Shown here: one piece after another, positions 1-64,000 of the stretch
Layout: every line of letters starts with the position of its first letter
Position numbering within the stretch: the stretch's first letter is position 1
Source: a virus
Lineage: Duplodnaviria; Caudoviricetes
IMG/VR virus record: IMGVR_UViG_3300033120_000337
Span: 1 to 64,000 of that record
Length of the DNA stretch: 64,000 nt
Reading direction: 5' to 3' (one strand)
Position numbers and translations under genes: made by a program
The notes under the pieces: generated by a model
What the model saw: only the letters and a program-made list of their open reading frames with translations
What the model was told of the DNA's origin: nothing
Database searches by the model: none

Positions 1-42
1 TCAGGCCTCCACTCTTGTAGAGATGTGGGATCTTTGGGTGGC

Positions 43-552
43 TCACCTCAAGGAAAGTCTTCGAAGTACCTCATCAGCAATTGCTTCACCCCAAGGAATG
101 CTGCCTTTGATGGTGAAGTGAAGTCCATCTCCTGCCCGAGCCAGAGACGTTGACGTGTGTGGGTAGCTGTCAAAGTAGTCCACACCAAAAATGGATTGGT
201 ACACCGCCCGAATCTGTGCACCCTTCTCTTGATGCTTTGGGTCAGGATACTGAGGGGGCCCGCTGAGAATCACCTTTGGGGCCACTCTGTTCTTGAGTTT
301 CAAGAGAGCTGGCCCCAAGTTCTTGTCGGGAGCGTCGTTAGATCCGAAGATCAATACGATCAAGTCTGGTTTGAAGTTTGAAACCCCATTGACATAGGAT
401 TTCCACAGACTCTCAAGGCGAACATAGTCATAAGGACCCATCCCGACATTCGAGATTCGTTGTGTCTTATGCCCTGCAAGCTTCAGCTTTTTGATAGCAG
501 CTTGACCAGGGTTTACTGACTGGCTGTCCCCAACAAAAAAAATGTTCGACAT
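43..552 (-). CDS. SGNH/GDSL-family hydrolase
   Basis: Blocks FFVGDSQS, LIFGSND and DGLHF match SGNH motifs I, III and V. Confidence 0.7.
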   Translation of the reverse strand: MSNIFFVGDSQSVNPGQAAIKKLKLAGHKTQRISNVGMGPYDYVRLESLWKSYVNGVSNFKPDLIVLIFGSNDAPDKNLGPALLKLKNRVAPKVILSGPPQYPDPKHQEKGAQIRAVYQSIFGVDYFDSYPHTSTSLARAGDGLHFTIKGSIPWGEAIADEVLRRLSLR

Positions 553-579
553 ACCAAGACCACTCTATAGGATGATGAA

Positions 580-876
580 GTGCAGATGACCAACGTAGTT
601 TTCCTTGACACCTTCACATCTTTGGATGAGCTGAAGCCCAAGGAACGGAAAAACCCACTCCTTGTACTCAGAATCCTAGCTCGCGCTCAGAGGTTCTCAG
701 TCTTTGACATGGTCTCTAGTCCGACACTCCAGAAGACAATGAAGCACCTCTTCAACGAAGGTCTTCTTGAGGAGGTCTCAGATGGTTTGTACCCATGGTG
801 CAAGGTAAAGTTGACTGACAAAGGTCAGTCGTTTCTTTCTGAAGGTAAGGTCCCAGATGCTTCTCCAAGACAATGA
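580..876 (+). CDS. hypothetical protein
   Basis: 98 aa ORF overlapping the start of dcd. Confidence 0.5.
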   Translation: MQMTNVVFLDTFTSLDELKPKERKNPLLVLRILARAQRFSVFDMVSSPTLQKTMKHLFNEGLLEEVSDGLYPWCKVKLTDKGQSFLSEGKVPDASPRQ

Positions 877-1423
877 AATCAAAAAGAGAATCCAGAGCCT
901 GTTCCCAGATCATTGGGATCAGCTCACTCAGGAGAATCGAGTACAACCGGCCTCCGTGGATTTGACAGTTGAGGGGCCTCTGATGAGAGTCAGTGCGCCT
1001 GCAACTTCAGATAGCCCCATCCGTCCTGGCAACACTGAACTTCGAGAAGTGTCACAAGTTCGTACAGGTGTGTGGGTCCTACGTCCAGGGACCCTCTACC
1101 TGATCAGTACACGAGAGAAAGTCTCAATTCCTCACGACATGGTAGGGCGCCTGGATGGAAGGTCTTCTTGGGGTCGCTGTGGTCTACGTGTCCACTCAAC
1201 AGCCGGATTCATTGATCCTGGATTCGTGGGTTTGATCACATTGGAACTAGATGTGGTCTCAGAGCCCGTTGAACTCCGATTGGGTGACTCCATCTGCCAG
1301 ATCAGTTTCCAGAGTCTCTTGGGCTCAGCACAGAACCCATACGGTTCTGGTGCAGGTTCCAAGTACCAAAACCAAATGGGAGTCACAGAATCCCGAAGCC
1401 TTGAACTGGGTAAGTCAAAATGA
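857..1423 (+). CDS. dcd: dCTP deaminase
   Basis: VQPASVDL, GRLDGRSSWGRCGL, AGFIDPGFVGLITLEL, ICQISF, PYG..SKYQNQ motifs. Confidence 0.9.
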   Translation: MLLQDNEIKKRIQSLFPDHWDQLTQENRVQPASVDLTVEGPLMRVSAPATSDSPIRPGNTELREVSQVRTGVWVLRPGTLYLISTREKVSIPHDMVGRLDGRSSWGRCGLRVHSTAGFIDPGFVGLITLELDVVSEPVELRLGDSICQISFQSLLGSAQNPYGSGAGSKYQNQMGVTESRSLELGKSK

Positions 1424-1812
1424 GTAGCATCAACCACCCCACCCACTACAACATGGGTGGCGAGAAGGACGCTTCAGGGACTGCAAAGTACGAGACCATC
1501 AAGGTGATCGAAGACTGGGACCTTGATTTCTGTCTCGGGAATGCACTCAAGTACATCCTGAGAGCCCCCTACAAGGGGACTGAGATGGAGGACTTGCTCA
1601 AGGCGAGGTGGTACCTCAACCGCCTTGCTGACCGAGAACCTGTCCAGGTATTTGAGAAGATTTACTCCAAGTTCACCATGTCCTACAGTGACGTGTCCAG
1701 TGCTTGGGGTCTGCCACCAGATCTTCAGGAAACTGTGAAACACATTCGTTTCCACTCAGCAAAGCTCGCTCTGTTGGAACTCAAGAAACACATTGAGTCC
1801 ATAGCGGCTTGA
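1420..1812 (+). CDS. DUF3310-family phage protein
   Basis: INHPTHY...ETIKVIE...FCLGNALKYILRA..KG..EDLLKARWYL. Confidence 0.75.
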   Translation: MSSINHPTHYNMGGEKDASGTAKYETIKVIEDWDLDFCLGNALKYILRAPYKGTEMEDLLKARWYLNRLADREPVQVFEKIYSKFTMSYSDVSSAWGLPPDLQETVKHIRFHSAKLALLELKKHIESIAA

Positions 1813-1824
1813 GAGCAGTTGAAA

Positions 1825-1860
1825 CGAAGAAGGCCAGGGATGTAACCCTGGCCTTCTTCG
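1825..1860. terminator. bidirectional intrinsic terminator-like hairpin
   Basis: Perfect 15-bp inverted repeat cgaagaaggccaggg/ccctggccttcttcg between convergent genes. Confidence 0.7.
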
Positions 1861-1880
1861 TTGGCGCCATAGTAGGTGGT

Positions 1881-2075
1881 TCACTTGACGGACTTGAAAT
1901 GCTCTCTCTTGTTGATGGATTCAACGCACTTCTCTAGTTCTTGGGCTGCCTCATCGTTCCCCTCCATCTTCATGATGGAGATTCGGTTTCGAAGGAAAGC
2001 AGTCACATGCTTGCGTTCATCTTCAGCTGCTTTCACCTGAATGAGAAGAACCTGGAGTTCAGTAATTGCTCCCAT
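1881..2075 (-). CDS. hypothetical protein
   Basis: ATG at 2075 preceded by GGGAGA; coupled to the upstream stop; start moved from track value 2195. Confidence 0.45.
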   Translation of the reverse strand: MGAITELQVLLIQVKAAEDERKHVTAFLRNRISIMKMEGNDEAAQELEKCVESINKREHFKSVK

Positions 2076-2652
2076 TGTTCTCCCGATGATCATTGCAGTA
2101 GAAATGCCTACCTCGCGTTCGTACTGTAGCAAATTGCTCGCACCCCTTTTTAGAGCATGTGTAGGGAGCAATGTAGCTGGATTTGGCAAGTCCATTCACG
2201 ATCTTCTTGTAGCCTAGAGCTTTACAGCCTGAGCACCTATACCGGCCAGTCCAACCCTGAACAGGTTCCCAAGTGTGGGTGTGCTCTTGAATGTCCGACC
2301 CACCAAAAGAAGATGCGAGCATCTCCTCTTCTGACTCAAAGACATCTGCTGTCTGATCCAAGTGTTCCAGCATGCCCATCCGACTCAAGATCTGAGTCAC
2401 CTGGTTCATCTTCCCAAGTTTGATGGAGAAAATCATTGCCCCTGCGCACTGTTGTTCTTGGGGTCCAGGACCTGATTCCTCACGGTCGTCTGATAGATCG
2501 TAGTCCACAGTTGCATGGCAAGAGAAAGTCTTGCCTGGATTGTCAATCGCGTAATGCATGACTTCCGAACATCGCTCTCTACCCAACCTAACAGGACCAG
2601 CGTCTCCACGTAAGAAAGGGCATCCTTTACAAGGCTTCTTCAAATCCAACAT
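2059..2652 (-). CDS. Cys/His-rich putative metal-binding protein
   Basis: AAGGAG RBS before ATG 2652; CxxCPF, CH, C, CxxC and CxxxxC clusters. Confidence 0.6.
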   Translation of the reverse strand: MLDLKKPCKGCPFLRGDAGPVRLGRERCSEVMHYAIDNPGKTFSCHATVDYDLSDDREESGPGPQEQQCAGAMIFSIKLGKMNQVTQILSRMGMLEHLDQTADVFESEEEMLASSFGGSDIQEHTHTWEPVQGWTGRYRCSGCKALGYKKIVNGLAKSSYIAPYTCSKKGCEQFATVRTRGRHFYCNDHRENNGSNY

Positions 2653-2788
2653 CACAGATCTCCTTAGTGGAGTAACGAAATGGTTGCGGTCTTTTCCCCT
2701 CAACCATCAAGAACAGGGAAAAGACACAAGTAGCTTCGTTACCCACAGGCAAAAGTCGTTTGTATGGTGAGAAACTTTCAGGAGAACA

Positions 2789-3370
2789 ATGAACTTCATG
2801 GACAAATCCACGGGATCACTCGAAATCGCTCAGATTTTCTGTGGGGTCTCATTTGCAACTCTCGCACATCATGGGCAGATGCGAGGCGGGGAGCGAACCC
2901 CGTATGTGAACCACGTCTTCGATGTAGCTCGACGGGTCTCCGAACGAGGGTTCACAGACGTCACAACTATCCTTGCGGCGCTCTTGCACGATGTGGTGGA
3001 GGATACTCCCCACACTATCGTGCAAATTCGCGACACCTTTGGAGACTCTGTGGCGGAAATCGTGGGCCATCTAACACTTCCTGTCGATGCTCAGAAAGAC
3101 AAATCTTTGAAGATCCCATACCAGCTCTCGAAGATGGATGTGATGGATTCTCGGGGACGGGCGATCAAGATTGCGGACAAGACCTCCAATGTCTACGACA
3201 TGTTCGTTGACCCTCCTGGATGGACTGCCTCAGGGGTTAAGGCCTACGCCGACTCCTCACGACGAGTAGTTCATGCTGCTTTGTGGGATCCTCAGGTTCG
3301 AAGCCTCATTGATGATTTTGAAGAGGCTTACGAGGTCGTGTCCAAGCACTACAACTGGAGTCCAACGTGA
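2789..3370 (+). CDS. stand-alone HD-domain hydrolase (RelA/SpoT hydrolase, Mesh1-like)
   Basis: AHHGQMR..GERTPYVNH...AALLHDVVEDT...IKIADKTSN. Confidence 0.85.
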   Translation: MNFMDKSTGSLEIAQIFCGVSFATLAHHGQMRGGERTPYVNHVFDVARRVSERGFTDVTTILAALLHDVVEDTPHTIVQIRDTFGDSVAEIVGHLTLPVDAQKDKSLKIPYQLSKMDVMDSRGRAIKIADKTSNVYDMFVDPPGWTASGVKAYADSSRRVVHAALWDPQVRSLIDDFEEAYEVVSKHYNWSPT

Positions 3371-3630
3371 AGAACACTATCCTTCGTATCCGAGCCCGTT
3401 GTACGGATTTGGGGTTGAGTTCAGATGACTTTGCTCTGAAAACAAACATCCCGAGGTCTGTTGCAAAGGCTTTGTTGGGAGGCGATCCAACTCACATGAA
3501 TCATGAAGACCTACTTGAGTTCATCTCCTTGAAGGACCTCCCCGTATTCTGTGAGGTTCTGGAGCGCAGCCCTAGATGGTTGTTGTTCGGGAAGACACCA
3601 GCCAAACGGAATACTGATGGCTGTGGTTGA
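3367..3630 (+). CDS. XRE-like HTH protein
   Basis: LGLSSDDFALKTNIPRS...C.VL..SPRWLLFG pattern of XRE regulators. Confidence 0.6.
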   Translation: MKNTILRIRARCTDLGLSSDDFALKTNIPRSVAKALLGGDPTHMNHEDLLEFISLKDLPVFCEVLERSPRWLLFGKTPAKRNTDGCG

Positions 3631-4147
3631 GAACCACCGTCAGGGTCTCAAGATCCTACGCCAGATGACTCCCTATGCCCAGAGAGTCATCTGGTTGTAC
3701 TACTTTCAGAAGTTGAGCCAGTACCGTATCGCAGAGATTCTTGGGATTGAGCAACCATCAGTCTTCAACCAGCTTGACCGAGCCCGGAAACAGATCCGAT
3801 ACTTCTACGAACTCTCTGTCCTTCGGCTCCCTGAAGACCTTGAGGGAATCGGGTTCACGGAAGACATAACCAAGATGCTCATCTCGTACTACTTCTCCAG
3901 CAGCCAGTCTGTTGCGGCTAGGGAAATTGGGAGATCTCAGGGTTACGTCCGTCACCAAATCCAACTTGCGATTCGCCGACTTCAGGATGCGGGCCGAAAC
4001 AAAGTGGCAGACACTCTGAGTTTCGTGTCTCAAAACCTGAACATCGTCCACAACAACAGACACAGGAAGACGCAAACCTTTGAGGAGGTTGAGTTCCCCG
4101 CAGACCGTGTTGTTGAGGTTCTCAATACCATCCTCGCCAAGGAGTGA
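3617..4147 (+). CDS. protein with two sigma-region-4-like HTH motifs
   Basis: LSQYRIAEILGIEQPSVFNQLDRA and SQSVAAREIGRSQGYVRHQI. Confidence 0.6.
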   Translation: MAVVENHRQGLKILRQMTPYAQRVIWLYYFQKLSQYRIAEILGIEQPSVFNQLDRARKQIRYFYELSVLRLPEDLEGIGFTEDITKMLISYYFSSSQSVAAREIGRSQGYVRHQIQLAIRRLQDAGRNKVADTLSFVSQNLNIVHNNRHRKTQTFEEVEFPADRVVEVLNTILAKE

Positions 4148-4329
4148 ACGTGCCAATCTACGAATACGAGTGTGAGAAGTGCAAGAAGTCGTTTGAAGTA
4201 GAGCAAAAGCTCTCTGAGCCCAAGAAGAAGGATTGCCCTCAAGAAGGATGCACTGGTGAGGTCAAGAGATTGATCTCCACTTCTTCTTTTGTTCTCAAGG
4301 GTGGAGGTTGGGCAAAGGACGGCTACTAG
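4144..4329 (+). CDS. FmdB-family zinc-ribbon protein
   Basis: PIYEYECEKC..SFEV.Q......CP..GC.G.VKRLIS..SFVLKGGGW. Confidence 0.85.
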   Translation: MNVPIYEYECEKCKKSFEVEQKLSEPKKKDCPQEGCTGEVKRLISTSSFVLKGGGWAKDGY

Positions 4330-4370
4330 CCCAACCAAATGTCAACGCTTTAAGCCCATGTTGAGTCGTT

Positions 4371-5024
4371 TTGACTCTTCATGGGGTAATGTTGATGATG
4401 AATAGAACCTACCTCGACACCGAGACTTCAGGTCTCGATCCATACACCCATGAGATTTTGGAAGTTGCTTTCGTGGTGGAGCAACTTCCCACAGACCCCA
4501 ATGGGGTTGGGGAGATCACTAAGATTTGGGAATCCAAGATCAAACCACACCACATCCGTGCCGCTCAAGCCAAGGCACTAGAGGTAAATGGGTACAACCC
4601 AGATGATTGGAAGGATGCACCATACTTCGAGGACGTAGCGGATGAGATCAAAGAGATTCTCTCCGAGGCCTCAGTTTTGGTTGGACACAACCCCAACTTT
4701 GACACGGGATTCCTGACTGCTGCCTTCCGTCGAGAGGGTATGAACCCCTACATCCCGTACCACAAGATTGACTCAGTCACATCTGCGTACGAGGCTTGGG
4801 GATGGGACGGGTCAGGCCAGAAACTCAGTCTGGACAACTTGAGAGACCTTCTGGGGATCCCCAGGAAGAAGTCTCACAGTGCTCTCATCGACACACTGGA
4901 TTGCCGTCGTGTCCTGTATGCAGCCCGCTCGAAGCTCACAGGAATCGTGTACAATCTGGATGCTCTTACAGATGGGGAGAAAGCTCTTCTCAAGCAGCAC
5001 AACTTGCTCCCAACTGGAGAGTGA
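4371..5024 (+). CDS. DEDDh 3'-5' exonuclease (DNA pol III epsilon-like)
   Basis: YLDTETSGL, VGHNPNFD, ID, HSALIDT; true start may be ~4395-4398. Confidence 0.85.
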   Translation: MTLHGVMLMMNRTYLDTETSGLDPYTHEILEVAFVVEQLPTDPNGVGEITKIWESKIKPHHIRAAQAKALEVNGYNPDDWKDAPYFEDVADEIKEILSEASVLVGHNPNFDTGFLTAAFRREGMNPYIPYHKIDSVTSAYEAWGWDGSGQKLSLDNLRDLLGIPRKKSHSALIDTLDCRRVLYAARSKLTGIVYNLDALTDGEKALLKQHNLLPTGE

Positions 5025-5027
5025 CTG

Positions 5028-5417
5028 ATGAAGTTCAGGATCAATGCGTTTGAACTCATGTCCTCGCAACATCATGCTTACCTGATCGGATCCGGGTGCC
5101 ATGCACAGGGCCGTGGTGCTACTGAGCAGGAAGCGCATGCAGCACTTGTTGTGGAGGCAACGGAACTTTACCTTGCGCTGGGACCTTGGCTTGCTGAACA
5201 CATCAGCATGGAAGCGCTTGGGCGTATTGATTCTGACATGCCAACGATGGCTTCGATCGAGCTACGTAGACTGACGAGGCGTAGCGTACTTGAGTTGCGT
5301 GAAGCATCAGAAGCCCTTGAAAGCGAATCGCTTGATGATGCGGTGAAACGCATCATCAAGGAGCGAGACGAAGCACGCTCTGAACTGCGTGCGTTGAAGG
5401 GAGGCGGTGATGAGTGA
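5028..5417 (+). CDS. hypothetical protein
   Basis: In-operon ORF with C-terminal coiled coil. Confidence 0.5.
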   Translation: MKFRINAFELMSSQHHAYLIGSGCHAQGRGATEQEAHAALVVEATELYLALGPWLAEHISMEALGRIDSDMPTMASIELRRLTRRSVLELREASEALESESLDDAVKRIIKERDEARSELRALKGGGDE

Positions 5418-5499
5418 CCCATGGTCCAACTATCACTTTGTATGTGAATTGATAGTTGGCTGATAGTTGTTTTCCGGCTATCGGCGGTAGAGGGTACAC

Positions 5500-5781
5500 A
5501 TGGCCATCGCCTTCACCACCGCTGGAAGAGTAGCTTTCAGAGTAACCATTCAACCGACCCAGAGTAATTTGGGTCGGTTTTCGAATGCAGTGTTCAACAC
5601 TGAAGCTCGGGTGTCGCACATCCAGAGGGTATCCTCGAAGGAGTGGAGAGCAGTCGTCTGGTTGAAGGTCACGTTCGTGCCTCAATTTGAAAACCTGTGT
5701 GCCCCAGATAACTTCGAATTCCTGTCTACGAGAGATCTCGTTCGTGGTCTCCCTAAGACCCGAGGAGATGAGAGTGTATGA
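5500..5781 (+). CDS. hypothetical protein
   Basis: GAGGG RBS; coupled to next gene. Confidence 0.5.
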   Translation: MAIAFTTAGRVAFRVTIQPTQSNLGRFSNAVFNTEARVSHIQRVSSKEWRAVVWLKVTFVPQFENLCAPDNFEFLSTRDLVRGLPKTRGDESV

Positions 5782-6464
5782 GCATCCCATTTGACCCCAA
5801 AAGAGTCTCAATCATCCACCTCTTAGGACCAAAGTCCCCGCACCTTTTGGTTCGGGGGAACATGCCAATCTCTGAGGATGGTTCCTTCACGTACTCGGAG
5901 ATAGAGACCTGCCTCAACCTGGATTTCTCTGCGGATCGATTTGTCAGTGTGAGTCTGATTGACAACACAGGCGAGCGAGATTCCTGGGCTCTGGAACTCC
6001 AAGCTTTTCAGGCTTCTCCAAACACCTTCCCAAAAGAAGAGTGGCCTCCATACCTCCGTCAACCAAAATGGGAACCCCGAACACTCTTGGGCTCAGGTAA
6101 CCTGACTTTTGGGAGATACAACAAGAGGCGGAAGGACTCTTACCTAGTCTGGTGGCCTATTGAGGGGATGTCACCTTCTGACAAACCTGAAGTCTTCTTG
6201 AAGGCCCCAGGTTGGGACTTCTCTGGGGTTGTGGAGTACCTATATGGGCTCTACACGAATCTTGAGGAGCCCAACACGGTCATCTACTTCCACTGCATGC
6301 TGGGAGCAGATAGGACAGGGGCCGTCCATGCTGGATTGCTAGTGCGAGCAGGTCTGGATGTTGAAACGGCTCTAGCTCTAACGTCCTCTGAAACCGCAGC
6401 CGGAGCCCCAAGCCCTGACTATCAGAGGTTGATTCGTGCCTACGCGGAATCAAGAGAGAACTGA
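5778..6464 (+). CDS. cysteine-based (CX5R) tyrosine/dual-specificity phosphatase-fold protein
   Basis: VIYFHCMLGADRTG = HCxxGxxR(T/S) signature. Confidence 0.8.
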   Translation: MSIPFDPKRVSIIHLLGPKSPHLLVRGNMPISEDGSFTYSEIETCLNLDFSADRFVSVSLIDNTGERDSWALELQAFQASPNTFPKEEWPPYLRQPKWEPRTLLGSGNLTFGRYNKRRKDSYLVWWPIEGMSPSDKPEVFLKAPGWDFSGVVEYLYGLYTNLEEPNTVIYFHCMLGADRTGAVHAGLLVRAGLDVETALALTSSETAAGAPSPDYQRLIRAYAESREN

Positions 6465-6465
6465 A

Positions 6466-6541
6466 TAGGCGTCCCCGGATTTGAACCGAGACATGCAACG
6501 TTATGAGCGCTGGGTTCTGAAACCAGTTGAACTAGACGCCC
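6466..6541 (-). tRNA. tRNA with CAT anticodon (Ile2/lysidine type or Met)
   Basis: Reverse complement gives a cloverleaf: acceptor GGGCGTC/GACGCCT, anticodon arm CAGCG-CTCATAA-CGTTG, T-loop TTCAAAT. Confidence 0.8.
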
Positions 6542-6585
6542 TAGTCACTGAGAGTTTGGGTCAGTGCACCCATTTGTGGTCTTTC

Positions 6586-6915
6586 TTAGAACATCCTCTC
6601 ATCCACTGCAACCATTTTCGAGAGTCTTCGGTGTTCTGCATCCAAGGCTCTCAGGCAGTTTTGCCACCTCCTAACAGCGTCAAATTCTTGAGTCTCCTGA
6701 AAGACCCAACCTTCTTGACTAGAAGCAAAGTCTAAGACCTGAGATAGATCGAGAATTTTGGCATAGGCACTGTAGGGGTTCGTGCAGCTAGGCCCTGAAA
6801 AAATCCAAGAAGCCTTGCCACCATAGAGCTTATTGACAATGTGTCTCCGAACTAGCTCACGCACCTTGGACACTCGACGCAATTTGGGTGTCGGGTCGTA
6901 TGTTCGGTAGACCAT
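6586..6915 (-). CDS. hypothetical protein
   Basis: 109 aa ORF filling the gap. Confidence 0.5.
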   Translation of the reverse strand: MVYRTYDPTPKLRRVSKVRELVRRHIVNKLYGGKASWIFSGPSCTNPYSAYAKILDLSQVLDFASSQEGWVFQETQEFDAVRRWQNCLRALDAEHRRLSKMVAVDERMF

Positions 6916-6995
6916 GTGTTGGTATTACTCTCAAGGGGGATTTTCAGGGAGTAATGTAGCGGGCAACCCAACCCACCATGAGTGAGGACAGATAA

Positions 6996-7301
6996 ATGCA
7001 ATTCCAGGTCAAGCGATGTGATGGAACAACAGACCTTCTTACAGAAGAGGGGATTCGGTCAGCTGTGAGCATGGGCTCTCTTGTTTTTGAGGTCATGGAC
7101 CACAGTGGGGACGTGAAAAAGATTTGGGACCCAACAAAGCCTGTTGAGGTTGAGGACGCGGAGTTGTCCTTCAAGAATCTGACTTCCAAAGGCTACCGTG
7201 CCTACAAGACTGATGAGAAGGGTGACAAAGGAGAGCAGATGAAGAGCTTTGAGGCCTCGGCTGGAAGAGTGATCTTCGTGCCTCAAATGCAGGGTGGTTG
7301 A
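6996..7301 (+). CDS. hypothetical protein ending in Gly-Gly
   Basis: GAGGA RBS; C-terminus VPQMQGG. Confidence 0.7.
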   Translation: MQFQVKRCDGTTDLLTEEGIRSAVSMGSLVFEVMDHSGDVKKIWDPTKPVEVEDAELSFKNLTSKGYRAYKTDEKGDKGEQMKSFEASAGRVIFVPQMQGG

Positions 7302-7405
7302 TGCCAGCCCTTCCGAGTAGCCACCCATACCCGCTGGAAGAGTGATCTTCGTGCCTCAAATGCAGGGTGGTTGATGCCAGCCCTTCCGAGTAGCCACCCA
7401 TACCC
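7260..7405 (+). repeat. exact 73-bp tandem duplication across a gene junction
   Basis: 7260-7332 is identical to 7333-7405. Confidence 0.95.
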
Positions 7406-8024
7406 TGCCTACACAAGCGCATCTAGTGCTAGTGTGGTGTCAGGAGTGGTTTGGGCAAGCTGGGTTGGGATGTCGACGTCAACAGCATCTTCGGTGACGA
7501 TTTCGACAACAGCAGCAATCTGGGGCAATTGGAACCAGGTTTCATACGTACATGGCGCGGCCGCTCCTAGAAAACCAGTCTCTCTGACTGAAGAGCAACG
7601 TGAAGAGCAACGTCTTGCAAACCTTGCACGTGAAAATGCAAGAGCTGCTGAAGTAGCTGCACGTAAGGCTGAGAAAGAAGAGTCTGACAAACGTGCTGAG
7701 GCTCTACTTCAAGCACATCTCTCAGCTGAGCAAAAGGAACAACTAGCCAGAGAAGACTGGTTCCTCGTTGATTCAAAGTCGGGTAAGAAGTACAGGATCA
7801 ACAGAGGGCGGGTTGCGAACATTGATGTCCTTGATGAAAATGATGTTGTTGTCCGAAGCCTTTGCGTGCACCCTAGGGACACAGTCCCTGACGCAGACAC
7901 TATGTTGAGCCAGTCCCTGATGCTGAAGTACGACGAGGAGGACTTGCTCAAGATGGCGAACGTACATCCCATCAACCACAGATTTCGACGTAACCCCCTT
8001 GTACAGGGAAGAGCAGTTGGATGA
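7374..8024 (+). CDS. hypothetical protein
   Basis: Ser/Thr/Trp-rich N-terminus, coiled coil, C-terminal LCVHP...DTMLSQ.L.L..DE domain. Confidence 0.7.
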   Translation: MPALPSSHPYPAYTSASSASVVSGVVWASWVGMSTSTASSVTISTTAAIWGNWNQVSYVHGAAAPRKPVSLTEEQREEQRLANLARENARAAEVAARKAEKEESDKRAEALLQAHLSAEQKEQLAREDWFLVDSKSGKKYRINRGRVANIDVLDENDVVVRSLCVHPRDTVPDADTMLSQSLMLKYDEEDLLKMANVHPINHRFRRNPLVQGRAVG

Positions 8025-8272
8025 GCCACTCCAAATCTGAGAAGACTGATCTCATGCGAAGCATAGTTCGCATCCCCCTAGGTTCCTATCCAGAACGAGA
8101 TGCTGAGATACGGGACGCATGGCATGGGGTAGCACCCAAAAAACCCGTGGGGATTTCAGAGTTCATGGATGCACTTGGGATAGCCACAGACAATCCAGCA
8201 CGCCGCATTGCACAGAAGATGGCTGAGGATCCAGAACTGTCTGCCATCATCTTTCGTCAACCTCCTCGATAA
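8021..8272 (+). CDS. hypothetical protein
   Basis: ATGA overlap with upstream gene. Confidence 0.5.
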   Translation: MSHSKSEKTDLMRSIVRIPLGSYPERDAEIRDAWHGVAPKKPVGISEFMDALGIATDNPARRIAQKMAEDPELSAIIFRQPPR

Positions 8273-8348
8273 CCCAATGAGGACCTCCAAGAAGCTCTAC
8301 CTTTGAAAAGAGGTGGGGCTTCTTCATTCTGAAGAGTAATGTTCAAGA

Positions 8349-9332
8349 ATGACCTTCCCATTCGACATTGATAAGCACACTGTCTACCTCGTTCGGCATG
8401 GCTCCCATGCGTATGGGACAAACTTGCCAGACTCAGATCAGGACTCGAAGGGGTTTCTGATCTCACCGAGAGAGATCGTGAATGGGTTTGCTTTCCAGTT
8501 CGAACAGAAGGAAATCAATCCGAAGAACGCTCCAGAGGGAACCAAACCTGAGGATGTGATTGACAGAGTTGTCTACGACATTCGGAAGTTCTGCTTACTG
8601 GCCGCTCAGTGCAACCCCAACATCATTGAGATCCTCTTTGTGGATGACAGTGATGTCCTCTCCATGACAGAGGCTGGGAAGCTGATTCGGGATAATCGAG
8701 AACTCTTCTTGTCGAAGAAGATCCAAGCAACCTTCGCGGGTTATGCCTTCGCGCAACTCAAGAGGATTCAGAGTCACCGAAAGTGGCTCTTGGACCCTCC
8801 AAAGGAATGCCCAAAGAGAGAAGATTTTGGTCTAGGGGCCGTGAAGGTCACCCCTGACATGTTGGGAGCCATGGACAAGATCTCTTCTCTGAAAGAGGGG
8901 GAAAACCAGTCCTTTGAGATCGACCCAAATGTCATGCAACTCGTACAGAGGGAGAAGGAGTACCGATCTGCACGCCAACACTGGGACCAGTACCACTCCT
9001 GGAAAGAGACTCGAAACATCAAACGGGCAGGCTTGGAAGCCAAGTTTGGGTACGACTCAAAGCACGCTATGCATCTGGTTCGGTTGCTTCGCATGTGCCG
9101 GGAGATTGTTGAGGGTAAGGGCGTGATTGTGAAACGCCCGGATGCCAAGGAACTCCTTGCGGTCCGAGCTGGAGAATGGACCTACGATCAGTTGGTGGGG
9201 TGGGCCAAGAAGGCTGAGGAAGAGACACGAGTTTTGTCAAAGATGTCCCCTCTTCCGGATGCTCCAGACATGAGAAAACTGAACGACCTCTGCATTCAGG
9301 CTCAAGAGTTGTTCTGGGCCAACGGAAGGTAG
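8349..9332 (+). CDS. RlaP-type (Pol-beta superfamily) nucleotidyltransferase
   Basis: GSHAYGTNLPDSDQDSKG, CNPNIIEILF, GYDSKHAMHLVRLL...LLAVRAGE. Confidence 0.85.
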   Translation: MTFPFDIDKHTVYLVRHGSHAYGTNLPDSDQDSKGFLISPREIVNGFAFQFEQKEINPKNAPEGTKPEDVIDRVVYDIRKFCLLAAQCNPNIIEILFVDDSDVLSMTEAGKLIRDNRELFLSKKIQATFAGYAFAQLKRIQSHRKWLLDPPKECPKREDFGLGAVKVTPDMLGAMDKISSLKEGENQSFEIDPNVMQLVQREKEYRSARQHWDQYHSWKETRNIKRAGLEAKFGYDSKHAMHLVRLLRMCREIVEGKGVIVKRPDAKELLAVRAGEWTYDQLVGWAKKAEEETRVLSKMSPLPDAPDMRKLNDLCIQAQELFWANGR

Positions 9333-9334
9333 AC

Positions 9335-9658
9335 ATGAAAGCACACCTCTACAGCCAGTCCTTCAGCCATGGTGATGCGTACATTGTGGCGGATGCAGAA
9401 GGATTGAATGCACTCAAGGATGCTTGTGACAAAGCTCTAGCGAGAGGGTCCGCAGCTTTTGAATCTTCATCAAGAGATGGTGAGGGGTTTGCTTTGTTCG
9501 TCTTGCATGTAGAATCCAAAGACCCAAAGTGGGATCAGCTCCTCCTCCCCTACATTGATGGAGAACCTGTGTTCCCAAATGGGACACCACCATTTTCAGT
9601 TCTTGGAGCCCAAAGGTACCGTGAACTGCATGCCAAAATCAAAGAGGTGAACCCTTGA
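9335..9658 (+). CDS. hypothetical protein
   Basis: In-operon ORF. Confidence 0.55.
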   Translation: MKAHLYSQSFSHGDAYIVADAEGLNALKDACDKALARGSAAFESSSRDGEGFALFVLHVESKDPKWDQLLLPYIDGEPVFPNGTPPFSVLGAQRYRELHAKIKEVNP

Positions 9659-10014
9659 ACATCTCAGACCTTGAGAAAAGGATTCGGTACATCCGGGAGT
9701 CCTACAGACTTTCCGGAGCGCCAATGTTCTTGGGCATCCCCCGCTCATGGATAGACGGGGGTCTATTCCGATGTTCCCAAGGGCATGTCTCAAACAGAAC
9801 GAACAGAGTAATTGAGGCTGGTGACTACTGCGTCACTTGCCACGGTAAGGTGATGAGAACATTTCCTGAGGATGTATCAGGACCTCTCATTGTCTGGAAA
9901 GAACACCCACCAGAAGCTGGTGGGCGATCTCACGAGTACCTACTACCTCAACAAGGTGGATCCTGTGTTGTGTGTGGCAATGGCCCTGAACATGGCTCCC
10001 ACTTTGATTTGTGA
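9655..10014 (+). CDS. hypothetical protein with zinc-finger-like Cys motifs
   Basis: CxxGH, CxxC and CxxC..H motifs. Confidence 0.5.
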   Translation: MNISDLEKRIRYIRESYRLSGAPMFLGIPRSWIDGGLFRCSQGHVSNRTNRVIEAGDYCVTCHGKVMRTFPEDVSGPLIVWKEHPPEAGGRSHEYLLPQQGGSCVVCGNGPEHGSHFDL

Positions 10015-10301
10015 CTCTGGTGAACATGGACCTACCCAAGATTTACCTCCGCCAAAACCCACTGGACATAAATCAAATACAGATTTGTTGGGACGAGGGT
10101 GACTGGGTTGAAGAGTCTTCTGTCAACAGGCTCTACCCACACCTAGCTCCTGTTCTCGAAACATACCTGCACCAGCAAGCCACAACTCAACTCTTGGTTG
10201 CAGTGGAGACGAGCATTCGTGATGTCTTGGCCAAACTCACCGAACAACAGATCCTTTTCTGTAACACATCCCACCAGTGGGATGTCGTAACAATCCACTG
10301 A
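10011..10301 (+). CDS. hypothetical protein
   Basis: GTGA overlap with upstream gene. Confidence 0.5.
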   Translation: MTLVNMDLPKIYLRQNPLDINQIQICWDEGDWVEESSVNRLYPHLAPVLETYLHQQATTQLLVAVETSIRDVLAKLTEQQILFCNTSHQWDVVTIH

Positions 10302-10317
10302 CCCACAGGAGAATAGC

Positions 10318-10662
10318 ATGGAAGATCTCAAGACGGAAGACCTCAAGACAGCCTCAACCATCACTGAGAGGATTTATGGTTGGGGCTTTGGTGAAGCTTT
10401 GAAGGCTCTGAAGGCCGGAAAGAGAGTGGCAAGAGAAGGCTGGCATGGCAAGAACATGTGGCTCGTGCTGATCCATCCTGGAAACGCCACACACACGTGC
10501 AAGGAAACACGAATCTCATTTGACATGCAGCCATGTATTGGACTCGCGAAGTGGCCTAACATCCAACCAGGATGGACGTGCTCACAGGCTGACATGCTTG
10601 CAGAAGATTGGTACCTGGTGACCAAGAGCCTGGTGACCAAGAGTGAAAGCGAGGCTGGTTGA
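10318..10662 (+). CDS. DUF2829 / Tad2-like anti-defence sponge protein
   Basis: FGEALKALKAGKRVAREGWHGKNMWL...QPGWTCSQADMLAEDW. Confidence 0.8.
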   Translation: MEDLKTEDLKTASTITERIYGWGFGEALKALKAGKRVAREGWHGKNMWLVLIHPGNATHTCKETRISFDMQPCIGLAKWPNIQPGWTCSQADMLAEDWYLVTKSLVTKSESEAG

Positions 10663-10663
10663 T

Positions 10664-11017
10664 ATGAGCAATGGAAACTACTACACACGTAGAAAAGCTG
10701 AGGAAGACCTTGCATATGCCATCCGAGGCCAGACCTCTGGTGAGTTCAAGGCTTGGTTGGATGAAAGACCAAAGTCGGTCAGGGACCTCTGCAAGAAGTA
10801 CCCTGGATATCAGTTCTACAGAATCAAGAAAGATGCTCCCTACAGTGTCACAGTTCCAGGATGTGTGGTGTCAATCCAGTCCTACACGGAAGACAACACT
10901 GTTCGTATTCGAGTCTTGAAAGGACTAGATGGAAAGATGGGTCCCGCAGATGCTTTTGTGGATCCACAATGGCTAGAACCCATCACACTCGATGTGGCTT
11001 TCCCAGAACCCAACTGA
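10664..11017 (+). CDS. hypothetical protein
   Basis: ATG immediately after the upstream stop. Confidence 0.55.
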   Translation: MSNGNYYTRRKAEEDLAYAIRGQTSGEFKAWLDERPKSVRDLCKKYPGYQFYRIKKDAPYSVTVPGCVVSIQSYTEDNTVRIRVLKGLDGKMGPADAFVDPQWLEPITLDVAFPEPN

Positions 11018-11020
11018 GCA

Positions 11021-11284
11021 GTGATGACACTCGAAGAACTTGAAGCTGCAATGCTCAAGCATCGCATGGTGATTGAGGTAGACGGCTACATGGATAAGCC
11101 TGACATGTATTTTCGGGCGAAGTCATGTGGTGATGGGGTGTACAAAAACACCTGGTCTGAAACGGGACGCTTCGCAGAAGATCCAACACTGATTGGTGCT
11201 GTTAGTAACTTGCTCGTGCAAGAACAGAGTGCAGAGGAAGACTTGCTCACGAAGGGTTTGAAGGAAGAGGTGGAGGTTCAATGA
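11021..11284 (+). CDS. hypothetical protein
   Basis: In-operon ORF. Confidence 0.5.
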   Translation: MMTLEELEAAMLKHRMVIEVDGYMDKPDMYFRAKSCGDGVYKNTWSETGRFAEDPTLIGAVSNLLVQEQSAEEDLLTKGLKEEVEVQ

Positions 11285-11331
11285 AAGTTCAGCCACATTT
11301 TCTCTATACAGAGAGATGTTAAGGAGAACCA

Positions 11332-11964
11332 ATGGCAAACCTTCGATCGTCACTCATCCGTCTAGCTCATACCAACCCTGAAATCCGACCAGAGATCCTG
11401 TCTCTCTTGAAGGAAGCTTCGGATGATTCTGCTGGCGCTGCCAAGAAGTTCGTCCAAGGTCTTCAAAAGAGCCTGGCTAAGAGCATGAAAACCCCAGAGT
11501 CCAAGCTCAAGGTTGTGGATAAGAAGGGTGTCTCGGTTCTCTCAGGGTCATTCGAGGGGAAGAAGTTCTCAGTCCTTGTAGACCCAGAAGGTAGCTCACT
11601 CAACTTTGCAGGCACCGTTGACGGTATGCTTGTGCTGAGCGGACATGCTCCCTTCGATTCCTTTGAGAAGAACATTGCGGAAGTCGTCAGCGAGGTAATC
11701 AAGTCGATTGGGAAGGATAGGTCTTCCGAAATCGGGAAGGCCGGTGCAAAAGCTCCCGCAAAGTTGACGGGGAAGAAGCTGGATGCTGCTATCTCCAAGG
11801 CCTACTACAAGCACTTCAATGGTGTTCAGATCAACATCATGGACACTGTCAAGATTTCCAGGTTGGGTCGTGCGGCGTACGAGGGTGGGGCTACTCCAGA
11901 AGAGGCAGAGAAAGCCCTTGACGAAGCTATGAAGGATGCGGTTCCGAAGTTCCGCCAAAACTGA
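11332..11964 (+). CDS. putative virion-internal protein with LRSxLIRLAHTxP leader
   Basis: AAGGAG RBS; N-terminus MANLRSSLIRLAHTNPEIRPEILSLLKEA shared with 22323 and 30256. Confidence 0.7.
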   Translation: MANLRSSLIRLAHTNPEIRPEILSLLKEASDDSAGAAKKFVQGLQKSLAKSMKTPESKLKVVDKKGVSVLSGSFEGKKFSVLVDPEGSSLNFAGTVDGMLVLSGHAPFDSFEKNIAEVVSEVIKSIGKDRSSEIGKAGAKAPAKLTGKKLDAAISKAYYKHFNGVQINIMDTVKISRLGRAAYEGGATPEEAEKALDEAMKDAVPKFRQN

Positions 11965-11985
11965 TACTGGTGGGTAGAGTCTGGG

Positions 11986-12474
11986 GTGAGAGTATGCCCA
12001 GACTGTGGTGTCAGCTACCCCGAGCCTAAAATCTTGGAGAAGAATTCGCCTTTTGTATGCACTCTGTGCCTGCGAAAGGCGATTCCGCGTCCCTCTAATG
12101 GTTGGCCCATTGAGGCACGTTGGCTGAGCAACGCCAAGGGTCGGGGAGTATTCGCCTCGCGGGAAATCACTAAGGGAGAGACAATCGAACGATGCTGGGT
12201 CATGCCATTGTCGATCGAAGAGTCCAAAGCCACACTCACACTCCCAACAATCAACAGGTACCTTTTCCCTTGGATCGATGGCACTCGTGCCATCATCTCT
12301 GGTGAGGGTCTGCTCTACAATCTGGACTCAATGGAAGCCACTCGGAAACAACCTAATGTCGAGTGTGTTCTCAGAATTGGTTTGGCAGCAGTTGAGTTCC
12401 GTGCTTTGAGAATTATCCGAGAGGGTGAGGAACTGACCTGGGACTACAAGAATGCAAGGGCACGTCGTTCTTGA
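11986..12474 (+). CDS. SET-domain protein with N-terminal zinc ribbon
   Basis: KGRGVFASREITKGETI, YN.....PNV, FRALRIIREGEELTWDY; CxxC...CxxC at the N-terminus. Confidence 0.8.
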   Translation: MRVCPDCGVSYPEPKILEKNSPFVCTLCLRKAIPRPSNGWPIEARWLSNAKGRGVFASREITKGETIERCWVMPLSIEESKATLTLPTINRYLFPWIDGTRAIISGEGLLYNLDSMEATRKQPNVECVLRIGLAAVEFRALRIIREGEELTWDYKNARARRS

Positions 12475-12489
12475 GTCTATTGAGGGGGA

Positions 12490-12963
12490 ATGGTGATGTC
12501 TCCTACTTCCCAATCTAGCCGAGCTTTGCTCACACAGTTGTTGTCTCTACTCCGGGCTGTGCACTGGTCTCACTGGACAACTCACTGGCAGGTTCGAGGC
12601 CAAACAGCGTATGGGGACCACCTCCTGTTTGAGCGTCTCTACACAGGCATCACAGTAGAGATTGACTCTCTTGCGGAGAAGCTTGTCTCTTACTTTGGTG
12701 CTGATGCTGTTGCCAATCCACCTAGCATTGCCTTTGTGCAGGAATTCCTTGACACCTACGAGAGTGTCTCGGACCCCTACAAAAAGGCTCTCATGATTGA
12801 GCACCATCTCCAGAACGCTCTCCGAAAAGTCTACCAGACCATCAAGGATTCGGATGAGATGAGTCTGGGCCTTGACGATTTCCTGATGGCAACGGCCAAT
12901 GCCCATGAGACCAACATCTACTTGCTCCAGCAAAACCTGAGAAGTGTGTCGAAGACTCTCTAG
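12490..12963 (+). CDS. Dps/ferritin-like protein
   Basis: HWTTHWQVRG..AYGDHLLFERLY....EIDSLAEK ferroxidase-type pattern. Confidence 0.8.
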   Translation: MVMSPTSQSSRALLTQLLSLLRAVHWSHWTTHWQVRGQTAYGDHLLFERLYTGITVEIDSLAEKLVSYFGADAVANPPSIAFVQEFLDTYESVSDPYKKALMIEHHLQNALRKVYQTIKDSDEMSLGLDDFLMATANAHETNIYLLQQNLRSVSKTL

Positions 12964-12966
12964 GCT

Positions 12967-13587
12967 TCAGCCCACTCCAGACAACTTCGCCACAGTGGCA
13001 GCTACAATTTCAGGTAGGACTTCCCCATAGGCTTCAGGAAGTTGGAAGCTTCCCATCTGAGTCTTCTTCTGCTCGTCCAGGTGAGTTGAGAACTTCCCCA
13101 TGACTTCGTGGAGGAAGTTCCAGACATCTGGCTGACCTTCGGTCATGGGGTTCTTCTTCTGATCAGAAGCCAACCTACGTGCTCTCAACACAAGAGCATG
13201 CATCTCGGGTGGCTTCAAAGAAGCCCACAGAATCGCCTTTGTACCTAGGGGGGACAAGAGATTCGTGGTTGTGTCCAGATGGTTCTTCAGAAGACGCTTG
13301 AAAACGTCTGTGCGAGGCACAGTCTTTCCCTGGTAGATCTCTGGAAACATAGGAGTCCAGAGACCTTCATCGTACGATGAGACCAGGAAATTCATTCCAT
13401 GCAGGAGCCAGAACTCGTATCCTGTCCCAGTCCCTATTTCGGGTGACGCAGCGAACTTTGAGAACGCTGTGACCCTCTTCACCTTGAACTTGACAGCTTC
13501 CTGGGCACGTACAAGTTGTCTGTCCTTTGCTTTCTCTTTCGACTTTTTTGCTCTTGTGTTCCCCTTCTTCTCTCGATTTTTGGTCAT
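12967..13587 (-). CDS. hypothetical protein
   Basis: 206 aa ORF with basic N-terminus. Confidence 0.6.
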   Translation of the reverse strand: MTKNREKKGNTRAKKSKEKAKDRQLVRAQEAVKFKVKRVTAFSKFAASPEIGTGTGYEFWLLHGMNFLVSSYDEGLWTPMFPEIYQGKTVPRTDVFKRLLKNHLDTTTNLLSPLGTKAILWASLKPPEMHALVLRARRLASDQKKNPMTEGQPDVWNFLHEVMGKFSTHLDEQKKTQMGSFQLPEAYGEVLPEIVAATVAKLSGVG

Positions 13588-13621
13588 GGTGTATCTTACC
13601 CTAGTGTAGAGTCAGCAGGTT

Positions 13622-15187
13622 GTGCTCACAATAGATCGAAGAGAAGTCTGGACTCAACTCGCAAGCGGGGTGCACGAAGTTGCACGGGTCGTGGAGAAAA
13701 CCTATGGCCCTCAGGGAGGGAAGGTTGCGGTTTGGAAGAACGATGCTGTTCTGATCACAACAGACGGTGCAGCTCTGACAAGGGAGGCTCAGCTAGGTGG
13801 GCAGAAAAGAATCGGGGCGAAGCTGGTGAGGGCAGCTGCAATCCAGACTGAAAAGGAAGTTGGAGATGGGACCTCAACAACGGTACTTCTGACGAGTGCT
13901 CTTGTTCGTGAGGTTGGGAAACTGTCGGTTGTTCCAGATTGGAACCCTGTTCAGGTTGTTCGTGAATTACAAGAGTCCTTTCTCGTTGCTGAAAAGTGGA
14001 TTCGCAGCAAGTCGATACCCACGGACAATGAGAGCCTGCACAGGATCGCATCCATGGCAAGTCATGAAGACCCTCTCATAGCGACAAAGGTTGTTGAGGC
14101 TGTCTTGTCTGTGGGTGATGAAGGCTCTGTTGTGATCTCTCCCTATGAGGGGGTTGATATCGTACTGGAGCAAAAAGAAGGACTTCTCTTGAATCAGGGT
14201 TGGTCCTCTTTTGCTATGGCTCCATCTGAAGGCACTGAGCGCGAGATGGATGGGCCCCTCGTGGCGGTGTTCCGAAAGGGAGTTCGAAAAATCTCTGAGA
14301 TATCCCCTGCAATGGAGCAAGCTAGTCAATGGCCTGGACGTGGTCTTGTGGTGTTTGCCCCGTCAGTATCTGGGGAAGCACTACGGACTCTCATCCTCAA
14401 TGACAAAAAGGGAGTCTTGTCCAGTGTTGCTGTTGAGTACGCGGGGTATCCAGCGGACCTTCAAGACTGGTTGGAGGACATTGTTGCAGTCACGAATGCA
14501 ACACTTGTAGATCGTGAAGCGGGCTTGGCCCCAGAAGACTTTGAGTCTTCCTGGCTTGGTTACGCTCGGAAGATCTCAGTGTCTCGCAGCAAAACACTTC
14601 TCATCTCCTACATGGACGAGGACATCCTAACCAACATTGATAGGAGAGTTCACATCCTCAAAGACCGTGCTGAGAAGTGTCCGTACCCCTATGACCAAGA
14701 CCGACTCTTAGAACGGGCAGCATCCTTGGATGGAGGCCTGGCTACTTTGAGGGTGGGCGGAAACACAAAACAAGAGGGTCAGGACAGAAGGTCTCGAACT
14801 GAGGATGCACTTCGTGCAGTTCAGACTGCACTTCGAGGTGGGGTTGTTCCAGGAGCTGGACGTACGTATTTTGGAGCCTCGCAAGAACTCCCCCCCACGG
14901 TAGGTGGAGGTATTTTGAAGTCTGCTCTCCAGTCTATTCTTGGAGTTCTAGTCACCAGATCTGGACTTGAGTCCTCTGTGGTTCTTGCACAGGGGTCTGA
15001 ATACCATCGGATGGATCTCGAAGGTTGGTGGGGTTATGACCCTGTATCTAGGTCTTGGAGAGACTTTAGAGAAGGTTCTCGGATTGTGGACCCTACTGAA
15101 GTAGCTGTAAGTGCCCTTCGAAATGCAGTGTCAGTAGCTTGTCAGATTGCTTTGTGTGGTGGTGTTGTTGAGTCTAAAAAACGGTAG
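13622..15187 (+). CDS. groEL: GroEL-like (Cpn60) chaperonin
   Basis: TYGPQG, ITTDGA, EVGDGTSTTVLL, RVGG.T..E, GGVVPGAG, IVDPTEV; divergent, no GGM tail. Confidence 0.85.
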   Translation: MLTIDRREVWTQLASGVHEVARVVEKTYGPQGGKVAVWKNDAVLITTDGAALTREAQLGGQKRIGAKLVRAAAIQTEKEVGDGTSTTVLLTSALVREVGKLSVVPDWNPVQVVRELQESFLVAEKWIRSKSIPTDNESLHRIASMASHEDPLIATKVVEAVLSVGDEGSVVISPYEGVDIVLEQKEGLLLNQGWSSFAMAPSEGTEREMDGPLVAVFRKGVRKISEISPAMEQASQWPGRGLVVFAPSVSGEALRTLILNDKKGVLSSVAVEYAGYPADLQDWLEDIVAVTNATLVDREAGLAPEDFESSWLGYARKISVSRSKTLLISYMDEDILTNIDRRVHILKDRAEKCPYPYDQDRLLERAASLDGGLATLRVGGNTKQEGQDRRSRTEDALRAVQTALRGGVVPGAGRTYFGASQELPPTVGGGILKSALQSILGVLVTRSGLESSVVLAQGSEYHRMDLEGWWGYDPVSRSWRDFREGSRIVDPTEVAVSALRNAVSVACQIALCGGVVESKKR

Positions 15188-15212
15188 GTTTGCTATCGTC
15201 CACCAGGTTTGA

Positions 15213-18200
15213 ATGCCAGGTAAACCTGCTAGACCCATCTTCTCTGCCATTGGTGCAACCCAAGCTAGTGCACGAGAACAGATTCTTGCCCTAGGTCCAA
15301 ATGTCTACCCAGGACTTTCCCCTAGCATTGGGGATGTTCTTGTATGGAATGGGACTGCTTGGGTTCCTACTTCAGGGATAGCACCTAGTCAGGGTTTGAG
15401 TGGTGGCATCATCTTCCGCCCTGGTGGTACTCCTTCAAATGGAGTTGTGACAACAGAGACTGCTCTTCAAAATGCAGTCTCTGCTTTCGCGGGCCCCACA
15501 ACTGTGTTGTTTGATGATTCGGTTTCAAGCCCCATTCATCTCACCCAACCATGGTCTGTGTCATATGGGATGCGCTGGGTCGGGAAACACGTTGGCTCCA
15601 CTACCAACCTGATTCTCGATGATGGTTTCGTGCTGACAGGTCCTGGAGGCCTACTTGGAATCTCCTACATAGGAGACGGTCTTAGTGTAAGGGCTCAGGG
15701 GGTTTCAGGTCCAGCACCTCTTTCCTTGAACTCAGCTGTAGATGTGCTGGAAGTAGATTGGCAGTCACGCATCTTCTCAGCGGGGGTATCTCCACTCATC
15801 CAGATTGAGAGTGGGAACAGACTGGTCCTCCTCCTACGTGGAAGAGTGGGAGATGGTACAAATCCAGTTGTCTCGTTCGAATCTGCTTCTCAGATGACTT
15901 GTTTTGTAGATCAGTTCGGACAAGTCGAGTCCTCATCTCTGTTGGGAGGATTCGTAAATGCTTCTGTGGATTTTGGGATCATCACCACTGTTTTGGGTGG
16001 GGTGTCAACTTCAAATCCTGATTTTTCAGGAACCACAACAACCACGCTCTTAGCTGATTCGACATATCAAGCGTACAACGATCTCCTCGTAAACCCTCCC
16101 CTGAGCGCCTCAAATGTTCAGACTGCTATTGATGCAATCAAAGGGTTCCTAATCACAGGTGGTGGCAGCAATGCTATTTGGAGAGGTGCTGGCGCGCCCA
16201 TTGCTCCTGGAGTTTACAACACGTGGGCAAGCCTGTATGCCTGGATTCAAGCTGCTCCAGGATCCAAGAGAGTCTACTTGGACTCAACCTTTGGTCCTTT
16301 GGAAGTTGACTCCGGACTGTGGGTATTCACAGGACCTGTTGAATTTGTGGGTTCTCCTACAGGTCTAAGGACAGAGATTGTTCTCAACGAGTCCAGCTTT
16401 CGGAACGCTTTTAGGTGGAGCCGAATCAAGTTCATCCAGTTGAACACTGTTGGAGTTCCTTTCGGAACTTCTAGCGACACGATTGAGTTTGATGACTGTG
16501 AAGTCGATTTGAGTGGCGGAGGCCAACCTTTCATTCGAACTCTCACAGCTACGATGGATGTGACCTTCAACCACATGGCGGTCTACCCAACAACCCAACT
16601 GATGTTCGACATGCAGCCCTCGGCTCCTGCATGTACGATTCGCCTGCTCAATGGCTCTTCAGTAGATCTGAATAGCTTCTCTTCAGCTATTGGGACGACA
16701 CTCACGGTTGTCCAGGATACGACAAGCACCTATCTGACCCAGTTCTTTGTGTTTGGGACTCTCATCCGACAACTAGCAAATCCCCCTTACATCGCTGGAG
16801 ATCCATCTGATTGGACTGGGTCAGCACCAGATTCAGTGTTCGAGGCTCTTGACAGACTAGCTGTAGAGGGTGGTGGTTCGGCTAGTGCTTTCTACAATGA
16901 CGGAGACGTTGAACCAAGCTTTGAGATCTTGTCCAGGTCTTCAGTCCCTGTAGATACAAACCAGCTCGCTCTGGATGCTGTCAAAACGATCTTGCTTCCT
17001 CAGGGTCCTTCTGAGATCTACGTGAGTGCTATCAATGGTTCAGACTCGAATGATGGACTCACCCCGAGCACGCCTCTCGCTACTTTGATTGAAGCCGAAG
17101 GGCGTCTCCCTGACACGATTACACGAACAACAACCATCCATGTTGGGCGTGCGGACCTTGTAAACTCGGCGACCTACACCCCACCCACATTCAGACCTAG
17201 AAGGCTTCTGGCATCTCTAGTTATCTCTGGTGATGGAGCTTCACAACCAGGATCTGCTGGAGACAGGTTCGTAACTATCATCCCATCGTCTGTTGCGGGA
17301 GTGGGGACAAATGAATTCCAGGTTGTCACATCTGGACTCACACCCAACTCCTTGAAGGGTCGTACGATTCGCATACTAACTGGGGCTGGGCAGCATACGC
17401 ACCGTACCATCTCTTCAAACACGGCAACGACGATCGTTCCTTTGAGGAAGTTTGAAGGAACTCCTGTTCCAGGAGATTCCTTTGAGGTTGTTGGCTCTGC
17501 AATTAGGCTTGGTATCCCTGATGTGGCCAACTCAGGAGAATTCACTCTTGTGAGTGGAAATGGATCCCCTGAAACAACACCATCTACCAGAGGAGAAACA
17601 CCTCGTTTCGTCATGGTGAACTTCCGACCTGTTCCTCTTAGCCCTGTTGGTGCTGTCGGGTTCTCTGTGCGAAACAGCAATGTAGTTCTACTTGGTTGGG
17701 ATCAGGAGAGTACAACAACCATCCAGATCCGAAATGAGGGGTCCTCTATTCTCTTTGGGCTGAATGGTGTGGATGCCACAAGACCTATTGGTTACTACAT
17801 CCCAACTCCCACCTTTTGGTCAGGTGGATACACAGCTCTTCTTGGTTGGGGAGCTGCTTTTTGTGGTGCTGATGCTTCCTCGGCTCTTCAGACTTTCAAT
17901 GGTGGTGTTGTAGATGGATACTTGATTTCAGATCGAGGTATCAGTTTCCGTGAAAACGTCACGTACAACATTCGAGGTGGTCGGTTCATAACTCAGAATG
18001 CCGCTGTTCCTTGTACGATCTCTAATCTGGCTCGTGGTTTCATAATCTCAGAGGCCTCGTTGCCAACCTCATTTGAGAGTGCAACTACAGCTCTCTGTGG
18101 ACTACGTGTCCTTGACAATGCCAAAGCTGGAGTTGCTTTTGTGAGCTTCAACATTCCCACAAGTGGCGCTTCTGCTATTCGAGCAGAAATGAATGGAGTG

Positions 18201-18416
18201 GTTGAATGGGCTGGTGGTTTCACCAACATTGCTGTTGGTGGTTATGGAATGCTTGCTGCTTGGGGTGGAAGCATTTATGGATCGTCTGTGTTCAGCGGTA
18301 TTTCGGGGTCTCTAGGTGAGGGGTCTGTTGACAATCATTCTGGAATACCACTCTCAACAGGACTTTTGTTGAGTGGTGACATGGCAATAGGTTCAGGCAG
18401 GATCATGAGGTACTAA
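15213..18416 (+). CDS. large tail fibre/tailspike-like protein
   Basis: 1067 aa, G/S/T-rich; GDVLVWNGTAWVP, SASNVQTAID, DWTGSAPDSVFEALDRLA, YVSAINGSDSNDG..PLATL motifs. Confidence 0.65.
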   Translation: MPGKPARPIFSAIGATQASAREQILALGPNVYPGLSPSIGDVLVWNGTAWVPTSGIAPSQGLSGGIIFRPGGTPSNGVVTTETALQNAVSAFAGPTTVLFDDSVSSPIHLTQPWSVSYGMRWVGKHVGSTTNLILDDGFVLTGPGGLLGISYIGDGLSVRAQGVSGPAPLSLNSAVDVLEVDWQSRIFSAGVSPLIQIESGNRLVLLLRGRVGDGTNPVVSFESASQMTCFVDQFGQVESSSLLGGFVNASVDFGIITTVLGGVSTSNPDFSGTTTTTLLADSTYQAYNDLLVNPPLSASNVQTAIDAIKGFLITGGGSNAIWRGAGAPIAPGVYNTWASLYAWIQAAPGSKRVYLDSTFGPLEVDSGLWVFTGPVEFVGSPTGLRTEIVLNESSFRNAFRWSRIKFIQLNTVGVPFGTSSDTIEFDDCEVDLSGGGQPFIRTLTATMDVTFNHMAVYPTTQLMFDMQPSAPACTIRLLNGSSVDLNSFSSAIGTTLTVVQDTTSTYLTQFFVFGTLIRQLANPPYIAGDPSDWTGSAPDSVFEALDRLAVEGGGSASAFYNDGDVEPSFEILSRSSVPVDTNQLALDAVKTILLPQGPSEIYVSAINGSDSNDGLTPSTPLATLIEAEGRLPDTITRTTTIHVGRADLVNSATYTPPTFRPRRLLASLVISGDGASQPGSAGDRFVTIIPSSVAGVGTNEFQVVTSGLTPNSLKGRTIRILTGAGQHTHRTISSNTATTIVPLRKFEGTPVPGDSFEVVGSAIRLGIPDVANSGEFTLVSGNGSPETTPSTRGETPRFVMVNFRPVPLSPVGAVGFSVRNSNVVLLGWDQESTTTIQIRNEGSSILFGLNGVDATRPIGYYIPTPTFWSGGYTALLGWGAAFCGADASSALQTFNGGVVDGYLISDRGISFRENVTYNIRGGRFITQNAAVPCTISNLARGFIISEASLPTSFESATTALCGLRVLDNAKAGVAFVSFNIPTSGASAIRAEMNGVVEWAGGFTNIAVGGYGMLAAWGGSIYGSSVFSGISGSLGEGSVDNHSGIPLSTGLLLSGDMAIGSGRIMRY

Positions 18417-18417
18417 C

Positions 18418-18837
18418 ATGGGTCAACGTGAACTCTTTGTTCGTCGTTTCGACATGTGCCATTTCAGCATTGAAGGTCTGCTTTCAGCACATGCTGTTGA
18501 TACCTCAGCCCCAGCTGCGGATGGTGGACCGGGTCAATTTGGGAGCCTGGTTTACATCCCTGTGAACCTATGTGTCGGAGACTTTCGTCTTGTACGGGCA
18601 GCTCCAGGCACTTCTGGCACGACCACAGTAGAGATGTACAGACTCCGCACTGGAGTGTGGAGTCTACTAGCAACTTTGAGTGTGTCTGGTACCTCCGCAA
18701 TGGCCACCTCCAATATTTCTATGGGGGGTCAAGACCCTCTTTCAACTCTCGTTGGAGGGGACATTCTCATGGCTAGACTACGAGCTATTGAGTCTGGTTC
18801 CCCTAGAGGACTCACAGCCAGTGTTGAGTTTCGTTGA
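18418..18837 (+). CDS. putative virion/tail-associated protein
   Basis: Beta-rich 139 aa ORF in the tail-fibre block. Confidence 0.5.
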   Translation: MGQRELFVRRFDMCHFSIEGLLSAHAVDTSAPAADGGPGQFGSLVYIPVNLCVGDFRLVRAAPGTSGTTTVEMYRLRTGVWSLLATLSVSGTSAMATSNISMGGQDPLSTLVGGDILMARLRAIESGSPRGLTASVEFR

Positions 18838-18850
18838 ATAGATATCCTAG

Positions 18851-19597
18851 GTGATGAGCAACCGTAGAGTCTACCAAGCCATTGGCGCTACTCCAGAATC
18901 AGCCAGAAAAGTCATTGAGGCCATTGGCCCCTTTTCCCTGCCCATTGCAAATGGAGTCACCCTAAGATTTGGGGATGCTGTTTCAATTGTAGCTGGGAGA
19001 GCATCCCTCTCGGATGCCAGGTCTGTGTCTCCAGTTGGAGGCTACATTGGGCAGTGTATTTCTGGGGGCACTGGGGATGTAGCAGGATCCGTTTACGCCA
19101 AGATCGCTGTTGAGGGAATTGCACCAGCTGCTGGTTTGACACCAGGGCAATCTGTGTACCTTTCTACTTCAAACATTGGGGCAGTGAGCACTGTTGACCC
19201 GAATATGATCAACGAAGGGATTGGTCTTGGAGCAATCTACCAACGTGTTGGTGTAGCTATCTCTGCTTCTGAATTTTTGATTCAGGTTGGGAAGCCCGAG
19301 TCCGTGGATTGGTGCAGCCCTCTGGACATCCCAACGAATGGTATTTTCTATGGTAAAGCAGACTCCTCGAATGTGCTGCAAAGCTCTCGGTTGTTCACGG
19401 TTGCAGATCTGTTTGGTACAGGTCGCACTCTAATCCGAGATGGAATTCTTTCTACAGCCCCTCTTTATGAGGCAGGCAAAGGCCCTGGAGGAGCCTCAGC
19501 TTGTTGGTATTTCCAAAGAAGTCAAAGTCAACGCATGCAAATACTGCATGACGCAGGAATGACTGGTTTGGTGTGGAGTGGTGTGGTGTGGCCATAA
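18851..19597 (+). CDS. tail fibre-like protein, N-terminal part
   Basis: N-terminus homologous to 15213 gene; LTPGQSVYLS..GAVS...QRVGVAIS motif; appears frameshifted from 19573-20004. Confidence 0.6.
   Translation: MMSNRRVYQAIGATPESARKVIEAIGPFSLPIANGVTLRFGDAVSIVAGRASLSDARSVSPVGGYIGQCISGGTGDVAGSVYAKIAVEGIAPAAGLTPGQSVYLSTSNIGAVSTVDPNMINEGIGLGAIYQRVGVAISASEFLIQVGKPESVDWCSPLDIPTNGIFYGKADSSNVLQSSRLFTVADLFGTGRTLIRDGILSTAPLYEAGKGPGGASACWYFQRSQSQRMQILHDAGMTGLVWSGVVWP
19570..19591 (+). repeat. pentamer tandem repeat GGTGT-GGAGT-GGTGT-GGTGT
   Basis: Direct reading; sits at the frame break between two ORFs. Confidence 0.85.
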
Positions 19598-20004
19598 GTC
19601 TGTTGTTGGGAACTGCTGTTGGCGAACAGATGATTGTTTCAAAATCATTTTCATCTACCGCAGATCCTTTCTCCTTCTCCTACTCTAACGTAAATGGTCT
19701 TAGATTTGAAAATGAGACAGTCAGCAGCTGGATCCGTACCCAATGGAAAATGGACGGGTTCACACGTCAAGGGGAGAATCTCCCGTACCAGTTGTTCTCT
19801 CGTGGTCAGTCTATTGGGTCCGTTCCTGGAATAGCTCAATTTACCTCAAACGGACCAATCTACGTGGGCAATGACGCAAATTACACCACTTCTCTGGATG
19901 GGCGGATTGCAGCTGTAGCTGTTTGGAACAGAGCACTATCCCCTGAGGAACACCTAGGTCTCAACAACTGGGCTGAGCGTGTGTGGGGGTTGTCGGTTAG
20001 CTAG
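19573..20004 (+). CDS. LamG/concanavalin A-like lectin domain (probable C-terminal half of 18851 gene)
   Basis: QMIVSK...PIYVGND...LDGRIAAVAVWNRALSPEE. Confidence 0.65.
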   Translation: MEWCGVAISLLLGTAVGEQMIVSKSFSSTADPFSFSYSNVNGLRFENETVSSWIRTQWKMDGFTRQGENLPYQLFSRGQSIGSVPGIAQFTSNGPIYVGNDANYTTSLDGRIAAVAVWNRALSPEEHLGLNNWAERVWGLSVS

Positions 20005-20026
20005 TCTATCTTCGGGCTTTAGGGAA

Positions 20027-21628
20027 ATGTTACCAAAGTCTGCAAAAGCTGACATAACCCCCATTCGTCAACGTACCCAGTACACCTGTATGGGTGCCTC
20101 TCTCAGTATGTGTCTTGGTGCTCAAGGCATGAAGACCACTGAGGATGTGGTCAACAAAGTGATGGGCTGTAAGCCGATGCAGGGGGCTTCCTGGGAACAA
20201 GCCCTAGCTGCGGCACAGCACTTTGGGATGCGAGCTACTCTTGTGACCCCATGCTCGATGACACAACTTCGAGAATGGACCGACCGAGGCGTAGCTGTAA
20301 TGATCGCCTGGAACCCTGAGGGTCGTGATTGGTCACATGCCTCAGTCGTGTTTGATGTGACGGATGATGCTGTTCACATTGCAGACCCAAACATCCCCGA
20401 TCCAGAACAAACTGTGAGAGTGATCTCCAGAACAGAGTTCTTGGGGAAGTGGGGGGAGAAATGGCCCGACTACATCGTGAGACGCCCTGCTCTAGCTATT
20501 GAACGGGAGATCACAGAAGACGGCCGACAAGTTCAAGCTTCAATGTCGGAACCTATCAATGAGGTTTTCGACTGGGGCTTCGTTTCTGTTTCGAAAGAAC
20601 CTCTCAAGACCCGTCCAGATTATGGGTCTCTTTTGGAGAACAACATGTTGATTACGGCTGAAGATTTCCGGGCTGCTCTACTCTCTGACCTCCCAGCACA
20701 AAAGAGTTCAAAGTTCGAGAAGGGTAAGCCTGCGGACCCAACGAAGAACATGTCTCCGGAGGACGCTGATGAGTGGGAACGCCAGAACAAGGAGAACAAG
20801 GACAACTTCAAGTCTGCTGAAGACTTGGACTCCGCCTACTTTCGCAAGTCTGCGTCTTCAGAGAATCGATTCCTCATCTCATGTGGGGAATACGAGGCAG
20901 AACTCAAGGAGTCTAAGTTCGAGAAGGGGAAATCTGTACCTCTCTCAGAACTCCCAGATGAGCTTCAGGAGAATGTTGAGAACCCTCCCGAGTCAGTGAA
21001 GAAATTGACTGAGAAGCTGAAAGACAAGGCTGCTTCGAAAACTGCTGAGTCTGACAAGACCGCTGCCTTGGGGCTCTATGGTTTCACGAAGGAAGCTGAA
21101 CGTGTCTGTGGTTCAGCAACAAATCGACTCTCCAAGTTCACAACAAAACTTGCGAAGGAGATCTACACCAAGGATGCTGAGACCTCTTCGTTCTTGGAAG
21201 AGCACGAGAAACGTACAGGGTCCAGAGCTGCCCGTATGCTCCGAGCTTGTATGGGGGACATTGGTCCTGGGCCCAAGAAGACCGCCGCGAAAAGAGAGAG
21301 TGGTAGATATGGTTACAGCACCAGGACAGCTAAGCTAGCCCTCCAAGCGTGTTCGGATGTGGAGCAAGAGGCAGGGATTATCGCCTCAGACCTTCATGAG
21401 CGTATGGGCTCAAAGCACTCTTCCATCACAGGATATCTGGGAAAGCATGCCAAGAGCGCGAAGTGTGGCTGGAGTGAGATGATACAAGAGGCATATCCTC
21501 CTGCCCCTGCTCCGATCACAGCATCCGTCAATGAGATCATCAGTTGGCAGGGTGGGAAGAACACATCCAGATCAGCAGGTTCGTTCTTGGCCGCAGAAGA
21601 TGATGAGGATGAGTCCGAGGAGGACTAG
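20027..21628 (+). CDS. C39-like papain-fold peptidase fused to repeated charged domains (putative head protein)
   Basis: QRTQYTCMGASL (Cys), WSHASVV (His), IADPN (Asp); KFEKGK twice; two related GxYG(F/Y) domains; start after AGGGA RBS. Confidence 0.7.
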   Translation: MLPKSAKADITPIRQRTQYTCMGASLSMCLGAQGMKTTEDVVNKVMGCKPMQGASWEQALAAAQHFGMRATLVTPCSMTQLREWTDRGVAVMIAWNPEGRDWSHASVVFDVTDDAVHIADPNIPDPEQTVRVISRTEFLGKWGEKWPDYIVRRPALAIEREITEDGRQVQASMSEPINEVFDWGFVSVSKEPLKTRPDYGSLLENNMLITAEDFRAALLSDLPAQKSSKFEKGKPADPTKNMSPEDADEWERQNKENKDNFKSAEDLDSAYFRKSASSENRFLISCGEYEAELKESKFEKGKSVPLSELPDELQENVENPPESVKKLTEKLKDKAASKTAESDKTAALGLYGFTKEAERVCGSATNRLSKFTTKLAKEIYTKDAETSSFLEEHEKRTGSRAARMLRACMGDIGPGPKKTAAKRESGRYGYSTRTAKLALQACSDVEQEAGIIASDLHERMGSKHSSITGYLGKHAKSAKCGWSEMIQEAYPPAPAPITASVNEIISWQGGKNTSRSAGSFLAAEDDEDESEED

Positions 21629-21846
21629 GCTCTACACAATCCATTCTGGTGCATCCACCAGTGGAAGGGAATTGCCTGATGCAAGGGGAGTGTGAACTCC
21701 AAAACCTCGCGAGCAATTGAACCAGGCTTGCCATAAGCAAGACGAATTTTCTCTAGCCTGTCTGGTTTGAAGCTCACTTGTGCAGGAGAGTAGCCCGTGT
21801 GGGAGTCAATTACAAAACTCAATTTTCCTCCGATGGTTGTGAACAC
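21625..21846 (-). CDS. small hypothetical protein
   Basis: RBS-like AGG upstream; low certainty. Confidence 0.35.
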   Translation of the reverse strand: MFTTIGGKLSFVIDSHTGYSPAQVSFKPDRLEKIRLAYGKPGSIAREVLEFTLPLHQAIPFHWWMHQNGLCRA

Positions 21847-21928
21847 CTAAAATGTCCTACCCCTACTTACACCCTAGGTTGTCGTTTTGGGGTCTATAAA
21901 CCATCTAAAGCAACCATTCAAAAAATCC

Positions 21929-22318
21929 ATGACTCAGTCTGAATCCACCCTCCAAAGATTGTTTCGTCGTGTAGCCAACATCCATATGGCTGCTGTGGAG
22001 ACCAATTCAGTTCTCTCCAGCTCTGCACGTCAAAAGATCAACGCGGAGCTGATTCGAGCTGGCATGGATGGAAACAAGATGTTCCGCAGAACTGGAGAGG
22101 CACTCCAAAAGATCTCTGAGGTGCTCGATGACAACGGCATCGAATGGGACGAGATCTTGAGTGGAGGTCAATTCAACAAGCCTAAGGGTCGTGCTTCGAT
22201 TGACCTAGCTTCTCAGGGTGACGATCCATTCTCCCCTGTCTCTATTCAGAACACCTCACTCGCCTTCCATTGGGACACTCTTGATTTGGGTGTCGAAGTC
22301 GTTGCCTACATCGGATGA
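21929..22318 (+). CDS. putative virion protein
   Basis: N-terminal LFRRVANIHMAA motif; start moved from track value 21887. Confidence 0.6.
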   Translation: MTQSESTLQRLFRRVANIHMAAVETNSVLSSSARQKINAELIRAGMDGNKMFRRTGEALQKISEVLDDNGIEWDEILSGGQFNKPKGRASIDLASQGDDPFSPVSIQNTSLAFHWDTLDLGVEVVAYIG

Positions 22319-22322
22319 ACCC

Positions 22323-23003
22323 ATGACAAACCTTCGTTCCAAACTGATTCGTCTTGCTCACACAAAGCCTGAGTTCCGCCCCGTACTTCTACCTCTCTTG
22401 AGGGAAGCAGCAGCTCCTGAAGAAGTGGAGTACATTCGCGGTAGGTACCTCCCACAAGACAACCCAACACTACTCAAGAGGAAGAACACTCCTCAGGGCC
22501 TTGATATTTGGACCTGGGAAGATGGGTCGACCTACAGGGGTGTAGCTTTCAAGGGCAAACAATCCAAACCGATCTGGAACTACCGTTTCAGGAGCATCGC
22601 GGAACAAGAGAAAACAATCCAGAGTGCAGTTGACTCTGCTACAGCAAGAATTCAGAGCCAGCAAAGCCTTCGAGATGAACGGAAGAACAACGTTCATGGT
22701 CTCGTTGAGGGCGACATCCTCTGGAGTTCATGGGGCTATGAACAGACCAACATCAACTTCTACCAAGTCCTAGCTGCTGTTGGTAAGAGCATTGTAGTCC
22801 GAGAAATCTCTCTGAATGTCATCCGGTCGGATGGCTCTGGGTCTGACTATGTCATGCCAGATGTGAATGCCTTCAAAGGACCTCCCATGAAGAAGCTCCC
22901 CCAAGGATCTGGCAAGGATGCCCGCGTCAAAATCCAACACTCATACGCCTACAAATGGGATGGGCAGCCAAAGAGACGTACTTCTCCAGGATGGGGGTAC
23001 TGA
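22323..23003 (+). CDS. putative virion-internal protein with LRSxLIRLAHTxP leader
   Basis: MTNLRSKLIRLAHTKPEFRPVLLPLLREAA; C-terminal GDILWSSWGYEQTNINFYQV domain. Confidence 0.7.
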   Translation: MTNLRSKLIRLAHTKPEFRPVLLPLLREAAAPEEVEYIRGRYLPQDNPTLLKRKNTPQGLDIWTWEDGSTYRGVAFKGKQSKPIWNYRFRSIAEQEKTIQSAVDSATARIQSQQSLRDERKNNVHGLVEGDILWSSWGYEQTNINFYQVLAAVGKSIVVREISLNVIRSDGSGSDYVMPDVNAFKGPPMKKLPQGSGKDARVKIQHSYAYKWDGQPKRRTSPGWGY

Positions 23004-23006
23004 GCC

Positions 23007-23561
23007 ATGAGAACTTCAGCGGACCCATCCAGAGTTGCCGTCAAGGCTTGGATGAAGCAGAACGTAAAGGACTTCGTTGACCCCAAGACAGGTGAGGTTA
23101 ACACCACAGACCTAGCAGAGAGTGCTGCTCAGGAATTCAACGAGAAGGATTTGGGCGGTTGGTTGGATGACGAGACCCACTGGGTGTGGGATATCTCTGT
23201 TGAAGTTGCTGAGTCCTTCGAGAAGGGCAACAAGAAGAAAGCTTCCTCGGAGAACTGGGAGAGTGCTGAGAAGCTCATCCTTGAGGGCACCAACGGGAAC
23301 GTCAACAGGATCTTGGACTTCCAACTTGAAAAGTTGGCAGCTCAAACAAAAGAGATTCAGGCCTCGTTTTTGGAGGCTGCAAAGACTCTTGAGACCCACA
23401 AGAGACTTGGTGTTGGGCGAACCGAAAGTCCCAGTCTATTGCTGGAGCCTCTTCGAGAAATGACCAACTTCTCAAAATCCCTACTTGCGTTTTCCACTCG
23501 TGTGGAAACCATAGTAGAAGGCGCCCTCAAGAAGACTGGAGGACGCCTTTCTGATCTCTGA
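23007..23561 (+). CDS. putative virion protein
   Basis: MRTSADPSRVA N-terminus; internal KKKAS. Confidence 0.6.
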   Translation: MRTSADPSRVAVKAWMKQNVKDFVDPKTGEVNTTDLAESAAQEFNEKDLGGWLDDETHWVWDISVEVAESFEKGNKKKASSENWESAEKLILEGTNGNVNRILDFQLEKLAAQTKEIQASFLEAAKTLETHKRLGVGRTESPSLLLEPLREMTNFSKSLLAFSTRVETIVEGALKKTGGRLSDL

Positions 23562-23563
23562 GT

Positions 23564-24436
23564 TCAGTCTCTCAACTCATGGTTTCGATTGTTGGTTCGA
23601 TTGTTGGTTCGTCTCATCACTCTGAGGATATGAGCCAACATCCCATCTAGTTGGTCGGGGGTGACTCCAACTTCCTTGGCAAGTTCTGCCTTGTTAGACC
23701 CCTGTACGAGACCTTCCAAAATGGCTCTGTAGTGAGGTCCACTCTCTGAGTCTGTCTTAGAAATTCTGCGAGTCAGAGTGCGGATGGTCTCCTCATAGGT
23801 TTCCCTTTGAATCAGTGTCTCCTCAACATTTTTGTCGTTGGGGTCGAACGTGTCCCAAACCCTATTTGGGTCACTTGAATCAAGGATGTTGTACGTGACC
23901 ACAAATGGTTCAGCGTGGTGGTGCTTGAACTTAGCAACCTGTTGACCTGACTCAACCCTCCGGTCTTGCAGTGTCTTTGCATTGAGGAACATCCTCATAC
24001 CAGCATCCACACCCCAGCCACGCATCTCTGAGTAAACACTCTGGAAAGCCCAGAATCGAATCACACTTGCTCGGATAGGTTTCCCTTGCTCCAAGAATGG
24101 AGCAAGGGAGTCTCGCTCAACAAGACGACAGAAGAAGGCTTGGATGTGGTCTTCAATGAGGGAGACCTTCCTGGAGTTGTGCATCTTCTTGCTCAAATAC
24201 TTGGTGAGCATAGCTGTCATGTTCACTGCATTCTCTGCAAGCCATTGAGAAGTCAGATTCCCTTGAGGGGTCTTTTTCTTTGGTGCAGATGCTTTGAGGA
24301 CCTCTTGGTGGATCCTTGCCCAGTGTCTTCCCAGCACACTTGTTGAGTGACTTCCCCCTAGAATGTCACTTGTAAGAGAAACGGCTTCCAAAAACGAGAT
24401 CTTCTCGTCGTCTGTATTGATCATCTTCGACTCCAT
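23564..24436 (-). CDS. hypothetical protein with C-terminal HTH (sigma-like)
   Basis: SNKAELAKEVGVTPDQLDGML; start moved from track value 24613. Confidence 0.55.
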   Translation of the reverse strand: MESKMINTDDEKISFLEAVSLTSDILGGSHSTSVLGRHWARIHQEVLKASAPKKKTPQGNLTSQWLAENAVNMTAMLTKYLSKKMHNSRKVSLIEDHIQAFFCRLVERDSLAPFLEQGKPIRASVIRFWAFQSVYSEMRGWGVDAGMRMFLNAKTLQDRRVESGQQVAKFKHHHAEPFVVTYNILDSSDPNRVWDTFDPNDKNVEETLIQRETYEETIRTLTRRISKTDSESGPHYRAILEGLVQGSNKAELAKEVGVTPDQLDGMLAHILRVMRRTNNRTNNRNHELRD

Positions 24437-24652
24437 GAAGGGCCCTGAAGTCAAGGACTTTCGGGCTAGTGTAATCCCAACGGGACATCTAGTCGTGTTA
24501 GGTCCTATATCTCTATCCGAGTCTCCGATTTCAGTAAAGAGGCAAAACGAAACAACTCGTCTTTTTCTGGCGGTAACCTGGAGGGTTCTCGGTAACGATA
24601 TGATGAAGACCACTGAAAGAAAGCTCTAGCCCACATTTTTGGAGAATCCTAC

Positions 24653-25837
24653 ATGTCCCTGCTCACCCACATTCTCAAGGTCGCCGGAGTCTTTGACGAA
24701 ATGGACGTCCTAGCTCGTGCCCAATTCATGGAAGGGTACTTGGGGCTTCGACCCTTTCAGAAGATTCGAGGCGCCAACGGGAAGCCTGCTCTGCTGAAGG
24801 CCATCGCGAGCATGATGAACGAGGTGGGTGCCACTTCGGAGGAGTGGGTTTCTCGTGGGGACACAGGTCTCTACCGGGCGAACTACATGGCGATCAACAG
24901 CATGCTTCGGTCTCAGACTGGTGAGAGAACGATGGAAGCTGGAGACGTACTCCAGTCTATGATGGGGCTGTCAGGCTGGGAAGATGAAGAAGGTGAGACC
25001 ATTGAACTTGGGGGCAAGAGCCCGTTCTGGCTTGCTGGGAAGTACGCAGCTGGGAAAGACAAGGATTGGCTTGCCAACGGGATGGTACCAAGTCAGGCCG
25101 TGGGGAACACAATCGTGTTTTCAAAGCGCCGTACTGTGGACGTACTTCGTCAAGAGAGAGATCGGATGCGTAAGCGCCGAGAGAACGAAGACCAGATCTA
25201 CGACGAGACAATGAGCGGAGAAGAGTCTGGTGGCGGAGATTGGGGGACCATCATCGATGCTGTGTTCTCAAACCCAGAGCACGCTCTGTCCAAGAAGTTC
25301 TTCGCTTGGCTCGCAAAGAGAATCCCCATGATCCTCTCGGCGAACACAGCAGAGATCATGACTCAGTACCTTGAAATCCTGAAGTCTGGGCAAGTGTCCT
25401 TCAAGGGCACAGGCGCTGCGGGTGCAGGAGGCGGAGATTCTGGAATCGCAAAGATTTTGAATCTGACACCCCAAGCACTGTTCAAGGCTAAAGCGCAATT
25501 CGTGGACAAGATGTCGGAATACATCGAATCCCATCCAGGAGAGCAACAAGGCCTACGTGACATCTTCGAGGATGCATCCTTCCTGAGAGACTTGTTCAGA
25601 GGACGGGTCCGATCTGCGGCACACCGCAAAGCTATTGCGAAGGCTCTAAAGGAATCGCAGAGAGACTGCGTCAACTGTGCTTCTCAAGGTCGAGTCAAGG
25701 TCAGAAATGGCAGCACCCATGACAGCCATTGCCAGTTCCACAAGCAATGGGTTGCTCAAGGTGGATTTGGGAATCAGGCAGAGAAGCTTGCTCGGAAAGT
25801 GGCTCACCGGCACATTGCCTCTCTTCAGAGACGCTGA
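24653..25837 (+). CDS. hypothetical protein, possibly sigma-like core
   Basis: GGAGA RBS; RRTVDVLRQER and GIAKILNLTPQALFKAK resemble sigma regions 2 and 4. Confidence 0.55.
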   Translation: MSLLTHILKVAGVFDEMDVLARAQFMEGYLGLRPFQKIRGANGKPALLKAIASMMNEVGATSEEWVSRGDTGLYRANYMAINSMLRSQTGERTMEAGDVLQSMMGLSGWEDEEGETIELGGKSPFWLAGKYAAGKDKDWLANGMVPSQAVGNTIVFSKRRTVDVLRQERDRMRKRRENEDQIYDETMSGEESGGGDWGTIIDAVFSNPEHALSKKFFAWLAKRIPMILSANTAEIMTQYLEILKSGQVSFKGTGAAGAGGGDSGIAKILNLTPQALFKAKAQFVDKMSEYIESHPGEQQGLRDIFEDASFLRDLFRGRVRSAAHRKAIAKALKESQRDCVNCASQGRVKVRNGSTHDSHCQFHKQWVAQGGFGNQAEKLARKVAHRHIASLQRR

Positions 25838-25856
25838 CCATCAAGAGAAAATGAAA

Positions 25857-25884
25857 AGAGCCCAGGTGATTTCACCTGGGCTTC
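25857..25884. terminator. hairpin between convergent genes
   Basis: agagcccaggtga-tt-tcacctgggcttct. Confidence 0.65.
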
Positions 25885-25907
25885 TTGCTTTCAAGATGGT
25901 TTGGAGA

Positions 25908-26423
25908 TCATGTCTTCTTCTTCTCAGTGAGAGCTTTCTTCGTGAAGGTCTTTCGGGCGAAGTCCAAAACCATGTTCGGGTTGTCTGCCATCATCGAGAC
26001 TAGAGCTTCCTTGTCTCTCTGTAGACCCACCATAGCACCCACAAACTTCTCCGTGATTCCCCCGCTCAGGTAACTGAGGAAGCCATTCTTCTCGATGTTT
26101 GGGAACTGTAGTGAAACAGACTTGTAGGAGCCACCAGATTCAGATTCAGGCACTCGAACCACGCCAAGAGACTCATTGAGAACCTCCTCGATTCGGAATC
26201 GGATATCTGTAGACCGATCCGTCTGTTCCTGAATTTGGTACAAGGCACTCAGAAGGTAGACGGACTCAGCATGAAAGTGCTTGAGTGCCCAGTAGAGGGT
26301 CCGAGGATCTTTGTCCTTCTCGTACTTGTTGAGCGCATTTTCCAGCTGCTCATCAAGGTGTTGTCGCTTTTTATGTTGCACGTCTACGTTGAGATTCTTT
26401 TGGTTCTTCCGTTTACCCAACAT
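25908..26423 (-). CDS. hypothetical protein
   Basis: Start MLGKRK at 26423 coupled to upstream gene. Confidence 0.55.
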   Translation of the reverse strand: MLGKRKNQKNLNVDVQHKKRQHLDEQLENALNKYEKDKDPRTLYWALKHFHAESVYLLSALYQIQEQTDRSTDIRFRIEEVLNESLGVVRVPESESGGSYKSVSLQFPNIEKNGFLSYLSGGITEKFVGAMVGLQRDKEALVSMMADNPNMVLDFARKTFTKKALTEKKKT

Positions 26424-26784
26424 CGTCAATCCTCCTAGTTGCAGACAGTCGCCTTCGTGCGGGCAAAACGAATGACGTCTTTGCATGACGCTTGTGAGAC
26501 CGTCCTCGTCGCTCGTGCTGCAACTCCATCGCATTGGTGCGTGGTGCAGAACGCAGAACAAAGATTCTCCAACCCCGAAAGCAGACGTCAGTGTCCCAGT
26601 TGTCGTCATTTGCGTGGAGAAATCCGCTCTTCTTGAGCATCGTCACGACCTTTGAAGCGGATGATCTCTTGATGCTGAGCATCCCCATCAGTTGCTCAAG
26701 CCTGAACTGTGTAAGACCACGTGAAAGAATGGTCGATTCAGCAAGCGTTGCGAGCTTTCGGATCTTTCGGTCGACCAGAGTCAT
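26413..26784 (-). CDS. hypothetical protein (possible winged helix)
   Basis: LEQLMGMLSIKRSSASKVVTMLKK. Confidence 0.45.
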   Translation of the reverse strand: MTLVDRKIRKLATLAESTILSRGLTQFRLEQLMGMLSIKRSSASKVVTMLKKSGFLHANDDNWDTDVCFRGWRIFVLRSAPRTNAMELQHERRGRSHKRHAKTSFVLPARRRLSATRRIDDVG

Positions 26785-26795
26785 CTGAAATCCTA

Positions 26796-27074
26796 TCATC
26801 GGTAAGGGGTCTCAACCTTTGTGATGGAGACCAATCGGGCCGCAGTGTCCACCCTCTCGTCCAACATGTATTGGACGACCCTCTTTAGGGTTCTGAAGTC
26901 GTCTGAGATGGCGTCGTACCGGAAGAGTTCTGAATTCTCGTAGGACACCACAGCAACACAGTGGCTGCCATAGTGCTCATCCTGAAGGTCGATGAGCTTG
27001 ATCTTCAGGTTTCGGTACGTGAAGGGCACTCTCAGAGAGTCAGCGACTTCTTGGTATGGGATGTCTTTTTCCAC
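26796..27074 (-). CDS. hypothetical protein
   Basis: ORF in leftward operon. Confidence 0.55.
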   Translation of the reverse strand: MEKDIPYQEVADSLRVPFTYRNLKIKLIDLQDEHYGSHCVAVVSYENSELFRYDAISDDFRTLKRVVQYMLDERVDTAARLVSITKVETPYR

Positions 27075-27191
27075 GAACTAGCTCAAGCCCAGAATCAAGG
27101 CTGCGAAGAGGATGTCGAAAACTGCGATACACGCGATGGTTTGAAACACGTTGGTCATGCAGCTTTAACGAACGACCAAACCTCTTTTCCC

Positions 27192-27800
27192 CTACTTGCC
27201 CAACTTTTCCAAGTTTGAATTCTCCAACATGTCAATGGAGACAATGACTCCGGTGCTCCAACCAATTATTCTGTTGGTATGCGCAGTGGACTTGACTGGA
27301 GTCAGAGAGAAAGGAGACAATGGGGCAAGATTCTGAGACTCAGCAAACTTCTGAGCATCCTCAGGACTACGATGCATGCTGAGAGAACCGTCCTTGTACT
27401 CTTGGATCCAAACCTCATCAGTTTGGTTGAGACGGTAGTTCAGACTGTCACTCACCGTAAGGATTGCGGCCTGGACAACTGCGATGTCTTCCCCTCTGGA
27501 GTGCTCTAAACTTAGAGCGCCCAAAGCTTCAAAATGGATGTGCATCAGGTGTTTACGTTGGGAGACACTCACATACCCGAAGGTGCCTTCCATACGTGTC
27601 CGCATCTGTGCGATGACCAATGGGGTAGCACTCTTCACCATCAGTTTGAACCACTTTGTGAGTGGTATCTTACGACCCTCAAGTTCAAGAACTAGGGTCG
27701 CAGCCTCCAGAACAGATTCCTTGGAATTTTCTGCAAGCAAGGTTCCAATGCGATCCAGCTTATGGATGATCCAATCAACAGTTGGCACATTCGTTGTCAT
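27192..27800 (-). CDS. hypothetical protein
   Basis: AAGGA RBS; 202 aa. Confidence 0.6.
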   Translation of the reverse strand: MTTNVPTVDWIIHKLDRIGTLLAENSKESVLEAATLVLELEGRKIPLTKWFKLMVKSATPLVIAQMRTRMEGTFGYVSVSQRKHLMHIHFEALGALSLEHSRGEDIAVVQAAILTVSDSLNYRLNQTDEVWIQEYKDGSLSMHRSPEDAQKFAESQNLAPLSPFSLTPVKSTAHTNRIIGWSTGVIVSIDMLENSNLEKLGK

Positions 27801-27825
27801 GACTCATCCTTACTCGCAGAGAGGT

Positions 27826-29003
27826 TCATCGAGAACTCAAACCAACTCGAATGAAGTTCTCAACCTCATTCGGACGGTAGAAGAGACTGGGGTCTTGTAG
27901 AAGAGCCTCCCGAGCTAGTCGAACAGGTTCCTGCCTGTCTCTACCTGAGAGATTGAACTCTGAAATGAGACCCTCGTTGTCGACCTGAGGTCTGCGTAGG
28001 AGGGCCGTAAAGGATGTTCTCTCCGCTAGGGTCATTGAAGACGCTACTCGACGCAGAGAGGCTTGCTGAGAGGCCGTGAGGAACCCCAAAGACTGTGAAC
28101 CCAACCCTAGGTCTGCCATGTCGAGTAGAAGCAAGACATCGTGGGAGGTGGTTTGAAACTGACCTGCCATGTAGGAGGCGAAGGGTCTCTGGGTGGCGAT
28201 CATCTTGGCCAGCACCTCAATGAGCCCAAAGGGCTTCATTGTGACGAGAGCCTCTCGGGCCCCAGTACCCGAGAGGATGTTCTGAACCAAGATGGTGGAG
28301 ACTGCTTCCCAGGGCATGTTCTGAAGCTTCTCGGCATTCTTTCGCATTGAGGTCTCAACCTCAGGTGAGATTTGAAGCCCGTACTTCACGAGGAACTTGA
28401 TTGCCCGCAACATCCTTGTGGGTCATCGGAGAAAGTCCTGTCAGGATCTAGGGGGGTCTGGATGACCTTTTCCGATAGGTGGCGTAGCCCAAGACCTGTG
28501 AGGTCAAGGACTTCAACCCCGTCAGGCCCATTCGTTAGGTCTCCCAATCTCCACAACAGGGTGTTGACCGTGAACTCTCGACGGTAGACGTCTTCCTCTA
28601 TCGTGGCGGGCTGAACATCTGTTGGCTTGTAGCCCTTCCCTTTTCCAGATCCTCCATAGGACTCCTTCCGTGCGTTGGCGATTTCAATCACCTCTCCGGA
28701 CATCTGAGCCCCATCCAGAGTCCAGTCTCCACAGACAGTGATGATGGCCACCCCGTACTGGTTGGTTGTGACGTTGGAGGTCACGGGAATCGCGTTTGCG
28801 ACCTTCTTGGCAAACCAGTCAGAGTCCCTCCCACCCAAAGCAACAGAATCGACCACTACATCGATATCCTTCACCGGAACTCCAAGTAGGTGGTTTCTCA
28901 CTGCGCCTCCAACGACATAGATGTGGTTGCCCACTCCATTGTGGTTGGCGACATCCGAAAGGATTCTCATGAGTCCGGTTGTCTTTTGGTTTGTCTTAGT
29001 CAT
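27826..29003 (-). pseudogene. cca: class II tRNA nucleotidyltransferase (CCA-adding/poly(A) polymerase family), split by a 1-nt frameshift at ~28420
   Basis: YVVGGAVRNHLLG...KDIDVV, EIANARKESY, EDVYRREFTVN, TFSDDP | MLRAIKF; one extra C restores FSDDPTRMLRAIKF. Confidence 0.85.
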
Positions 29004-29622
29004 TTGGTTCCTGGGAAAACACTCCCACAAGGTCTGAGGGGCTACAAGGACCCTCAAGTCGATTCCTGGGAGATGTCGTACATCCACAGACCTCTGAAGG
29101 CATCCGAGTAGGCTCTGTCAGGTTCTACCTAGACACCAAGAAAGTCTTCCTGTATACCAGCCCCTCGTTTCGTTTCCTGTTGTGTTGTTTCAGCAGGACG
29201 TGGAATTCCCTCTCGTCTACGATCTCCTGACCTCTTCCCAAAGAGACTGGATAAGTACCCGAGGACAAGTAGGCCTTCTCCATCATGAGGTCTTACGGGG
29301 TTCCGGACTCGAAAGAGTCGTAGAGCGTCACGGTCGCTATCTACGAAACGGTCTCCCCAACGCGAGAGTTTTGGGATCAAGACAAAGGACTCGTCTTGTG
29401 TAGTCGCCTACAAACCTGAGGCACTCAGAGGTCTGTTACGTAAGAACATACCTTGTCATCTATCTGCCCTCCCGTTCCAGTGGTTAGACTTCCTCTCATG
29501 CGAGAGTAGAGAGGATCAAAGTCTAAGAAGGAATAAGGATCACTCTGAGAGGAGGATCCAAAGAGAAGTAAGGGAAATAAGGGGATAGATGTTCCTTGAG
29601 AACACTTTCAAAATTCAGAATA

Positions 29623-29694
29623 CAAGTTCAAGTCTTCTTCATCCTTCAAGTTCAAGTCTTCTTCATCCTTCAAGTTCAAGTCTTCTTCATCCTC
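29623..29694. repeat. 3 x 24-bp tandem direct repeat CAAGTTCAAGTCTTCTTCATCCTT
   Basis: Direct reading; third copy ends CCTC, followed by a degenerate partial copy. Confidence 0.9.
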
Positions 29695-29900
29695 CAACAA
29701 GTCTTCATCTACCTACTCATCATCGTTCTTGTACTACTGGTAGTCGTCATCGTCGTAAGGGTAGAAATACACTTCGAAAGTTTGGACAGAGGTTCAGGTT
29801 GGTGGGAGGGAGTTTTTTGAACGGTCAGTAAGACCGTAAGGGATAGCTACGTCTGTCAGATGGAAACCCTATTAGATTTCATCTATCAGAGGAGGCTTTC

Positions 29901-30233
29901 TTGTCAGCCACATACCGAGTGGAGATCCAGTATAGTCGGCTGTTGAGTGACCTATGGGGAATTCTCCAAGGTAAACGCTATCCAGTCTTCCCTAGGGGAA
30001 GTCGGGCTGCGCCATCTCCAGTTGTCTACGTGTTCCCAGATTTCAATGTTCAGTCTGGATATCGGTGGAACTTCTGGGAGGAGATTTCAGCTCCGGTCCT
30101 CATCAACATGAACAAGATAGTCCCTCCATATTTGGGAGGCTGGGGTAACCCTGAATCCATACCTATCTTGGATGCCTACTTGAGGTCTGCTCTGTTGGCC
30201 TCTTCATGGTCGGTCAAAGTGGACTACACGTAG
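29901..30233 (+). CDS. hypothetical protein
   Basis: GAGGAGG RBS before TTG. Confidence 0.55.
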   Translation: MSATYRVEIQYSRLLSDLWGILQGKRYPVFPRGSRAAPSPVVYVFPDFNVQSGYRWNFWEEISAPVLINMNKIVPPYLGGWGNPESIPILDAYLRSALLASSWSVKVDYT

Positions 30234-30255
30234 TTCTCTATTGAGTCTGAGAGAG

Positions 30256-31095
30256 ATGACTCTCAGATCGAGACTTATTCGTCTAGCTCACACCAAGCCT
30301 CAGCTACGTCCGCACCTACTTCCTCTTCTCAAGGAAGCCGCAACCTTCGACCCATCTCACTATGGTCTTGAAGGTTTGCTAGAGGGGAAGCCTACAACTC
30401 TCTATCACGGGACAACTGCGAAGTTCTCGTCCTTTGACATGAGTCTCAGTCGGGATGAGTTGGTGAACAAGTTCTATGGGAAGGGGATTTTCCTGGTTCC
30501 CTCCAAGAAGATCGCAATGAAGTACGCCGATGCGAATCGAAACATCGGATTCCCGCCATCCATCATTGACGACCTCAAAAGCAGGAATCGAAATGCTGGG
30601 GACTTCCTACAAGCTCTCTACAAGGATGGGCCTGATGCATTCGATTCTTTCACTAGGGAGAAGGGTTTCTTCACTGACAACCCTTCTCCTGGAGAACCAC
30701 CTCTTGATTGGGCGGGCTTCGAGAAGTTCTTGGGAGTTTCTGGAAACACATTGAGCGACCTTGCGGGATACATCTTGGGAAGTGTGACTTCACCTATCCC
30801 TACCTCTAATACGCTCGAATTGTTTGGTTCTCAAACTGGAGCACCATCTTGGATCTATGATGCTCTGGATGAGATTGGTTTGGATTCCTCTGTGTACCGA
30901 CCAAAGGTCTACACAGTCACTGTGCAGGTAGAGAAGACACTGGTCACCAAGAGCAAGTCTCTGGCAAAGAAGGCTCGTAGTCAGGGGTACGACTCAGTGT
31001 TGTTCTACGGTGCAGACCTTGTGGGCGGAGTTCCTGAGGTGGCTGTCTACGACCCAAGAAAAGTACGAATTGTGAAAGTAGATGTTCTGGATTGA
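30256..31095 (+). CDS. ADP-ribosyltransferase-fold protein with LRSxLIRLAHTxP leader
   Basis: LYHGTTAKFSSFD, FYGKGIFLV.SKKIAMKYA, GYDSVLF...EVAVYDP (H-Y-E-type ART pattern). Confidence 0.7.
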   Translation: MTLRSRLIRLAHTKPQLRPHLLPLLKEAATFDPSHYGLEGLLEGKPTTLYHGTTAKFSSFDMSLSRDELVNKFYGKGIFLVPSKKIAMKYADANRNIGFPPSIIDDLKSRNRNAGDFLQALYKDGPDAFDSFTREKGFFTDNPSPGEPPLDWAGFEKFLGVSGNTLSDLAGYILGSVTSPIPTSNTLELFGSQTGAPSWIYDALDEIGLDSSVYRPKVYTVTVQVEKTLVTKSKSLAKKARSQGYDSVLFYGADLVGGVPEVAVYDPRKVRIVKVDVLD

Positions 31096-31560
31096 CCAAC
31101 TGAGCGTAAGTTAGAGCACGAGGTTTACGGGAGTTGGAAACGACCACCCGAACGGTCAAGAAAAAAAAAGAACCACCTCATGTCGATTTCACTGGACGCC
31201 TCAAACAACATCAGATACAAATCCTTCACTCAATCATGTTCGTCTCTCTAACCACCTTCAAGTCTAGCAAAATGCAATCAGGCATCTCGCCTGTAGTGTA
31301 TTTGAGCCAGCTTGAATCGGGACGCTCAGATTGTGGCTTTGCAGCACGCGAGATCTCCCTCCCAGGAAATATCTTGGTGACTTGACTCTTCTAACCTCTC
31401 CAGGAGAAGATCAGGCCACCTAGGGAAACCAGGTGGCCTGAGTCATTTCAGGGAGAAAAGATGAAATCAGGTTCGTTAGGTTTCAAGACGGGGGAAAGAA
31501 AGTTTGGTTCCTGGGGGGAAAAGAGAAACGTAGGTTCGTTAGGTTTCGAGAAGATTTCAT

Positions 31561-31645
31561 GGAGCGGACGTGGGCACTGGTAGCCCCACCTGTTTGTAAC
31601 ACAGGCGCCCGAAAAGCATTGTGGGTTCGAATCCCTCTCGCTCCA
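31561..31645 (+). tRNA. tRNA-Tyr(GTA)
   Basis: CCTGT-TTGTAAC-ACAGG; long variable arm. Confidence 0.8.
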
Positions 31646-31683
31646 TATGCAGAACAAGCAGAAACGAGGCTCAGTCTCCATCC

Positions 31684-31756
31684 GGGACTGTAGCTCAACA
31701 GGTAGAGCAGCAAGCTTTTAACTTGCGGTATGAGGGTTCAAGTCCCTTCGGTCCCA
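31684..31756 (+). tRNA. tRNA-Lys(TTT)
   Basis: GCAAG-CTTTTAA-CTTGC. Confidence 0.9.
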
Positions 31757-31766
31757 TGGCTTCTTT

Positions 31767-31839
31767 CGGACACAAGCATTAGCGGTGATGCACTAGACTC
31801 TTAATCTGGGGAATTCGGGTTCAACTCCCAGGTGTCCGA
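31767..31839 (+). tRNA. tRNA-Lys(CTT)
   Basis: CTAGA-CTCTTAA-TCTGG. Confidence 0.85.
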
Positions 31840-31881
31840 CTCTTCAAGCTTCAACTCTCAAAGTTCAAAACTCAAAGTTCA

Positions 31882-31954
31882 TTCTCGGATCGTCTAGCGG
31901 TAGGACAGTTGACTCTGACTCAACGAACTGAGGTTCGAATCCTCGTCCGAGAAT
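31882..31954 (+). tRNA. tRNA-Gln(CTG)
   Basis: GTTGA-CTCTGAC-TCAAC. Confidence 0.9.
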
Positions 31955-32207
31955 CCTGAGGTGATAAAGCCACCTTCCTTCAACCGGAAAAAGTGGCTCA
32001 CCTCAAACTGAAAACTGAATATGGAATTCCTTCAGCGTGACTCCACGGGAGCACGCAGAGTTAGGATTCTGAGTTGGGGCCACTTGAGTAGTGGGTATCT
32101 CAACTCAGAGGGCCTTCTCAAGATTGTTCGCGCTTTCCAGTTCTTGCGACCTAGACAACCTAGATAAAATTGAACTGGATATACAGGGAGGAAAGACTCC
32201 CGACTAT

Positions 32208-32279
32208 TCCTGGGTAGCTCAGAGGTAGAGCGACGAGCTGTTAACTCGTTGGTCGTAGGTTCGATTCCTTCCCCAGGAG
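32208..32279 (+). tRNA. tRNA-Asn(GTT)
   Basis: ACGAG-CTGTTAA-CTCGT. Confidence 0.9.
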
Positions 32280-32283
32280 CTTT

Positions 32284-32355
32284 AGGCCACGGTCAGGGTA
32301 ACCGGATTGGACTCCAAATCCGATCGTCTGCAAGGTTCGATTCCTTGGTGGCCTG
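32284..32355 (+). tRNA. tRNA-Trp(CCA)
   Basis: TTGGA-CTCCAAA-TCCGA; atypical short D arm. Confidence 0.8.
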
Positions 32356-32370
32356 TCTTGCTTAGTTCTC

Positions 32371-32442
32371 GCAGCGGTAGCTCAGTGGTAGAGCACTTGA
32401 TTGAAAATCGAGGTGTCGTCGGTTCAATCCCGACTCGTTGCA
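32371..32442 (+). tRNA. tRNA-Phe(GAA)
   Basis: CTTGA-TTGAAAA-TCGAG. Confidence 0.9.
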
Positions 32443-32457
32443 TGTGTCTGTTTCTCT

Positions 32458-32529
32458 CGGGGTGTGGCTCAGTGGTAGAGCGCTCGGTTTGGGATCGAGA
32501 AGTCGCAGGTTCGACCCCTGTCTCCCCGA
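32458..32529 (+). tRNA. tRNA-Pro(TGG)
   Basis: CTCGG-TTTGGGA-TCGAG. Confidence 0.9.
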
Positions 32530-32632
32530 CTCGCATGAATACTTGAAGGGTGTACATCTTTTTGGTAGATCGGCCCTCACGGGCCACTCACTCTTTATCC
32601 CTTGTCATGCGAGTTTCTACTGTGTTCCTGAA

Positions 32633-32665
32633 AAAATGGATGTGTTGATCCAACCATTCAGCAAC
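32633..32665 (+). repeat. dispersed pseudoknot-forming motif, copy 1 of 7
   Basis: AAAATGGATGTGTTGATCCAACCATTCAGCAAC; other copies at 35122, 36293, 38143, 38376, 50723, 60363. Confidence 0.85.
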
Positions 32666-32708
32666 TCATGCGGCTAATCTCAGGTACCTGGCACCTTGAA
32701 GCCATTAC

Positions 32709-32781
32709 GGGCTTGTAGCTCATTTGGGAGAGCGCTTCGATGGCATCGAAGAGGTAAGCGGTTCGATCCCGCTCTGGTCCA
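32709..32781 (+). tRNA. tRNA-Ala(GGC)
   Basis: CTTCG-ATGGCAT-CGAAG; G3:U70. Confidence 0.85.
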
Positions 32782-32918
32782 TTCGTGTGAATACTCGATC
32801 GGGATTACATTGTCCTAACCACAATCGATCTGGGTTCGAATCCCAGGCATCTTCGCAAGAGGGTGAGCAGGGTTGCTAGAAAACATCTCGGTCATTCTTG
32901 TCGCACGATCTATTTTCT

Positions 32919-32991
32919 GTCTCTGTCGTCTAAAAGGCTAGGACCTTGGCCTCTCAAGTCAAGAACAGGAGTTCGAATCTCCTCAGAGACA
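32919..32991 (+). tRNA. tRNA-Glu(CTC)
   Basis: TTGGC-CTCTCAA-GTCAA. Confidence 0.9.
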
Positions 32992-33127
32992 TCAAGCGAA
33001 TTGGAAGTCAGACTACAACCAAGCAGATGGTCGCGGGTTCGAATCCCGTCCTTCGGGTAAAACCGGAGGTAGCTCAGCGGTAGAGCATCCGCCATATACA
33101 CGTCTCCTTCCGTTCTTTGTCGCTTGA
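32992..33127 (+). ncRNA. Y RNA 1 (YrlA-type tRNA mimic)
   Basis: Terminal helix TCAAGCGA/TCGCTTGA with GAAT..TTGTC; T arm precedes a closed acceptor hairpin CCTTCGG-GTAAAA-CCGGAGG, then D arm TAGCTCAGCGGTAGAGC. Confidence 0.8.
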
Positions 33128-33136
33128 ACTATTCCA

Positions 33137-33268
33137 GAGGTGGAATACCTGTGAGGACTACATCTAAACCTCAGTGTCGCTGGTTCAAGTCCAGCCTGCC
33201 CCGCTTCTATGGGGGAGTAGCTCAGTTGGTAGAGCATGAGAATGTCCACGCTAAAACTTGTCCGCCTC
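33137..33268 (+). ncRNA. Y RNA 2 (YrlA-type tRNA mimic)
   Basis: Terminal helix GAGGTGGA/TCCGCCTC with GAAT..TTGTC; T arm GCTGG-TTCAAGT-CCAGC, closed acceptor CTGCCCC..GGGGGAG, D arm TAGCTCAGTTGGTAGAGC. Confidence 0.8.
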
Positions 33269-33283
33269 ACTAACTTCCTTCCT

Positions 33284-33356
33284 GGTGTTTGTAGCTCAAC
33301 GGTAGAGCGCTCGATTGTGGATCGAGATACGAGGGGTTCAACTCCCCCCTTACACC
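33284..33356 (+). tRNA. tRNA-His(GTG)
   Basis: CTCGA-TTGTGGA-TCGAG; G-1 and C73. Confidence 0.9.
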
Positions 33357-33361
33357 CTCAA

Positions 33362-33435
33362 CGGGTATGACGGTCTGGTTGATCTGCTTTCCCTGATAAG
33401 GAGGGCGTGCATGAGTTCGATTCTCTGATACCCGA
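33362..33435 (+). tRNA. tRNA-Ile(GAT)
   Basis: TTTCC-CTGATAA-GGAGG. Confidence 0.8.
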
Positions 33436-33609
33436 TGCCGTGTCCAGGGTCTGTTTGACCTGGCCTCAAGGAACTGGCTCAACAAAAGTTGGGTTGGGCG
33501 CGAACGGATTAGCGTGTGACTCGAATGGGGGAGGTCGTTCTCCCCACTCGCCAGAATGTAGGCCTAGCCGTACCTATGTTCCTGAAAAAAAACTACGGCT
33601 GTTTCTTGA

Positions 33610-33683
33610 TGCGGAGTAGAGCAGTCTGGTAGCTCGCTAGGCTCATAACCTAGAGGTCGGTGGTTCGAATCCATCCTCCGTTA
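33610..33683 (+). tRNA. tRNA-Met(CAT), initiator-like
   Basis: 1:72 mismatch and AGAGCAGTCTGGTAGCTCG D arm; anticodon stem has only two G-C pairs next to the loop. Confidence 0.8.
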
Positions 33684-33752
33684 TTATGCCGGAATCTCAC
33701 CACCATGTTCCCAGGGATGGGACTCCACATGGTGGTCCGGCTCCAACTAAAC

Positions 33753-33825
33753 GGGCATGTAGCTCAGCTGGGAGAGCGGTGGCTTTGCAAGCCATAGGTC
33801 AGGGGTTCGATCCCCCTCTTGTCCA
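33753..33825 (+). tRNA. tRNA-Ala(TGC)
   Basis: GTGGC-TTTGCAA-GCCAT; G3:U70. Confidence 0.9.
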
Positions 33826-33826
33826 T

Positions 33827-33967
33827 GGGAAGATAGCTCAGGAGACGTCTAAGACGTTCGACTTGTCTGAGGAGTACGGGAGACCAAGGGCCCAGAAACA
33901 AAGACAGTTCAGAGCGGCGAGCCAGTAAGCTCGGTGCGCGTCGGTGAAAATCCGATTCTTCCCACCA
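33827..33967 (+). ncRNA. tRNA-like RNA with ~65-nt D-loop insertion and encoded CCA
   Basis: Acceptor GGGAAGA/TCTTCCC-A-CCA; D stem GCTC/GAGC split by insert; CGAGC-CAGTAA-GCTCG; T arm GTCGG-TGAAAAT-CCGAT. Confidence 0.6.
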
Positions 33968-34163
33968 TTTTCCGATAGGTAGTGAATGCCAAATGCGCCT
34001 CGAACCATGAGGAATGAGCGGGGCTAACCACTATCCTTCGGAATCCATTTACTCCTGAAGATGTTGCAAGTAGGTGTCCTGGAAGGTCTTGGGCCAGGAT
34101 AGGAGTTCTCCCCAAGAGAAGGGTTCAAGTCCCACTACTTGCAATGTCTTCAGGTGTAGTTTC

Positions 34164-34235
34164 TCCGCCAAAGCATAAAGGGTGATGCCCCGTCTTGGTA
34201 TGACGGTTAACTGGTTTCAAGCACCAGTGGTGGCT
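34164..34235 (+). tRNA. tRNA-Thr(GGT)
   Basis: CCGTC-TTGGTAT-GACGG. Confidence 0.75.
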
Positions 34236-34245
34236 TGTTTCTTTA

Positions 34246-34654
34246 GGGTCTGTACTGGTTTCGACAGGGTGTGCGAATAGAGAGAGTGCGTGTCGGGCTT
34301 CGTCAGGTCAGCTCGTTAAAAAGATGTGTCAAATAAGCTGCCAACTCAAACAGCTACGTTCCCGCCGCAATGGCTGCGTGAACCGTGGGTACGTGTAGCC
34401 GCCTAGGGCGACATGTACTTGCGTAATCAAATCTAGGTAAAAACCCCGGCTTTTCTTCAGCGGGGGGTCGCAAGACTACTCTGAGGGAATGGTGGAGGGT
34501 ACTACGCGAACCGTGGAACCCCTAAAGGTGGCCCGTTGGGGCTGGGCATCTTAGGTCAAGAGGCTTGCTTCTTGACCACCCGAATTCCAACTACACACGT
34601 AGGACTCGATCTAACTAGCCATTTTGGACGTGGGTTCGATTCCCACCAGATCCA
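34246..34654 (+). ncRNA. ssrA: tmRNA; tag peptide (A)ANSNSYVPAAMAA
   Basis: 5' GGGTCTGTACTGGTTTCGAC; resume codon GCC at 34340 after AAATAAGCT, stop 34379-34381; 3' GACGTGGGTTCGATTCCCACCAGATCCA. Confidence 0.92.
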
Positions 34655-34663
34655 TCAGTGAAT

Positions 34664-34736
34664 GCGGGCGTAGCTCAGTTGGTAGAGCCTCAGTTTTCCA
34701 AACTGAATGTCGTCGGTTCGAATCCGATCGCCCGCT
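34664..34736 (+). tRNA. tRNA-Gly(TCC)
   Basis: TCAGT-TTTCCAA-ACTGA. Confidence 0.9.
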
Positions 34737-34891
34737 ACTCGTCCCCGTGCTGCCAGGGGGAGATCGAGAGATAGGGACCCCTGGACTTGTCCAGGCTAGG
34801 AACCCTACTGGCACAATAGATTTTCGGGTCGGCACGGTTGCGGTGGGTCGCTCCCACCTCGGGTTCAACTCCCATACGGTCCACTCATTTT

Positions 34892-34963
34892 GCGGGTGTA
34901 GGTCAGTGGTAGACCATCAGCTTCCCATGCTGAATGTCGTGGGTTCGACTCCCATCACCCGCT
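34892..34963 (+). tRNA. tRNA-Gly(CCC)
   Basis: TCAGC-TTCCCAT-GCTGA. Confidence 0.9.
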
Positions 34964-35038
34964 CTGGGCTGAATACTCGCCGGGAGTACATCCTTGCACG
35001 GTGAAACCTCTCTCGGTATTTCTTGTCAGTCCTCTAAT

Positions 35039-35109
35039 GACGCTGTCCTTCTGGTGAAGGCATCTGACTGCAAATCAGGTTGAGGGACGTTCAACTCGTC
35101 TCGGCGTCT
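35039..35109 (+). tRNA. tRNA-Cys(GCA)
   Basis: TCTGA-CTGCAAA-TCAGG; U73. Confidence 0.8.
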
Positions 35110-35191
35110 TGACGGTAAGGTGACATGGATGCGCTGATCCAAACCCTCAGCGACCCACAGGGGATTGGATGTAAGTCTACCGTCAGTTTTT

Positions 35192-35263
35192 GTCCTTGTA
35201 GCTCAGTGGAAGAGCAGGAGCCTTCTAAGCTCTTGGTCAGGGGTTCAACTCCCTTCAGGGACG
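35192..35263 (+). tRNA. tRNA-Arg(TCT)
   Basis: GGAGC-CTTCTAA-GCTCT. Confidence 0.9.
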
Positions 35264-35273
35264 TGTTTCTTTA

Positions 35274-35346
35274 GTCCGCATAGTGAAACTGGATATCACG
35301 CATCTCTACGAAAGATGTATTCGGGGTTCGAATCCCTGTGTGGACG
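35274..35346 (+). tRNA. tRNA-Arg(ACG)
   Basis: CATCT-CTACGAA-AGATG. Confidence 0.9.
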
Positions 35347-35429
35347 CTAGTACCTATCATGAATCCTCACCCCTACTTTCGGAAGTCTGAATAAGGGGTC
35401 AGGAAGGAAAGCTCGTCTCAAGATAAACT

Positions 35430-35501
35430 GTCCTTGTGTTGAAGTGGATATCAAGGAAGCCTCCGAAGCTTTCATCCCAAGTTCGAATCTTGGCAAGGAC
35501 G
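35430..35501 (+). tRNA. tRNA-Arg(CCG)
   Basis: GAAGC-CTCCGAA-GCTTT. Confidence 0.85.
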
Positions 35502-35672
35502 TTCCACTGTGTCTCATTCGACGCTCTCGCAGGTGTAGATGAGGAGTCACACAGAAAGGCGTGGGTCTCTCAGCGGTCCACGGGAAGAAAGCATACAGGG
35601 GAAGGCAACTTGCTCTTACTGAGCCCTATCTCAGGAGGGTAATAGCTAGAACTGGAAGCAAGCTGGGGTTTC

Positions 35673-35741
35673 GCCTCTGTCTTCTTGGAGAAGGTCAACT
35701 CTCATAAGGTTGGTGTGACGGTTCGATTCCGTACTGAGGCA
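35673..35741 (+). tRNA. tRNA-Met/Ile2(CAT) with reduced D arm
   Basis: CAACT-CTCATAA-GGTTG; acceptor GCCTCTG/CTGAGGC. Confidence 0.65.
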
Positions 35742-35939
35742 TTGGATGGTCTAAAGGGAAGGAGGCACTTAGCCTGTGTTTCCGGAATCACATGGCTTGT
35801 GATTCCCGAACTTAGACCCTCTGAGTCGTACAAAGCCGTTGGAGACAAACCAACAATGGAGCGGTAGAAGTCCGCGTAAACGGATGTGGAATCCGAACTG
35901 GACAGAATGAGGGTGAGAGACCTTCTGAGTACGATTTTT

Positions 35940-36011
35940 GCGCTTGGATGCCGTTGGATGGCAGCCGCACTGTCTATGCGGTGAAGCTCGGTTCGATTCC
36001 GGTCAGGCGCG
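35940..36011 (+). tRNA. tRNA-Asp(GTC)
   Basis: CCGCA-CTGTCTA-TGCGG. Confidence 0.85.
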
Positions 36012-36169
36012 TTTCCGCTGTGTTCCTGGTAGGTTGCACGTAACAGGGGTTAACACAGAAAGGCGTGGGTGGATGTGCACCCATAGGGAAAAAGTCCAAG
36101 TTCGTGTCGGATGGTGTCTGCGAGTCCTTACGTAGACAGCCAAACAGCGAGTCTTGGGCACATATCTAA

Positions 36170-36241
36170 CGGAGTGTGGCGAAGTGGTATCGCGCTTGGT
36201 TCGGGACCGAGAGATCGCAGGTTCAATCCCTGTCACTCCGA
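36170..36241 (+). tRNA. tRNA-Pro(CGG)
   Basis: CTTGG-TTCGGGA-CCGAG. Confidence 0.9.
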
Positions 36242-36347
36242 AATCCTCATGAGATGGGGAAAAGACCATAGGGTCTTCGTTAATGAGATAGGAAAACGGA
36301 TGCGCTGTTCCAACCCATCAGCGACCTGAGATGAAGAAGAGAAGAAT

Positions 36348-36419
36348 GCACGGGTAGCTCAGCGGTAGAGCGGTTGTCCTACACACAACGGGTCAGGGGT
36401 TCGACTCCCTTTTCGTGCA
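36348..36419 (+). tRNA. tRNA-Val(TAC), C at position 33
   Basis: GTTGT-CCTACAC-ACAAC. Confidence 0.8.
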
Positions 36420-36577
36420 AAACAAAAACCCACCTAGGTAGCAAGGATTCAGTTCCTTGCATAACGTTCAGGGAGGTGGGGAGAGCGGATAGAGTGAACG
36501 TACTCCGCTTACAAATACCGGACAAGGAAGAGCATAGAGAGGTTTCCTCAATACACCTCTTCCTTGATCTTGGACAA

Positions 36578-36657
36578 GCCCGAGTGGTGAAATTGGCATA
36601 CACACCGTCCTCAGAAGGCGGCGCGAAAGCGTGTGGGTTCGACTCCCGCCTCGGGCA
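36578..36657 (+). tRNA. tRNA-Leu(CAG)
   Basis: CCGTC-CTCAGAA-GGCGG; variable arm. Confidence 0.9.
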
Positions 36658-36674
36658 CTGTTTCTGTTTGTAAT

Positions 36675-36758
36675 GAGGATGTGGCGGAATTGGTATACGC
36701 GCCAGACTAAGAATCTGGTGGTCTTAGAATCGTGTGGGTTCGACTCCCACCATCCTCA
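36675..36758 (+). tRNA. tRNA-Leu(AAG)
   Basis: CCAGA-CTAAGAA-TCTGG; Leu-type D arm and variable arm. Confidence 0.85.
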
Positions 36759-36843
36759 TGGGTTAGGCAACTTCGTGCAGACAAAATGTCACTGATCATG
36801 ACGTCGTTGTCGGTCGTTGCCCAACTCAGTTTCTCAGTTCTAT

Positions 36844-36918
36844 GAGGGGATAGCCCAACGGCAGAGGCAGGGTCTTTAAGATTCCCCAAGGTGGTGGGTT
36901 CGAATCCCCCTCTCCTTA
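36844..36918 (+). tRNA. tRNA-Leu(TAA), degenerate anticodon stem
   Basis: GGGTC-TTTAAGA-TTCCC by counting from the D arm; two mismatches. Confidence 0.6.
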
Positions 36919-36923
36919 GTTTT

Positions 36924-37004
36924 GCGAAGGTGGCGGAATGGCATACGCGCTGGGTTTAGGTTCCAGTATCTTCGGGTGTGAGGGTTCGAGTCCCTCTCTT
37001 CGCA
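36924..37004 (+). tRNA. tRNA-Leu(TAG)
   Basis: CTGGG-TTTAGGT-TCCAG. Confidence 0.9.
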
Positions 37005-37024
37005 TTGGTTTTTGAGTCTCAAAC

Positions 37025-37104
37025 GCGGGAATGGCGGAATTGGCATACGCATCGGCTTCAAAACCCGACGAGAAATCTTGAGGGTTCGACTCCCTCTTCC
37101 CGCA
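37025..37104 (+). tRNA. tRNA-Leu(CAA)
   Basis: TCGGC-TTCAAAA-CCCGA. Confidence 0.85.
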
Positions 37105-37138
37105 CAACAACAAACAGAAAGGTAGGTAGACCGTGCAA

Positions 37139-37660
37139 ATGACTCTTGTATTGGATCAAGGCTACCAGCCTCATCGGGTAGTCACATGGCAGCGAGCTGT
37201 GATGCTGTGGTGGGAGGGTAAGTGTGAGGTCGTTGAAGAGTACGACAACGACATTCGAAGTGTGTCCATCACAATCAAGATGCCTGCTGTTGTTCGACTC
37301 TTGCACAGAGTGCGGGGGAAGAAGCAGGCTGTGAAGTTCTCTCGGATCAACGTTGCGACTCGTGACAACTTCACCTGTCAATACTGCGTCAAGAAGCTCC
37401 CTCTCTCGAAGCTTACGTACGACCACGTTGTACCTAAGTCCAAGGGTGGAAAGACTTGCTGGGAGAACATCGTGATGGCTTGTCACCCCTGTAACGAGGG
37501 GAAGAGAGATCGCTCACCCGAGCAAGCAGGTCTGAAGCTGCGTAAGCAGCCAGTCAAACCAGCTTACTTGCCAGTAGTGACCATGAGATTTGAGATGACC
37601 AACATCCCTGATGCTTGGGTATCCTACGTCTACTGGAACTCTCCTCTCGAAGAGGGCTAG
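37139..37660 (+). CDS. HNH endonuclease (free-standing)
   Basis: RDNFTCQYC...LTYDHVVPKSKGG.TCWENIVMACHPCN.GK. Confidence 0.9.
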   Translation: MTLVLDQGYQPHRVVTWQRAVMLWWEGKCEVVEEYDNDIRSVSITIKMPAVVRLLHRVRGKKQAVKFSRINVATRDNFTCQYCVKKLPLSKLTYDHVVPKSKGGKTCWENIVMACHPCNEGKRDRSPEQAGLKLRKQPVKPAYLPVVTMRFEMTNIPDAWVSYVYWNSPLEEG

Positions 37661-38193
37661 TTTTGATTTCGATGTGGTTTCTCTGAATCCGGTCTCTAAC
37701 GAATGGCTGAAGACACTCTCTGGTCACGGGGGGTAAGGCAGCAATCTGGAGAACGGTTGTATCGTCGCTGTGAAGGAAAGTACGGGGCAGGAGATTTCGA
37801 GCTACTAGGCCTGGCATTAGGTTCTCCAGGTTCGAGATCTCTCTGGCAGGCGCTAAGAATACAATCCAGTGCTGCTCGCCTTGAGGGTAAAAGCCCTTCG
37901 AGTTGTTGAAGCCGACCGGCCAGTCGGTTGAGACTCGTGTCCGAATAACTAACTTTCACGGTTACGTCCTGGGGTGGAATCTCAGGTCGATAGAGGACGG
38001 GTTCAGGGAAACCACAAAGATTTCCGGACGACTTTTCGGAGTCGGCAAATGCATGGGCGGGACGGCGTCCATGGGAATACAACGATTGTCAGGTGACTGG
38101 CAGTCAGACCCGTCCTCTTTTCTTTACAGTGTCTCAACTGTGAAAATGGCTGTGCTGAGCCAACCCAATCAGTGACTACCTGTCCGTTGATCT

Positions 38194-38280
38194 GGAAGTT
38201 GAATCTGTCAGGGACAGAGCCTGTTTCGAACACAGTGCGCTCTTCGTAAGAAGAGTGGGGATCAAGACCTCCGATTTCCG
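38194..38280 (+). tRNA. tRNA-Ser(CGA)
   Basis: CTGT-TTCGAAC-ACAG; long variable arm; T-loop ATCAAGA. Confidence 0.75.
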
Positions 38281-38289
38281 TGTCTGATT

Positions 38290-38374
38290 GGAAGCTGAAA
38301 TGGCCAGGGGTCATTACTGCTTGGAAAGCAGCTAGCACCTGAAAGGGTGTGGAGTTCGAGTCTTCCGGCTTCCG
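38290..38374 (+). tRNA. tRNA-Ser(GGA)
   Basis: CTGC-TTGGAAA-GCAG; variable arm. Confidence 0.85.
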
Positions 38375-38445
38375 TGAAATGGATGCGTTGATCCAACCCA
38401 TCAGCGACAAGTCGCGGTTCTAGGCCTGATCAGCAATGTGATAAT

Positions 38446-38532
38446 GGAGGGTAATCTCGGCCGGGCCGAGCACTGCCTTGAAAACAGAGGGCTCCTTGAA
38501 AGAGGGGTGGAGTTCGACTCTTCTGCTCTCCA
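38446..38532 (+). tRNA. tRNA-Ser(TGA)
   Basis: CTGC-CTTGAAA-ACAG; variable arm. Confidence 0.8.
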
Positions 38533-38535
38533 TTT

Positions 38536-38620
38536 GGAAGGTGAACTGGCCAGGGGTCAGTCCGGTTTGCTAAACCGAGAGTGCTCGCAAGGGCATGGGG
38601 ATCAGGACCTCCTCCTTCCG
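38536..38620 (+). tRNA. tRNA-Ser(GCT)
   Basis: CGGT-TTGCTAA-ACCG; T-loop ATCAGGA. Confidence 0.85.
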
Positions 38621-38631
38621 TTTCCGTTTCT

Positions 38632-38703
38632 GCGGGTGTAGCTCAGTGGTAGAGCGTTTCGTTGCCAACGAAAATGTCGCGGGTTCAATCCCCGCTACCC
38701 GCT
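38632..38703 (+). tRNA. tRNA-Gly(GCC)
   Basis: TTTCG-TTGCCAA-CGAAA. Confidence 0.9.
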
Positions 38704-38810
38704 TGTGTGAACTCAACACAACCTCCTAGAGGGTGACGTGTTCTCACAATTTGTCCTCCAGAAAACTGGAGGAAGGAATTCCTGTTCAGGAAAACATCGG
38801 GGTAGATACT

Positions 38811-40442
38811 GTGGCAAACAAGAATCTCTTTCAATCCGCTCCAGCGGGTCGCGTCGCGCCGATTGCCGACACAGTCAACGCAGCTGGTGGTTTGGCGTAC
38901 AAGGCTTCTCAGAAGGAAGCTCTTGCTCAGTACGTGGCTACTGGTTGTCTGGGTTCAACGTTCTACTCGACAGATGAGGAACAGTTGGACACGATCTTGA
39001 AGCTCGCTGCTTCAGTGGATCCTGAGTTCGTTGCGAAGGCAGCGATCTACGGACACAAGTCAGCCTTCATGAAGGACGCTCCGGCCCTCCTTCTGGCTCA
39101 CCTCATGACACGTGGAGAGCCTGGTATCGCAGCCATGAAGTCTGCTTTCTTCCAGGTCATCGACAACCCAAAGATGATGCGGACTTTCGCTCAGATTGTC
39201 CGGTCTGGTCGGGTTGGTCGAAAGTCTTTTGGTACGGCACCAAAGAAGCTGATTGAGACTTGGTTCCTGAACCGTACAGATGCTCAGTTGATCCGTGCAA
39301 CAGGTGACAAGCCTTCGATTGCAGACGTGGTCAAGATGGTTCACCCAAAGCCAGCCACACCTGAGCGGAAGGAAACTTACGCTTGGCTCGTGGACAAGAA
39401 GGTCGACCTCGAAAAGGCAGATCCTCTTCTTCAGGAGTACGAGGCTTGGAAGAAGGACACCACTCGTCCGATTCCTGATGTTCCGTTCCTCATGCTCTCG
39501 AATGCGAAACTCACGAAGTCTCAGTGGGTGGAAATCGCACTCTCTGCTTCTTGGCAGACTTTGCGTATGAACATCAACACGTTCCAACGTCACGGTGTTT
39601 TCGAGGACGCAGCCACGGTCAAAAAGCTTGCAGACAAGCTTCGTGATGAGGACTCGATTCTTCGGGCTCGGGTATTCCCATACCAACTCCTTGTTGCGTA
39701 CAAGCACACTGAGGCTGCTCCCATGGAGATCCAGAACGCTCTTCAGGATGCGATGGAAATTGCGACCAAGAACGTTCCTTCCTTTGATGGTCTGAAGGTT
39801 GCGGTTTTCCCAGACGTGTCTGGGTCTATGGCTTCCCCAGTCACAGGCACTCGAAAGGGTGCTACTTCGAAGGCTCAGTGCAGAGAGGTCGCTGCCCTCA
39901 TTGCAGCTACGATCCTTCGTAGGAACCCAGATGCCATTGTTCTTCCCTTCAAGGAAGACATTGTGAAGCTGAGGTTCAACCCACGCGATTCGATCATGAC
40001 GATCGCCAAGCAGATTGCGGAATGCGGCTCAGGTGGTACAGACTGCTCAGCTCCTCTGAGGGCTCTGAACGCAACCAAGGAGAAGGTGGACATCTGCATC
40101 TTCGCCTCGGACAATGAGTCTTGGATGGACAGCAAGGTCGTTCAAAACTCTTGGTCCTCTGGTTACACATCATCGGCTACCAAGTCGATGATCGAGTGGG
40201 AGGCAATCCGTGCTCGGAACCCAAAGGCGAAGTTGGTTTGCATTGACCTCGCTCCCAACGGCTCACGTCAGGCTCCTACACGTGAGGACATCCTCAATGT
40301 AGGCGGATTCTCGGATGAAGTGTTCACCCTCATGTCTGAGTTCGTAAAGGGCTCAGGTAGAGATCACTGGGTGAAGAAGATCGAGGCGATCGGTTCAAAG
40401 CCTACAGAAACGAAAAACGTTCCTGTAGAGGCTTCACCTTAG
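38811..40442 (+). CDS. rsr: Ro60/Rsr ribonucleoprotein (TROVE + vWA domains)
   Basis: VNAAGGLAY...LAQYVATGCLGSTFY, MKDAPALL, QTLRMNINTF.RHGVF, RVFPYQL, PDVSGSM, GGTDCSAPL, SDNESW; GTG start (track value 38733). Confidence 0.9.
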   Translation: MANKNLFQSAPAGRVAPIADTVNAAGGLAYKASQKEALAQYVATGCLGSTFYSTDEEQLDTILKLAASVDPEFVAKAAIYGHKSAFMKDAPALLLAHLMTRGEPGIAAMKSAFFQVIDNPKMMRTFAQIVRSGRVGRKSFGTAPKKLIETWFLNRTDAQLIRATGDKPSIADVVKMVHPKPATPERKETYAWLVDKKVDLEKADPLLQEYEAWKKDTTRPIPDVPFLMLSNAKLTKSQWVEIALSASWQTLRMNINTFQRHGVFEDAATVKKLADKLRDEDSILRARVFPYQLLVAYKHTEAAPMEIQNALQDAMEIATKNVPSFDGLKVAVFPDVSGSMASPVTGTRKGATSKAQCREVAALIAATILRRNPDAIVLPFKEDIVKLRFNPRDSIMTIAKQIAECGSGGTDCSAPLRALNATKEKVDICIFASDNESWMDSKVVQNSWSSGYTSSATKSMIEWEAIRARNPKAKLVCIDLAPNGSRQAPTREDILNVGGFSDEVFTLMSEFVKGSGRDHWVKKIEAIGSKPTETKNVPVEASP

Positions 40443-40479
40443 ACCTCTTACCGCCTCGGTAGCATCTCTATGCTCCGCC

Positions 40480-40902
40480 ATGAAGAAGAAAGGATTCTTC
40501 ATGGCGGAGAGCAAGAGAAAAGGAGACGTAGGAGAGGCTATGGTGTTGGCCGATGTTTTGAGGCAAGGACACAAGGTCGCTCTCCCTGTGGGTGAGGATT
40601 GGAGATACGACTTAATTGTTCTGAGGCATGGGAAGTTGGAAAGAGTTCAATGTAAGTACGTTGAATCCGATGGCTTGGTGATTGAAGTTCCAGGTCGGAG
40701 TTCAAATTCTCATTCAACTCGTCTATACACCTCAGATGAGATTGACTGCCTCGCAGTTTATGACAAGACAACTGAGTCTTGTTACTACATCCCATCCTCT
40801 GAGATAGGGTCTGGTAAGTCCTTGTTTTCCCTTAGGTTAGTTCCTTCTTCAAATGGTCAGGTTAAGAGAGTACGTTGGGCAAAAGACTACAAGTCTTGGT
40901 GA
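40480..40902 (+). CDS. PD-(D/E)XK endonuclease (group I intron-associated type, free-standing)
   Basis: KGDVGEA.V...L.QGHKV.LP.GEDWRYDLIV...L.RVQCK...YTSDEID.LAVY. Confidence 0.8.
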   Translation: MKKKGFFMAESKRKGDVGEAMVLADVLRQGHKVALPVGEDWRYDLIVLRHGKLERVQCKYVESDGLVIEVPGRSSNSHSTRLYTSDEIDCLAVYDKTTESCYYIPSSEIGSGKSLFSLRLVPSSNGQVKRVRWAKDYKSW

Positions 40903-40907
40903 TTTCT

Positions 40908-40980
40908 GCCTCTATAGCTCAGTTGGAAGAGCACCCTCCTTGTAAGTGGGATGTCGTCGGTTCGATTCCGACTGGAGGCT
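40908..40980 (+). tRNA. tRNA-Thr(TGT)
   Basis: CCCTC-CTTGTAA-GTGGG. Confidence 0.9.
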
Positions 40981-40995
40981 TGGTTTCTGTTTCTT

Positions 40996-41068
40996 GGCCC
41001 CATCGTCTATTGGTTAGGATTGTGGATTTTCACTCCACAAAACGTGGGTTCGATTCCCCGTGGGGTCA
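40996..41068 (+). tRNA. tRNA-Glu(TTC)
   Basis: GTGGA-TTTTCAC-TCCAC. Confidence 0.9.
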
Positions 41069-41082
41069 TTTCATTTCAGCAC

Positions 41083-41153
41083 TCTGGGTTCGTCTAAAGG
41101 CAGGACGTCGGACTTTGAATCCGTGAATGGAGGTTCGATTCCTCCACCCAGAA
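41083..41153 (+). tRNA. tRNA-Gln(TTG)
   Basis: TCGGA-CTTTGAA-TCCGT. Confidence 0.9.
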
Positions 41154-41249
41154 TTTTAGGGGGAATTCCATTTCAATTGACTTCCGCATTGCTCTGAGCT
41201 AGTAGAGATGTGCGGCATTCATTTTGTTGGATGGGTGTTGTTCTGTACC

Positions 41250-41293
41250 GGCGCATGTAAGTGGATCCAACACCACTACATGCGCCTTTTTTT
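41250..41293 (+). terminator. intrinsic terminator closing the RNA island
   Basis: GGCGCATGTAAGTGG...CCACTACATGCGCC followed by T7. Confidence 0.8.
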
Positions 41294-41322
41294 ATTTGGG
41301 GTTTCTGGCGCCTCAAAGAGTA

Positions 41323-41967
41323 ATGAACTCCATGATTTCTGGGTCTGTTGTGCTCTACCATGGGCCTGGTTCTGAGGGTGAAGCTCGAAAGCAGTCACAT
41401 CTACATGGTCTTGTAGTTCCGTTTGGAACTGGGGAGGCCTTGAAGAAAGATGATGTCAGAGATTTGGTGTCTCTACTGAACCAAACTCCAGTTGGCTCAA
41501 AGCCTTGGGGGGTTGTAGTTGGGCCTCTCGATGAGATCTCTCCTTCTGTAGCGGATGTCTTGCTGAAGACTGTGGAGGAGTTCAACCCCACGTGCATCCG
41601 ACCTTTCCTATGGGCTAGAGACCTCGGAGGCGTTCTACCTACGCTTCGCTCCAGATGTCTTCACGAGTTTGTGTCTGGCGAAGACTCTCGTGTGTCTGTA
41701 AGCCGACCACAAGCTGACAAGCTTCTCAAAGCCTACACTCAGAAGAACTGGACTGACATTGTCTCTGAGTTGAAGGAATCCAAAGGCGATGAAGAATTTG
41801 TGCTGCTAGCTTTGGTGGAGGCTGTGCAGGAGCGTCTTTTGGCGGGTAGGGACACAAGTGAAATGCTTGTCTTGTGGCGTTCCTTGCGTAGTTTCTTTGA
41901 GACTCGTGAAGCACCTTCTACTCCAGCTCGTGTGCTCAACATCTTCTTGGAGGGCTCGTTCCCATGA
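41323..41967 (+). CDS. DNA polymerase III delta-prime-like clamp-loader subunit (degenerate)
   Basis: LDEISPSVADVLLKTVEE...LPTLRSRC (SRC motif); no intact Walker A. Confidence 0.7.
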   Translation: MNSMISGSVVLYHGPGSEGEARKQSHLHGLVVPFGTGEALKKDDVRDLVSLLNQTPVGSKPWGVVVGPLDEISPSVADVLLKTVEEFNPTCIRPFLWARDLGGVLPTLRSRCLHEFVSGEDSRVSVSRPQADKLLKAYTQKNWTDIVSELKESKGDEEFVLLALVEAVQERLLAGRDTSEMLVLWRSLRSFFETREAPSTPARVLNIFLEGSFP

Positions 41968-42932
41968 GTAAGAAAGAGCCTCCAGCCTCAGTTCTCTTGG
42001 TAGGTGGGTCGGATGAGTTCAATCGCCGAAGATTGATCTCCAAGATTGTCGCTACTCGCGTATCTGAGGGTTGGGGTGTCACCCCTGTCGACGGGAGTTC
42101 ACCCAGTCCTTTGGATTCTGTGTTTTCGATGACGATGATGTTTGGGACACCAACACTTTGTGTCATCTCAAACCCAGAGAAGCTGCTCCCAGAATTGATC
42201 TCTGAGCAACTGAGTTCTCCTGACCCTAACATCAGCTTCCTTCTGGTTACGGACAAGGACAAACTTTCTGGTCCTGTGTTTGACCTGGTTCCCAAGAAGA
42301 ACCTCAAGGTTTTCACCCTCCCTCCATTTTACAAGTTGGATGAGCACGCCTCAGACTTTGTTGTTTCGGAGGTTCAAAGCAAAGGGAATTCCATAGCCTC
42401 AAGTTTGGCATTTTCTCTGGTTCGCAAGGTTGGCGCGGACAAAGGTGTTCTTTCCTTTGAAGTTCAGAAGGCCTGCATGTTGGCAGGTCCTGGTGCTGAG
42501 ATTACTGCGAACCATCTCCGAGAGACTCTAGCTGCTCTTGCAGAGTCCGATGGGTCCGTGCTTCTGGAGGCTCTGGGTACCCGAAACGCAAAGAAGTTGG
42601 CTTTGGAGTTCATCAAGTACAAAGCATCAAGGGGTGGAGATCCAACCATCGAGTTGTGTGGGCGTGTTCTCACACCAGCGTTGACACGATGGATTCAGGC
42701 TGCTCACCTCTCGGGTATTGGGATGTCTTCAGCAGCTGCTGCTGGAGCTGTTGGCGCGAACCCATGGTATTGGGAAAACAAGATCCTCCCCTTTGCTCTA
42801 CAGTGGGGAGTTGCAGGATGCGCTCGTATGATCCGTATAGTGGCTCAGTCTCAGACCCTTGTTTTCAGAGGTTCTGTGTCACCGTTTTCATACTTGGAAG
42901 CGTCACTTTTGGATCTCCTGAAAGATACTTGA
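41964..42932 (+). CDS. holA: DNA polymerase III delta-like clamp-loader subunit
   Basis: LLVGGSDEF...SMTMMFGTPTL...LVRKVGADKGVL..EVQK...DGSVLLEAL holA-like pattern. Confidence 0.65.
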   Translation: MSKKEPPASVLLVGGSDEFNRRRLISKIVATRVSEGWGVTPVDGSSPSPLDSVFSMTMMFGTPTLCVISNPEKLLPELISEQLSSPDPNISFLLVTDKDKLSGPVFDLVPKKNLKVFTLPPFYKLDEHASDFVVSEVQSKGNSIASSLAFSLVRKVGADKGVLSFEVQKACMLAGPGAEITANHLRETLAALAESDGSVLLEALGTRNAKKLALEFIKYKASRGGDPTIELCGRVLTPALTRWIQAAHLSGIGMSSAAAAGAVGANPWYWENKILPFALQWGVAGCARMIRIVAQSQTLVFRGSVSPFSYLEASLLDLLKDT

Positions 42933-43122
42933 TGGGCGCTCTTTCCCTTGGCTATAAGCTTTCAGACCTGTTGAACATGTGGGCGGGCACCCATTGATTT
43001 TTGTGTGGGCCAGATTCCAAACACGAATCTGTGCTGTGAACTAGTCTCATCAACTGAACAAAAGCGAGTCTCGTATGCTAGAAGAGTTTTCCCCATCAAT
43101 TGGTACAGAGGCCCAAAAGGGC

Positions 43123-45561
43123 ATGCAAGTGACGAAACGGGATGGCAGCCATGAGGCTGTGGACTTGAACAAGATTGTTCGAGCCATCCAACGTTCTGGG
43201 TCTGGGGAGGGTTTGACACGAGTGGATACAATGCGTGTGGCCACACGTACTGTGAGCGGGCTCTACGACGGGGCGTCCACACTTGAGTTGGACCAACTGT
43301 CCATCCAGACTTCCGCTTCTCTCGTCACTGAGGAGCCAGAGTACGGACGTCTTGCAGCCCGGTTGCTCAGCACATTCATCGACAAGGAAGTCCGAAATCA
43401 GGACATCCAGTCTTTCTCCCAGTCAATCAAGACAGGTGTTGCAGAAGGACTCGTTGGGGAACGTCTTGCCAAGTTTGTTGGGAAGAACATCCGCAAGCTG
43501 AACGCGGTCATTGATCAAGACCGAAACCAACTCTTCGAGTATTTCGGGCTCAAGACTCTGTACGATCGATACCTACTGAGGCATCCCAAAACACGTCAGG
43601 TGATTGAGACCCCTCAACAGTTCTTCCTACGCATTGCCTGTGCTTTGTCTGAGGACAAGGTTGCCAACGCAGTCGAGTTGTACAACCTCTTCTCGAACCT
43701 GGACTACATCCCAAGTTCACCCACCCTGTTCAATGCTGGGACGGCTCACGAGCAACTCTCAAGCTGTTTCTTGCTCGACTCACCACAAGATGACCTCAAG
43801 GACATCTACAAGCGCTATTCGGACATCGCTCTTTTGAGCAAGTTCTCTGGTGGAATTGGCGTTGCGTACCATCGAGTTCGCTCACGAGGTTCGTTGATCA
43901 AGGGCACAAATGGCCAGTCCTCGGGCATCGTGCCCTGGTTGAAGACCCTTGATTCGTCAGTTCTCTCTGTGAACCAGGGTGGTAAGCGCAAGGGTGCAGC
44001 CTGTGTCTACTTGGAGACTTGGCACGCAGACATTGAGGAGTTCCTTGAACTTAGGGACAACACAGGCGATGAGGCACGCCGTACACACAACCTCAATCTT
44101 GCAAACTGGGTCTCTGACCTCTTCATGAAGCGAGTTGAGGCGAAGGGGGATTGGTCTCTTTTTGACCCAAAGGTTGTCCCTCATCTCACGGACCTCTATG
44201 GGGATGAGTTCGAGGCAGCATACATCAAGGCAGAGCAAGACGGACTTGCTGTCCGTGTCGTCAAGGCTCAGGACCTGTATGGGAAGATGATTCGCACGCT
44301 TTCCCAGACCGGCAACGGTTGGATGACCTTCAAGGACAAGAGCAACCGCGCTTGTAACCAGACTGGTAAGGCAGGCAATGTCGTGCATCTCTCGAATCTG
44401 TGCACAGAGATTCTGGAGGTCACTTCAGTTGATGAGGTCGCAATCTGCAATCTTGGCTCGATCAACTTGAGCCGACATGTTCTTCCCTTGGGTCCAACCC
44501 CTGAGGGAGATGATGTTCTGCGTTGCTTTGACTGGGCTCGTCTTAGGACAACAGTCCAGGCAGCGATTCGTCAATTGGACCGAGTCATCGACATCAACTT
44601 GTACCAGATTCCAGAGGCCTCAAGATCCAACTCTCGTTGGCGTCCTGTAGGTCTTGGTCTGATGGGACTTCAAGATGTGTTCTTCCAGTTGCGTCTTCCA
44701 TTTGACAGTGCAGAGGCACGAGTTCTCTCCCAGAGGATTTCTGAGGAGATTTACTACCATGCCTTGACCACTTCTACGTATCTGGCTGAGGAGAAGGGCG
44801 CACACCCGGCATTCTCGGAGACTCGTGCAGCCAAGGGAGAGCTTCAGTTTGATGCTTGGGGAGTCACCCCTAATGCATCAGGTCCTGGGGAGGTCAGTGA
44901 TACGAATCGTTGGGATGAGCTTCGGGCTCGTATCCAGAAGACTGGACTTCGGAACTCACTCATGGTGGCTATCGCTCCAACAGCTACCATTGCTTCCATT
45001 GTTGGATGCTATGAGTGCATTGAGCCTCAGGTCTCAAACCTTTTCAAGCGCGAGACCATGTCTGGAGATTTCCTTCAGATCAACAAATACCTCGTTGATG
45101 AGCTTCAGTCCCGAGGGTTGTGGACGGATTCCGTACGTGCTCAGATCAAGAGTGCCGAGGGTTCTGTGCAGGATGTCGTCGGTCTCCCAGATGACCTGAA
45201 GGTTGTGTTCCGAACGGCATGGGAAGTACCAATGAAGTCTCTCATCGACATGGCAGCGGATCGAGGGGCTTTCATTGATCAGAGTCAGTCTCTGAACCTT
45301 TTCATGGCATCTCCATCTATTGGTCCTGTGTCTTCAATGTACTTCTATGCATGGAAGAAGGGCCTGAAGACGACGTACTACCTTCGTTCTAGGCCTGCTA
45401 CACGCATCGCTAAGACGGCATTTGAGGCTCATACTGAGAAGTCCGCTGTCTCTCCAATCCGAGTTGCTTCGTCAATGTTGAAGGCTGAAACTTCAGAGGA
45501 TATTGCTTCCGCAGTGAGTTGTTCTCTGGAGAATCCTGAATCTTGCGAAGCCTGCCAGTAA
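43123..45561 (+). CDS. nrdA: class Ia ribonucleotide reductase alpha subunit with ATP cone
   Basis: VTKRDG, PSSPTLFNAG, QLSSCFL, SNLCTEI, CNLGSINL, APTAT, KTTYYLR, C-terminal CEACQ. Confidence 0.95.
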   Translation: MQVTKRDGSHEAVDLNKIVRAIQRSGSGEGLTRVDTMRVATRTVSGLYDGASTLELDQLSIQTSASLVTEEPEYGRLAARLLSTFIDKEVRNQDIQSFSQSIKTGVAEGLVGERLAKFVGKNIRKLNAVIDQDRNQLFEYFGLKTLYDRYLLRHPKTRQVIETPQQFFLRIACALSEDKVANAVELYNLFSNLDYIPSSPTLFNAGTAHEQLSSCFLLDSPQDDLKDIYKRYSDIALLSKFSGGIGVAYHRVRSRGSLIKGTNGQSSGIVPWLKTLDSSVLSVNQGGKRKGAACVYLETWHADIEEFLELRDNTGDEARRTHNLNLANWVSDLFMKRVEAKGDWSLFDPKVVPHLTDLYGDEFEAAYIKAEQDGLAVRVVKAQDLYGKMIRTLSQTGNGWMTFKDKSNRACNQTGKAGNVVHLSNLCTEILEVTSVDEVAICNLGSINLSRHVLPLGPTPEGDDVLRCFDWARLRTTVQAAIRQLDRVIDINLYQIPEASRSNSRWRPVGLGLMGLQDVFFQLRLPFDSAEARVLSQRISEEIYYHALTTSTYLAEEKGAHPAFSETRAAKGELQFDAWGVTPNASGPGEVSDTNRWDELRARIQKTGLRNSLMVAIAPTATIASIVGCYECIEPQVSNLFKRETMSGDFLQINKYLVDELQSRGLWTDSVRAQIKSAEGSVQDVVGLPDDLKVVFRTAWEVPMKSLIDMAADRGAFIDQSQSLNLFMASPSIGPVSSMYFYAWKKGLKTTYYLRSRPATRIAKTAFEAHTEKSAVSPIRVASSMLKAETSEDIASAVSCSLENPESCEACQ

Positions 45562-45633
45562 CCTCACGCAAAGCTCTGCGAGTCCTTCACCAAGGACTCG
45601 CATCTTTGTTTCCTCTTCTCTAAGGTGATACAC

Positions 45634-46632
45634 ATGCTGCTAGATCCTGGTCTTGATCTCACACTTCGTCCGATGCGTTACCCACAGTTCTATGAGATGT
45701 ATCGCGATGCAATTCGCAATACGTGGACGGTGGAGGAAGTGGATTTCTCTACAGACACAAGCGATCTTCGTGAGAAGATGTCCGAGGCGGATACACACTT
45801 GATTCAGCGCTTGGTGGCGTTCTTTGCAACTGGCGATTCGATCGTCTCGAACAACCTCGTGCTCAATCTATACGAGCACATCAATGCGCCAGAAGCGCGC
45901 ATGTATCTCTCGCGTCAGCTCTATGAGGAGGCACTTCATGTTCAGTTCTATCTGACGCTCCTCGATACCTACGTGCCTGACCCAGAAGAACGTGCGAAGG
46001 CATTTGCAGCCATCGACAACATCCCTTCCATCCGAAACAAGGCACGCTTCTGTATGAAGTGGCTTGACTCAGCACGTGAACTTGGTCCGCTTACGACAGT
46101 GGAGAAGCGCCGCAAGTTCTTGCTCAACCTCATCTGCTTTGCGGCATGCATTGAGGGGCTCTTCTTCTTTGGCGCGTTTGCCTACGTTTACTTCCTTCGC
46201 TCACGTGGCCTTCTTCATGGTCTAGCAGGCGGGACGAACTGGGTCTTCCGCGATGAGAGCGCGCATATGTCGTTCGCGTTCGAGGTGGTGAACATCGTAC
46301 GAAAAGAGGAGCCAGATCTCTTTGACGATGAGATGAAGCGTGATGTCATTGCGATGCTTGAAGACGCTGTGCAGTGCGAAGTTCAGTTTGCTGAGGACCT
46401 TCTTCAGGGTGGGGTGGCCGGGATGTCTGTGCGTGATATGCGTACCTACCTTGAGTTCATTGCCGACCAGCGTTTGCAGATGCTAGGCATCCCTGTTCGC
46501 TTTGGTTCGAAGAACCCATTTGCTTTCATGGAGCAGCAGGATGTACAAGAGCTTGCGAACTTCTTTGAGCGTCGTGTCTCCGCCTACCAGATCGGTGTGA
46601 CGGGCGAAGTGAGCCTGGACTCTTCTTTCTAG
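45634..46632 (+). CDS. nrdB: class Ia ribonucleotide reductase beta subunit
   Basis: WTVEEVD, FFATGD, EEALH, EGLFFFGAF, RDESAH, NFFERRVSAY. Confidence 0.95.
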   Translation: MLLDPGLDLTLRPMRYPQFYEMYRDAIRNTWTVEEVDFSTDTSDLREKMSEADTHLIQRLVAFFATGDSIVSNNLVLNLYEHINAPEARMYLSRQLYEEALHVQFYLTLLDTYVPDPEERAKAFAAIDNIPSIRNKARFCMKWLDSARELGPLTTVEKRRKFLLNLICFAACIEGLFFFGAFAYVYFLRSRGLLHGLAGGTNWVFRDESAHMSFAFEVVNIVRKEEPDLFDDEMKRDVIAMLEDAVQCEVQFAEDLLQGGVAGMSVRDMRTYLEFIADQRLQMLGIPVRFGSKNPFAFMEQQDVQELANFFERRVSAYQIGVTGEVSLDSSF

Positions 46633-46639
46633 GTTAGGG

Positions 46640-47116
46640 TTGAGCCAAAAGGGCGTAAGAGTCTGGGTGCCTACGTCTCAAATCCTCGATGCAGAAGGCC
46701 TAGTCTTTCAAGATGGGGCCTTCTTTTTTTTCGAAAAGGATGGCCAAGCCCAACCACTTGATTTTTCGATTTTCGAGGGTCAAGAAGTTCAGGCTTTGAT
46801 TGCTCATGTTCCTTCTCAACAACAGAAGGACAGATGGGGCTTCGGTTCCTGTGCTTTTCAGACGGTAGGTTTCTGCCCCTTTGGTCATCACCTCAACCCG
46901 CATAAATTGTTCTCCATGTCCGGTTCAGGGACTCTCCAGAAGATTGGTGACTGGTGGGGGGTGTCGGGTCTGGATTTCCCTCCACGTGACACTCTTGTTG
47001 GACATCGATGTCGGGTCCTAATCGTTCCGCATGTGTTTCACGTGGAGGACAGTCAGGTATCTGATCAACTCTCCGAGTTGATCCTCACCCTCTCAAAACT
47101 GAAGAACTCCAGATGA
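46640..47116 (+). CDS. hypothetical protein
   Basis: In-operon ORF; start uncertain. Confidence 0.5.
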   Translation: MSQKGVRVWVPTSQILDAEGLVFQDGAFFFFEKDGQAQPLDFSIFEGQEVQALIAHVPSQQQKDRWGFGSCAFQTVGFCPFGHHLNPHKLFSMSGSGTLQKIGDWWGVSGLDFPPRDTLVGHRCRVLIVPHVFHVEDSQVSDQLSELILTLSKLKNSR

Positions 47117-49494
47117 CGTATTTTTCGGGTCGTGTACACAGCATCCATTTTGAAGACCCAAACAGAGCCTTCTACATTCTGCGTTTGGTTCTGGACACGG
47201 ACCCAACTCCTATGGGTGTGGTCTCTGAAAGCACTGATGACTTCTTCAATAACGTAGGTGACTCAGGCTCTCCTGTTGCTGTTCAGGGGAACATTTCTGG
47301 GCTCACAATTTCCATTGGGACTTGGTTTGGTTTCGAGGGGGAGTGGACCAACCATCCAAAGTACGGGATGCAGATTCGAATTCTACGTGCTCCAGTCATT
47401 CAAAAGGACTGGGATGCGGACACCTGTGAGAAAGTCCTACTCTCGAAGGGCGTTGGTCCTACCATCGTAACCAAACTTCGGACTGCATTTGGGGATGACC
47501 TGCCTACACACCTCTCGGATGTGAACAAGATCGCAGAGGTTCCAGGCATGACCCAATTCACGGCACTCCATGTCGTGAGTTCCTGGAACTCTGCCCGTGC
47601 TCAGTTCCTCACTCTTGGGTACCTTTCAGATCTTGGTCTGCCCCAAGGCAAAATCCGTCAGGTGTACAAGACTTTTGGAGACACATCTCAAGAAGTGCTT
47701 TCCGTGAATCCTTGGGCTCTGATTCAGATTGAGGGGATCACGTTCCATGAGGCTGATGCTGTCGCTCATCGTCTTCACCTGGACACTTCTGGGACGAACA
47801 TGGCACGCCTTCGGGGTGCAGTCCTCCATGCTTGTAGATCGGGGCGAGGCTTTGGCCATATGTTCTCGTTTTCCCGCGACATACTGGGTGTGGTTCAAGC
47901 CATAGACCACACATTCCAGGAAGCCGATGTGGGACGCGCGATCAAGGAACTCTTCCAGGAGAAACTACTCGTTGTAGATCGGTCTGTTCAGGATGGTTCT
48001 ATCGCCATCTACGACCCTTGGTCCCACAAAATCGAGCAAGAGTCTGCTGTGTTGCTGGCGAAAAGGACTCTGACAGCTCGGATGACTCCTGAGGTAGAGC
48101 GTGGTTTTGCACGTTCCTTGATTGGGGAGGGGGAGACAGCTTCGAGTCTTTCAGAAGCTGTAGATATCTCTCTTGATCGACTTAGGAATTCTGGCTCTAT
48201 CTCCTTGTCCAAAGACCAAGCTCAAGGTGTCCGAAACGCACTCTGTGAGCCTGTGTCAGTGATTTCTGGTCTTCCGGGAACAGGCAAAACCACCTCTCTG
48301 CGAGTAGCAGTGAATCTTCTTCAAGAGGCTGGGATCCAGTTCCTCCTGGTTGCTCCAACAGGCATTGCTGCGAAACGGGTCACCAGTTTGACAGGTGCTC
48401 CGGCATCTACGATCCATCGAGCGTTCGGGTCCAAAGGCTCCACAGAGACTCGTAGGGATTCCAACTACGTTGGGGTCGTGGGGGAAAGTGGAGATAGCCT
48501 AGGTGTGGATGGGTCTCAAGAGATTTGGGGGTTTTCTCCAGAGTCCCCCCATCCAGCTGAGGTCATCATTGTGGACGAATCCTCGATGGTGGATCAACAC
48601 CTGACGTACAGAATCCTTTTGAGCACAAGGCAGGATGCGCGTCTTGTCTTTGTGGGTGACGCTGCACAGTTGCCTTCCGTAGGTCCTGGGAATGTTCTTC
48701 GAGATCTGATTGCTTCAGGCCTCTTCCCCACAGTGTCCTTGACAGAGATCTTCAGGCAAAGTGACACCTCACCCATCGTGCATGCTGCACATGCAATCCA
48801 TAGGGGGGATGTGCCTCTGGCTCCTGTGGGCTCAGACTTCTCTCTGTTGGAGGTGTCTGATGATGATGTTGTGGCTGACATCATCGTTTCTGCGGCAAAG
48901 AAACTGTTCCTTTCTCGGAAGAACTTCCAGGTACTGAGTCCACGTCATGCTGGACCTATAGGGGTGACCACTCTGAACGCTAGACTCCGTGAGTTGATCA
49001 ATCCAAAACAGGATTCACTCCGAGAGATGAAGGTAGGTTCTGAGATCATCCGAGAGGAAGACCGAATCATGGTAGTCCGGAATGACTACAAACTTGACAT
49101 CTTCAATGGCGACGTAGGTAAGGTCGTCACCATTGATAGGAAGCGTAAAGAGGTGGAGATCAAGGTCCACGGCCCACCCGCTATGCACGTCACCATTCCT
49201 TTGGACAAGGTTTCTGAACTGCTTCGCTTGGCCTACGCAGTTACGGTCCACAAGAGTCAAGGTCAGGAATACGACATCATCGTTTTGCCTGTGTCTCTTT
49301 CCTTCTCACATCAACTTCAGAGAAACCTGTTCTACACAGCTGTTACTCGTGCACGTAAGAAGGTTCTCCTTGTTGGAACTCGATCAGCCATGGTCAGAGC
49401 AGTAGCTAATGAGCGCGAGAGTGCTCGCAACACTCTCTTCAGGGAACGTCTACTGCGTTCGTTTGAGGAACTAGAAAAACCCGCAGCAGCGTGA
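47113..49494 (+). CDS. recD2: RecD2-like SF1B helicase
   Basis: GEWTNHPKYGMQ, GLPGTGKTT, APTGIAAKR, VDESSMV, GDAAQLPSVGPG, TVHKSQGQEY, YTAVTRAR. Confidence 0.92.
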   Translation: MTYFSGRVHSIHFEDPNRAFYILRLVLDTDPTPMGVVSESTDDFFNNVGDSGSPVAVQGNISGLTISIGTWFGFEGEWTNHPKYGMQIRILRAPVIQKDWDADTCEKVLLSKGVGPTIVTKLRTAFGDDLPTHLSDVNKIAEVPGMTQFTALHVVSSWNSARAQFLTLGYLSDLGLPQGKIRQVYKTFGDTSQEVLSVNPWALIQIEGITFHEADAVAHRLHLDTSGTNMARLRGAVLHACRSGRGFGHMFSFSRDILGVVQAIDHTFQEADVGRAIKELFQEKLLVVDRSVQDGSIAIYDPWSHKIEQESAVLLAKRTLTARMTPEVERGFARSLIGEGETASSLSEAVDISLDRLRNSGSISLSKDQAQGVRNALCEPVSVISGLPGTGKTTSLRVAVNLLQEAGIQFLLVAPTGIAAKRVTSLTGAPASTIHRAFGSKGSTETRRDSNYVGVVGESGDSLGVDGSQEIWGFSPESPHPAEVIIVDESSMVDQHLTYRILLSTRQDARLVFVGDAAQLPSVGPGNVLRDLIASGLFPTVSLTEIFRQSDTSPIVHAAHAIHRGDVPLAPVGSDFSLLEVSDDDVVADIIVSAAKKLFLSRKNFQVLSPRHAGPIGVTTLNARLRELINPKQDSLREMKVGSEIIREEDRIMVVRNDYKLDIFNGDVGKVVTIDRKRKEVEIKVHGPPAMHVTIPLDKVSELLRLAYAVTVHKSQGQEYDIIVLPVSLSFSHQLQRNLFYTAVTRARKKVLLVGTRSAMVRAVANERESARNTLFRERLLRSFEELEKPAAA

Positions 49495-49500
49495 GGTTCT

Positions 49501-49851
49501 ATGAACAACGAAGAAATTCGAGAGTTGGTGAATCGAGTTCGTACAGGTTTACGTGTCACTCGTGTAGTTGCGACACGTACCGTTCGTGGGAAATTGGGGG
49601 ACACACAAGCTGGATTCTCAGCGGAATCTTCTCTGCTTGACTCAGAAGGGTCTACAACCCCTATGACTCTTCAGGAGGCTATCGTGGCAAATTGCTTGTT
49701 GAGTCGAGAGGCTGACATCGCAGCGTTCAGGAATGCAGTCGCTGGCGGCAACATCTCTCCTGAGTATGGAAAAGACTCGATTGACGCCATCCGAGCAAAC
49801 TACTCCAAGTTGCTCGTTCAGTCTCTACTTGAACTGGAGTCAACAACATGA
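49501..49851 (+). CDS. hypothetical protein
   Basis: In-operon ORF. Confidence 0.55.
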   Translation: MNNEEIRELVNRVRTGLRVTRVVATRTVRGKLGDTQAGFSAESSLLDSEGSTTPMTLQEAIVANCLLSREADIAAFRNAVAGGNISPEYGKDSIDAIRANYSKLLVQSLLELESTT

Positions 49852-50663
49852 CTGAGGCACCTTCAGTAGATCCTATTCGCATTGAGGCGTTTTACCAAGC
49901 CTTGGGTGACATGCATGTTGACCTAGATGCTGACCCCCTGGCTCTGGGTCCCAAGAGGATCAACAACAAGACGGCGGAGTGTCGTACGTTCCTATCCAAG
50001 ACAGAGCGTATGTTCCTGGAGGTTTCTCAAGACCTCTACTGGTACCGAAGAGAGCACCGAAAGGCTCTAGCTGACTTTGAGCTAGCCGTGCAGGACTTGA
50101 TGTCCAATGACCCTGAGGTCCGTTCTGGTAGGTCTATTCAGGATCGTGAGGCTATTGCACACACAAAGCTTCGGTCTGATAGAGAGCGGATCAGTGTACT
50201 TCAATTCGCTTCGGAGGACTTGGAGGCTGTGCTCATTGTTGTGAAGACCAAGAGGAACGACCTGAAGGACATCGCTTCCCGACTTCGAGATCAACTCAAG
50301 ATCTGCCAAGAAGAGATTTCTTTGGGTGCTCGGTGGGGGGCGAACTCAAGGGCTAAGACCCCTAACCGAGGTCTAGCGGCTGAAGATTTTGTGGCCGATG
50401 GGGTGGAGGCAATGCTTGACCTGGCTTTGGTGGCCTTGCCTGAGCCAGATCCTGAGGGAACTTTGGAAGAGTCTGTGATCTCAACTTTCGAGGAGATAGA
50501 GAGCCTTCCCACAGAGCAAACTCTTGCTCCAAGTACAATCTCAGACTCAGATGCGGATAAGGCTTTGGAGTCTTTTTCAGGCCATTTGCCTCAGGAGGAG
50601 GAGGTTGTGCTTCCAACCCCCAAGGTTGATCAGAACTTAGACGAAATTCTTGATCTGTTTTGA
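49848..50663 (+). CDS. coiled-coil protein with acidic tail (possible recombination mediator)
   Basis: Helical N-half; acidic C-terminus LDEILDLF. Confidence 0.55.
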   Translation: MTEAPSVDPIRIEAFYQALGDMHVDLDADPLALGPKRINNKTAECRTFLSKTERMFLEVSQDLYWYRREHRKALADFELAVQDLMSNDPEVRSGRSIQDREAIAHTKLRSDRERISVLQFASEDLEAVLIVVKTKRNDLKDIASRLRDQLKICQEEISLGARWGANSRAKTPNRGLAAEDFVADGVEAMLDLALVALPEPDPEGTLEESVISTFEEIESLPTEQTLAPSTISDSDADKALESFSGHLPQEEEVVLPTPKVDQNLDEILDLF

Positions 50664-50767
50664 GCTTTTGGGGTGTAAGAGATAGTACGAAGAGTCCTTA
50701 CATCTCATGTAACGACCAATCTAAAATGGATTTGCTGATCCAAACCCTCAGCCGTAGGAGATAGAAC

Positions 50768-51520
50768 ATGAGTGGCATGACAGAATTCACAATTGGCGAA
50801 GGCGATGATGGCATTGCCAATAAGAACAAGCGCTTCAAGTGTAAGGAGGGAGAGAAGTATCGAATCTCCTTTGCTTACTGGCCTGGCATGGCTGAAGGCA
50901 CACCCACCCTGAGTGAGGAGTCTCAGGCTCCAAAGTTCGTAGCTTGCAAGCGTTTGTTCCTCCAGGGCGTTGGGTACTTCATGGACAAGGGTCCAGAGTT
51001 CGTGAAGATTGCTGGGGGAGCTGCTTCAAAGATGCAGATTGCCACAATCATCATCAAGTGGCCTCTTGATCGTGATGGTCAGGTTGATGTTGGTGCGATC
51101 AAGGACAAGAAGTTCCAGGTTTTGCCATGGATTTTCTCAGCTGACAAGTACAAGGTGATTGAACAGAATCACCGTGAGTTCCCGCTCAACAAGCACGATT
51201 TGAATCTGGCTTGTACAGACACTCAGTACCAGAAGTTGACAATCTCTCCTTGTCGTGAGTCTCTCTTCAAGAAGCTCTACGATGCCAGAGATAAGGATCC
51301 GAGCATCACCAATGCTTTGATTGCTGCAACCCAAGAGGCAATCCGTGATCTCCAAGGAGAGTTGGCACAGGATCTCACGATCGAACAGATTCGTGAGAAG
51401 CTCTCCAGAGCAAATGGCGGAGTTGGTGGCAACACTGGCGGTGGTGGTGGTGGTGGTTATGGCAACTCTGCTCACACCCCGAAAGAACTTGATTCTATCC
51501 TTGATGACATCCTCGGATGA
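50768..51520 (+). CDS. putative single-stranded DNA-binding protein (gp32-like)
   Basis: AGGAG RBS; Gly-rich linker and acidic tail ELDSILDDILG; replication context. Confidence 0.55.
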   Translation: MSGMTEFTIGEGDDGIANKNKRFKCKEGEKYRISFAYWPGMAEGTPTLSEESQAPKFVACKRLFLQGVGYFMDKGPEFVKIAGGAASKMQIATIIIKWPLDRDGQVDVGAIKDKKFQVLPWIFSADKYKVIEQNHREFPLNKHDLNLACTDTQYQKLTISPCRESLFKKLYDARDKDPSITNALIAATQEAIRDLQGELAQDLTIEQIREKLSRANGGVGGNTGGGGGGGYGNSAHTPKELDSILDDILG

Positions 51521-51634
51521 AATCTTGAGTTCTCAGGTTCCATGATCCAACAGGTCGCGGGTGGCGTCCTACGAACCAACTCCACATGGGTTGGTTCGTA
51601 AAGTCTTCAACCACCCATTTTTTCTGGAGGTCTT

Positions 51635-52309
51635 GTGAGAGTTCTGGGTCTGGATCCGTCTCTCACTGCCTTTGGTTGGGCTCTTCATGACTCTTCTGAG
51701 TCTGGGTCAAAAGCATGCCCTAGACGTGGCCGTTTTGCGACAAAGTCGAGTATGACTTTCGTAGATCGCTACATCTTCATGCGAGAATCTCTTCGTAGTC
51801 TGATTCAGGATTTGAATCCGGACAAGGTTGGGATTGAGTCACCCATCTTCCACAACCTCTTCTCTGAGGGTATGTACGGTCTGTTCCTCTACTCGAATGA
51901 GGCTCTCCGTCTGGAGCAGAAGGATGTAGTGTACTTCGCACCTGAGCAAGGTAAGGCCCATGCTCGGGAGTTTCTCCGTCGTCCTAAGGGTTGGAAAATG
52001 CTCAAGGGGGATATGGTGGAAGCTGCTAAGTCTGCTACGGGTGGCAGGGGTTCCTGGAATCACAATGAGGCAGATGCATACTTGATTGGGCGTCTAGCCT
52101 ATCGGTTCTGGGCATTCAAGTCTGGGGACATTTTAGAGAGCGATTTGACTCCTGTAGAACGCACTCAGTTTCTTGCAGTGCATACGTTCCAGAGGGGCTC
52201 AAGAGCAGGTCAAGTAGTTCAAAAAGGGCTCATGTACCGTGAGGAAGATCGTTTCTTTCTTTGGTCTCAGGTTGAGCCTCTTTCTTTTTCACACTCCGAT
52301 GAAAGCTAG
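51635..52309 (+). CDS. RuvC-like Holliday junction resolvase
   Basis: VLGLDPSLTAFG, VGIESP, HNEADAY. Confidence 0.8.
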   Translation: MRVLGLDPSLTAFGWALHDSSESGSKACPRRGRFATKSSMTFVDRYIFMRESLRSLIQDLNPDKVGIESPIFHNLFSEGMYGLFLYSNEALRLEQKDVVYFAPEQGKAHAREFLRRPKGWKMLKGDMVEAAKSATGGRGSWNHNEADAYLIGRLAYRFWAFKSGDILESDLTPVERTQFLAVHTFQRGSRAGQVVQKGLMYREEDRFFLWSQVEPLSFSHSDES

Positions 52310-52312
52310 ACA

Positions 52313-53638
52313 ATGACGACAACAGAAGCGCCTAAGACTGAATCTCTGCTGAAGACAACCAAGAAGAACAAGGCTGCTGCCAAGACTGCCACAAAGGATT
52401 CTGTGGTGGTGAGTCCTTTGGCTCGGGCTCGTGCAGCTTTGAAGGTGATTCTCAAAGAAGACCATGTCACCCCTCTCACAGAGAATCAGCTCAACTCTTC
52501 AATGCCACACATCCCAACGGGATCCATTATCATCGACTGGCAGATTGGTGGCAAGAAGAACAACCGAGGTGTTTCCCCATGCCCAGGTCTCCCAAGAGGG
52601 AAGATCATCAACGTCTACGGCAGTGCTGGAGCTGGGAAGACAACGCTTGCTCTTACTGCGGCCGCGACTGTGTGCGCTGCTGGCGGGACCTGCGTTTACA
52701 TTGACTGGGAAAATGAGGTAGAGCCTCGTTACGCCGAGTCCATTGGAGTTCCTGTCAAGGATGATTCCAGATTCCTTTTGTTCCAGCCCAACACGCTGGA
52801 AGAAGGCATGAAGATCATGGTGCAGATGGCGAGTGAGGGCGTGGACCTCATCGTCGTTGACTCAGTAGGCGCGGGTGTCCCCCACGACTTCTACCATCGC
52901 AAGATTGAAGAAGAGGGAGACCAGGGTCGCATTGGTCTAGTGGCTAGCAAGTGGAGCCAATTCCTACCCAAGTTCAAGAGCTTGATTGCCAGGAGTGGAT
53001 CCGTAGTTCTTGGTATTTCTCAGCTGAGAAAGACCATTGCTGCTGGTGGTCATGGTCCGGACTCTGCTGCTCAGGGTGGCGAGGCCTGGAAGTTCTACTC
53101 TGCGGTCCGCATGATGCTTCGAGTATTCTCGAAGGAGAAGACAAAGCAGTTCAATCACTTGACTGCAAAGGTCGAAGAGGTTGTGACGGGCACTATCGTC
53201 CTCTGCAAGTTGGAGAAATGCAAAGTCTCCGATTCAGTTTGGAGCGAGCAGAAATTCTACCTCCGGTCTGGTTCTGGCATCGACAACAATAGGTCTGTGA
53301 TTGACCTTGCCATAACCTACAAGATCATCGTCAAGTCTGGTGCTTGGTACGAGTGGTTGGGTGCTCCTGGGGGCGCCATCAAGAGTCAGGGAGTGGAAGC
53401 TCTCATAAAAATGATCTCTGAACGTCCGAATGGTCTTCATGCTCTCTTCCAACAGGTTATCCCGAAGTTGTCAGCTCAACCAAAGGTGGAACCATCCACA
53501 GTTGAGGATGATGATGGAGTTCCCGAAGACTTGTTCGCAGACTTTGTCCCTTTGACAGATGACGAGAAGAAGAAGGCTCAGGAAGAGGCTGAGAGCGTCA
53601 TTGAGTTGGAGTCTGAGTCTGAGTCTGAAAGCCCCTAG
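52313..53638 (+). CDS. recA: RecA/UvsX recombinase
   Basis: IPTGS, GLPRGKII.VYGSAGAGKTT, IDWEN, LIVVDSV, ISQLR, GGEAWKFYSAVR, KSGAWY. Confidence 0.92.
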   Translation: MTTTEAPKTESLLKTTKKNKAAAKTATKDSVVVSPLARARAALKVILKEDHVTPLTENQLNSSMPHIPTGSIIIDWQIGGKKNNRGVSPCPGLPRGKIINVYGSAGAGKTTLALTAAATVCAAGGTCVYIDWENEVEPRYAESIGVPVKDDSRFLLFQPNTLEEGMKIMVQMASEGVDLIVVDSVGAGVPHDFYHRKIEEEGDQGRIGLVASKWSQFLPKFKSLIARSGSVVLGISQLRKTIAAGGHGPDSAAQGGEAWKFYSAVRMMLRVFSKEKTKQFNHLTAKVEEVVTGTIVLCKLEKCKVSDSVWSEQKFYLRSGSGIDNNRSVIDLAITYKIIVKSGAWYEWLGAPGGAIKSQGVEALIKMISERPNGLHALFQQVIPKLSAQPKVEPSTVEDDDGVPEDLFADFVPLTDDEKKKAQEEAESVIELESESESESP

Positions 53639-53640
53639 TC

Positions 53641-54864
53641 ATGCCCTTCAAGGTTCACGTACAAAACTTCCAGTCGATCGGGGATGTCATTGTTGAGGTT
53701 TCGGGTCTCACTGTCATTACAGGACCCAACAACTCAGGCAAGACAGCCCTGATCAGATCTATTCACGGTGCGTTTACGAACGCTCGTGGAACCTCATTTG
53801 TTCGTCAAGGTGAGAGTAGTGCACAAGTGGAGGTTTTGTTCTCGGACGGCAGGAGTCTTGTTTGGGAGAAGGGTCCGAAGGTAAACCGATACGAGATTGA
53901 TGGGGCCCCCTTGAACAGAGTAGGGGCGGGGGTTCCATCTGAGGTTGGTACGCTAGGTGTCACTTCCATTGAGGCTGCTGGAAGGGAACTGTGGCCTCAG
54001 TTTGCTCAACAGTTTGTTGGACAGATCTTCCTTCTCAATGAGCCAGGTTCTGTTTTGGCTGAAGCCATTGCGAACGTGGATAAAGTAGGGGTGTTGAACG
54101 AGGCTCTTCGTTTCTCTCAAACAGATCGTAGGTCCGCTCAGGCGGAATTGAAATTGCGTCAAGAGGATGTCTCTACCCAGGAGGCAAATCTTGCTTTTTT
54201 CAACGGCTTGGATGACATCGTCTCAAAAATAGAAATGTTGAAGACCATGGAGGCTGAGAACTCTAAGGCCAAGGCCCATCTTGAGGTTCTTTCGAATCTT
54301 GCTCTCAAGTGGCGTCAGGTATCGGGTGAGGTATCCCATCTAGCTCTCGTGAGAGAGACCTTCAAAGTAGAAACCCACTTTGAAACCACTCTGCGAGACT
54401 ACCAAGCCTCGTTGAGTTCCCTAGTCAAACTGAAAGCACAACTTGCTTCAGGTGAGGCTGCTGTTTCTTCTTTGTCTTCTGTTCGGTCTCTACCTGTACT
54501 GGATAGTTCTCTCCACACTCGTGTGGAGAGAACTAATGCTGCTTTGGTGTGGGCGAGAGACCTTGAACAGAGGTTGGTCAAGGCTAGACATGAGAGAGAT
54601 CAGGCTTCTAAGGCCTTAGATGTGGCTCAAAAATCCAACCTTCCAGAGCTTACCAACATCCAGTCTTCATACAGACAACTTCAGGAGTTGTCTGCCTTAT
54701 CCAAGAAGTGGAGAGATGCTGTCAAGTCTGTGGAAGACCTCAAGGTCAGCAATGCAGAGTCACTTCGAGATTACTTGAAGTCAGAAGCTGAACTGAAGTC
54801 TTTGTTCCAAGAGTCTGGTCAATGTCCCTTTTGCGGAGTTCCCCATGAAAATCATTCTTGCTAG
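53641..54864 (+). CDS. Rad50/SbcC-like ATPase, N-terminal half (Walker A, coiled coil, zinc hook)
   Basis: VQNFQSI, ITGPNNSGKTALI, Q-loop; ends CPFCG. Confidence 0.85.
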   Translation: MPFKVHVQNFQSIGDVIVEVSGLTVITGPNNSGKTALIRSIHGAFTNARGTSFVRQGESSAQVEVLFSDGRSLVWEKGPKVNRYEIDGAPLNRVGAGVPSEVGTLGVTSIEAAGRELWPQFAQQFVGQIFLLNEPGSVLAEAIANVDKVGVLNEALRFSQTDRRSAQAELKLRQEDVSTQEANLAFFNGLDDIVSKIEMLKTMEAENSKAKAHLEVLSNLALKWRQVSGEVSHLALVRETFKVETHFETTLRDYQASLSSLVKLKAQLASGEAAVSSLSSVRSLPVLDSSLHTRVERTNAALVWARDLEQRLVKARHERDQASKALDVAQKSNLPELTNIQSSYRQLQELSALSKKWRDAVKSVEDLKVSNAESLRDYLKSEAELKSLFQESGQCPFCGVPHENHSC

Positions 54865-55084
54865 TCTGGTAGCTTTCCTAGTTGGCTGCCCCTCACTTCC
54901 AGCACCAAGTGGGTGTGCTCCTCGCACCTCAATGTGTCAGGACAACAGACCCTTTGTGTGCTCGGGGACTCAACGATGGACTCAGGTGGGGGATGCTCCA
55001 TGTGATGAAGTGGGTGGAGTCTGTTGCATGACCTCTGAAGGGGTACATGCATGCGTTCAACCGTCATCCTGTACCGGAGAGTGA
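54845..55084 (+). CDS. small Cys-rich putative lipoprotein
   Basis: MKIILASLVAFLVGC lipobox-like signal; further Cys residues downstream. Confidence 0.65.
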   Translation: MKIILASLVAFLVGCPSLPAPSGCAPRTSMCQDNRPFVCSGTQRWTQVGDAPCDEVGGVCCMTSEGVHACVQPSSCTGE

Positions 55085-55085
55085 C

Positions 55086-55688
55086 ATGGTCCTTCATGAA
55101 ATGGTCAAAGGGTTTTCGAACCATATGCTCTCTAAGTTTGGGGCTACTCTTGTCCCAAAAGAGGACTCTCTTGAGATGAAGGCAATTGCCATAGGCATGG
55201 ACCTGGGCAACTTCATCGGAATGGGCGGTCTCGCATCTAGTGAGTCCTTCATGACTCGATACACGACAACTCTGGGCACCAACATCTACATGCCCAAGGC
55301 TCATCGAGAGGATCTACTCTTGTTCCTTGAAATTCTGACTCATGAGTGTCAGCACGTGATTCAGTTCAAGGAGTCAGGAGTAGAGTTTGCGTGGCTCTAT
55401 CTCTCTGAGCCTGAAGCCCGCGTGAAGTATGAGGCTGACGCTTATGCTGCTGGGATTGCAGTCACTCAGTGGTTGACTGGGAGCGTGCCCCTAGAGATGG
55501 CTGAGTGGGTTGTGAAGTCTCTTGTGGAGGGGTACCACCTTCGGCGCGAGGATGCTGAATTGGCTGCGGATTTGATCAAATCTCACATGGTTTCATTGAC
55601 CAATGGGATGGTGATGTCTCGATCCGCACGCGAGGCCATCGCCTATTTGGAATCCAACTACGGTGATCTAAAGGGCGCCTTCCGATGA
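55086..55688 (+). CDS. HExxH zincin-like protein
   Basis: ILTHECQHV...YEADA. Confidence 0.6.
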   Translation: MVLHEMVKGFSNHMLSKFGATLVPKEDSLEMKAIAIGMDLGNFIGMGGLASSESFMTRYTTTLGTNIYMPKAHREDLLLFLEILTHECQHVIQFKESGVEFAWLYLSEPEARVKYEADAYAAGIAVTQWLTGSVPLEMAEWVVKSLVEGYHLRREDAELAADLIKSHMVSLTNGMVMSRSAREAIAYLESNYGDLKGAFR

Positions 55689-56251
55689 ATGAAATCTACG
55701 TAAGCGTGGACATCGAGTGTGATGGTCCTTGCCCAGGGCTGAACTCGATGCTTTCAATTGGGGCCGTGGCTTTTGACCCAAAGAGAGGTGAGGGGCTGGA
55801 AGCCATTGTAGGCCAGTTCACCGTGAACTTGGAGACTCTCACAGGGGCTTCCCCAGACCAAGACACATCCAACTGGTGGGCTCAGAATCCAGAAGCCTTT
55901 TCTCGCTGTCGAGAGGATCTTGAGAGTGTTTGGGTAGCACTCCCAAGATTTGCAGATTGGTTGGAAAGCCTGCCTGGAAAACCAATCTTTGTTGGATACC
56001 CAGCAGGATTCGACTTCACTTTCATTTACTGGTACTTGCACAACTTCGCTGGACGTAATCCATTCGTCCGCAATGCGATTGATCTGGAGACCTATGTGAT
56101 GGCTCTCCAGAACTGCGGGTACTTGGAATCGGGTCCAGAAAACTGGCCTAGTCATTGGGCGGATACCTCTGCAAAGACCTCACACGTAGCTCTTGAGGAT
56201 GCTTTGCAGAATGGTCTTTTGTTCCTCCGTATCCTTTCCCATTCAAGGTGA
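55685..56251 (+). CDS. DEDD 3'-5' exoribonuclease (Rv2179c-like)
   Basis: SVDIECDGP.PG..SMLSIGAV, GYPAGFDF, SHVALEDA. Confidence 0.8.
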   Translation: MNEIYVSVDIECDGPCPGLNSMLSIGAVAFDPKRGEGLEAIVGQFTVNLETLTGASPDQDTSNWWAQNPEAFSRCREDLESVWVALPRFADWLESLPGKPIFVGYPAGFDFTFIYWYLHNFAGRNPFVRNAIDLETYVMALQNCGYLESGPENWPSHWADTSAKTSHVALEDALQNGLLFLRILSHSR

Positions 56252-56257
56252 TGTTCC

Positions 56258-57238
56258 ATGACAGTCACTCTGATTTGGCGCACAGACGTGCACCTATCTG
56301 ATCACACACCTAGGTCCAGAAAGGATGTTTGGACTGACACAGTCCTATCCAAGCTGGAGCAGGTAGGCGAGATTGCAAAAGAGAAGGGCGCGTTGGCTGT
56401 CATTGATGGCGGAGACTTCTTCGATATCAAGTCACCCACTCGAAACTCTCACTCTCTTGTTCGCCGTGTGATGGAGCTTCATCGAAGCTACCCTTGTCCC
56501 ATCTATGCCAACGTGGGCAACCATGATTGCGTCTATGGCGACTACTCTTACTTGCCGCAACAGCCTCTCGGGGTGTTGTTCGGTTCAGGTGTGTTCCAAC
56601 GTTGCTATGACGAACATGAGGTGGTTTTCACAGACCCTCAGTCACCGATGACAGTTCGAGTGGTTGGTGTCCCATACCATGGGACCACCTACGACATGTC
56701 CAGGTTCGCACGCATTCGTAAGGGCTCTGAAGACTACCTCGTTGTCATTGCTCACGTCCTGGCTTCTCCTTCAGGAGGTGCTCTGTTCGATTCCGAGGAT
56801 GTGATCAAGTACAACGACTTGGACCAATTCGAGGGGGATGTCTTCTGCTTTGGGCATTGGCACAAAGATCAGGGGATCACACGGACTCCAAAAGGTAAGA
56901 CTGTGATCAACACAGGCTCCATGACACGTGGAAGCCTGGCTCAAGATGACTTGAGTCGGGTGCCCGCAGTGGTGAGTTTGCAGTTTGACTTGGTCTCTGG
57001 CTTCTCTTGTCAGAAGGTACCTCTTCGGCATGCTCCCTCAAGCGAGGTGTTCGATCTTGAAGCTCGGGATCTGAAGGATCTCAGAGAAGGCATGATTGAG
57101 GAGTTCGTGGACAACCTCAAAACTATCCTGTCGAAGGGCTCCGAGCGTTCTGTGCGTGATGCTATTCGAGACCTTCCGGGAGTCCCTGTCCAGGTCCGAG
57201 AGCAAGCTCTTTTGTACGTAGAGAAAGCTGGTGGGTAG
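56258..57238 (+). CDS. Mre11/SbcD metallophosphoesterase nuclease
   Basis: TDVHL, DGGDFFD, VGNHD, AH, FGHWH, NTGS. Confidence 0.88.
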   Translation: MTVTLIWRTDVHLSDHTPRSRKDVWTDTVLSKLEQVGEIAKEKGALAVIDGGDFFDIKSPTRNSHSLVRRVMELHRSYPCPIYANVGNHDCVYGDYSYLPQQPLGVLFGSGVFQRCYDEHEVVFTDPQSPMTVRVVGVPYHGTTYDMSRFARIRKGSEDYLVVIAHVLASPSGGALFDSEDVIKYNDLDQFEGDVFCFGHWHKDQGITRTPKGKTVINTGSMTRGSLAQDDLSRVPAVVSLQFDLVSGFSCQKVPLRHAPSSEVFDLEARDLKDLREGMIEEFVDNLKTILSKGSERSVRDAIRDLPGVPVQVREQALLYVEKAGG

Positions 57239-57240
57239 TC

Positions 57241-58224
57241 ATGGCCATGGATCCATTGTGGTGGAGCAACTTGGAGGCCTACGAGGAGTGTCCTCAGAAA
57301 TTTCTCTGGAAGAGAGGCTGGGGGGTTATCGACTTGGGGCGGGGTCCAGGAAGAGGCAAGCCACTGCCTGATGAAAAGACCTCCCAACACAACTCCTTGA
57401 TGGGCCATGTCTTGTCTGAGGCAATTGAACGTCTCTACAATGACGAGCTGTGGAGGGACCCTTCAACTCTTGTAGCAAAGCTCTCAGAGATTGTCGCAAA
57501 GGACTTCGCTATTCGGATCGCGAAGGGTGCGTACATCAAGTACGATGAGAACTGGATTGAGGGTGGGAAGGAGAGGTGGGATTTAGCCCCACCAAAACAC
57601 ATTCTCCTGAAGACATGTACAGACGGGATTCTGAACTACCTGAAGACGATGAAACGTAACCGTCTTCTTGGTCCATACGCAAAATCCGAGGTGGATATCA
57701 AAGCCTCCATTGACAAGGACAATCCTATAGCAGGACGTCCTGACATCTTGATCACTCGGGATGACACTGGGACATCCATCCTTGATGGAAAGAACTCAAG
57801 GAACCCTGGTCGACACACCAACCCAGATCAGCTCAGGTGGTACGCACTGTGTTACTACCTTGCTTTCCACAAGCTTCCAGACCGTCTGGCTTTTGTCTAC
57901 TTTCGGTACCCTGAAGGAAACCCACCTCCAGAAGGTCATGAAGGCTCAAAAGAGTCTTGGACTGGACTAGTTGATGTCCCAGTTGTGAAAGAGGATCTCA
58001 AGGTCCTTGCTCAACGAGCTGTCAACACACGCAGGATGATGTTGAAGGAGTATTTCGAAGCTACTCCGTCGACGAAAGCTTGTGGATTCTGTGATTTCAA
58101 GCCTGTTTGTACCGAACACGCAGCTTGGAAGCAAGCAAATGCCCGCAAGCCAAAAGAGCCTGTGGGTGAAGTCGAGAAGAAAATAGCCAACTCCGTTGGT
58201 TTTGTGTTCTTTGGTGGCGACTAA
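57241..58224 (+). CDS. PD-(D/E)XK RecB/Cas4-like nuclease
   Basis: YEECPQKF, GHVL, AGRPDIL, ILDGKNS, QLRWYAL, CGFCDFKPVC. Confidence 0.8.
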   Translation: MAMDPLWWSNLEAYEECPQKFLWKRGWGVIDLGRGPGRGKPLPDEKTSQHNSLMGHVLSEAIERLYNDELWRDPSTLVAKLSEIVAKDFAIRIAKGAYIKYDENWIEGGKERWDLAPPKHILLKTCTDGILNYLKTMKRNRLLGPYAKSEVDIKASIDKDNPIAGRPDILITRDDTGTSILDGKNSRNPGRHTNPDQLRWYALCYYLAFHKLPDRLAFVYFRYPEGNPPPEGHEGSKESWTGLVDVPVVKEDLKVLAQRAVNTRRMMLKEYFEATPSTKACGFCDFKPVCTEHAAWKQANARKPKEPVGEVEKKIANSVGFVFFGGD

Positions 58225-58256
58225 TTCCACTCCAGACAGTAAGAAGAAGAGGTAGT

Positions 58257-58520
58257 GTGACAGACCTGAAAGTAAGAATCGAGTCCTGCATCAAGCGTAG
58301 AGATGCTTCCCAATCGCAGAAGGAAAGAGCCCTTGGACGCTTAGAGGAGGCAGAGAAAAACCTTGAGAGCATCCGTAAGGAGCTTCTTGAGAAGAAGATC
58401 GAGCCTGAGCGGTTAGACGAGACAATCCAAAAGCTAGAGGCTTCCTTGCAAGCTTCAGTTACAGATTTTGAAACTCAGGTTACTGAGTTAGAGAGATCAA
58501 TCAAACCCTTCGTTCAGTAA
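58257..58520 (+). CDS. small coiled-coil protein
   Basis: Heptad pattern throughout. Confidence 0.6.
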   Translation: MTDLKVRIESCIKRRDASQSQKERALGRLEEAEKNLESIRKELLEKKIEPERLDETIQKLEASLQASVTDFETQVTELERSIKPFVQ

Positions 58521-58556
58521 TGATCCCCGCAGCACTCAGCAACAGTAGGAGTTTCT

Positions 58557-59723
58557 ATGAAGTTTGACGTAGCCAAACGTGACCTTGAGTCGGCTCTCCG
58601 AGTCGTTTCCCACACTGTCTCTATGGGTGGATCTGACATTTCCTCCCACTACCTATTTCGTCGATCAGGTGAGAAGTTGGAGGTTCTCTCCTACAACGGA
58701 CGTGTCTTCTCCTCCTGTCCTGTCGTTGCGACATTCGAAGGTGATGACACCTCTTTCACGATTGAGGCAAAGAGAGTTCATCTCCTATTGGATGCTGTGT
58801 CAGATGACTCAGTCTTGACCGTGGACGGAACTGGCGAGGTCTCTGCCAACACCCGAAAGGGGAAAAACGTTTTCTCCAGCCTGGACCCAGAACTTTTCCC
58901 TTACTGGGATCAGTTGTTGGAGGGCGCCACCAACTCAGCAACAGTCCCCGCAGAGCGAATTTCCGCTGCACTATCTCATGCGAAGTCTTTCGTCTACTCG
59001 GATGAGGCCAAAAGCCCGCATTTGTGTGTGGCAGAATTCCGAAAGGGTTGTGTGTTCAGCACAGATCAGATGGGTGCCAGCGTCGTGAAGGTTGCTGGTA
59101 TGGAGTCATCTGAGGCTCGAATTTTTGGAAAGGACATTGGTGCCATCCTGTCTTTCCTTTCTACATTCAAAACGAAACCTGTGAAGTCTGCTGATGGTGC
59201 TGCGAAGGCAGACCCTGTTGAGGTTCAGATTTTTGAGTGCGAGAAGGCTCTGTTCTTCCGTAGAGGTGATGGGGCTATCTTTGGTGAATCCAAGTTCTCA
59301 CACCGTTTTCCGGAAGTCACTGTGGATTGGGATGACCTCTCAGACGAACATTGGTTTGAACTCAACAAAGTAGAGGTTGCGGACACAATCAAGTTCCTTG
59401 CTGCTGGAGCCAAATGGGATGACATCAAGGTCTTTATTGATCTGAGGCCAGGTTCTGTAGTCTTCTCAATGAAAGCCGCAAATGGGAAGGCAATCTCTTC
59501 GGAGGTCTCAACAAAGGCTCAAGGGTCTTCCTCCACAGAAACGTTGCCTGAGAATGGGTTCCCAGTAGCCAACACCTACATCATGCACCTTTTGTCAAGT
59601 GTGAGCGGAGACACTGTTAGGTTTGGTGTCACGAAGAAGGGCAAGGGTGGGTGGATTCGGGTACTGGATATTCGTGGTGAAGACTCATACCTGACGACTG
59701 TGGCATGGCTCAAAGTCGCTTGA
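58557..59723 (+). CDS. dnaN: DNA polymerase III beta sliding clamp
   Basis: MKFDVAKRDLESALRVV, FPYWDQL, RFPEV; 388 aa three-domain size. Confidence 0.75.
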   Translation: MKFDVAKRDLESALRVVSHTVSMGGSDISSHYLFRRSGEKLEVLSYNGRVFSSCPVVATFEGDDTSFTIEAKRVHLLLDAVSDDSVLTVDGTGEVSANTRKGKNVFSSLDPELFPYWDQLLEGATNSATVPAERISAALSHAKSFVYSDEAKSPHLCVAEFRKGCVFSTDQMGASVVKVAGMESSEARIFGKDIGAILSFLSTFKTKPVKSADGAAKADPVEVQIFECEKALFFRRGDGAIFGESKFSHRFPEVTVDWDDLSDEHWFELNKVEVADTIKFLAAGAKWDDIKVFIDLRPGSVVFSMKAANGKAISSEVSTKAQGSSSTETLPENGFPVANTYIMHLLSSVSGDTVRFGVTKKGKGGWIRVLDIRGEDSYLTTVAWLKVA

Positions 59724-60334
59724 CATCTTTGTCTGAGGATCTCTCGAAGATCCTTGGGCGTCGTGACGCGGTTCGGGAATCTCTTCAGGCTTCCCGAGCT
59801 TCGGTTCGAGTTCTAGCGGAAAAAGTGGATCTTCTGGATCTAGTCTCGGCTCTCCTGCGTTCTCTGATCGACGCCGAGATCACTGAGGGTGTAAAGGCAA
59901 TCGAAACCCTACAGACTGAGGGTGTTCGAGCTGTCTTTGATGACCAGGACCTCTCCGTACGTGCTGATGTTGAGGTTCTCCGAGGCAAGGTGAACGTTTC
60001 TCTTCTCACTTCTCAAAAGAAGGGTGGGGAGACCATCGAGAGCGCGAGCTTGGATGGTTTTGGCGGAGCCGTTTCGACAGTACAGTCTGTGCTTCTTCGG
60101 CTGGCTCTGATCTTTCGTAGAGGTCTACGTCCCGTCTTGTTCTTGGATGAGAGTCTCCCTGCGTTTGATGAGAAGTATGTCTTGAACATGGCTTCATTCC
60201 TGAAAACTCTGTGCGCTCGGACTGGTGTAGACATCCTACTTGTCACACACAACCCTCTCTTGGTGGAGGCTGCTGACCGTGCGTATCGAATTCGTAGGGA
60301 TAAGGACCAAGCTTCTTTCCATAGGATTCGATAG
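59705..60334 (+). CDS. Rad50/SbcC-like ATPase, C-terminal half
   Basis: Signature FGGA, Walker B VLFLDE, H-loop LVTHN, ADRAY. Confidence 0.85.
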   Translation: MAQSRLTSLSEDLSKILGRRDAVRESLQASRASVRVLAEKVDLLDLVSALLRSLIDAEITEGVKAIETLQTEGVRAVFDDQDLSVRADVEVLRGKVNVSLLTSQKKGGETIESASLDGFGGAVSTVQSVLLRLALIFRRGLRPVLFLDESLPAFDEKYVLNMASFLKTLCARTGVDILLVTHNPLLVEAADRAYRIRRDKDQASFHRIR

Positions 60335-60410
60335 GGGAGATTTATGACTGAATTCGTTCTAGGAAATGGATGTGCTGATCCAACCACTCAGCAACCGAAA
60401 GAGTAACCAG

Positions 60411-61067
60411 ATGCAAAATGACCCCAACAATCCGTTGAGTCTTATCTCCTCGGAGGCGGAGTCTCCCAAAGAAGTCTTGGATGCATCTCCCAAAGAAGTC
60501 CTCTTGGATGCATCTTCGCTACTGAAGACTCGGATGAAGTCTGAGGCTCAGATCAAACACAAACTCTCTCAGGTTCGGTTCAGACATCTGAAGAGGGAGG
60601 TGCGAAATGGTCTCTCTCGAAAGAGTTCAAACTGCATCCACAATGGAGTTCTGGAAGGTCCTGGTCGTCCCGTTGGTGTCTGTCTCCTTGGTTCAGAGGA
60701 TCCAAAGTCCTGGGATGGAGGAGTATGCGATGATTCTGGAGACCGGGCAGGGTCTTGTCCCAGCTTTTCTTGTCGCAACTCAAAAGAGAAATTGAAGCAG
60801 GACTTCAATGATTTTCTGAGGGATTCAGACATAGCTCATGTGGCTGCGGAGTACCCAGATATCGCAGCCCTCCTTTGGGTTCTGGCTCCTGAGTCTGTTT
60901 CGGAACTGGAATCCGAGATGGATCTGGAGTCAGATTTTGAATCTGAGTCTAGTCCAGAGCCCAAGCCTGACCCAGAGCCTAAGCCTGAAATGGGTCTAGC
61001 TTTGGTGTCCAAAAAACCCCCACCATCTGATTTTTGGTCTTGGTTGACCTACTGGTTTGGTATTTGA
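60411..61067 (+). CDS. hypothetical protein (Cys motifs, acidic/Pro linker, aromatic C-terminus)
   Basis: NCIHNG...C....C..CPSFSC; SPKEV(L)LDA duplicated in frame. Confidence 0.6.
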   Translation: MQNDPNNPLSLISSEAESPKEVLDASPKEVLLDASSLLKTRMKSEAQIKHKLSQVRFRHLKREVRNGLSRKSSNCIHNGVLEGPGRPVGVCLLGSEDPKSWDGGVCDDSGDRAGSCPSFSCRNSKEKLKQDFNDFLRDSDIAHVAAEYPDIAALLWVLAPESVSELESEMDLESDFESESSPEPKPDPEPKPEMGLALVSKKPPPSDFWSWLTYWFGI

Positions 61068-61070
61068 ATC

Positions 61071-61598
61071 ATGGTTGAGCTTCTCCCCAGAGTTCCTGTA
61101 GCCGAGATGCAGCCAAAGAAGATACCCTTTATGGTGGAGGTTGAAGTCCACCCAGAGGGTCAACCATTTTTGGTGAGTGGGACCAAAACTCTGCTGTGGG
61201 TTGGTAGCTCAAAGACAGGAGTTCTCAGGGCTGCTGTACGCTCCGACGAACAGCCAGATCCACTTACAATCATCAGTGAAGTGGCTCATAGGGGTGCTGA
61301 AGATCAGTGGGAGAACTCTTTCCCTTACACAGCTGTTGGTGTGGGCAAGGCCATTTCATACGTGCGTTCCTATGGTATCTCAGAGTTGGATTTGCTTGTC
61401 CCGAGTGACTACGCCTTTCCTCCCCCCAAAAAGAAGAGCGTGAATCTCGTACCAACTTCATGGATGCCATCAGGGCGAGTTGTCGTAGTCCCCTCAGATC
61501 GTTCCTACTTGGGGACAATCCGTACTCTTGGAGAGAAGCATTGGATTCTGCTAGTTCACAATCCCAGTCGGGGTATGGCGGTGTCGGGAAGCTGGTAA
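61071..61598 (+). CDS. hypothetical protein
   Basis: In-operon ORF. Confidence 0.6.
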   Translation: MVELLPRVPVAEMQPKKIPFMVEVEVHPEGQPFLVSGTKTLLWVGSSKTGVLRAAVRSDEQPDPLTIISEVAHRGAEDQWENSFPYTAVGVGKAISYVRSYGISELDLLVPSDYAFPPPKKKSVNLVPTSWMPSGRVVVVPSDRSYLGTIRTLGEKHWILLVHNPSRGMAVSGSW

Positions 61599-62323
61599 TC
61601 TCACCAGTCACGCACTGGCTCGCGGACCACTTACGTACCTGCTCTCTTTCTGAGGAAGCCGAGGGCTACTTGTTTGGGCGAGGTGCGACTCAAGAGGCGA
61701 TCGACAGATTGCAGTTTGTTGAGTGGGTTCCATCTCTCAATGAGTCTCCAAGTATTGCTTTCAGGTCCAGATATGGGCCCAGAGGCGAGAAGCTGACAGG
61801 GATGCTCACTTACCCTCTTAGATCTCCCTCTGGGGGTCTTTTAGGGATTGAGGCAAGGTCGATGCGTGAAAAGAAGATTTCTGAATTCCGTACGCCAGAG
61901 GCTGCTTGGAATCCAGTTCTTGTGAATGCGCCTCATGCAGCCCAACAGATGTGGAAGGGTGGTTCCGTGTGGGTTACCGAGGGTGTGTTTGATCTCCTTC
62001 CCTTGGAGATGGTCTGCCCTCCTGGTGATGTTGTTATCTCAACCCTTCGTGCTCGATTGTCCAAGACCCATGCAAACTTCCTCAGTAGGTTTTGCCAGAA
62101 CCGTGTCTACATGGTCTACGACAACGATGAGACCGGACGTAAGGCAACTCTTGGGTGGGTAGATGATACAGGAAAATTTCAGCCGGGTGCACTCGATTCT
62201 TTGCGCCGTTTGGGCGTAAGAGTTGTGGACTTCCGTTATCGCGGAAAAGATCCTGGAGAGGTTTGGTCCTCTGGTGGGATTCAAAATCTGAGACGTGTTT
62301 TTTTTGGAGGTTCCTATGAGTGA
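61460..62323 (+). CDS. DNA primase (TOPRIM domain; start uncertain)
   Basis: VWVTEGVFDLL, VYMVYDNDETGRKA, KDPGE. Confidence 0.8.
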   Translation: MDAIRASCRSPLRSFLLGDNPYSWREALDSASSQSQSGYGGVGKLVISPVTHWLADHLRTCSLSEEAEGYLFGRGATQEAIDRLQFVEWVPSLNESPSIAFRSRYGPRGEKLTGMLTYPLRSPSGGLLGIEARSMREKKISEFRTPEAAWNPVLVNAPHAAQQMWKGGSVWVTEGVFDLLPLEMVCPPGDVVISTLRARLSKTHANFLSRFCQNRVYMVYDNDETGRKATLGWVDDTGKFQPGALDSLRRLGVRVVDFRYRGKDPGEVWSSGGIQNLRRVFFGGSYE

Positions 62324-62852
62324 TTCCTGGGTTGCTGGTGAAGAAGTGTACAGCCTTATGCGTCATTTTGTTGCAAACTATCATCCGAACTTGGCTTCGG
62401 TTGACTCCGACATTGCAATCATCTTTCGTGGGAAGGCTGCAAAGAGAGGGGGTCAGGTAATTCTTGGCGTCTCCAGGAAGGCTCCAGCGATTCTGGACAT
62501 CTTGGGCAAGGAGACCTACAAGTTCATCTTGGAAATTGCAGCTGATGAGTGGAAGACGTTGTCGAACTCTCAGCAGGGCGCACTGATGGATCATCTCCTG
62601 TGTGCTTGTCGAGTTGAAGAGGACGAGGAGTCCGGTGAGCTGAAGTGCAGCATTGCTTCCCCAGATGTTCAGTTCTTCTGGGACGAATTGAATCGTCAGG
62701 GAGACTGGCGCCCACGCCCCCAGCAAGAGTCTGGGGCGAGTATGGATGTGGAGGAAGTGATTGGGGGGAAGTCCGCAGCCAAGAGGAGGGCTCCTGATTC
62801 TGATCCAGATTCAGATTCAGATTCAGATTCAGAGAACCTAGACGAGGCCTGA
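62316..62852 (+). CDS. phage metallopeptidase-like fold protein
   Basis: IAIIFR...ILG...FILEIAADEW..LS..QQ.ALMDHLLCAC; canonical HExxH is altered. Confidence 0.55.
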   Translation: MSDSWVAGEEVYSLMRHFVANYHPNLASVDSDIAIIFRGKAAKRGGQVILGVSRKAPAILDILGKETYKFILEIAADEWKTLSNSQQGALMDHLLCACRVEEDEESGELKCSIASPDVQFFWDELNRQGDWRPRPQQESGASMDVEEVIGGKSAAKRRAPDSDPDSDSDSDSENLDEA

Positions 62853-62853
62853 T

Positions 62854-64000
62854 ATGGCTCTTGACACAAAGTACAGGCCAAACACTTACGATGGAGTCCT
62901 AGGGCAGTCCAGCACTGTTCAGATTCTTCGTCAGTATGTGAAGAGCGGGTCTGGATTCCACCAAAGCTATCTTTTCGCAGGACCTTGGGGCAGCGGAAAG
63001 ACAACTCTGGGAAGAATCCTAGCCCGTAGTCTTCTGTGCGAAGCTCCTGTGGATGGGGCAGCGTGTGATGCCTGTACTTCGTGTCGGTCTATCTTGATTG
63101 GTGGCACCTCGGAGAACTTTGTTGAGATTGACGCTGCTACGAATTCTGGAAAGGATTCGATCCGAAAGATTGTTGAGGAGATCTCGTACTCGACTTTCTC
63201 CGGGAAGCAGCGCATCTACCTCTTCGACGAGAGCCACAGGTTGAGTACAGATGCACTGGATGCTCTACTCAAGCCCCTAGAGGACTGTGTTCCTGGTTCT
63301 GAGGACAAGTCCCTAGTCTGTATCTTCTGTACTACTGAGCCCGAGAGAATGCGATCCACGCTACTCTCTAGGTGTGCTCCAGCGTTCATAATCAAGCCTG
63401 TGACCCCTATCCAGATTGGGGAACGACTCTCTGTTGTATGTGACTCGGAGAGTATCTCTTACGATAGGGAAGCCCTAAACTTGATTGGGGAACTGACTGA
63501 GTGTCACATTCGTGATGCTCTCAAAGCAGTTGAAGGTGTGTCAATGTTGGGTTCCGTGACGAGAGAGAACGTCGCGAAGTACCTTCATTTGGATTCTCAC
63601 ATTCTTGTTCTGGACATTCTGTCTTCCATCTTGGGAGATCTCCCCAAAGCTTTGTCAGTTGCTTCCGGTCTTCTTCAGACCACCAGCCCGACTACACTTT
63701 ACGAGAAGCTCTCTGAGATGGCTATGTTGGCGTATCGGGTGAAACTGGGTGTGGCAAAGGCCCCCAGTTACTTGGATCCCTCAAGACTTCAGAGTGTTGG
63801 TGAGACTGTAGGAGACAAACTTCTTACGTACGCTACACGGTTTGCTTCCAGGCCAAGTAGACCAAGTTCATCTATGGTTTTGTGTGACATTGCACAACTT
63901 CACCAAGATGCAGTGGCCCCTCCGATTCAAACAGTCGTATCTGTAATTCAGAGTCCGGTTTCTTTTCCAGAAAAGCCTCCTGAGTTGGGTACCGTGAAGG
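62854..64000 (+). CDS. dnaX: DNA polymerase III gamma/tau clamp-loader subunit (runs off window end)
   Basis: Manual translation: KYRP..Y..VLGQ, GPWGSGKTT, CDAC.SC, EIDAA, DESHRLS..A.DALLK.LE, LLSRC. Confidence 0.9.
   Translation, partial: MALDTKYRPNTYDGVLGQSSTVQILRQYVKSGSGFHQSYLFAGPWGSGKTTLGRILARSLLCEAPVDGAACDACTSCRSILIGGTSENFVEIDAATNSGKDSIRKIVEEISYSTFSGKQRIYLFDESHRLSTDALDALLKPLEDCVPGSEDKSLVCIFCTTEPERMRSTLLSRCAPAFIIKPVTPIQIGERLSVVCDSESISYDREALNLIGELTECHIRDALKAVEGVSMLGSVTRENVAKYLHLDSHILVLDILSSILGDLPKALSVASGLLQTTSPTTLYEKLSEMAMLAYRVKLGVAKAPSYLDPSRLQSVGETVGDKLLTYATRFASRPSRPSSSMVLCDIAQLHQDAVAPPIQTVVSVIQSPVSFPEKPPELGTVK

What the first reader, a model, noticed from the sequence alone, without database searches (positions are those of the whole stretch)
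32633..60395. Dispersed ~33-nt motif (7 copies) with covarying H-type pseudoknot
Seen: copies at 32633, 35122, 36293, 38143, 38376, 50723 and 60363, all on the + strand; consensus AAAA-TGGAT-GYGYTG-ATCCA-AMCMN-TCAGCRAC. Stem 1 covaries: TGGAT/ATCCA becomes TGGCT/AGCCA at 38143. Stem 2 (loop GCTGA with downstream TCAGC) also covaries: T-A at 32633 and 60363, C-G at 35122, 36293 and 38376. Five copies lie upstream of tRNAs and two lie in the 5' leaders of protein genes (50768, 60411). Compensatory changes point to selection on RNA structure rather than a DNA operator. Established: type III toxin-antitoxin ToxI repeats are ~35-nt H-type pseudoknots preceded by A-rich ToxN cut sites, and phage PhiTE escapes ToxIN using pseudo-ToxI RNA. 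Inference: an antitoxin mimic, an exonuclease-blocking or processing element, or an undescribed cis-regulatory motif. The 3' flanks lack an A-rich second cut site, which weakens the ToxI model.
Basis: partly seen in the sequence, partly recalled or inferred. Interest (0 to 1): 0.85.

Follow-up and report, generated by a model that had tools for sequence, protein, structure and literature searches.

The report
Dispersed RNA pseudoknot in huge phage
A 33-base element scattered through a fragment of a very large phage genome is real, most likely folds into a small RNA pseudoknot and looks like a recent insertion, but what it does is inferred, not shown.

Summary
All seven reported copies are at the stated coordinates. 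An eighth lies on the minus strand (6544-6576), 2 nt before a minus-strand tRNA-Met. A second phage record (G001) has six more. All 14 point the same way as the local genes.

Both proposed stems keep pairing through compensatory changes: 94% of cells are paired and 0 of 500 shuffles reach the observed score. One stem-1 pair occurs as A-U, G-C and C-G. Three stem-2 pairs change on both sides. A folded sense-strand RNA is therefore well supported, either an H-type pseudoknot or two overlapping hairpins.

The motif is confined to one narrow lineage: this record, G001 and a relative about 92% identical in protein. Syntenic relatives at 60-80% lack it, tRNA islands included. In homologous spacers and leaders it looks like an insertion or replacement.

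It matches no Rfam family. The ToxI model gives no hit, no ToxN gene is seen, and the copies are dispersed rather than tandem.

My best guess (about 0.4) is a modular processing or 5'-end-stabilising signal in pre-tRNA and mRNA. Rivals are a protein operator, an antitermination signal, a DNA-level site and a selfish element.

One copy abuts the ribosome-binding site of a gp32-like SSB gene. The scan had also noted this stretch from another window of the same genome (e1-5918141), not on other DNA.

The parts
6544..6576 (-). Copy 8 (new). It starts 9 nt after the stop of the minus-strand ORF 6586-6915 and ends 2 nt before the minus-strand tRNA-Met 6466-6541. Stem 1 carries a G-C variant and stem 2 an A-U double change.
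32633..32665 (+). Copy 1, 44 nt upstream of tRNA-Ala(ggc) at 32709.
35122..35154 (+). Copy 2, in the 81-nt spacer between tRNA-Cys and tRNA-Arg(tct). The homologous spacer of relative L019 has an unrelated 14-nt stretch at this position.
36293..36325 (+). Copy 3, 10 nt after the promoter-like motif 36257-36282 and 21 nt before tRNA-Val. Stem 1 is degenerate and stem 2 intact.
38143..38176 (+). Copy 4. Stem 1 is a C-G variant and loop 3 is 1 nt longer. It lies about 20 nt before a tRNA-Ser-like gene.
38376..38408 (+). Copy 5, between two tRNA-Ser-like genes and 36 nt before 38445-38532.
50723..50755 (+). Copy 6, in the leader of the gp32-like SSB gene. The 3' arm of stem 2 ends 4 nt before the Shine-Dalgarno sequence. 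It lies about 40 nt after a conserved promoter-like 11-mer at 50671.
60363..60395 (+). Copy 7, in the leader of the 218-aa gene 60411-61067. It is absent from the 92% relative L016, whose whole intergenic stretch differs.
50768..51520 (+). gp32-like single-stranded-DNA-binding protein gene, downstream of copy 6.
   Evidence: AF2 model with pLDDT 85. VIA-align Z 9.0 and 8.6 over 165 residues to RB69 and T4 gp32; the next unrelated row is 3.9. Foldseek's top 4 rows are gp32.
36257..36282 (+). Promoter-like motif (a 9-mer, 12 nt, then a 5-mer) directly upstream of copy 3. The same motif occurs at 2716, 31453 and 31516 (+) and at 2698 and 27191 (-).
6466..6541 (-). tRNA-Met downstream of copy 8.

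Best explanation
The motif is a lineage-restricted, dispersed cis element that is transcribed in the sense direction. It folds into a compact H-type pseudoknot: stem 1 of 5 bp, a 1-nt loop, stem 2 of 5 bp (a sixth pair, A22-U33, only in the hairpin-alone form), then an A/C-rich 6-7-nt loop, preceded by a conserved A-rich single-stranded flank. Shown: the copies exist, the pairing is maintained by compensatory change, orientation follows local transcription, and the motif is tenfold enriched in the untranslated tRNA island. Also shown: it appears as an insertion or replacement in otherwise homologous spacers and leaders, and it is dispensable for individual genes. Inferred: it acts as modular RNA punctuation. 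A nuclease, host or phage, would cut in the A-rich flank. Alternatively a transcript starts just upstream, as at copy 3. Either way the pseudoknot sits at the 5' end of the downstream pre-tRNA or mRNA and shields it from end-dependent decay. This is as in T4, where an RNase E cut at -71 lies just upstream of the gene 32 pseudoknot (about -67) and the gene 32 transcripts are unusually stable. Confidence that it is a functional folded RNA is about 0.8. Confidence in this particular function is about 0.4.
For: There are 14 copies with a clean gap to background (CM R1). Structure counts: 94.3% of cells are paired against 88.5 +/- 1.2 in shuffles (0 of 500). The covariation score is 0.311 against 0.180 (0 of 500). 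Slid controls reach at most 45% paired. Pair 14-23 is A-U in 8 copies, G-C in 5 and C-G in 1, with no mismatch (permutation p 6e-5). Pair 17-38 is U-A in 6, C-G in 5 and U.G in 2 (p 0.01-0.03). All four combinations of these two pairs occur, so the changes arose more than once. RNAalifold recovers stem 2 on its own. G.U cells outnumber A.C cells 6 to 2 on the sense strand. All 14 copies share the orientation of the local genes, including the single minus-strand copy inside a minus-strand unit. Promoter-like motifs lie 10-45 nt upstream of copies 3, 6 and 11/12. Five copies lie in about 10 kb of tRNA island, against 3 in the other 62 kb of this record. The T4 precedent for an RNase E cut next to a leader pseudoknot on a stable mRNA is in PMC3014915.
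Against: There are no RNA-end data, so no cleavage or stabilisation is shown. The 5' flank is only A-rich and matches no defined nuclease consensus. tRNA 5' leaders are removed by RNase P anyway, so a stabiliser there is of unclear benefit. In G001 one copy lies upstream of a promoter-like motif rather than downstream. Another lies inside the last 27 codons of an ORF. Stem 1 is broken in 3 to 4 of the 14 copies. All copies come from one narrow lineage, probably two parts of one genome type, so the covariation is among paralogues only. The shuffle control does not correct for relatedness.
Confidence: 0.4

Rival explanations
1. It is an operator for an RNA-binding regulator. A phage protein would recognise the pseudoknot and control the translation or fate of the downstream RNA, as T4 gp32 nucleates on its own leader pseudoknot. 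One candidate is the gp32-like SSB encoded after copy 6.
For: Copy 6 ends 4 nt before the Shine-Dalgarno sequence of a gp32-like SSB gene. A G001 copy ends 1-3 nt before a Shine-Dalgarno sequence. Unpaired positions are conserved (G16, A27, C29, A39, C40), as expected for a protein site. A lineage-specific motif fits co-evolution with a lineage-specific protein. The T4 and RB69 precedent is in PMC3014915 and PMC535899.
Against: Six of the eight copies in this record precede tRNA or tRNA-like genes, where translational control has no meaning. The distance to the start codon varies from 12 to about 95 nt. The long unstructured A/U-rich stretch of the T4 operator is missing. Orthologous SSB leaders of relatives carry a different hairpin, and the motif replaced its 3' arm. 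No partner protein has been identified.
Confidence: 0.15
2. It is a processive antitermination or anti-Rho signal. The nascent RNA would modify RNA polymerase, as HK022 put does, or recruit Nus-type factors. Long untranslated tRNA arrays and operons would then be read through.
For: The motif is tenfold enriched in the 10-kb untranslated tRNA island, which should be exposed to Rho. Copies 3 and 11/12 sit just after promoter-like motifs. Part of the motif loosely resembles the rrn boxA sequence; this rests on my own recollection and was not tested.
Against: Relatives with equally long tRNA islands have no such motif and no analogous repeat. Several copies are far from any promoter-like motif. 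Known cis antiterminator RNAs are larger and occur once or twice per genome.
Confidence: 0.1
3. It is a DNA-level site. It could be a promoter for a phage-specific polymerase or sigma factor (possibly hairpin-dependent as in phage N4), a directional repressor site like the mycobacteriophage L5 stoperators, or a folded single-strand recombination site.
For: It is intergenic, co-oriented with transcription, and divides the tRNA island into blocks. A sigma-70 consensus scan finds fewer sites than chance in the island (1 against 5.2), so other signals must drive transcription. In G001, copy 10 supplies a -35-like hexamer 17-18 nt before a conserved element of the 816-aa gene leader.
Against: Double-stranded recognition does not predict compensatory changes in two overlapping stems. 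No -10-like element follows the other copies (inspection). In two leaders the Shine-Dalgarno sequence starts 1-4 nt after the motif, so a start site downstream of it would remove the ribosome-binding site. A separate, better promoter candidate exists and occurs at strand switches and at the head of the tRNA array.
Confidence: 0.12
4. It is a selfish miniature mobile element. Its hairpins would be needed for its own spread, for example recognition of folded single-stranded DNA by a transposase or recombinase acting in trans. It would have no function for the phage.
For: It shows insertion-like presence and absence in homologous spacers and leaders. Decayed copies exist in the close relative. 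It is very narrowly distributed.
Against: No Y1 transposase is seen in the roughly 30% of the genome available. There are no consistent target-site duplications. Orientation matches transcription in all 14 copies, including the one minus-strand copy. The wobble bias favours RNA.
Confidence: 0.1
5. It is a decoy RNA against a host defence, either a type III antitoxin (ToxI-like) mimic or a solitary CRISPR-repeat mimic.
For: It is a small pseudoknot preceded by an A-rich flank. One tandem pair in G001 is spaced 36 nt apart, the same as the ToxI repeat length, which I recall from memory.
Against: The ToxI model gives no hit and Rfam has no match. No ToxN gene is present in either fragment. The copies are dispersed and lack a second cut site. 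A scan of one genome per prokaryote species (185,579) found only 3 isolated single hits against about 1.6 that I estimated by chance, and no repeat array. The position that would be the core base of several protein-binding motifs varies with its pairing partner.
Confidence: 0.04

Closest known systems
Autoregulatory pseudoknot of the T4/T2/RB69 gene 32 mRNA leader
   Same: Both are compact H-type pseudoknots in a phage mRNA leader. From my own recollection of the T2 NMR work, which I could not check here, that pseudoknot also has a 1-nt first loop and a 7-nt second loop. One copy here precedes a gp32-like SSB gene. In T4 an RNase E cut lies just upstream of the pseudoknot and the resulting mRNA is very stable (PMC3014915).
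   Different: There are 14 dispersed copies, mostly next to tRNA genes, rather than one gene-specific site. There is no long A/U-rich unstructured region between the pseudoknot and the ribosome-binding site. There is no sequence similarity. Relatives' SSB leaders carry a different hairpin, which the motif partly replaced.
PeSL cassettes of T4-like phages (PMC2839356, PMC4122927)
   Same: Both are short conserved intergenic motifs dispersed through a large phage genome and associated with indels and replacements between close relatives.
   Different: PeSLs are composite terminator plus early-promoter DNA signals. This motif has no sigma-70 hexamers and no U-tract. Its conservation is in two overlapping stems.
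RNase III processing sites of phage T7 (own knowledge)
   Same: Both are about ten conserved structured sites in intergenic positions, co-oriented with transcription, that punctuate polycistronic RNA.
   Different: T7 sites are long irregular hairpins of about 60 nt cut by host RNase III. This is a 33-nt pseudoknot with no long duplex.
ToxI antitoxin RNA of type III toxin-antitoxin systems (Rfam RF02519)
   Same: Both are small pseudoknot-forming units of about 34-36 nt with an A-rich flank.
   Different: There is no match to the family model, no tandem array, no adjacent or detectable ToxN gene, and no second cut site.
Bacterial REP/BIME and similar miniature repeats (own knowledge)
   Same: Both are short structured extragenic repeats. 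They spread within one genome, are transcribed within operons and can stabilise RNA.
   Different: REPs are simple imperfect palindromes found in both orientations and linked to a RAYT transposase. Here the orientation is strictly that of transcription and no such enzyme is seen.

Membership tests
ToxI (type III antitoxin RNA, RF02519) | Match to the family covariance model | tested here: not met
   RF02519 was searched on both records at E up to 10. No hit falls on any of the 14 copies, and the best unrelated hit is 12.8 bits against a 50-bit cut-off. No ToxI row appears.
ToxI (type III antitoxin RNA, RF02519) | Tandem array of repeats directly upstream of a ToxN-family toxin gene | tested here: not met
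   The copies are dispersed over 54 kb, with only one tandem pair, in G001. PF13958 is absent from both fragments, which cover only about 15% of a genome each.
ToxI (type III antitoxin RNA, RF02519) | Toxin cut site on both sides of each unit | tested here: not met
   An A-rich 5' flank is present in most copies. The 3' flanks in the window are not A-rich.
T4 gene 32-type translational operator | Pseudoknot in the leader of the phage SSB gene | tested here: met
   Copy 6 lies in the leader of a gp32-like gene. The fold is supported by covariation among copies.
T4 gene 32-type translational operator | More than 40 nt of unstructured A/U-rich RNA with UUAAA repeats between the pseudoknot and the start codon (PMC535899) | tested here: not met
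   Only 4 nt separate stem 2 from the Shine-Dalgarno sequence, and 12 nt separate the end of the motif from the ATG.
T4 gene 32-type translational operator | Specific binding and repression by the SSB | not testable with these tools
   This needs protein-RNA binding and reporter assays.
PeSL promoter-terminator cassette | Stem-loop terminator joined to a sigma-70-type early promoter | tested here: not met
   The consensus scan of 31000-41500 reports no promoter at any copy and no terminator there. No U-tract follows either stem.
Any Rfam 15 family | Covariance-model match | tested here: not met
   E-value scans of 30000-64000 and of short stretches around four copies gave only noise-level rows.
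Solitary CRISPR repeat (RNA anti-CRISPR) | Same sequence as the repeat of a CRISPR array in a host genome | tested here: inconclusive
   A degenerate 28-nt pattern in one genome per species gave 3 isolated single hits and no array. The host is unknown and may not be represented.
REP-like element mobilised by a Y1 (RAYT) transposase | Co-occurring Y1 transposase gene | tested here: inconclusive
   PF01797 is absent from both fragments, but about 70% of the genome is not available.

The most novel reading that the evidence does not exclude
The motif is a mobile RNA pseudoknot cassette. This 33-nt folded unit recently spread to perhaps 40-50 sites of a roughly 0.5-Mb phage genome, replacing older leader structures. 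It would work with a lineage-specific trans-acting protein, a nuclease or RNA-binding factor not yet identified, to set RNA ends or RNA fate for both tRNAs and mRNAs. That would be a phage-wide post-transcriptional 'address label' with no described counterpart.
Probability: 0.15. Interest if true: 0.8.

Novelty: new variant of a known kind. Interest (0 to 1): 0.55.

Why it matters
Huge phages carry long tRNA islands and hundreds of genes, and how their RNA is handled is essentially unknown. This motif is short, has many copies and carries clear compensatory changes. It also shows natural presence and absence between close relatives. That makes it an unusually tractable handle for asking how such phages process or protect their RNA, and how small regulatory modules spread within a genome. 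If a dedicated partner protein exists, the pair could also serve as a compact RNA tag and reader. If the motif proves to be a passenger repeat, it still marks recent recombination in this lineage.

Tried and rejected
- **Looking for the motif elsewhere.** Two degenerate patterns in viral contigs, one in metagenome contigs and one in genome contigs found only G001. The other hits are chance-like and lack stem 1.
- **Protein-anchored relatives.** I fetched SSB, Ro60 and the 816-aa protein from ten loci at 50-80% identity. None carries the motif by profile or covariance model. No analogous non-tRNA repeat is seen in three of them.
- **Small-peptide reading.** The ATG inside the motif is missing in 2 copies. 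The frames and lengths differ between copies, the compensatory changes fall on second codon positions, and no Shine-Dalgarno sequence precedes it. Rejected.
- **Sigma-54 promoter, T4 MotA box or sigma-70 promoter inside the motif.** The spacing or the -10 element does not fit (inspection). Rejected.
- **CsrA/RsmA site.** The 5' half resembles the GGA-type consensus as I recall it. However, the A of GGA varies to G or C together with its pairing partner. Rejected.
- **tRNA-like minihelix or CCA-type 3' end.** No consistent CCA follows either stem. Rejected.
- **Terminator.** There is no U-tract, and two copies sit between a promoter-like motif and the gene. Rejected.
- **Target-site duplication.** A 6-nt direct repeat flanks copy 3 only, and none of the others has one. 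Not pursued.
- **G001 as an independent lineage.** G000 and G001 share no protein similarity. They do share GC content and both repeated motifs, and each is about 77-78% identical to proteins of the same 473-kb contig. I therefore treat them as parts of one genome type, not as independent lineages.

Full report
**What the record is**

The window is the first 64 kb of a 72,447-bp virus record. CheckV rates the record about 16% complete, so it is a fragment of a phage of roughly 0.4-0.5 Mb. It carries:
- 35 ARAGORN tRNA genes and a tmRNA between 31.5 and 41.2 kb;
- a Ro60/TROVE homologue;
- ribonucleotide reductase, a RecD2-like helicase, RecA-like and SbcCD-like genes and a primase.

Relatives with the same gene order sit on contigs of up to 473-485 kb.

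**The observation**

The 16-nt core gives 13 matches at up to 3 mismatches against 2 expected by chance. A profile of the copies separates 8 sites (E below 1e-8) from everything else (E about 1) in the whole record.

The eighth copy lies on the minus strand at 6544-6576. It starts 9 nt after the stop of a minus-strand ORF and ends 2 nt before the only minus-strand tRNA. So the orientation of the motif follows local transcription, not simply the + strand.

A second virus record, G001 (73,282 bp, about 14% complete), has six copies. All lie on the strand of its genes, and two are in tandem 36 nt apart.

**Structure**

- 94.3% of cells form standard pairs, against 88.5 +/- 1.2 in column shuffles (0 of 500).
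- The covariation score is 0.311 against 0.180 (0 of 500).
- Sliding the partners by 1-3 columns drops pairing to 14-45%.

Stem 2 is paired in 98.6% of cells, and three of its five pairs change on both sides. Stem 1 is paired in 90% of cells. Its pair 14-23 occurs as A-U (8 copies), G-C (5) and C-G (1), with no mismatch (permutation p 6e-5). The two most variable pairs occur in all four combinations, so the compensatory changes did not arise once in a single subfamily.

RNAalifold, which cannot draw pseudoknots, recovers stem 2 as a 6-bp hairpin. Each hairpin alone is worth only -4 to -7.6 kcal/mol, apart from the degenerate stem 1 of copies 3, 11 and 14.

The geometry is that of a classic H-type pseudoknot: 5 bp, 1 nt, 5 bp, no junction nucleotide, then a 6-7-nt A/C-rich loop. 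Two mutually exclusive hairpins cannot be excluded by sequence alone.

Non-Watson-Crick cells are G.U six times and A.C twice on the sense strand. This mildly favours sense RNA.

Caveats:
- Stem 1 is broken in copies 3, 11 and 14 and weakened in copy 9.
- All sequences are paralogues from one lineage.
- The shuffle control does not model relatedness.

**Is it transcribed, or is it the promoter?**

A second repeated motif looks like the real promoter. It consists of a 9-mer, 12 variable nt and a 5-mer, with an ECF-sigma-like layout by my reading. It occurs:
- as a divergent pair at a strand switch (2698/2716);
- before minus-strand genes (27191);
- as a tandem pair just before the first tRNA (31453, 31516);
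- 10 nt before copy 3 (36257);
- at several places in G001 and in relative L019.

A third motif, an 11-mer at 46651, 50671 and 62212, lies about 40 nt upstream of copy 6. It is conserved upstream of the SSB gene in relatives.

So copies 3, 6 and 11/12 lie downstream of likely start sites. At two protein genes the Shine-Dalgarno sequence begins 1-4 nt after the motif. A start site downstream of the motif would delete it.

These points, plus covariation in two overlapping stems, argue against a conventional promoter or operator. One G001 copy lies upstream of a promoter-like motif, and one lies in the tail of an ORF. The motif is therefore not confined to 5' leaders.

**Distribution and history**

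The motif is narrow in distribution. It is absent from viral, metagenome and genome collections apart from G001. It is also absent from ten syntenic loci of relatives at 50-80% protein identity, including two full tRNA islands.

A relative at about 92% identity (L016/L026) behaves as follows:
- It keeps copy 6 with a 1-nt deletion in the long loop.
- It lacks copy 7, and the whole intergenic stretch there is different.
- It has two decayed copies elsewhere.

In the tRNA-Cys to tRNA-Arg spacer the flanks align with relative L019, but the motif replaces an unrelated 14-nt stretch. In the SSB leader the motif replaces the 3' arm of a hairpin whose loop is still recognisable and whose stem covaries among relatives.

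G000 and G001 share no protein similarity. They do share GC content and both repeated motifs, and they relate at similar identity to the same 473-kb contig. They are best read as two parts of one genome type.

The density then implies some 40-50 copies per genome. Density is about 0.5 per kb in the tRNA island against about 0.05 per kb elsewhere.

**Comparison with known things**

No Rfam family matches. The ToxI model finds nothing on any copy and no ToxN gene is present. No CRISPR array with this repeat turned up. No Y1 transposase or sigma factor gene is present in the fragments.

A 38-sequence alignment gave a confident model (pLDDT 85). Its only clear structural matches are RB69 and T4 gp32: Z 9.0 and 8.6 over 165 residues, with the next unrelated row at 3.9.

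T4 gp32 represses its own mRNA through a leader pseudoknot. An RNase E cut just upstream of that pseudoknot yields a very stable mRNA (PMC3014915, PMC535899). The resemblance is real for copy 6. It cannot explain the other 13 copies, and the A/U-rich region of the T4 operator is missing.

**Mechanism**

I commit to a modular RNA punctuation signal. The pseudoknot, preceded by an A-rich single strand, would mark and protect the 5' end of the downstream RNA, after cleavage or at a nearby start.

This fits six observations:
- the sense-strand structure;
- the A-rich flank;
- the enrichment in a long untranslated array;
- the position between genes;
- the dispensability for any one gene;
- the T4 precedent.

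It remains an inference. Its confidence and those of the rivals (a protein operator, an antitermination signal, a DNA-level site, a selfish repeat, a decoy RNA) are given in their own sections.

**Verdict**

This is a new, very young, insertion-like pseudoknot repeat of unknown function in a huge phage.

Noticed in passing
window 38733-40442 (+); 33138-33270 and 33026-33089 (+): A phage-encoded Ro60/TROVE homologue (vWA_Ro60 2e-19) sits inside the tRNA island with YrlA-type Y-RNA-like hits (53 and 36 bits, below the 69-bit cut-off). Phage-clade Ro60 relatives are 60-78% identical. Bacterial ones (Acidobacteria, Planctomycetes, Myxococcota) are about 52-55% identical.
   Followed up: partly
window 2673-2741, 27166-27191, 31453-31541, 36257-36282; G001 and L019:2867: A repeated promoter-like motif (a 9-mer, 12 nt, then a 5-mer) occurs at strand switches and at the head of the tRNA array. 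Its layout resembles ECF-sigma promoters. No sigma-factor gene is present in the fragments.
   Followed up: partly
window 46651, 50671, 62212 (+): A second conserved 11-mer is seen three times on the + strand. It is also conserved about 70-85 nt upstream of the SSB gene in distant relatives, so it may be another promoter class.
   Followed up: partly
window 38197-38282, 38286-38371, 38445-38532, 38537-38620 (+): Four tRNA-Ser-like genes (anticodons cga, gga, tga and gcu as read by eye) are not called by ARAGORN. Rfam scores only the third, as tRNA-Sec-like at 46.9 bits.
   Followed up: partly
window 36843-36919 (+); G001 5855-5931 (-): There is a tRNA with anticodon TTA (would read UAA) in the window and one with CTA (would read UAG) in G001. 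Long ORFs nevertheless read normally under table 11.
   Followed up: no
window 50663-50767 versus L005, L006, L017, L018, L019 leaders: Orthologous SSB-gene leaders in relatives carry a hairpin whose stem differs between lineages while a C/A-rich loop sequence is kept. Its 3' arm ends at the Shine-Dalgarno sequence, so it may be a gene-specific operator.
   Followed up: partly
window 7260-7405 (+): A perfect 73-nt tandem duplication spans the start region of ORF 7371-8024.
   Followed up: no
window 11326-11417, 22317-22408, 30247-30338 (+): Three copies of a roughly 92-nt stretch (62-75% identity) lie at the 5' ends of three ORFs, that is, a shared N-terminal segment on otherwise different proteins.
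   Followed up: no
window 29614-29697: There are three tandem units with a period of 24 nt.
   Followed up: no
G001 68493-68420 (-); L028:4300-4372; L029:9930-10000: The leader of the conserved 816-aa gene keeps a short 8-nt element followed by a hairpin that holds the Shine-Dalgarno sequence, across relatives 78-80% identical.
   Followed up: no
window 37133-37660 (+): An HNH homing-endonuclease gene lies inside the tRNA island, and relatives have one or two at similar places. It may drive the mosaic structure of the spacers.
   Followed up: no

What the first reader, a model, noticed from the sequence alone, without database searches (positions are those of the whole stretch)
32992..40442. 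Phage-encoded Ro60/Rsr with two tandem YrlA-type Y RNAs inside the tRNA island
Seen: 32992-33127 and 33137-33268 each have tRNA arms in permuted order: T arm first, then an acceptor-like stem closed as a hairpin (CCTTCGG-GTAAAA-CCGGAGG; CTGCCCC-GCTTCTAT-GGGGGAG), then the D arm. They have no anticodon loop; that stem runs into a long helix pairing the 5' and 3' ends. Both carry GAAT after the 5' strand, TTGTC before the 3' strand, and GACTACA. A full TROVE+vWA protein is encoded ~5.5 kb downstream in the same island. Established: this is the architecture of bacterial YrlA Y RNAs that bind Ro60/Rsr, and such RNPs are rare in phages. Inference: the phage deploys its own Ro RNP with two Y RNA paralogues, either for RNA quality control or as anticodon-less tRNA decoys or sensors against host tRNA-cleaving defences.
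Basis: partly seen in the sequence, partly recalled or inferred. Interest (0 to 1): 0.9.

Follow-up and report, generated by a model that had tools for sequence, protein, structure and literature searches.

The report
Phage Ro60 with five Y RNAs
A large uncultured phage encodes its own Ro60 ring protein and, between its tRNA genes, five small Y RNAs (two of them inside-out tRNA mimics); this particle is already known from other phages, so it is a well-supported new example and not a new kind of system.

Summary
32992-33127 and 33137-33268 are YrlA-type Y RNAs: T arm, closed 7-bp acceptor-like hairpin, D arm, no anticodon loop, and a terminal helix. Rfam YrlA matches both, but below its gathering score. 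38733-40442 (likely start 38811) encodes a full Ro60/Rsr: ring plus vWA, MIDAS motif kept, and the best PDB matches are all Ro60.

The tRNA island holds five Y-RNA-like genes sharing one handle: terminal stem, GAAU(A/U)N loop, second stem ending in YUACA, then CUUGUC. The other three are 32530-32613, 32783-32908 and 34966-35032.

Across 53 such genes in this and 12 related phage records, both handle stems covary. Thirty of 49 genes start within a few bases of the upstream tRNA's 3' end, which suggests release by tRNA-processing enzymes. Nine of ten phage contigs found by the RNA alone also encode this Ro60.

The kind is known: YrlA beside Ro60 in 22 phages (Chen 2014), and two Ro60-bound Yrl RNAs in Thermus phage phiLo (2025). 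CcrColossus also has a YrlA cluster. Earlier notes of this scan report similar handle-sharing RNA sets beside Ro60-like genes on other phage DNA.

Function (RNA quality control, possibly with host PNPase) is inferred. The anticodon-nuclease decoy idea is weak, because these RNAs have no anticodon loop. Verdict: new member of a known kind, moderate interest.

The parts
32530..32613 (+). Y-RNA-like gene 1, short form. It has a 9-bp terminal stem, GAAUAC loop, second stem ending GGGUGUACAU, and small hairpins in place of a tRNA-like domain (YrlB-like). It starts at the 3' end of tRNA-Pro.
   Evidence: Own model R1: 26.1 bits, E 1.4e-4. MFE -33.2 kcal/mol, z -4.5, 0 of 200 shuffles as good. Handle 7/7 and 8/8 paired. 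Gap to tRNA-Pro 1 nt.
32783..32908 (+). Y-RNA-like gene 2. It has the handle, a T arm (CTGGGTTCGAATCCCAG), a closed 7-bp acceptor-like hairpin with GCAA loop, and a degenerate D arm. It starts 2 nt after tRNA-Ala and ends 10 nt before tRNA-Glu.
   Evidence: R1: 44.6 bits, E 4e-9. The fold shows all elements. Orthologues L005:2575-2701, L007:4928-5055 and L008:1772-1899.
32992..33127 (+). YrlA-type Y RNA (W1). It has the handle plus a full permuted tRNA-like domain: V region, T arm, closed 7-bp acceptor hairpin, D arm. It abuts the 3' end of tRNA-Glu.
   Evidence: Rfam YrlA local hit 36.3 bits, E 1.6e-6. MFE z -2.96. Aligns full length with relatives. Orthologue L005:3718-3852 has a different but still paired acceptor hairpin.
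33137..33268 (+). YrlA-type Y RNA (W2), 9 nt after W1 and 16 nt before tRNA-His.
   Evidence: Rfam YrlA full-length 53.4 bits, E 1.8e-11. Covariation. Relatives at the same site before tRNA-His/Ile: L008:285-421 and L007:5379-5514.
34966..35032 (+). Y-RNA-like gene 5, short form (handle plus a small apical loop), lying exactly between tRNA-Gly(ccc) and tRNA-Cys.
   Evidence: R1: 29.7 bits, E 1.9e-5. Fold. Handle 7/7 and 8/8 paired. Orthologue L005:5725-5793 lies between the same tRNAs.
38733..40442 (+). Ro60/Rsr gene (HEAT-repeat TROVE ring plus vWA domain). The longest ORF starts at GTG 38733. The conserved N-terminus (V/M-ANKNLF) points to GTG 38811 as the real start.
   Evidence: Pfam vWA_Ro60 2.2e-19 and TROVE 7.8e-6. 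phmmer against D. radiodurans Rsr 2nvo 2e-20 over residues 48-540, and phiLo Ro60 3e-16. AlphaFold model pLDDT 76.9; PDB ranks 1-13 are all Ro60, TM 0.58-0.75. MIDAS residues DVSGSM, GGT and SDNES are invariant in 11 relatives. Start site.
31560..41153 (+). tRNA island that carries the Y RNA genes: 34 ARAGORN tRNA calls and a tmRNA, all on the + strand, none with an encoded CCA end.
27826..29087 (-). Context: a CCA-adding/poly(A) polymerase-type nucleotidyltransferase. It is read as two overlapping ORFs (head domain 28386-29087, RNA-binding part 27826-28413). It is needed for CCA-less tRNAs and could add CCA to opened Y RNA acceptor ends.
   Evidence: PolyA_pol 1.3e-15. PolyA_pol_RNAbd 0.0059, weak.
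8349..9332 (+). Context: RlaP-family nucleotidyltransferase (RNA-repair-associated Pol-beta family), conserved in the related huge phages.
   Evidence: Pfam RlaP 1.1e-18. phrog_388 4.6e-62. Present in G001, G003 and G004.

Best explanation
The phage encodes a complete Ro60-Y RNA ribonucleoprotein system: one Ro60/Rsr protein and five Y RNA genes embedded in its tRNA operon.

All five RNAs share a constant handle: a terminal stem, an asymmetric internal loop (5' GAAU(A/U)N, 3' ..CUUGUC), and a second stem ending in the YUACA motif. This corresponds to the Ro60-binding module of bacterial YrlA.

The apical heads differ:
- two full tRNA-like domains in permuted order (W1, W2)
- one with a T arm, acceptor hairpin and decayed D arm
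- two plain hairpins (YrlB-like)

Inferred mechanism:
1. The RNAs are transcribed with the tRNAs.
2. They are cut out by the tRNA-processing enzymes. RNase Z-type cleavage after the upstream CCA-less tRNA would make the Y RNA 5' end. RNase P cleavage at the next tRNA, plus trimming, would make the 3' end.
3. Phage Ro60 then binds the handle.
4. The different heads tether or gate Ro60 toward different partners. By analogy with D. radiodurans, Salmonella and Thermus phage phiLo, the most likely partner is the host PNPase or another exoribonuclease, so that structured or damaged RNA is handled during infection.

Shown here: the RNA architecture, covariation, the Ro60 fold, RNA-protein co-occurrence, and abutment to tRNAs. 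Inferred: expression, binding, processing route and physiological role.
For: - Rfam YrlA hits to W2 (full length, E 1.8e-11) and W1 (core, E 1.6e-6).
- The structure is supported by covariation: 18 of 21 pairs have double changes, 92.7% pair against 38-50% when slid, and 0 of 500 shuffles reach this.
- Five window copies were detected with the clade model R1, each folding into handle plus head.
- Over 53 genes from 13 records, the terminal stem pairs 6.68/7 and stem 2 pairs 7.09/8. Partner-swap controls give 5.63 and 5.82 (sd about 0.1). There are 46 different stem-1 sequences.
- The Ro60 is full length and fold-verified with MIDAS intact.
- Co-occurrence from an RNA-first search: 9 of 10 IMG/VR records with a YrlA hit of 45 bits or more encode this Ro60. 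Only about 0.7% of phage records match it at all.
- Thirty of 49 Y RNA genes begin -2 to +4 nt from the upstream tRNA's 3' end and none at 5-20 nt. Twenty-six of 46 end 20 nt or less before the next tRNA.
- The island's tRNAs lack encoded CCA, and the phage has a CCA-adding-type enzyme.
- Precedents: Rsr-bound YrlA/YrlB processed from one precursor, and Yrn1/Yrn2 made with tRNA-Asp (PMC4201824). phiLo Ro60 binds two phage Yrl RNAs and assembles with host PNPase (PMC12135203).
Against: - Both tRNA-like copies score below Rfam's YrlA gathering threshold (53.4 and 36.3 against 69 bits).
- The published 5' motif GNCGAAN0-1G is only partly kept. W1 has AGCGAAUUG. W2 has GGUGGAAUA, where the C is replaced, with a compensating change on the 3' strand.
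- The genes lie 3.7-6.2 kb from Ro60, mostly outside the 4-kb rule used by Chen 2014. In one relative (G005) the best copies are about 40 kb from Ro60.
- One apparently complete 57-kb phage (G012) has a strong YrlA hit and no Ro60, so the RNA can exist without a phage Ro60.
- There is no direct evidence of transcription, ends or binding.
- No RtcB ligase was found in this contig or in a complete 392-kb relative, so the Salmonella-type rsr-yrlA-rtcBA repair context is absent.
Confidence: 0.85

Rival explanations
1. The RNAs act mainly without Ro60, as tRNA-shaped decoys or sensors. They would titrate or trigger host factors that read the tRNA elbow or acceptor end (defence nucleases, RNase P, CCA enzyme, modification enzymes). 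The Ro60 gene would be a separate function in the same island.
For: - The T and D arms of W1 and W2 are near-perfect tRNA consensus.
- One complete-looking phage has a YrlA and no Ro60.
- In G005 the RNAs lie about 40 kb from Ro60.
- The island looks like a tRNA replacement set with a CCA enzyme.
Against: - Two of the five copies have no tRNA-like part yet keep the same handle. The conserved, selected part is therefore the Ro60-type handle, not the tRNA mimic.
- Nine of 10 RNA-selected records encode Ro60.
- There is no anticodon loop, so anticodon nucleases cannot be decoyed.
Confidence: 0.1
2. W1 and W2 are circularly permuted or split tRNA genes. Their transcripts would be rearranged, or opened at the acceptor loop, to give decoding, chargeable tRNAs.
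For: - The order T arm, acceptor hairpin, D arm is a circular permutation of tRNA.
- The acceptor hairpins are 7 bp, the length that lets RNase P cut M. smegmatis YrlA.
- The phage has a CCA-adding-type enzyme.
Against: - There is no anticodon stem-loop. The position of the anticodon stem runs into the conserved handle.
- ARAGORN and the Rfam tRNA model find no tRNA there.
- The same handle closes copies with no tRNA parts.
- Opening at the acceptor loop would give a nicked Y RNA with a CCA end, as in M. smegmatis, and not a decoding tRNA.
Confidence: 0.03
3. The matches are artefacts: decayed tandem tRNA genes, in which the T arm of one tRNA and the D arm of the next imitate YrlA.
For: The YrlA model does give this false positive. 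Examples are 34626-34688 (tmRNA end plus tRNA-Gly), 32299-32428 and 33643-33821. It also fires in six control genomes.
Against: - In W1 and W2 the two acceptor strands pair with each other as a closed hairpin that covaries across relatives.
- A terminal helix and second stem enclose the unit and covary.
- No anticodon arms flank them.
- Orthologues are kept in phages whose Ro60 is only 44-76% identical.
Confidence: 0.02

Closest known systems
YrlA / YrlB Y RNAs with Rsr (bacterial Ro60) - Rfam RF02553; Chen et al. 2014, PMC4201824 (includes 22 phages: mycobacteriophages, CcrColossus, phage G)
   Same: - Permuted tRNA-like domain (V, T arm, closed acceptor stem, D arm) closed by a Ro60-binding helix.
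- The YUAY motif and a G15:C48-type Levitt pair.
- A second, shorter Y RNA type without a full tRNA domain.
- Same strand as Ro60, and made with neighbouring RNAs from one precursor.
- A 7-bp acceptor stem, as in the RNase P-cleaved M. smegmatis YrlA.
   Different: - Five genes per island (two or more in nearly all relatives sampled, and ten or more in one 392-kb relative), where Chen 2014 reported about 1.3 per genome on average.
- The genes are interleaved with tRNA genes and usually abut a tRNA 3' end.
- They lie 3.7-6.2 kb from Ro60.
- The 5' motif is GAAU(G/A)C, with the C of CGAA free to covary.
- Scores are below the Rfam gathering cut-off.
Thermus phage phiLo Ro60 with Yrl1 and Yrl2 (PMC12135203; PDB 9KOP, 9L5Y)
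   Same: - Phage-encoded Ro60 with more than one phage-encoded Y-like RNA upstream on the same strand.
- The protein matches by sequence (E 3e-16) and by fold (TM 0.73-0.75 on the target).
   Different: - The phiLo RNAs are described as stem-bulge-stem RNAs with a CGAA motif directly upstream of the gene, not as tRNA mimics inside a tRNA array.
- Binding and PNPase assembly were shown experimentally there and not here.
Caulobacter phage CcrColossus TROVE gene with upstream YrlA-like cluster
   Same: Several T arm / closed hairpin / D arm elements in a row, next to a tRNA and the TROVE gene (R1 hits of 66, 54, 33, 31 and 24 bits within 1 kb).
   Different: - The elements are packed within 1 kb of the gene.
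- The closing helix has a different 3' motif (..CTTGTTCCCC).
- In GenBank the elements are unannotated or labelled as terminators.
D. radiodurans Yrn1/Yrn2-Rsr-PNPase (RYPER)
   Same: Y RNAs are made as a polycistronic precursor with a tRNA. The Y RNA tethers Ro60 to an exoribonuclease. This is the functional model adopted here.
   Different: Yrn1 has the opposite orientation of T and D elements and an independent origin. No PNPase gene or interaction was examined here.
Myxococcus phage Mx1 (OR576727.2)
   Same: It is the closest cultured relative by Ro60 (43% identity over 93%). Its Ro60 lies in a tRNA island, and it has two handle-bearing Y RNAs after tRNA-Pro and tRNA-Ile (L033:1501-1629 and 1853-1959).
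   Different: - A smaller genome (170 kb).
- Two copies found, with degenerate D arms.
- The RNAs are not annotated in the record.

Membership tests
YrlA (Rfam RF02553) | Score at or above the curated gathering threshold (69 bits) | tested here: not met
   W2 scores 53.4 bits full length. W1 scores 36.3 bits as a local match to model positions 24-84. E-values are still 1.8e-11 and 1.6e-6 for the region searched.
YrlA (Rfam RF02553) | tRNA-like domain in the order V region, T arm, closed acceptor-like stem-loop, D arm, with no anticodon loop | tested here: met
   Sequence, CM alignment, and covariation of T, AS and D helices. Fully met for W1 and W2, partly for 32783-32908 (D arm decayed), and not for the two short copies.
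YrlA (Rfam RF02553) | 5' Ro60-binding motif GNCGAAN0-1G (Chen 2014) | tested here: inconclusive
   W1 has AGCGAAUUG and W2 has GGUGGAAUA. Across 53 clade members the loop after the stem begins AUGC in 36 and AUAC in 10, while the base at the 'C' position varies and covaries with the 3' strand. The motif is related but not identical.
YrlA (Rfam RF02553) | Conserved YUAY at the start of the V loop, and a Levitt-type 15:48 pair | tested here: met
   CUAC is present in W1 and W2. UACAU or a one-base variant is present in 52 of 53 clade members. G15 in the D loop and C before the T stem are present in both, read from the sequence (my own numbering by analogy with tRNA).
YrlA (Rfam RF02553) | Encoded on the same strand as, and within 4 kb of, a Ro60 gene (operational criterion of Chen 2014) | tested here: not met
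   Same strand: yes. Distance from the RNA's 3' end to 38733 is 5.6 kb (W1) and 5.5 kb (W2). Only the short copy at 34966-35032 is within 4 kb (3.7 kb). Co-occurrence at the record level is strong.
YrlA (Rfam RF02553) | Bound by Rsr/Ro60 in vivo; carries tRNA modifications (pseudouridine 55, dihydrouridine) | not testable with these tools
   Needs RIP or EMSA and modification mapping.
Ro60 / Rsr (TROVE) | HEAT-repeat ring followed by a vWA domain, full length | tested here: met
   Pfam vWA_Ro60 and TROVE. phmmer against 2nvo covers residues 48-540. AlphaFold model: PDB ranks 1-13 are all Ro60 over 516-569 columns.
Ro60 / Rsr (TROVE) | MIDAS motif in the vWA domain (DxSxS ... T ... D) | tested here: met
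   D361-V-S363-G-S365, G434-G-T436 and D460 are invariant in 11 relatives and align with the same residues of D. radiodurans Rsr.
Ro60 / Rsr (TROVE) | Specific binding of a Y RNA helix on the outer ring surface | not testable with these tools
   Only indirect evidence: 9 of 10 RNA-selected records encode the protein.
Circularly permuted tRNA genes | All tRNA parts present, including an anticodon stem with a 7-nt loop, so that rearrangement yields a decoding tRNA | tested here: not met
   There is no anticodon loop. A 3-bp closing stem leads into the handle. ARAGORN and the Rfam tRNA model make no call.

The most novel reading that the evidence does not exclude
These phages run a modular Y RNA toolkit. 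One Ro60 handle is combined with interchangeable heads. The tRNA-processing machinery releases the RNAs from the tRNA operon. The three heads with a 7-bp acceptor hairpin are then opened by RNase P and given CCA by the phage's own nucleotidyltransferase. The result would be Ro60-tethered, possibly chargeable tRNA mimics that direct Ro60 (and a bound exonuclease) to ribosomes or to tRNA-handling enzymes during infection.
Probability: 0.12. Interest if true: 0.75.

Novelty: new member of a known kind. Interest (0 to 1): 0.45.

Why it matters
What the tRNA-like domain of bacterial Y RNAs is for remains an open question (Chen 2014 states that the interactors are unknown).

This phage clade offers a natural experiment. 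The same Ro60 handle carries full tRNA-like heads, partial heads and no head, within one operon. There are dozens of covarying examples and a cultured relative (Myxococcus phage Mx1) in which binding, processing and knock-outs can be done.

It also shows that Y RNA genes can sit several kb from Ro60 and be hidden among tRNA genes, where the usual '4 kb from Ro60' and 'discard tandem tRNA' filters miss them.

For annotation, five intergenic gaps of this tRNA island can now be labelled.

Tried and rejected
- **Expression.** Sequencing-run search and read laying. Near-identical pieces of the island occur in wastewater metatranscriptome assemblies (X16, X19) and in 'RNA-Seq' metagenomes. These are Logan contigs mixed with other organisms' tRNA fragments, so they show neither Y RNA transcripts nor ends. 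No conclusion was drawn.\n- **Sigma-70 promoter and terminator scan of 30800-41600.** One promoter-like site against 5.7 expected, and 14 terminator-like sites against 10.3. Uninformative for the transcription units.\n- **RtcB ligase (PF01139).** Not found in this contig, three relatives or Mx1. The Salmonella-type rsr-yrlA-rtcBA operon model was dropped.\n- **Host or taxon.** tblastn with the 1067-aa protein at 15213-18416 found no phage match. The host remains unknown.\n- **Literature.** Supplementary tables of Chen 2014, which list copy numbers per phage, are not held. Two Wolin-lab reviews are not held. No paper on the Mx1 genome was found. I therefore could not check whether multi-copy phage YrlA arrays were tabulated before.\n- **False positives set aside.** R1 and Rfam hits that overlap ARAGORN tRNA pairs or the tmRNA end (34577-34722, 32299-32428, 33643-33821, and many in the relatives) were discarded as the known tandem-tRNA artefact.\n- **Motif scan.** The 15-base motif scan of IMG/VR returns many hits expected by chance. 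Only loci confirmed with R1 were used.\n- **Script faults.** A first handle-scoring script failed, and a second mis-set the 3' anchor.

Full report
**What the window is.** The window is the first 64 kb of a 72,447-base IMG/VR viral contig that CheckV rates 16% complete, so it is a fragment of a very large phage. Between 31560 and 41153 on the + strand ARAGORN finds 34 tRNA genes and a tmRNA. Rfam confirms 28 tRNAs and the tmRNA at gathering score. None of the island's tRNAs encodes a CCA end.

Around the island lie replication and nucleotide-metabolism genes: RNR large and small subunits, a RecD-like helicase, a RecA-like protein and clamp-loader subunits. There are also RNA-related genes:
- a CCA-adding/poly(A) polymerase-type nucleotidyltransferase at 27826-29087 (-)
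- an RlaP-family nucleotidyltransferase at 8349-9332
- an RNase T-like exonuclease at 4371-5024

| | W1 (32992-33127) | W2 (33137-33268) |
|---|---|---|
| Terminal helix | 8 bp | 8 bp |
| 5' loop motif | GAAU | GAAU |
| Before the T arm | GACUACA | GACUACA |
| T arm | consensus | consensus |
| Acceptor-like hairpin | 7 bp, closed by GUAAAA | 7 bp, closed by GCUUCUAU |
| D arm | consensus | consensus |
| Into the 3' helix strand | UUGUC | UUGUC |

Neither is called as a tRNA. Rfam's YrlA model aligns W2 from end to end (53.4 bits, E 1.8e-11) and aligns the core of W1 (36.3 bits, E 1.6e-6). Both are below the curated 69-bit threshold.

The same model also fires on true tandem tRNAs, for example 34626-34688, which is the tmRNA T arm plus the next tRNA's D arm, and it fires in six control genomes. 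Chen et al. warned of this artefact (PMC4201824), so the CM hit alone is not enough.

**Relatives and covariation.** The protein at 38733-40442 brought in ten IMG/VR loci with Ro60 relatives at 43-76% identity, plus Myxococcus phage Mx1 at 43%. All but the shortest of these records (18 kb) have YrlA-model hits.

I aligned W1, W2 and 15 non-tRNA-overlapping hits with MAFFT. RNAalifold recovers the terminal helix, T stem, closed acceptor hairpin and D stem, and 18 of 21 pairs show compensatory changes. The explicit count gives:
- 92.7% of cells paired, against 38-50% with slid partners
- 79 cells with double changes, against 23 in shuffles
- 0 of 500 shuffles as good

The closed acceptor hairpin changes sequence completely between orthologues while staying paired. 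W1 has CCUUCGG/CCGGAGG, and its orthologue L005:3718-3852 reads differently. This rules out decayed tandem tRNAs.

**There are five genes, not two.** A clade model built from that alignment (R1) finds three more elements in the window:
- 32784-32910 (44.6 bits)
- 34966-35035 (29.7 bits)
- 32532-32614 (26.1 bits)

I tested their claim here.

All five fold into the same frame:
1. a 7-9 bp terminal stem
2. an asymmetric internal loop (5' AUAC or AUUG, 3' ...CUUG)
3. an 8-bp second stem ending in GGGA(C/G/U)-UACA(U/A)
4. a variable head

The heads are two complete tRNA-like domains (W1, W2), one with a T arm, a 7-bp GCAA-capped acceptor hairpin and a decayed D arm (32783-32908), and two with only small hairpins (32530-32613, 34966-35032). 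The last two resemble the short YrlB partners known from Salmonella and M. smegmatis.

**The handle is what is conserved.** R1 hits in the related loci that do not overlap tRNAs, together with the window's five, give 53 genes from 13 records. Per sampled stretch there are:
- five or six in the closest relatives
- at least ten in a complete 392-kb phage (G004)
- two in Mx1

I scored the handle by anchoring on the conserved loop motifs:

| Measure | Observed | Partner-swap control |
|---|---|---|
| Terminal stem paired | 6.68 of 7 | 5.63 (sd 0.08) |
| Second stem paired | 7.09 of 8 | 5.82 (sd 0.10) |

There are 46 distinct stem-1 strands. The loop after stem 1 begins AUGC or AUAC in 46 of 53, UACAU follows stem 2 in 40 of 53, and the 3' loop ends in YYUG or YUCG. 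This is the same module as in the Rfam YrlA consensus (CgaAUGC..gaaCUAc...AcUuGucG). Chen 2014 assign its 5' strand to Rsr binding, and they list YUAY as a conserved YrlA feature.

**The protein.** Several lines identify it as a complete Ro60:
- Pfam finds vWA_Ro60 (2e-19) and a weak TROVE match.
- phmmer aligns residues 48-540 to D. radiodurans Rsr (2nvo, 2e-20). It also finds the Thermus phage phiLo Ro60 (9kop/9l5y, 3e-16) and the human and frog Ro60 structures (9nen, 1yvp).
- An AlphaFold model built on 11 relatives (pLDDT 76.9) has all Ro60 structures as PDB ranks 1-13, over 516-569 aligned columns with TM 0.58-0.75. Nothing else scores below E 1e-3.
- The MIDAS residues (DVSGSM, GGT, SDNES) are invariant.

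The first 57 residues of the longest ORF are disordered and unconserved. Relatives start at M-ANK, so GTG 38811 (V-ANKNLF) is the likely start.

**Do RNA and protein go together?** The first set of relatives was chosen through the protein, so I also searched from the RNA side.
1. I scanned IMG/VR for GAATGC-N4-9-GGACTACAT. Many of those hits are expected by chance.
2. I kept loci confirmed by R1.
3. I searched the whole records of those 19 loci with the Ro60 profile.

Nine of the ten records with a YrlA hit of 45 bits or more encode this Ro60 (E 1e-110 or better). Among all phage records only 364 of 50,697 match it. The exception is a 57-kb contig rated complete (G012), which has an 86-bit YrlA and no Ro60. 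Records with only weak, short hits mostly lack Ro60 and may be chance hits or fragments.

**How the RNAs are probably made.** In the window each Y RNA except W2 begins 0-2 nt after the upstream tRNA:
- tRNA-Pro, then Y1
- tRNA-Ala, then Y2
- tRNA-Glu, then W1
- tRNA-Gly, then Y5

W2 follows W1 after 9 nt. Four of the five end 6-17 nt before the next tRNA or Y RNA. Y1 ends 95 nt before tRNA-Ala.

Across the family, 30 of 49 genes start between -2 and +4 nt of an upstream tRNA end and none start at 5-20 nt. Twenty-six of 46 end within 20 nt of the next tRNA.

The tRNAs are CCA-less, so their 3' ends should be cut directly after the discriminator base. That cut would create the Y RNA 5' end, and RNase P cleavage at the next tRNA plus trimming would set the 3' end. 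This is an inference. It matches the known co-transcription of D. radiodurans Yrn1/Yrn2 with tRNA-Asp and of M. smegmatis YrlA/YrlB from one precursor.

The order of tRNA and Y RNA cassettes differs between the window and its closest relative. In L005 the long copy follows tRNA-Pro and the short one follows tRNA-Ala, and a tRNA-Arg separates the W2-like and W1-like copies. The tandem W1-W2 arrangement is therefore particular to this phage.

**What it most likely does.** By analogy with the characterised systems, the handle binds Ro60 and the head gates or tethers it. In D. radiodurans and Salmonella the Y RNA joins Rsr to PNPase. The phiLo phage Ro60 binds two phage Yrl RNAs and assembles with host PNPase in vitro. 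I therefore favour a phage Ro RNP that recruits a host exoribonuclease to handle structured or damaged RNA during infection, with several heads giving several specificities.

The role in this phage is not shown. The repair-operon context of Salmonella is absent, since no RtcB was found even in the complete relative. An RlaP-family enzyme is conserved in the clade.

It remains a minority alternative for factors that read the tRNA elbow.

Three of the heads have 7-bp acceptor hairpins. That is the feature that makes M. smegmatis YrlA an RNase P substrate that then gains CCA. The same could happen here, and the phage carries a CCA-adding-type enzyme. This is the boldest reading the data allow, and I rate it at about 12%.

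**Comparison with what is known.** Phage Ro60 genes have been known since Bxz1. Chen 2014 reported YrlA next to Ro60 in 22 phages. Jumbo-phage surveys note the TROVE protein with its tRNA-like partner. phiLo (2025) gives structures and binding data.

With R1 I also find four or five YrlA-like elements within 1 kb upstream of the CcrColossus TROVE gene, and one upstream of the Ro gene of mycobacteriophage ScottMcG. Earlier notes of this scan describe sets of handle-sharing RNAs beside Ro60-like genes in other phages. I did not test those.

What this locus adds:
- a clade of huge, Mx1-related phages with expanded, head-swapped Y RNA families
- genes hidden among tRNA genes, several kb from Ro60
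- a regular abutment of Y RNA 5' ends to tRNA 3' ends

This is a new member of a known kind, with some new detail, and not a new system.

**Limits.**
- There is no evidence here for transcription, RNA ends or binding. The metatranscriptome contigs were uninformative.
- Copy numbers in relatives are lower bounds from partial loci.
- R1 was built from the family it was then used to find, so its scores for W1 and W2 are by construction. The independent supports are the Rfam hits, the MAFFT-based covariation and the RNA-first co-occurrence test.
- The handle scoring chooses the best-pairing 3' window. The control uses the same choice, but it is still a fitted measure.

Noticed in passing
window 34246-34657: Phage-encoded tmRNA (Rfam 132.7 bits; tag peptide ANSNSYVPAAMAA by ARAGORN) in the middle of the tRNA island. 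Its 3' part (34577-34610) contains CCGAAUUCC...ACUACAC, which resembles the Y RNA handle motifs. With the next tRNA's D arm it gives a 41.7-bit R1 hit, which I set aside as an artefact.
   Followed up: partly
window 36843-36919: ARAGORN calls a tRNA with anticodon UUA (it would read the UAA stop codon). The Rfam tRNA model does not reach its gathering score there. Whether this is a suppressor tRNA or a poor call was not examined.
   Followed up: no
window 27826-29087 (-): The CCA-adding/poly(A) polymerase-type enzyme is read as two overlapping ORFs: head domain at 28386-29087, and a weak RNA-binding-domain match at 27826-28413. This may be a frameshift, a sequencing error or a genuinely split gene.
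   Followed up: no
window 33826-34245, 35503-35672, 35742-35938, 36013-36169, 36421-36577, 31957-32207: Several gaps of 150-420 nt in the tRNA island have no tRNA, Y RNA or convincing ORF. Other first-reader notes place a 141-nt tRNA-like RNA at 33827-33967 and a repeated pseudoknot motif in the island. I did not test these.
   Followed up: no
window 37133-37660 and 40480-40902: An HNH endonuclease and a PD-(D/E)XK (PDDEXK_5) endonuclease sit inside the tRNA island on either side of Ro60. They are probably homing-type endonucleases. Mx1 also has HNH genes in its island.
   Followed up: partly
window 30241-31095: A protein with an ART-PolyVal ADP-ribosyltransferase domain (4e-10) lies just upstream of the tRNA island.
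   Followed up: no
L048:9774-9908 (IMGVR_UViG_3300021062_000017, 57 kb, rated 100% complete): A strong YrlA-type hit (86 bits with R1) in a phage record with no detectable Ro60. It may be a Y RNA that relies on the host's Rsr, or one that works without Ro60.
   Followed up: partly
L044:11980-12937 (Caulobacter phage CcrColossus, JX100810.1 about 108490-109450): Four or five YrlA-like elements (T arm, closed hairpin, D arm) lie in a row within 1 kb upstream of the TROVE gene. In the GenBank record the region is unannotated apart from two predicted terminators (one overlaps the first element) and a tRNA-Gln.
   Followed up: partly
L005:2575-3852 compared with window 32530-33268: The order of tRNA and Y RNA cassettes is shuffled between this phage and its closest relative. 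The long and short Y RNAs swap places after tRNA-Pro and tRNA-Ala, and a tRNA-Arg is inserted between the W2-like and W1-like copies. This suggests that tRNA-plus-Y-RNA units move as cassettes.
   Followed up: partly
G017 C1:17364-19016 and G018 C1:16722-18371: In two related records the Ro60 profile matches in two adjacent pieces (profile positions 4-306 and 304/307-532) about 70-80 nt apart, within one open frame of about 564 codons. This is probably an insertion in the ring-vWA linker.
   Followed up: no
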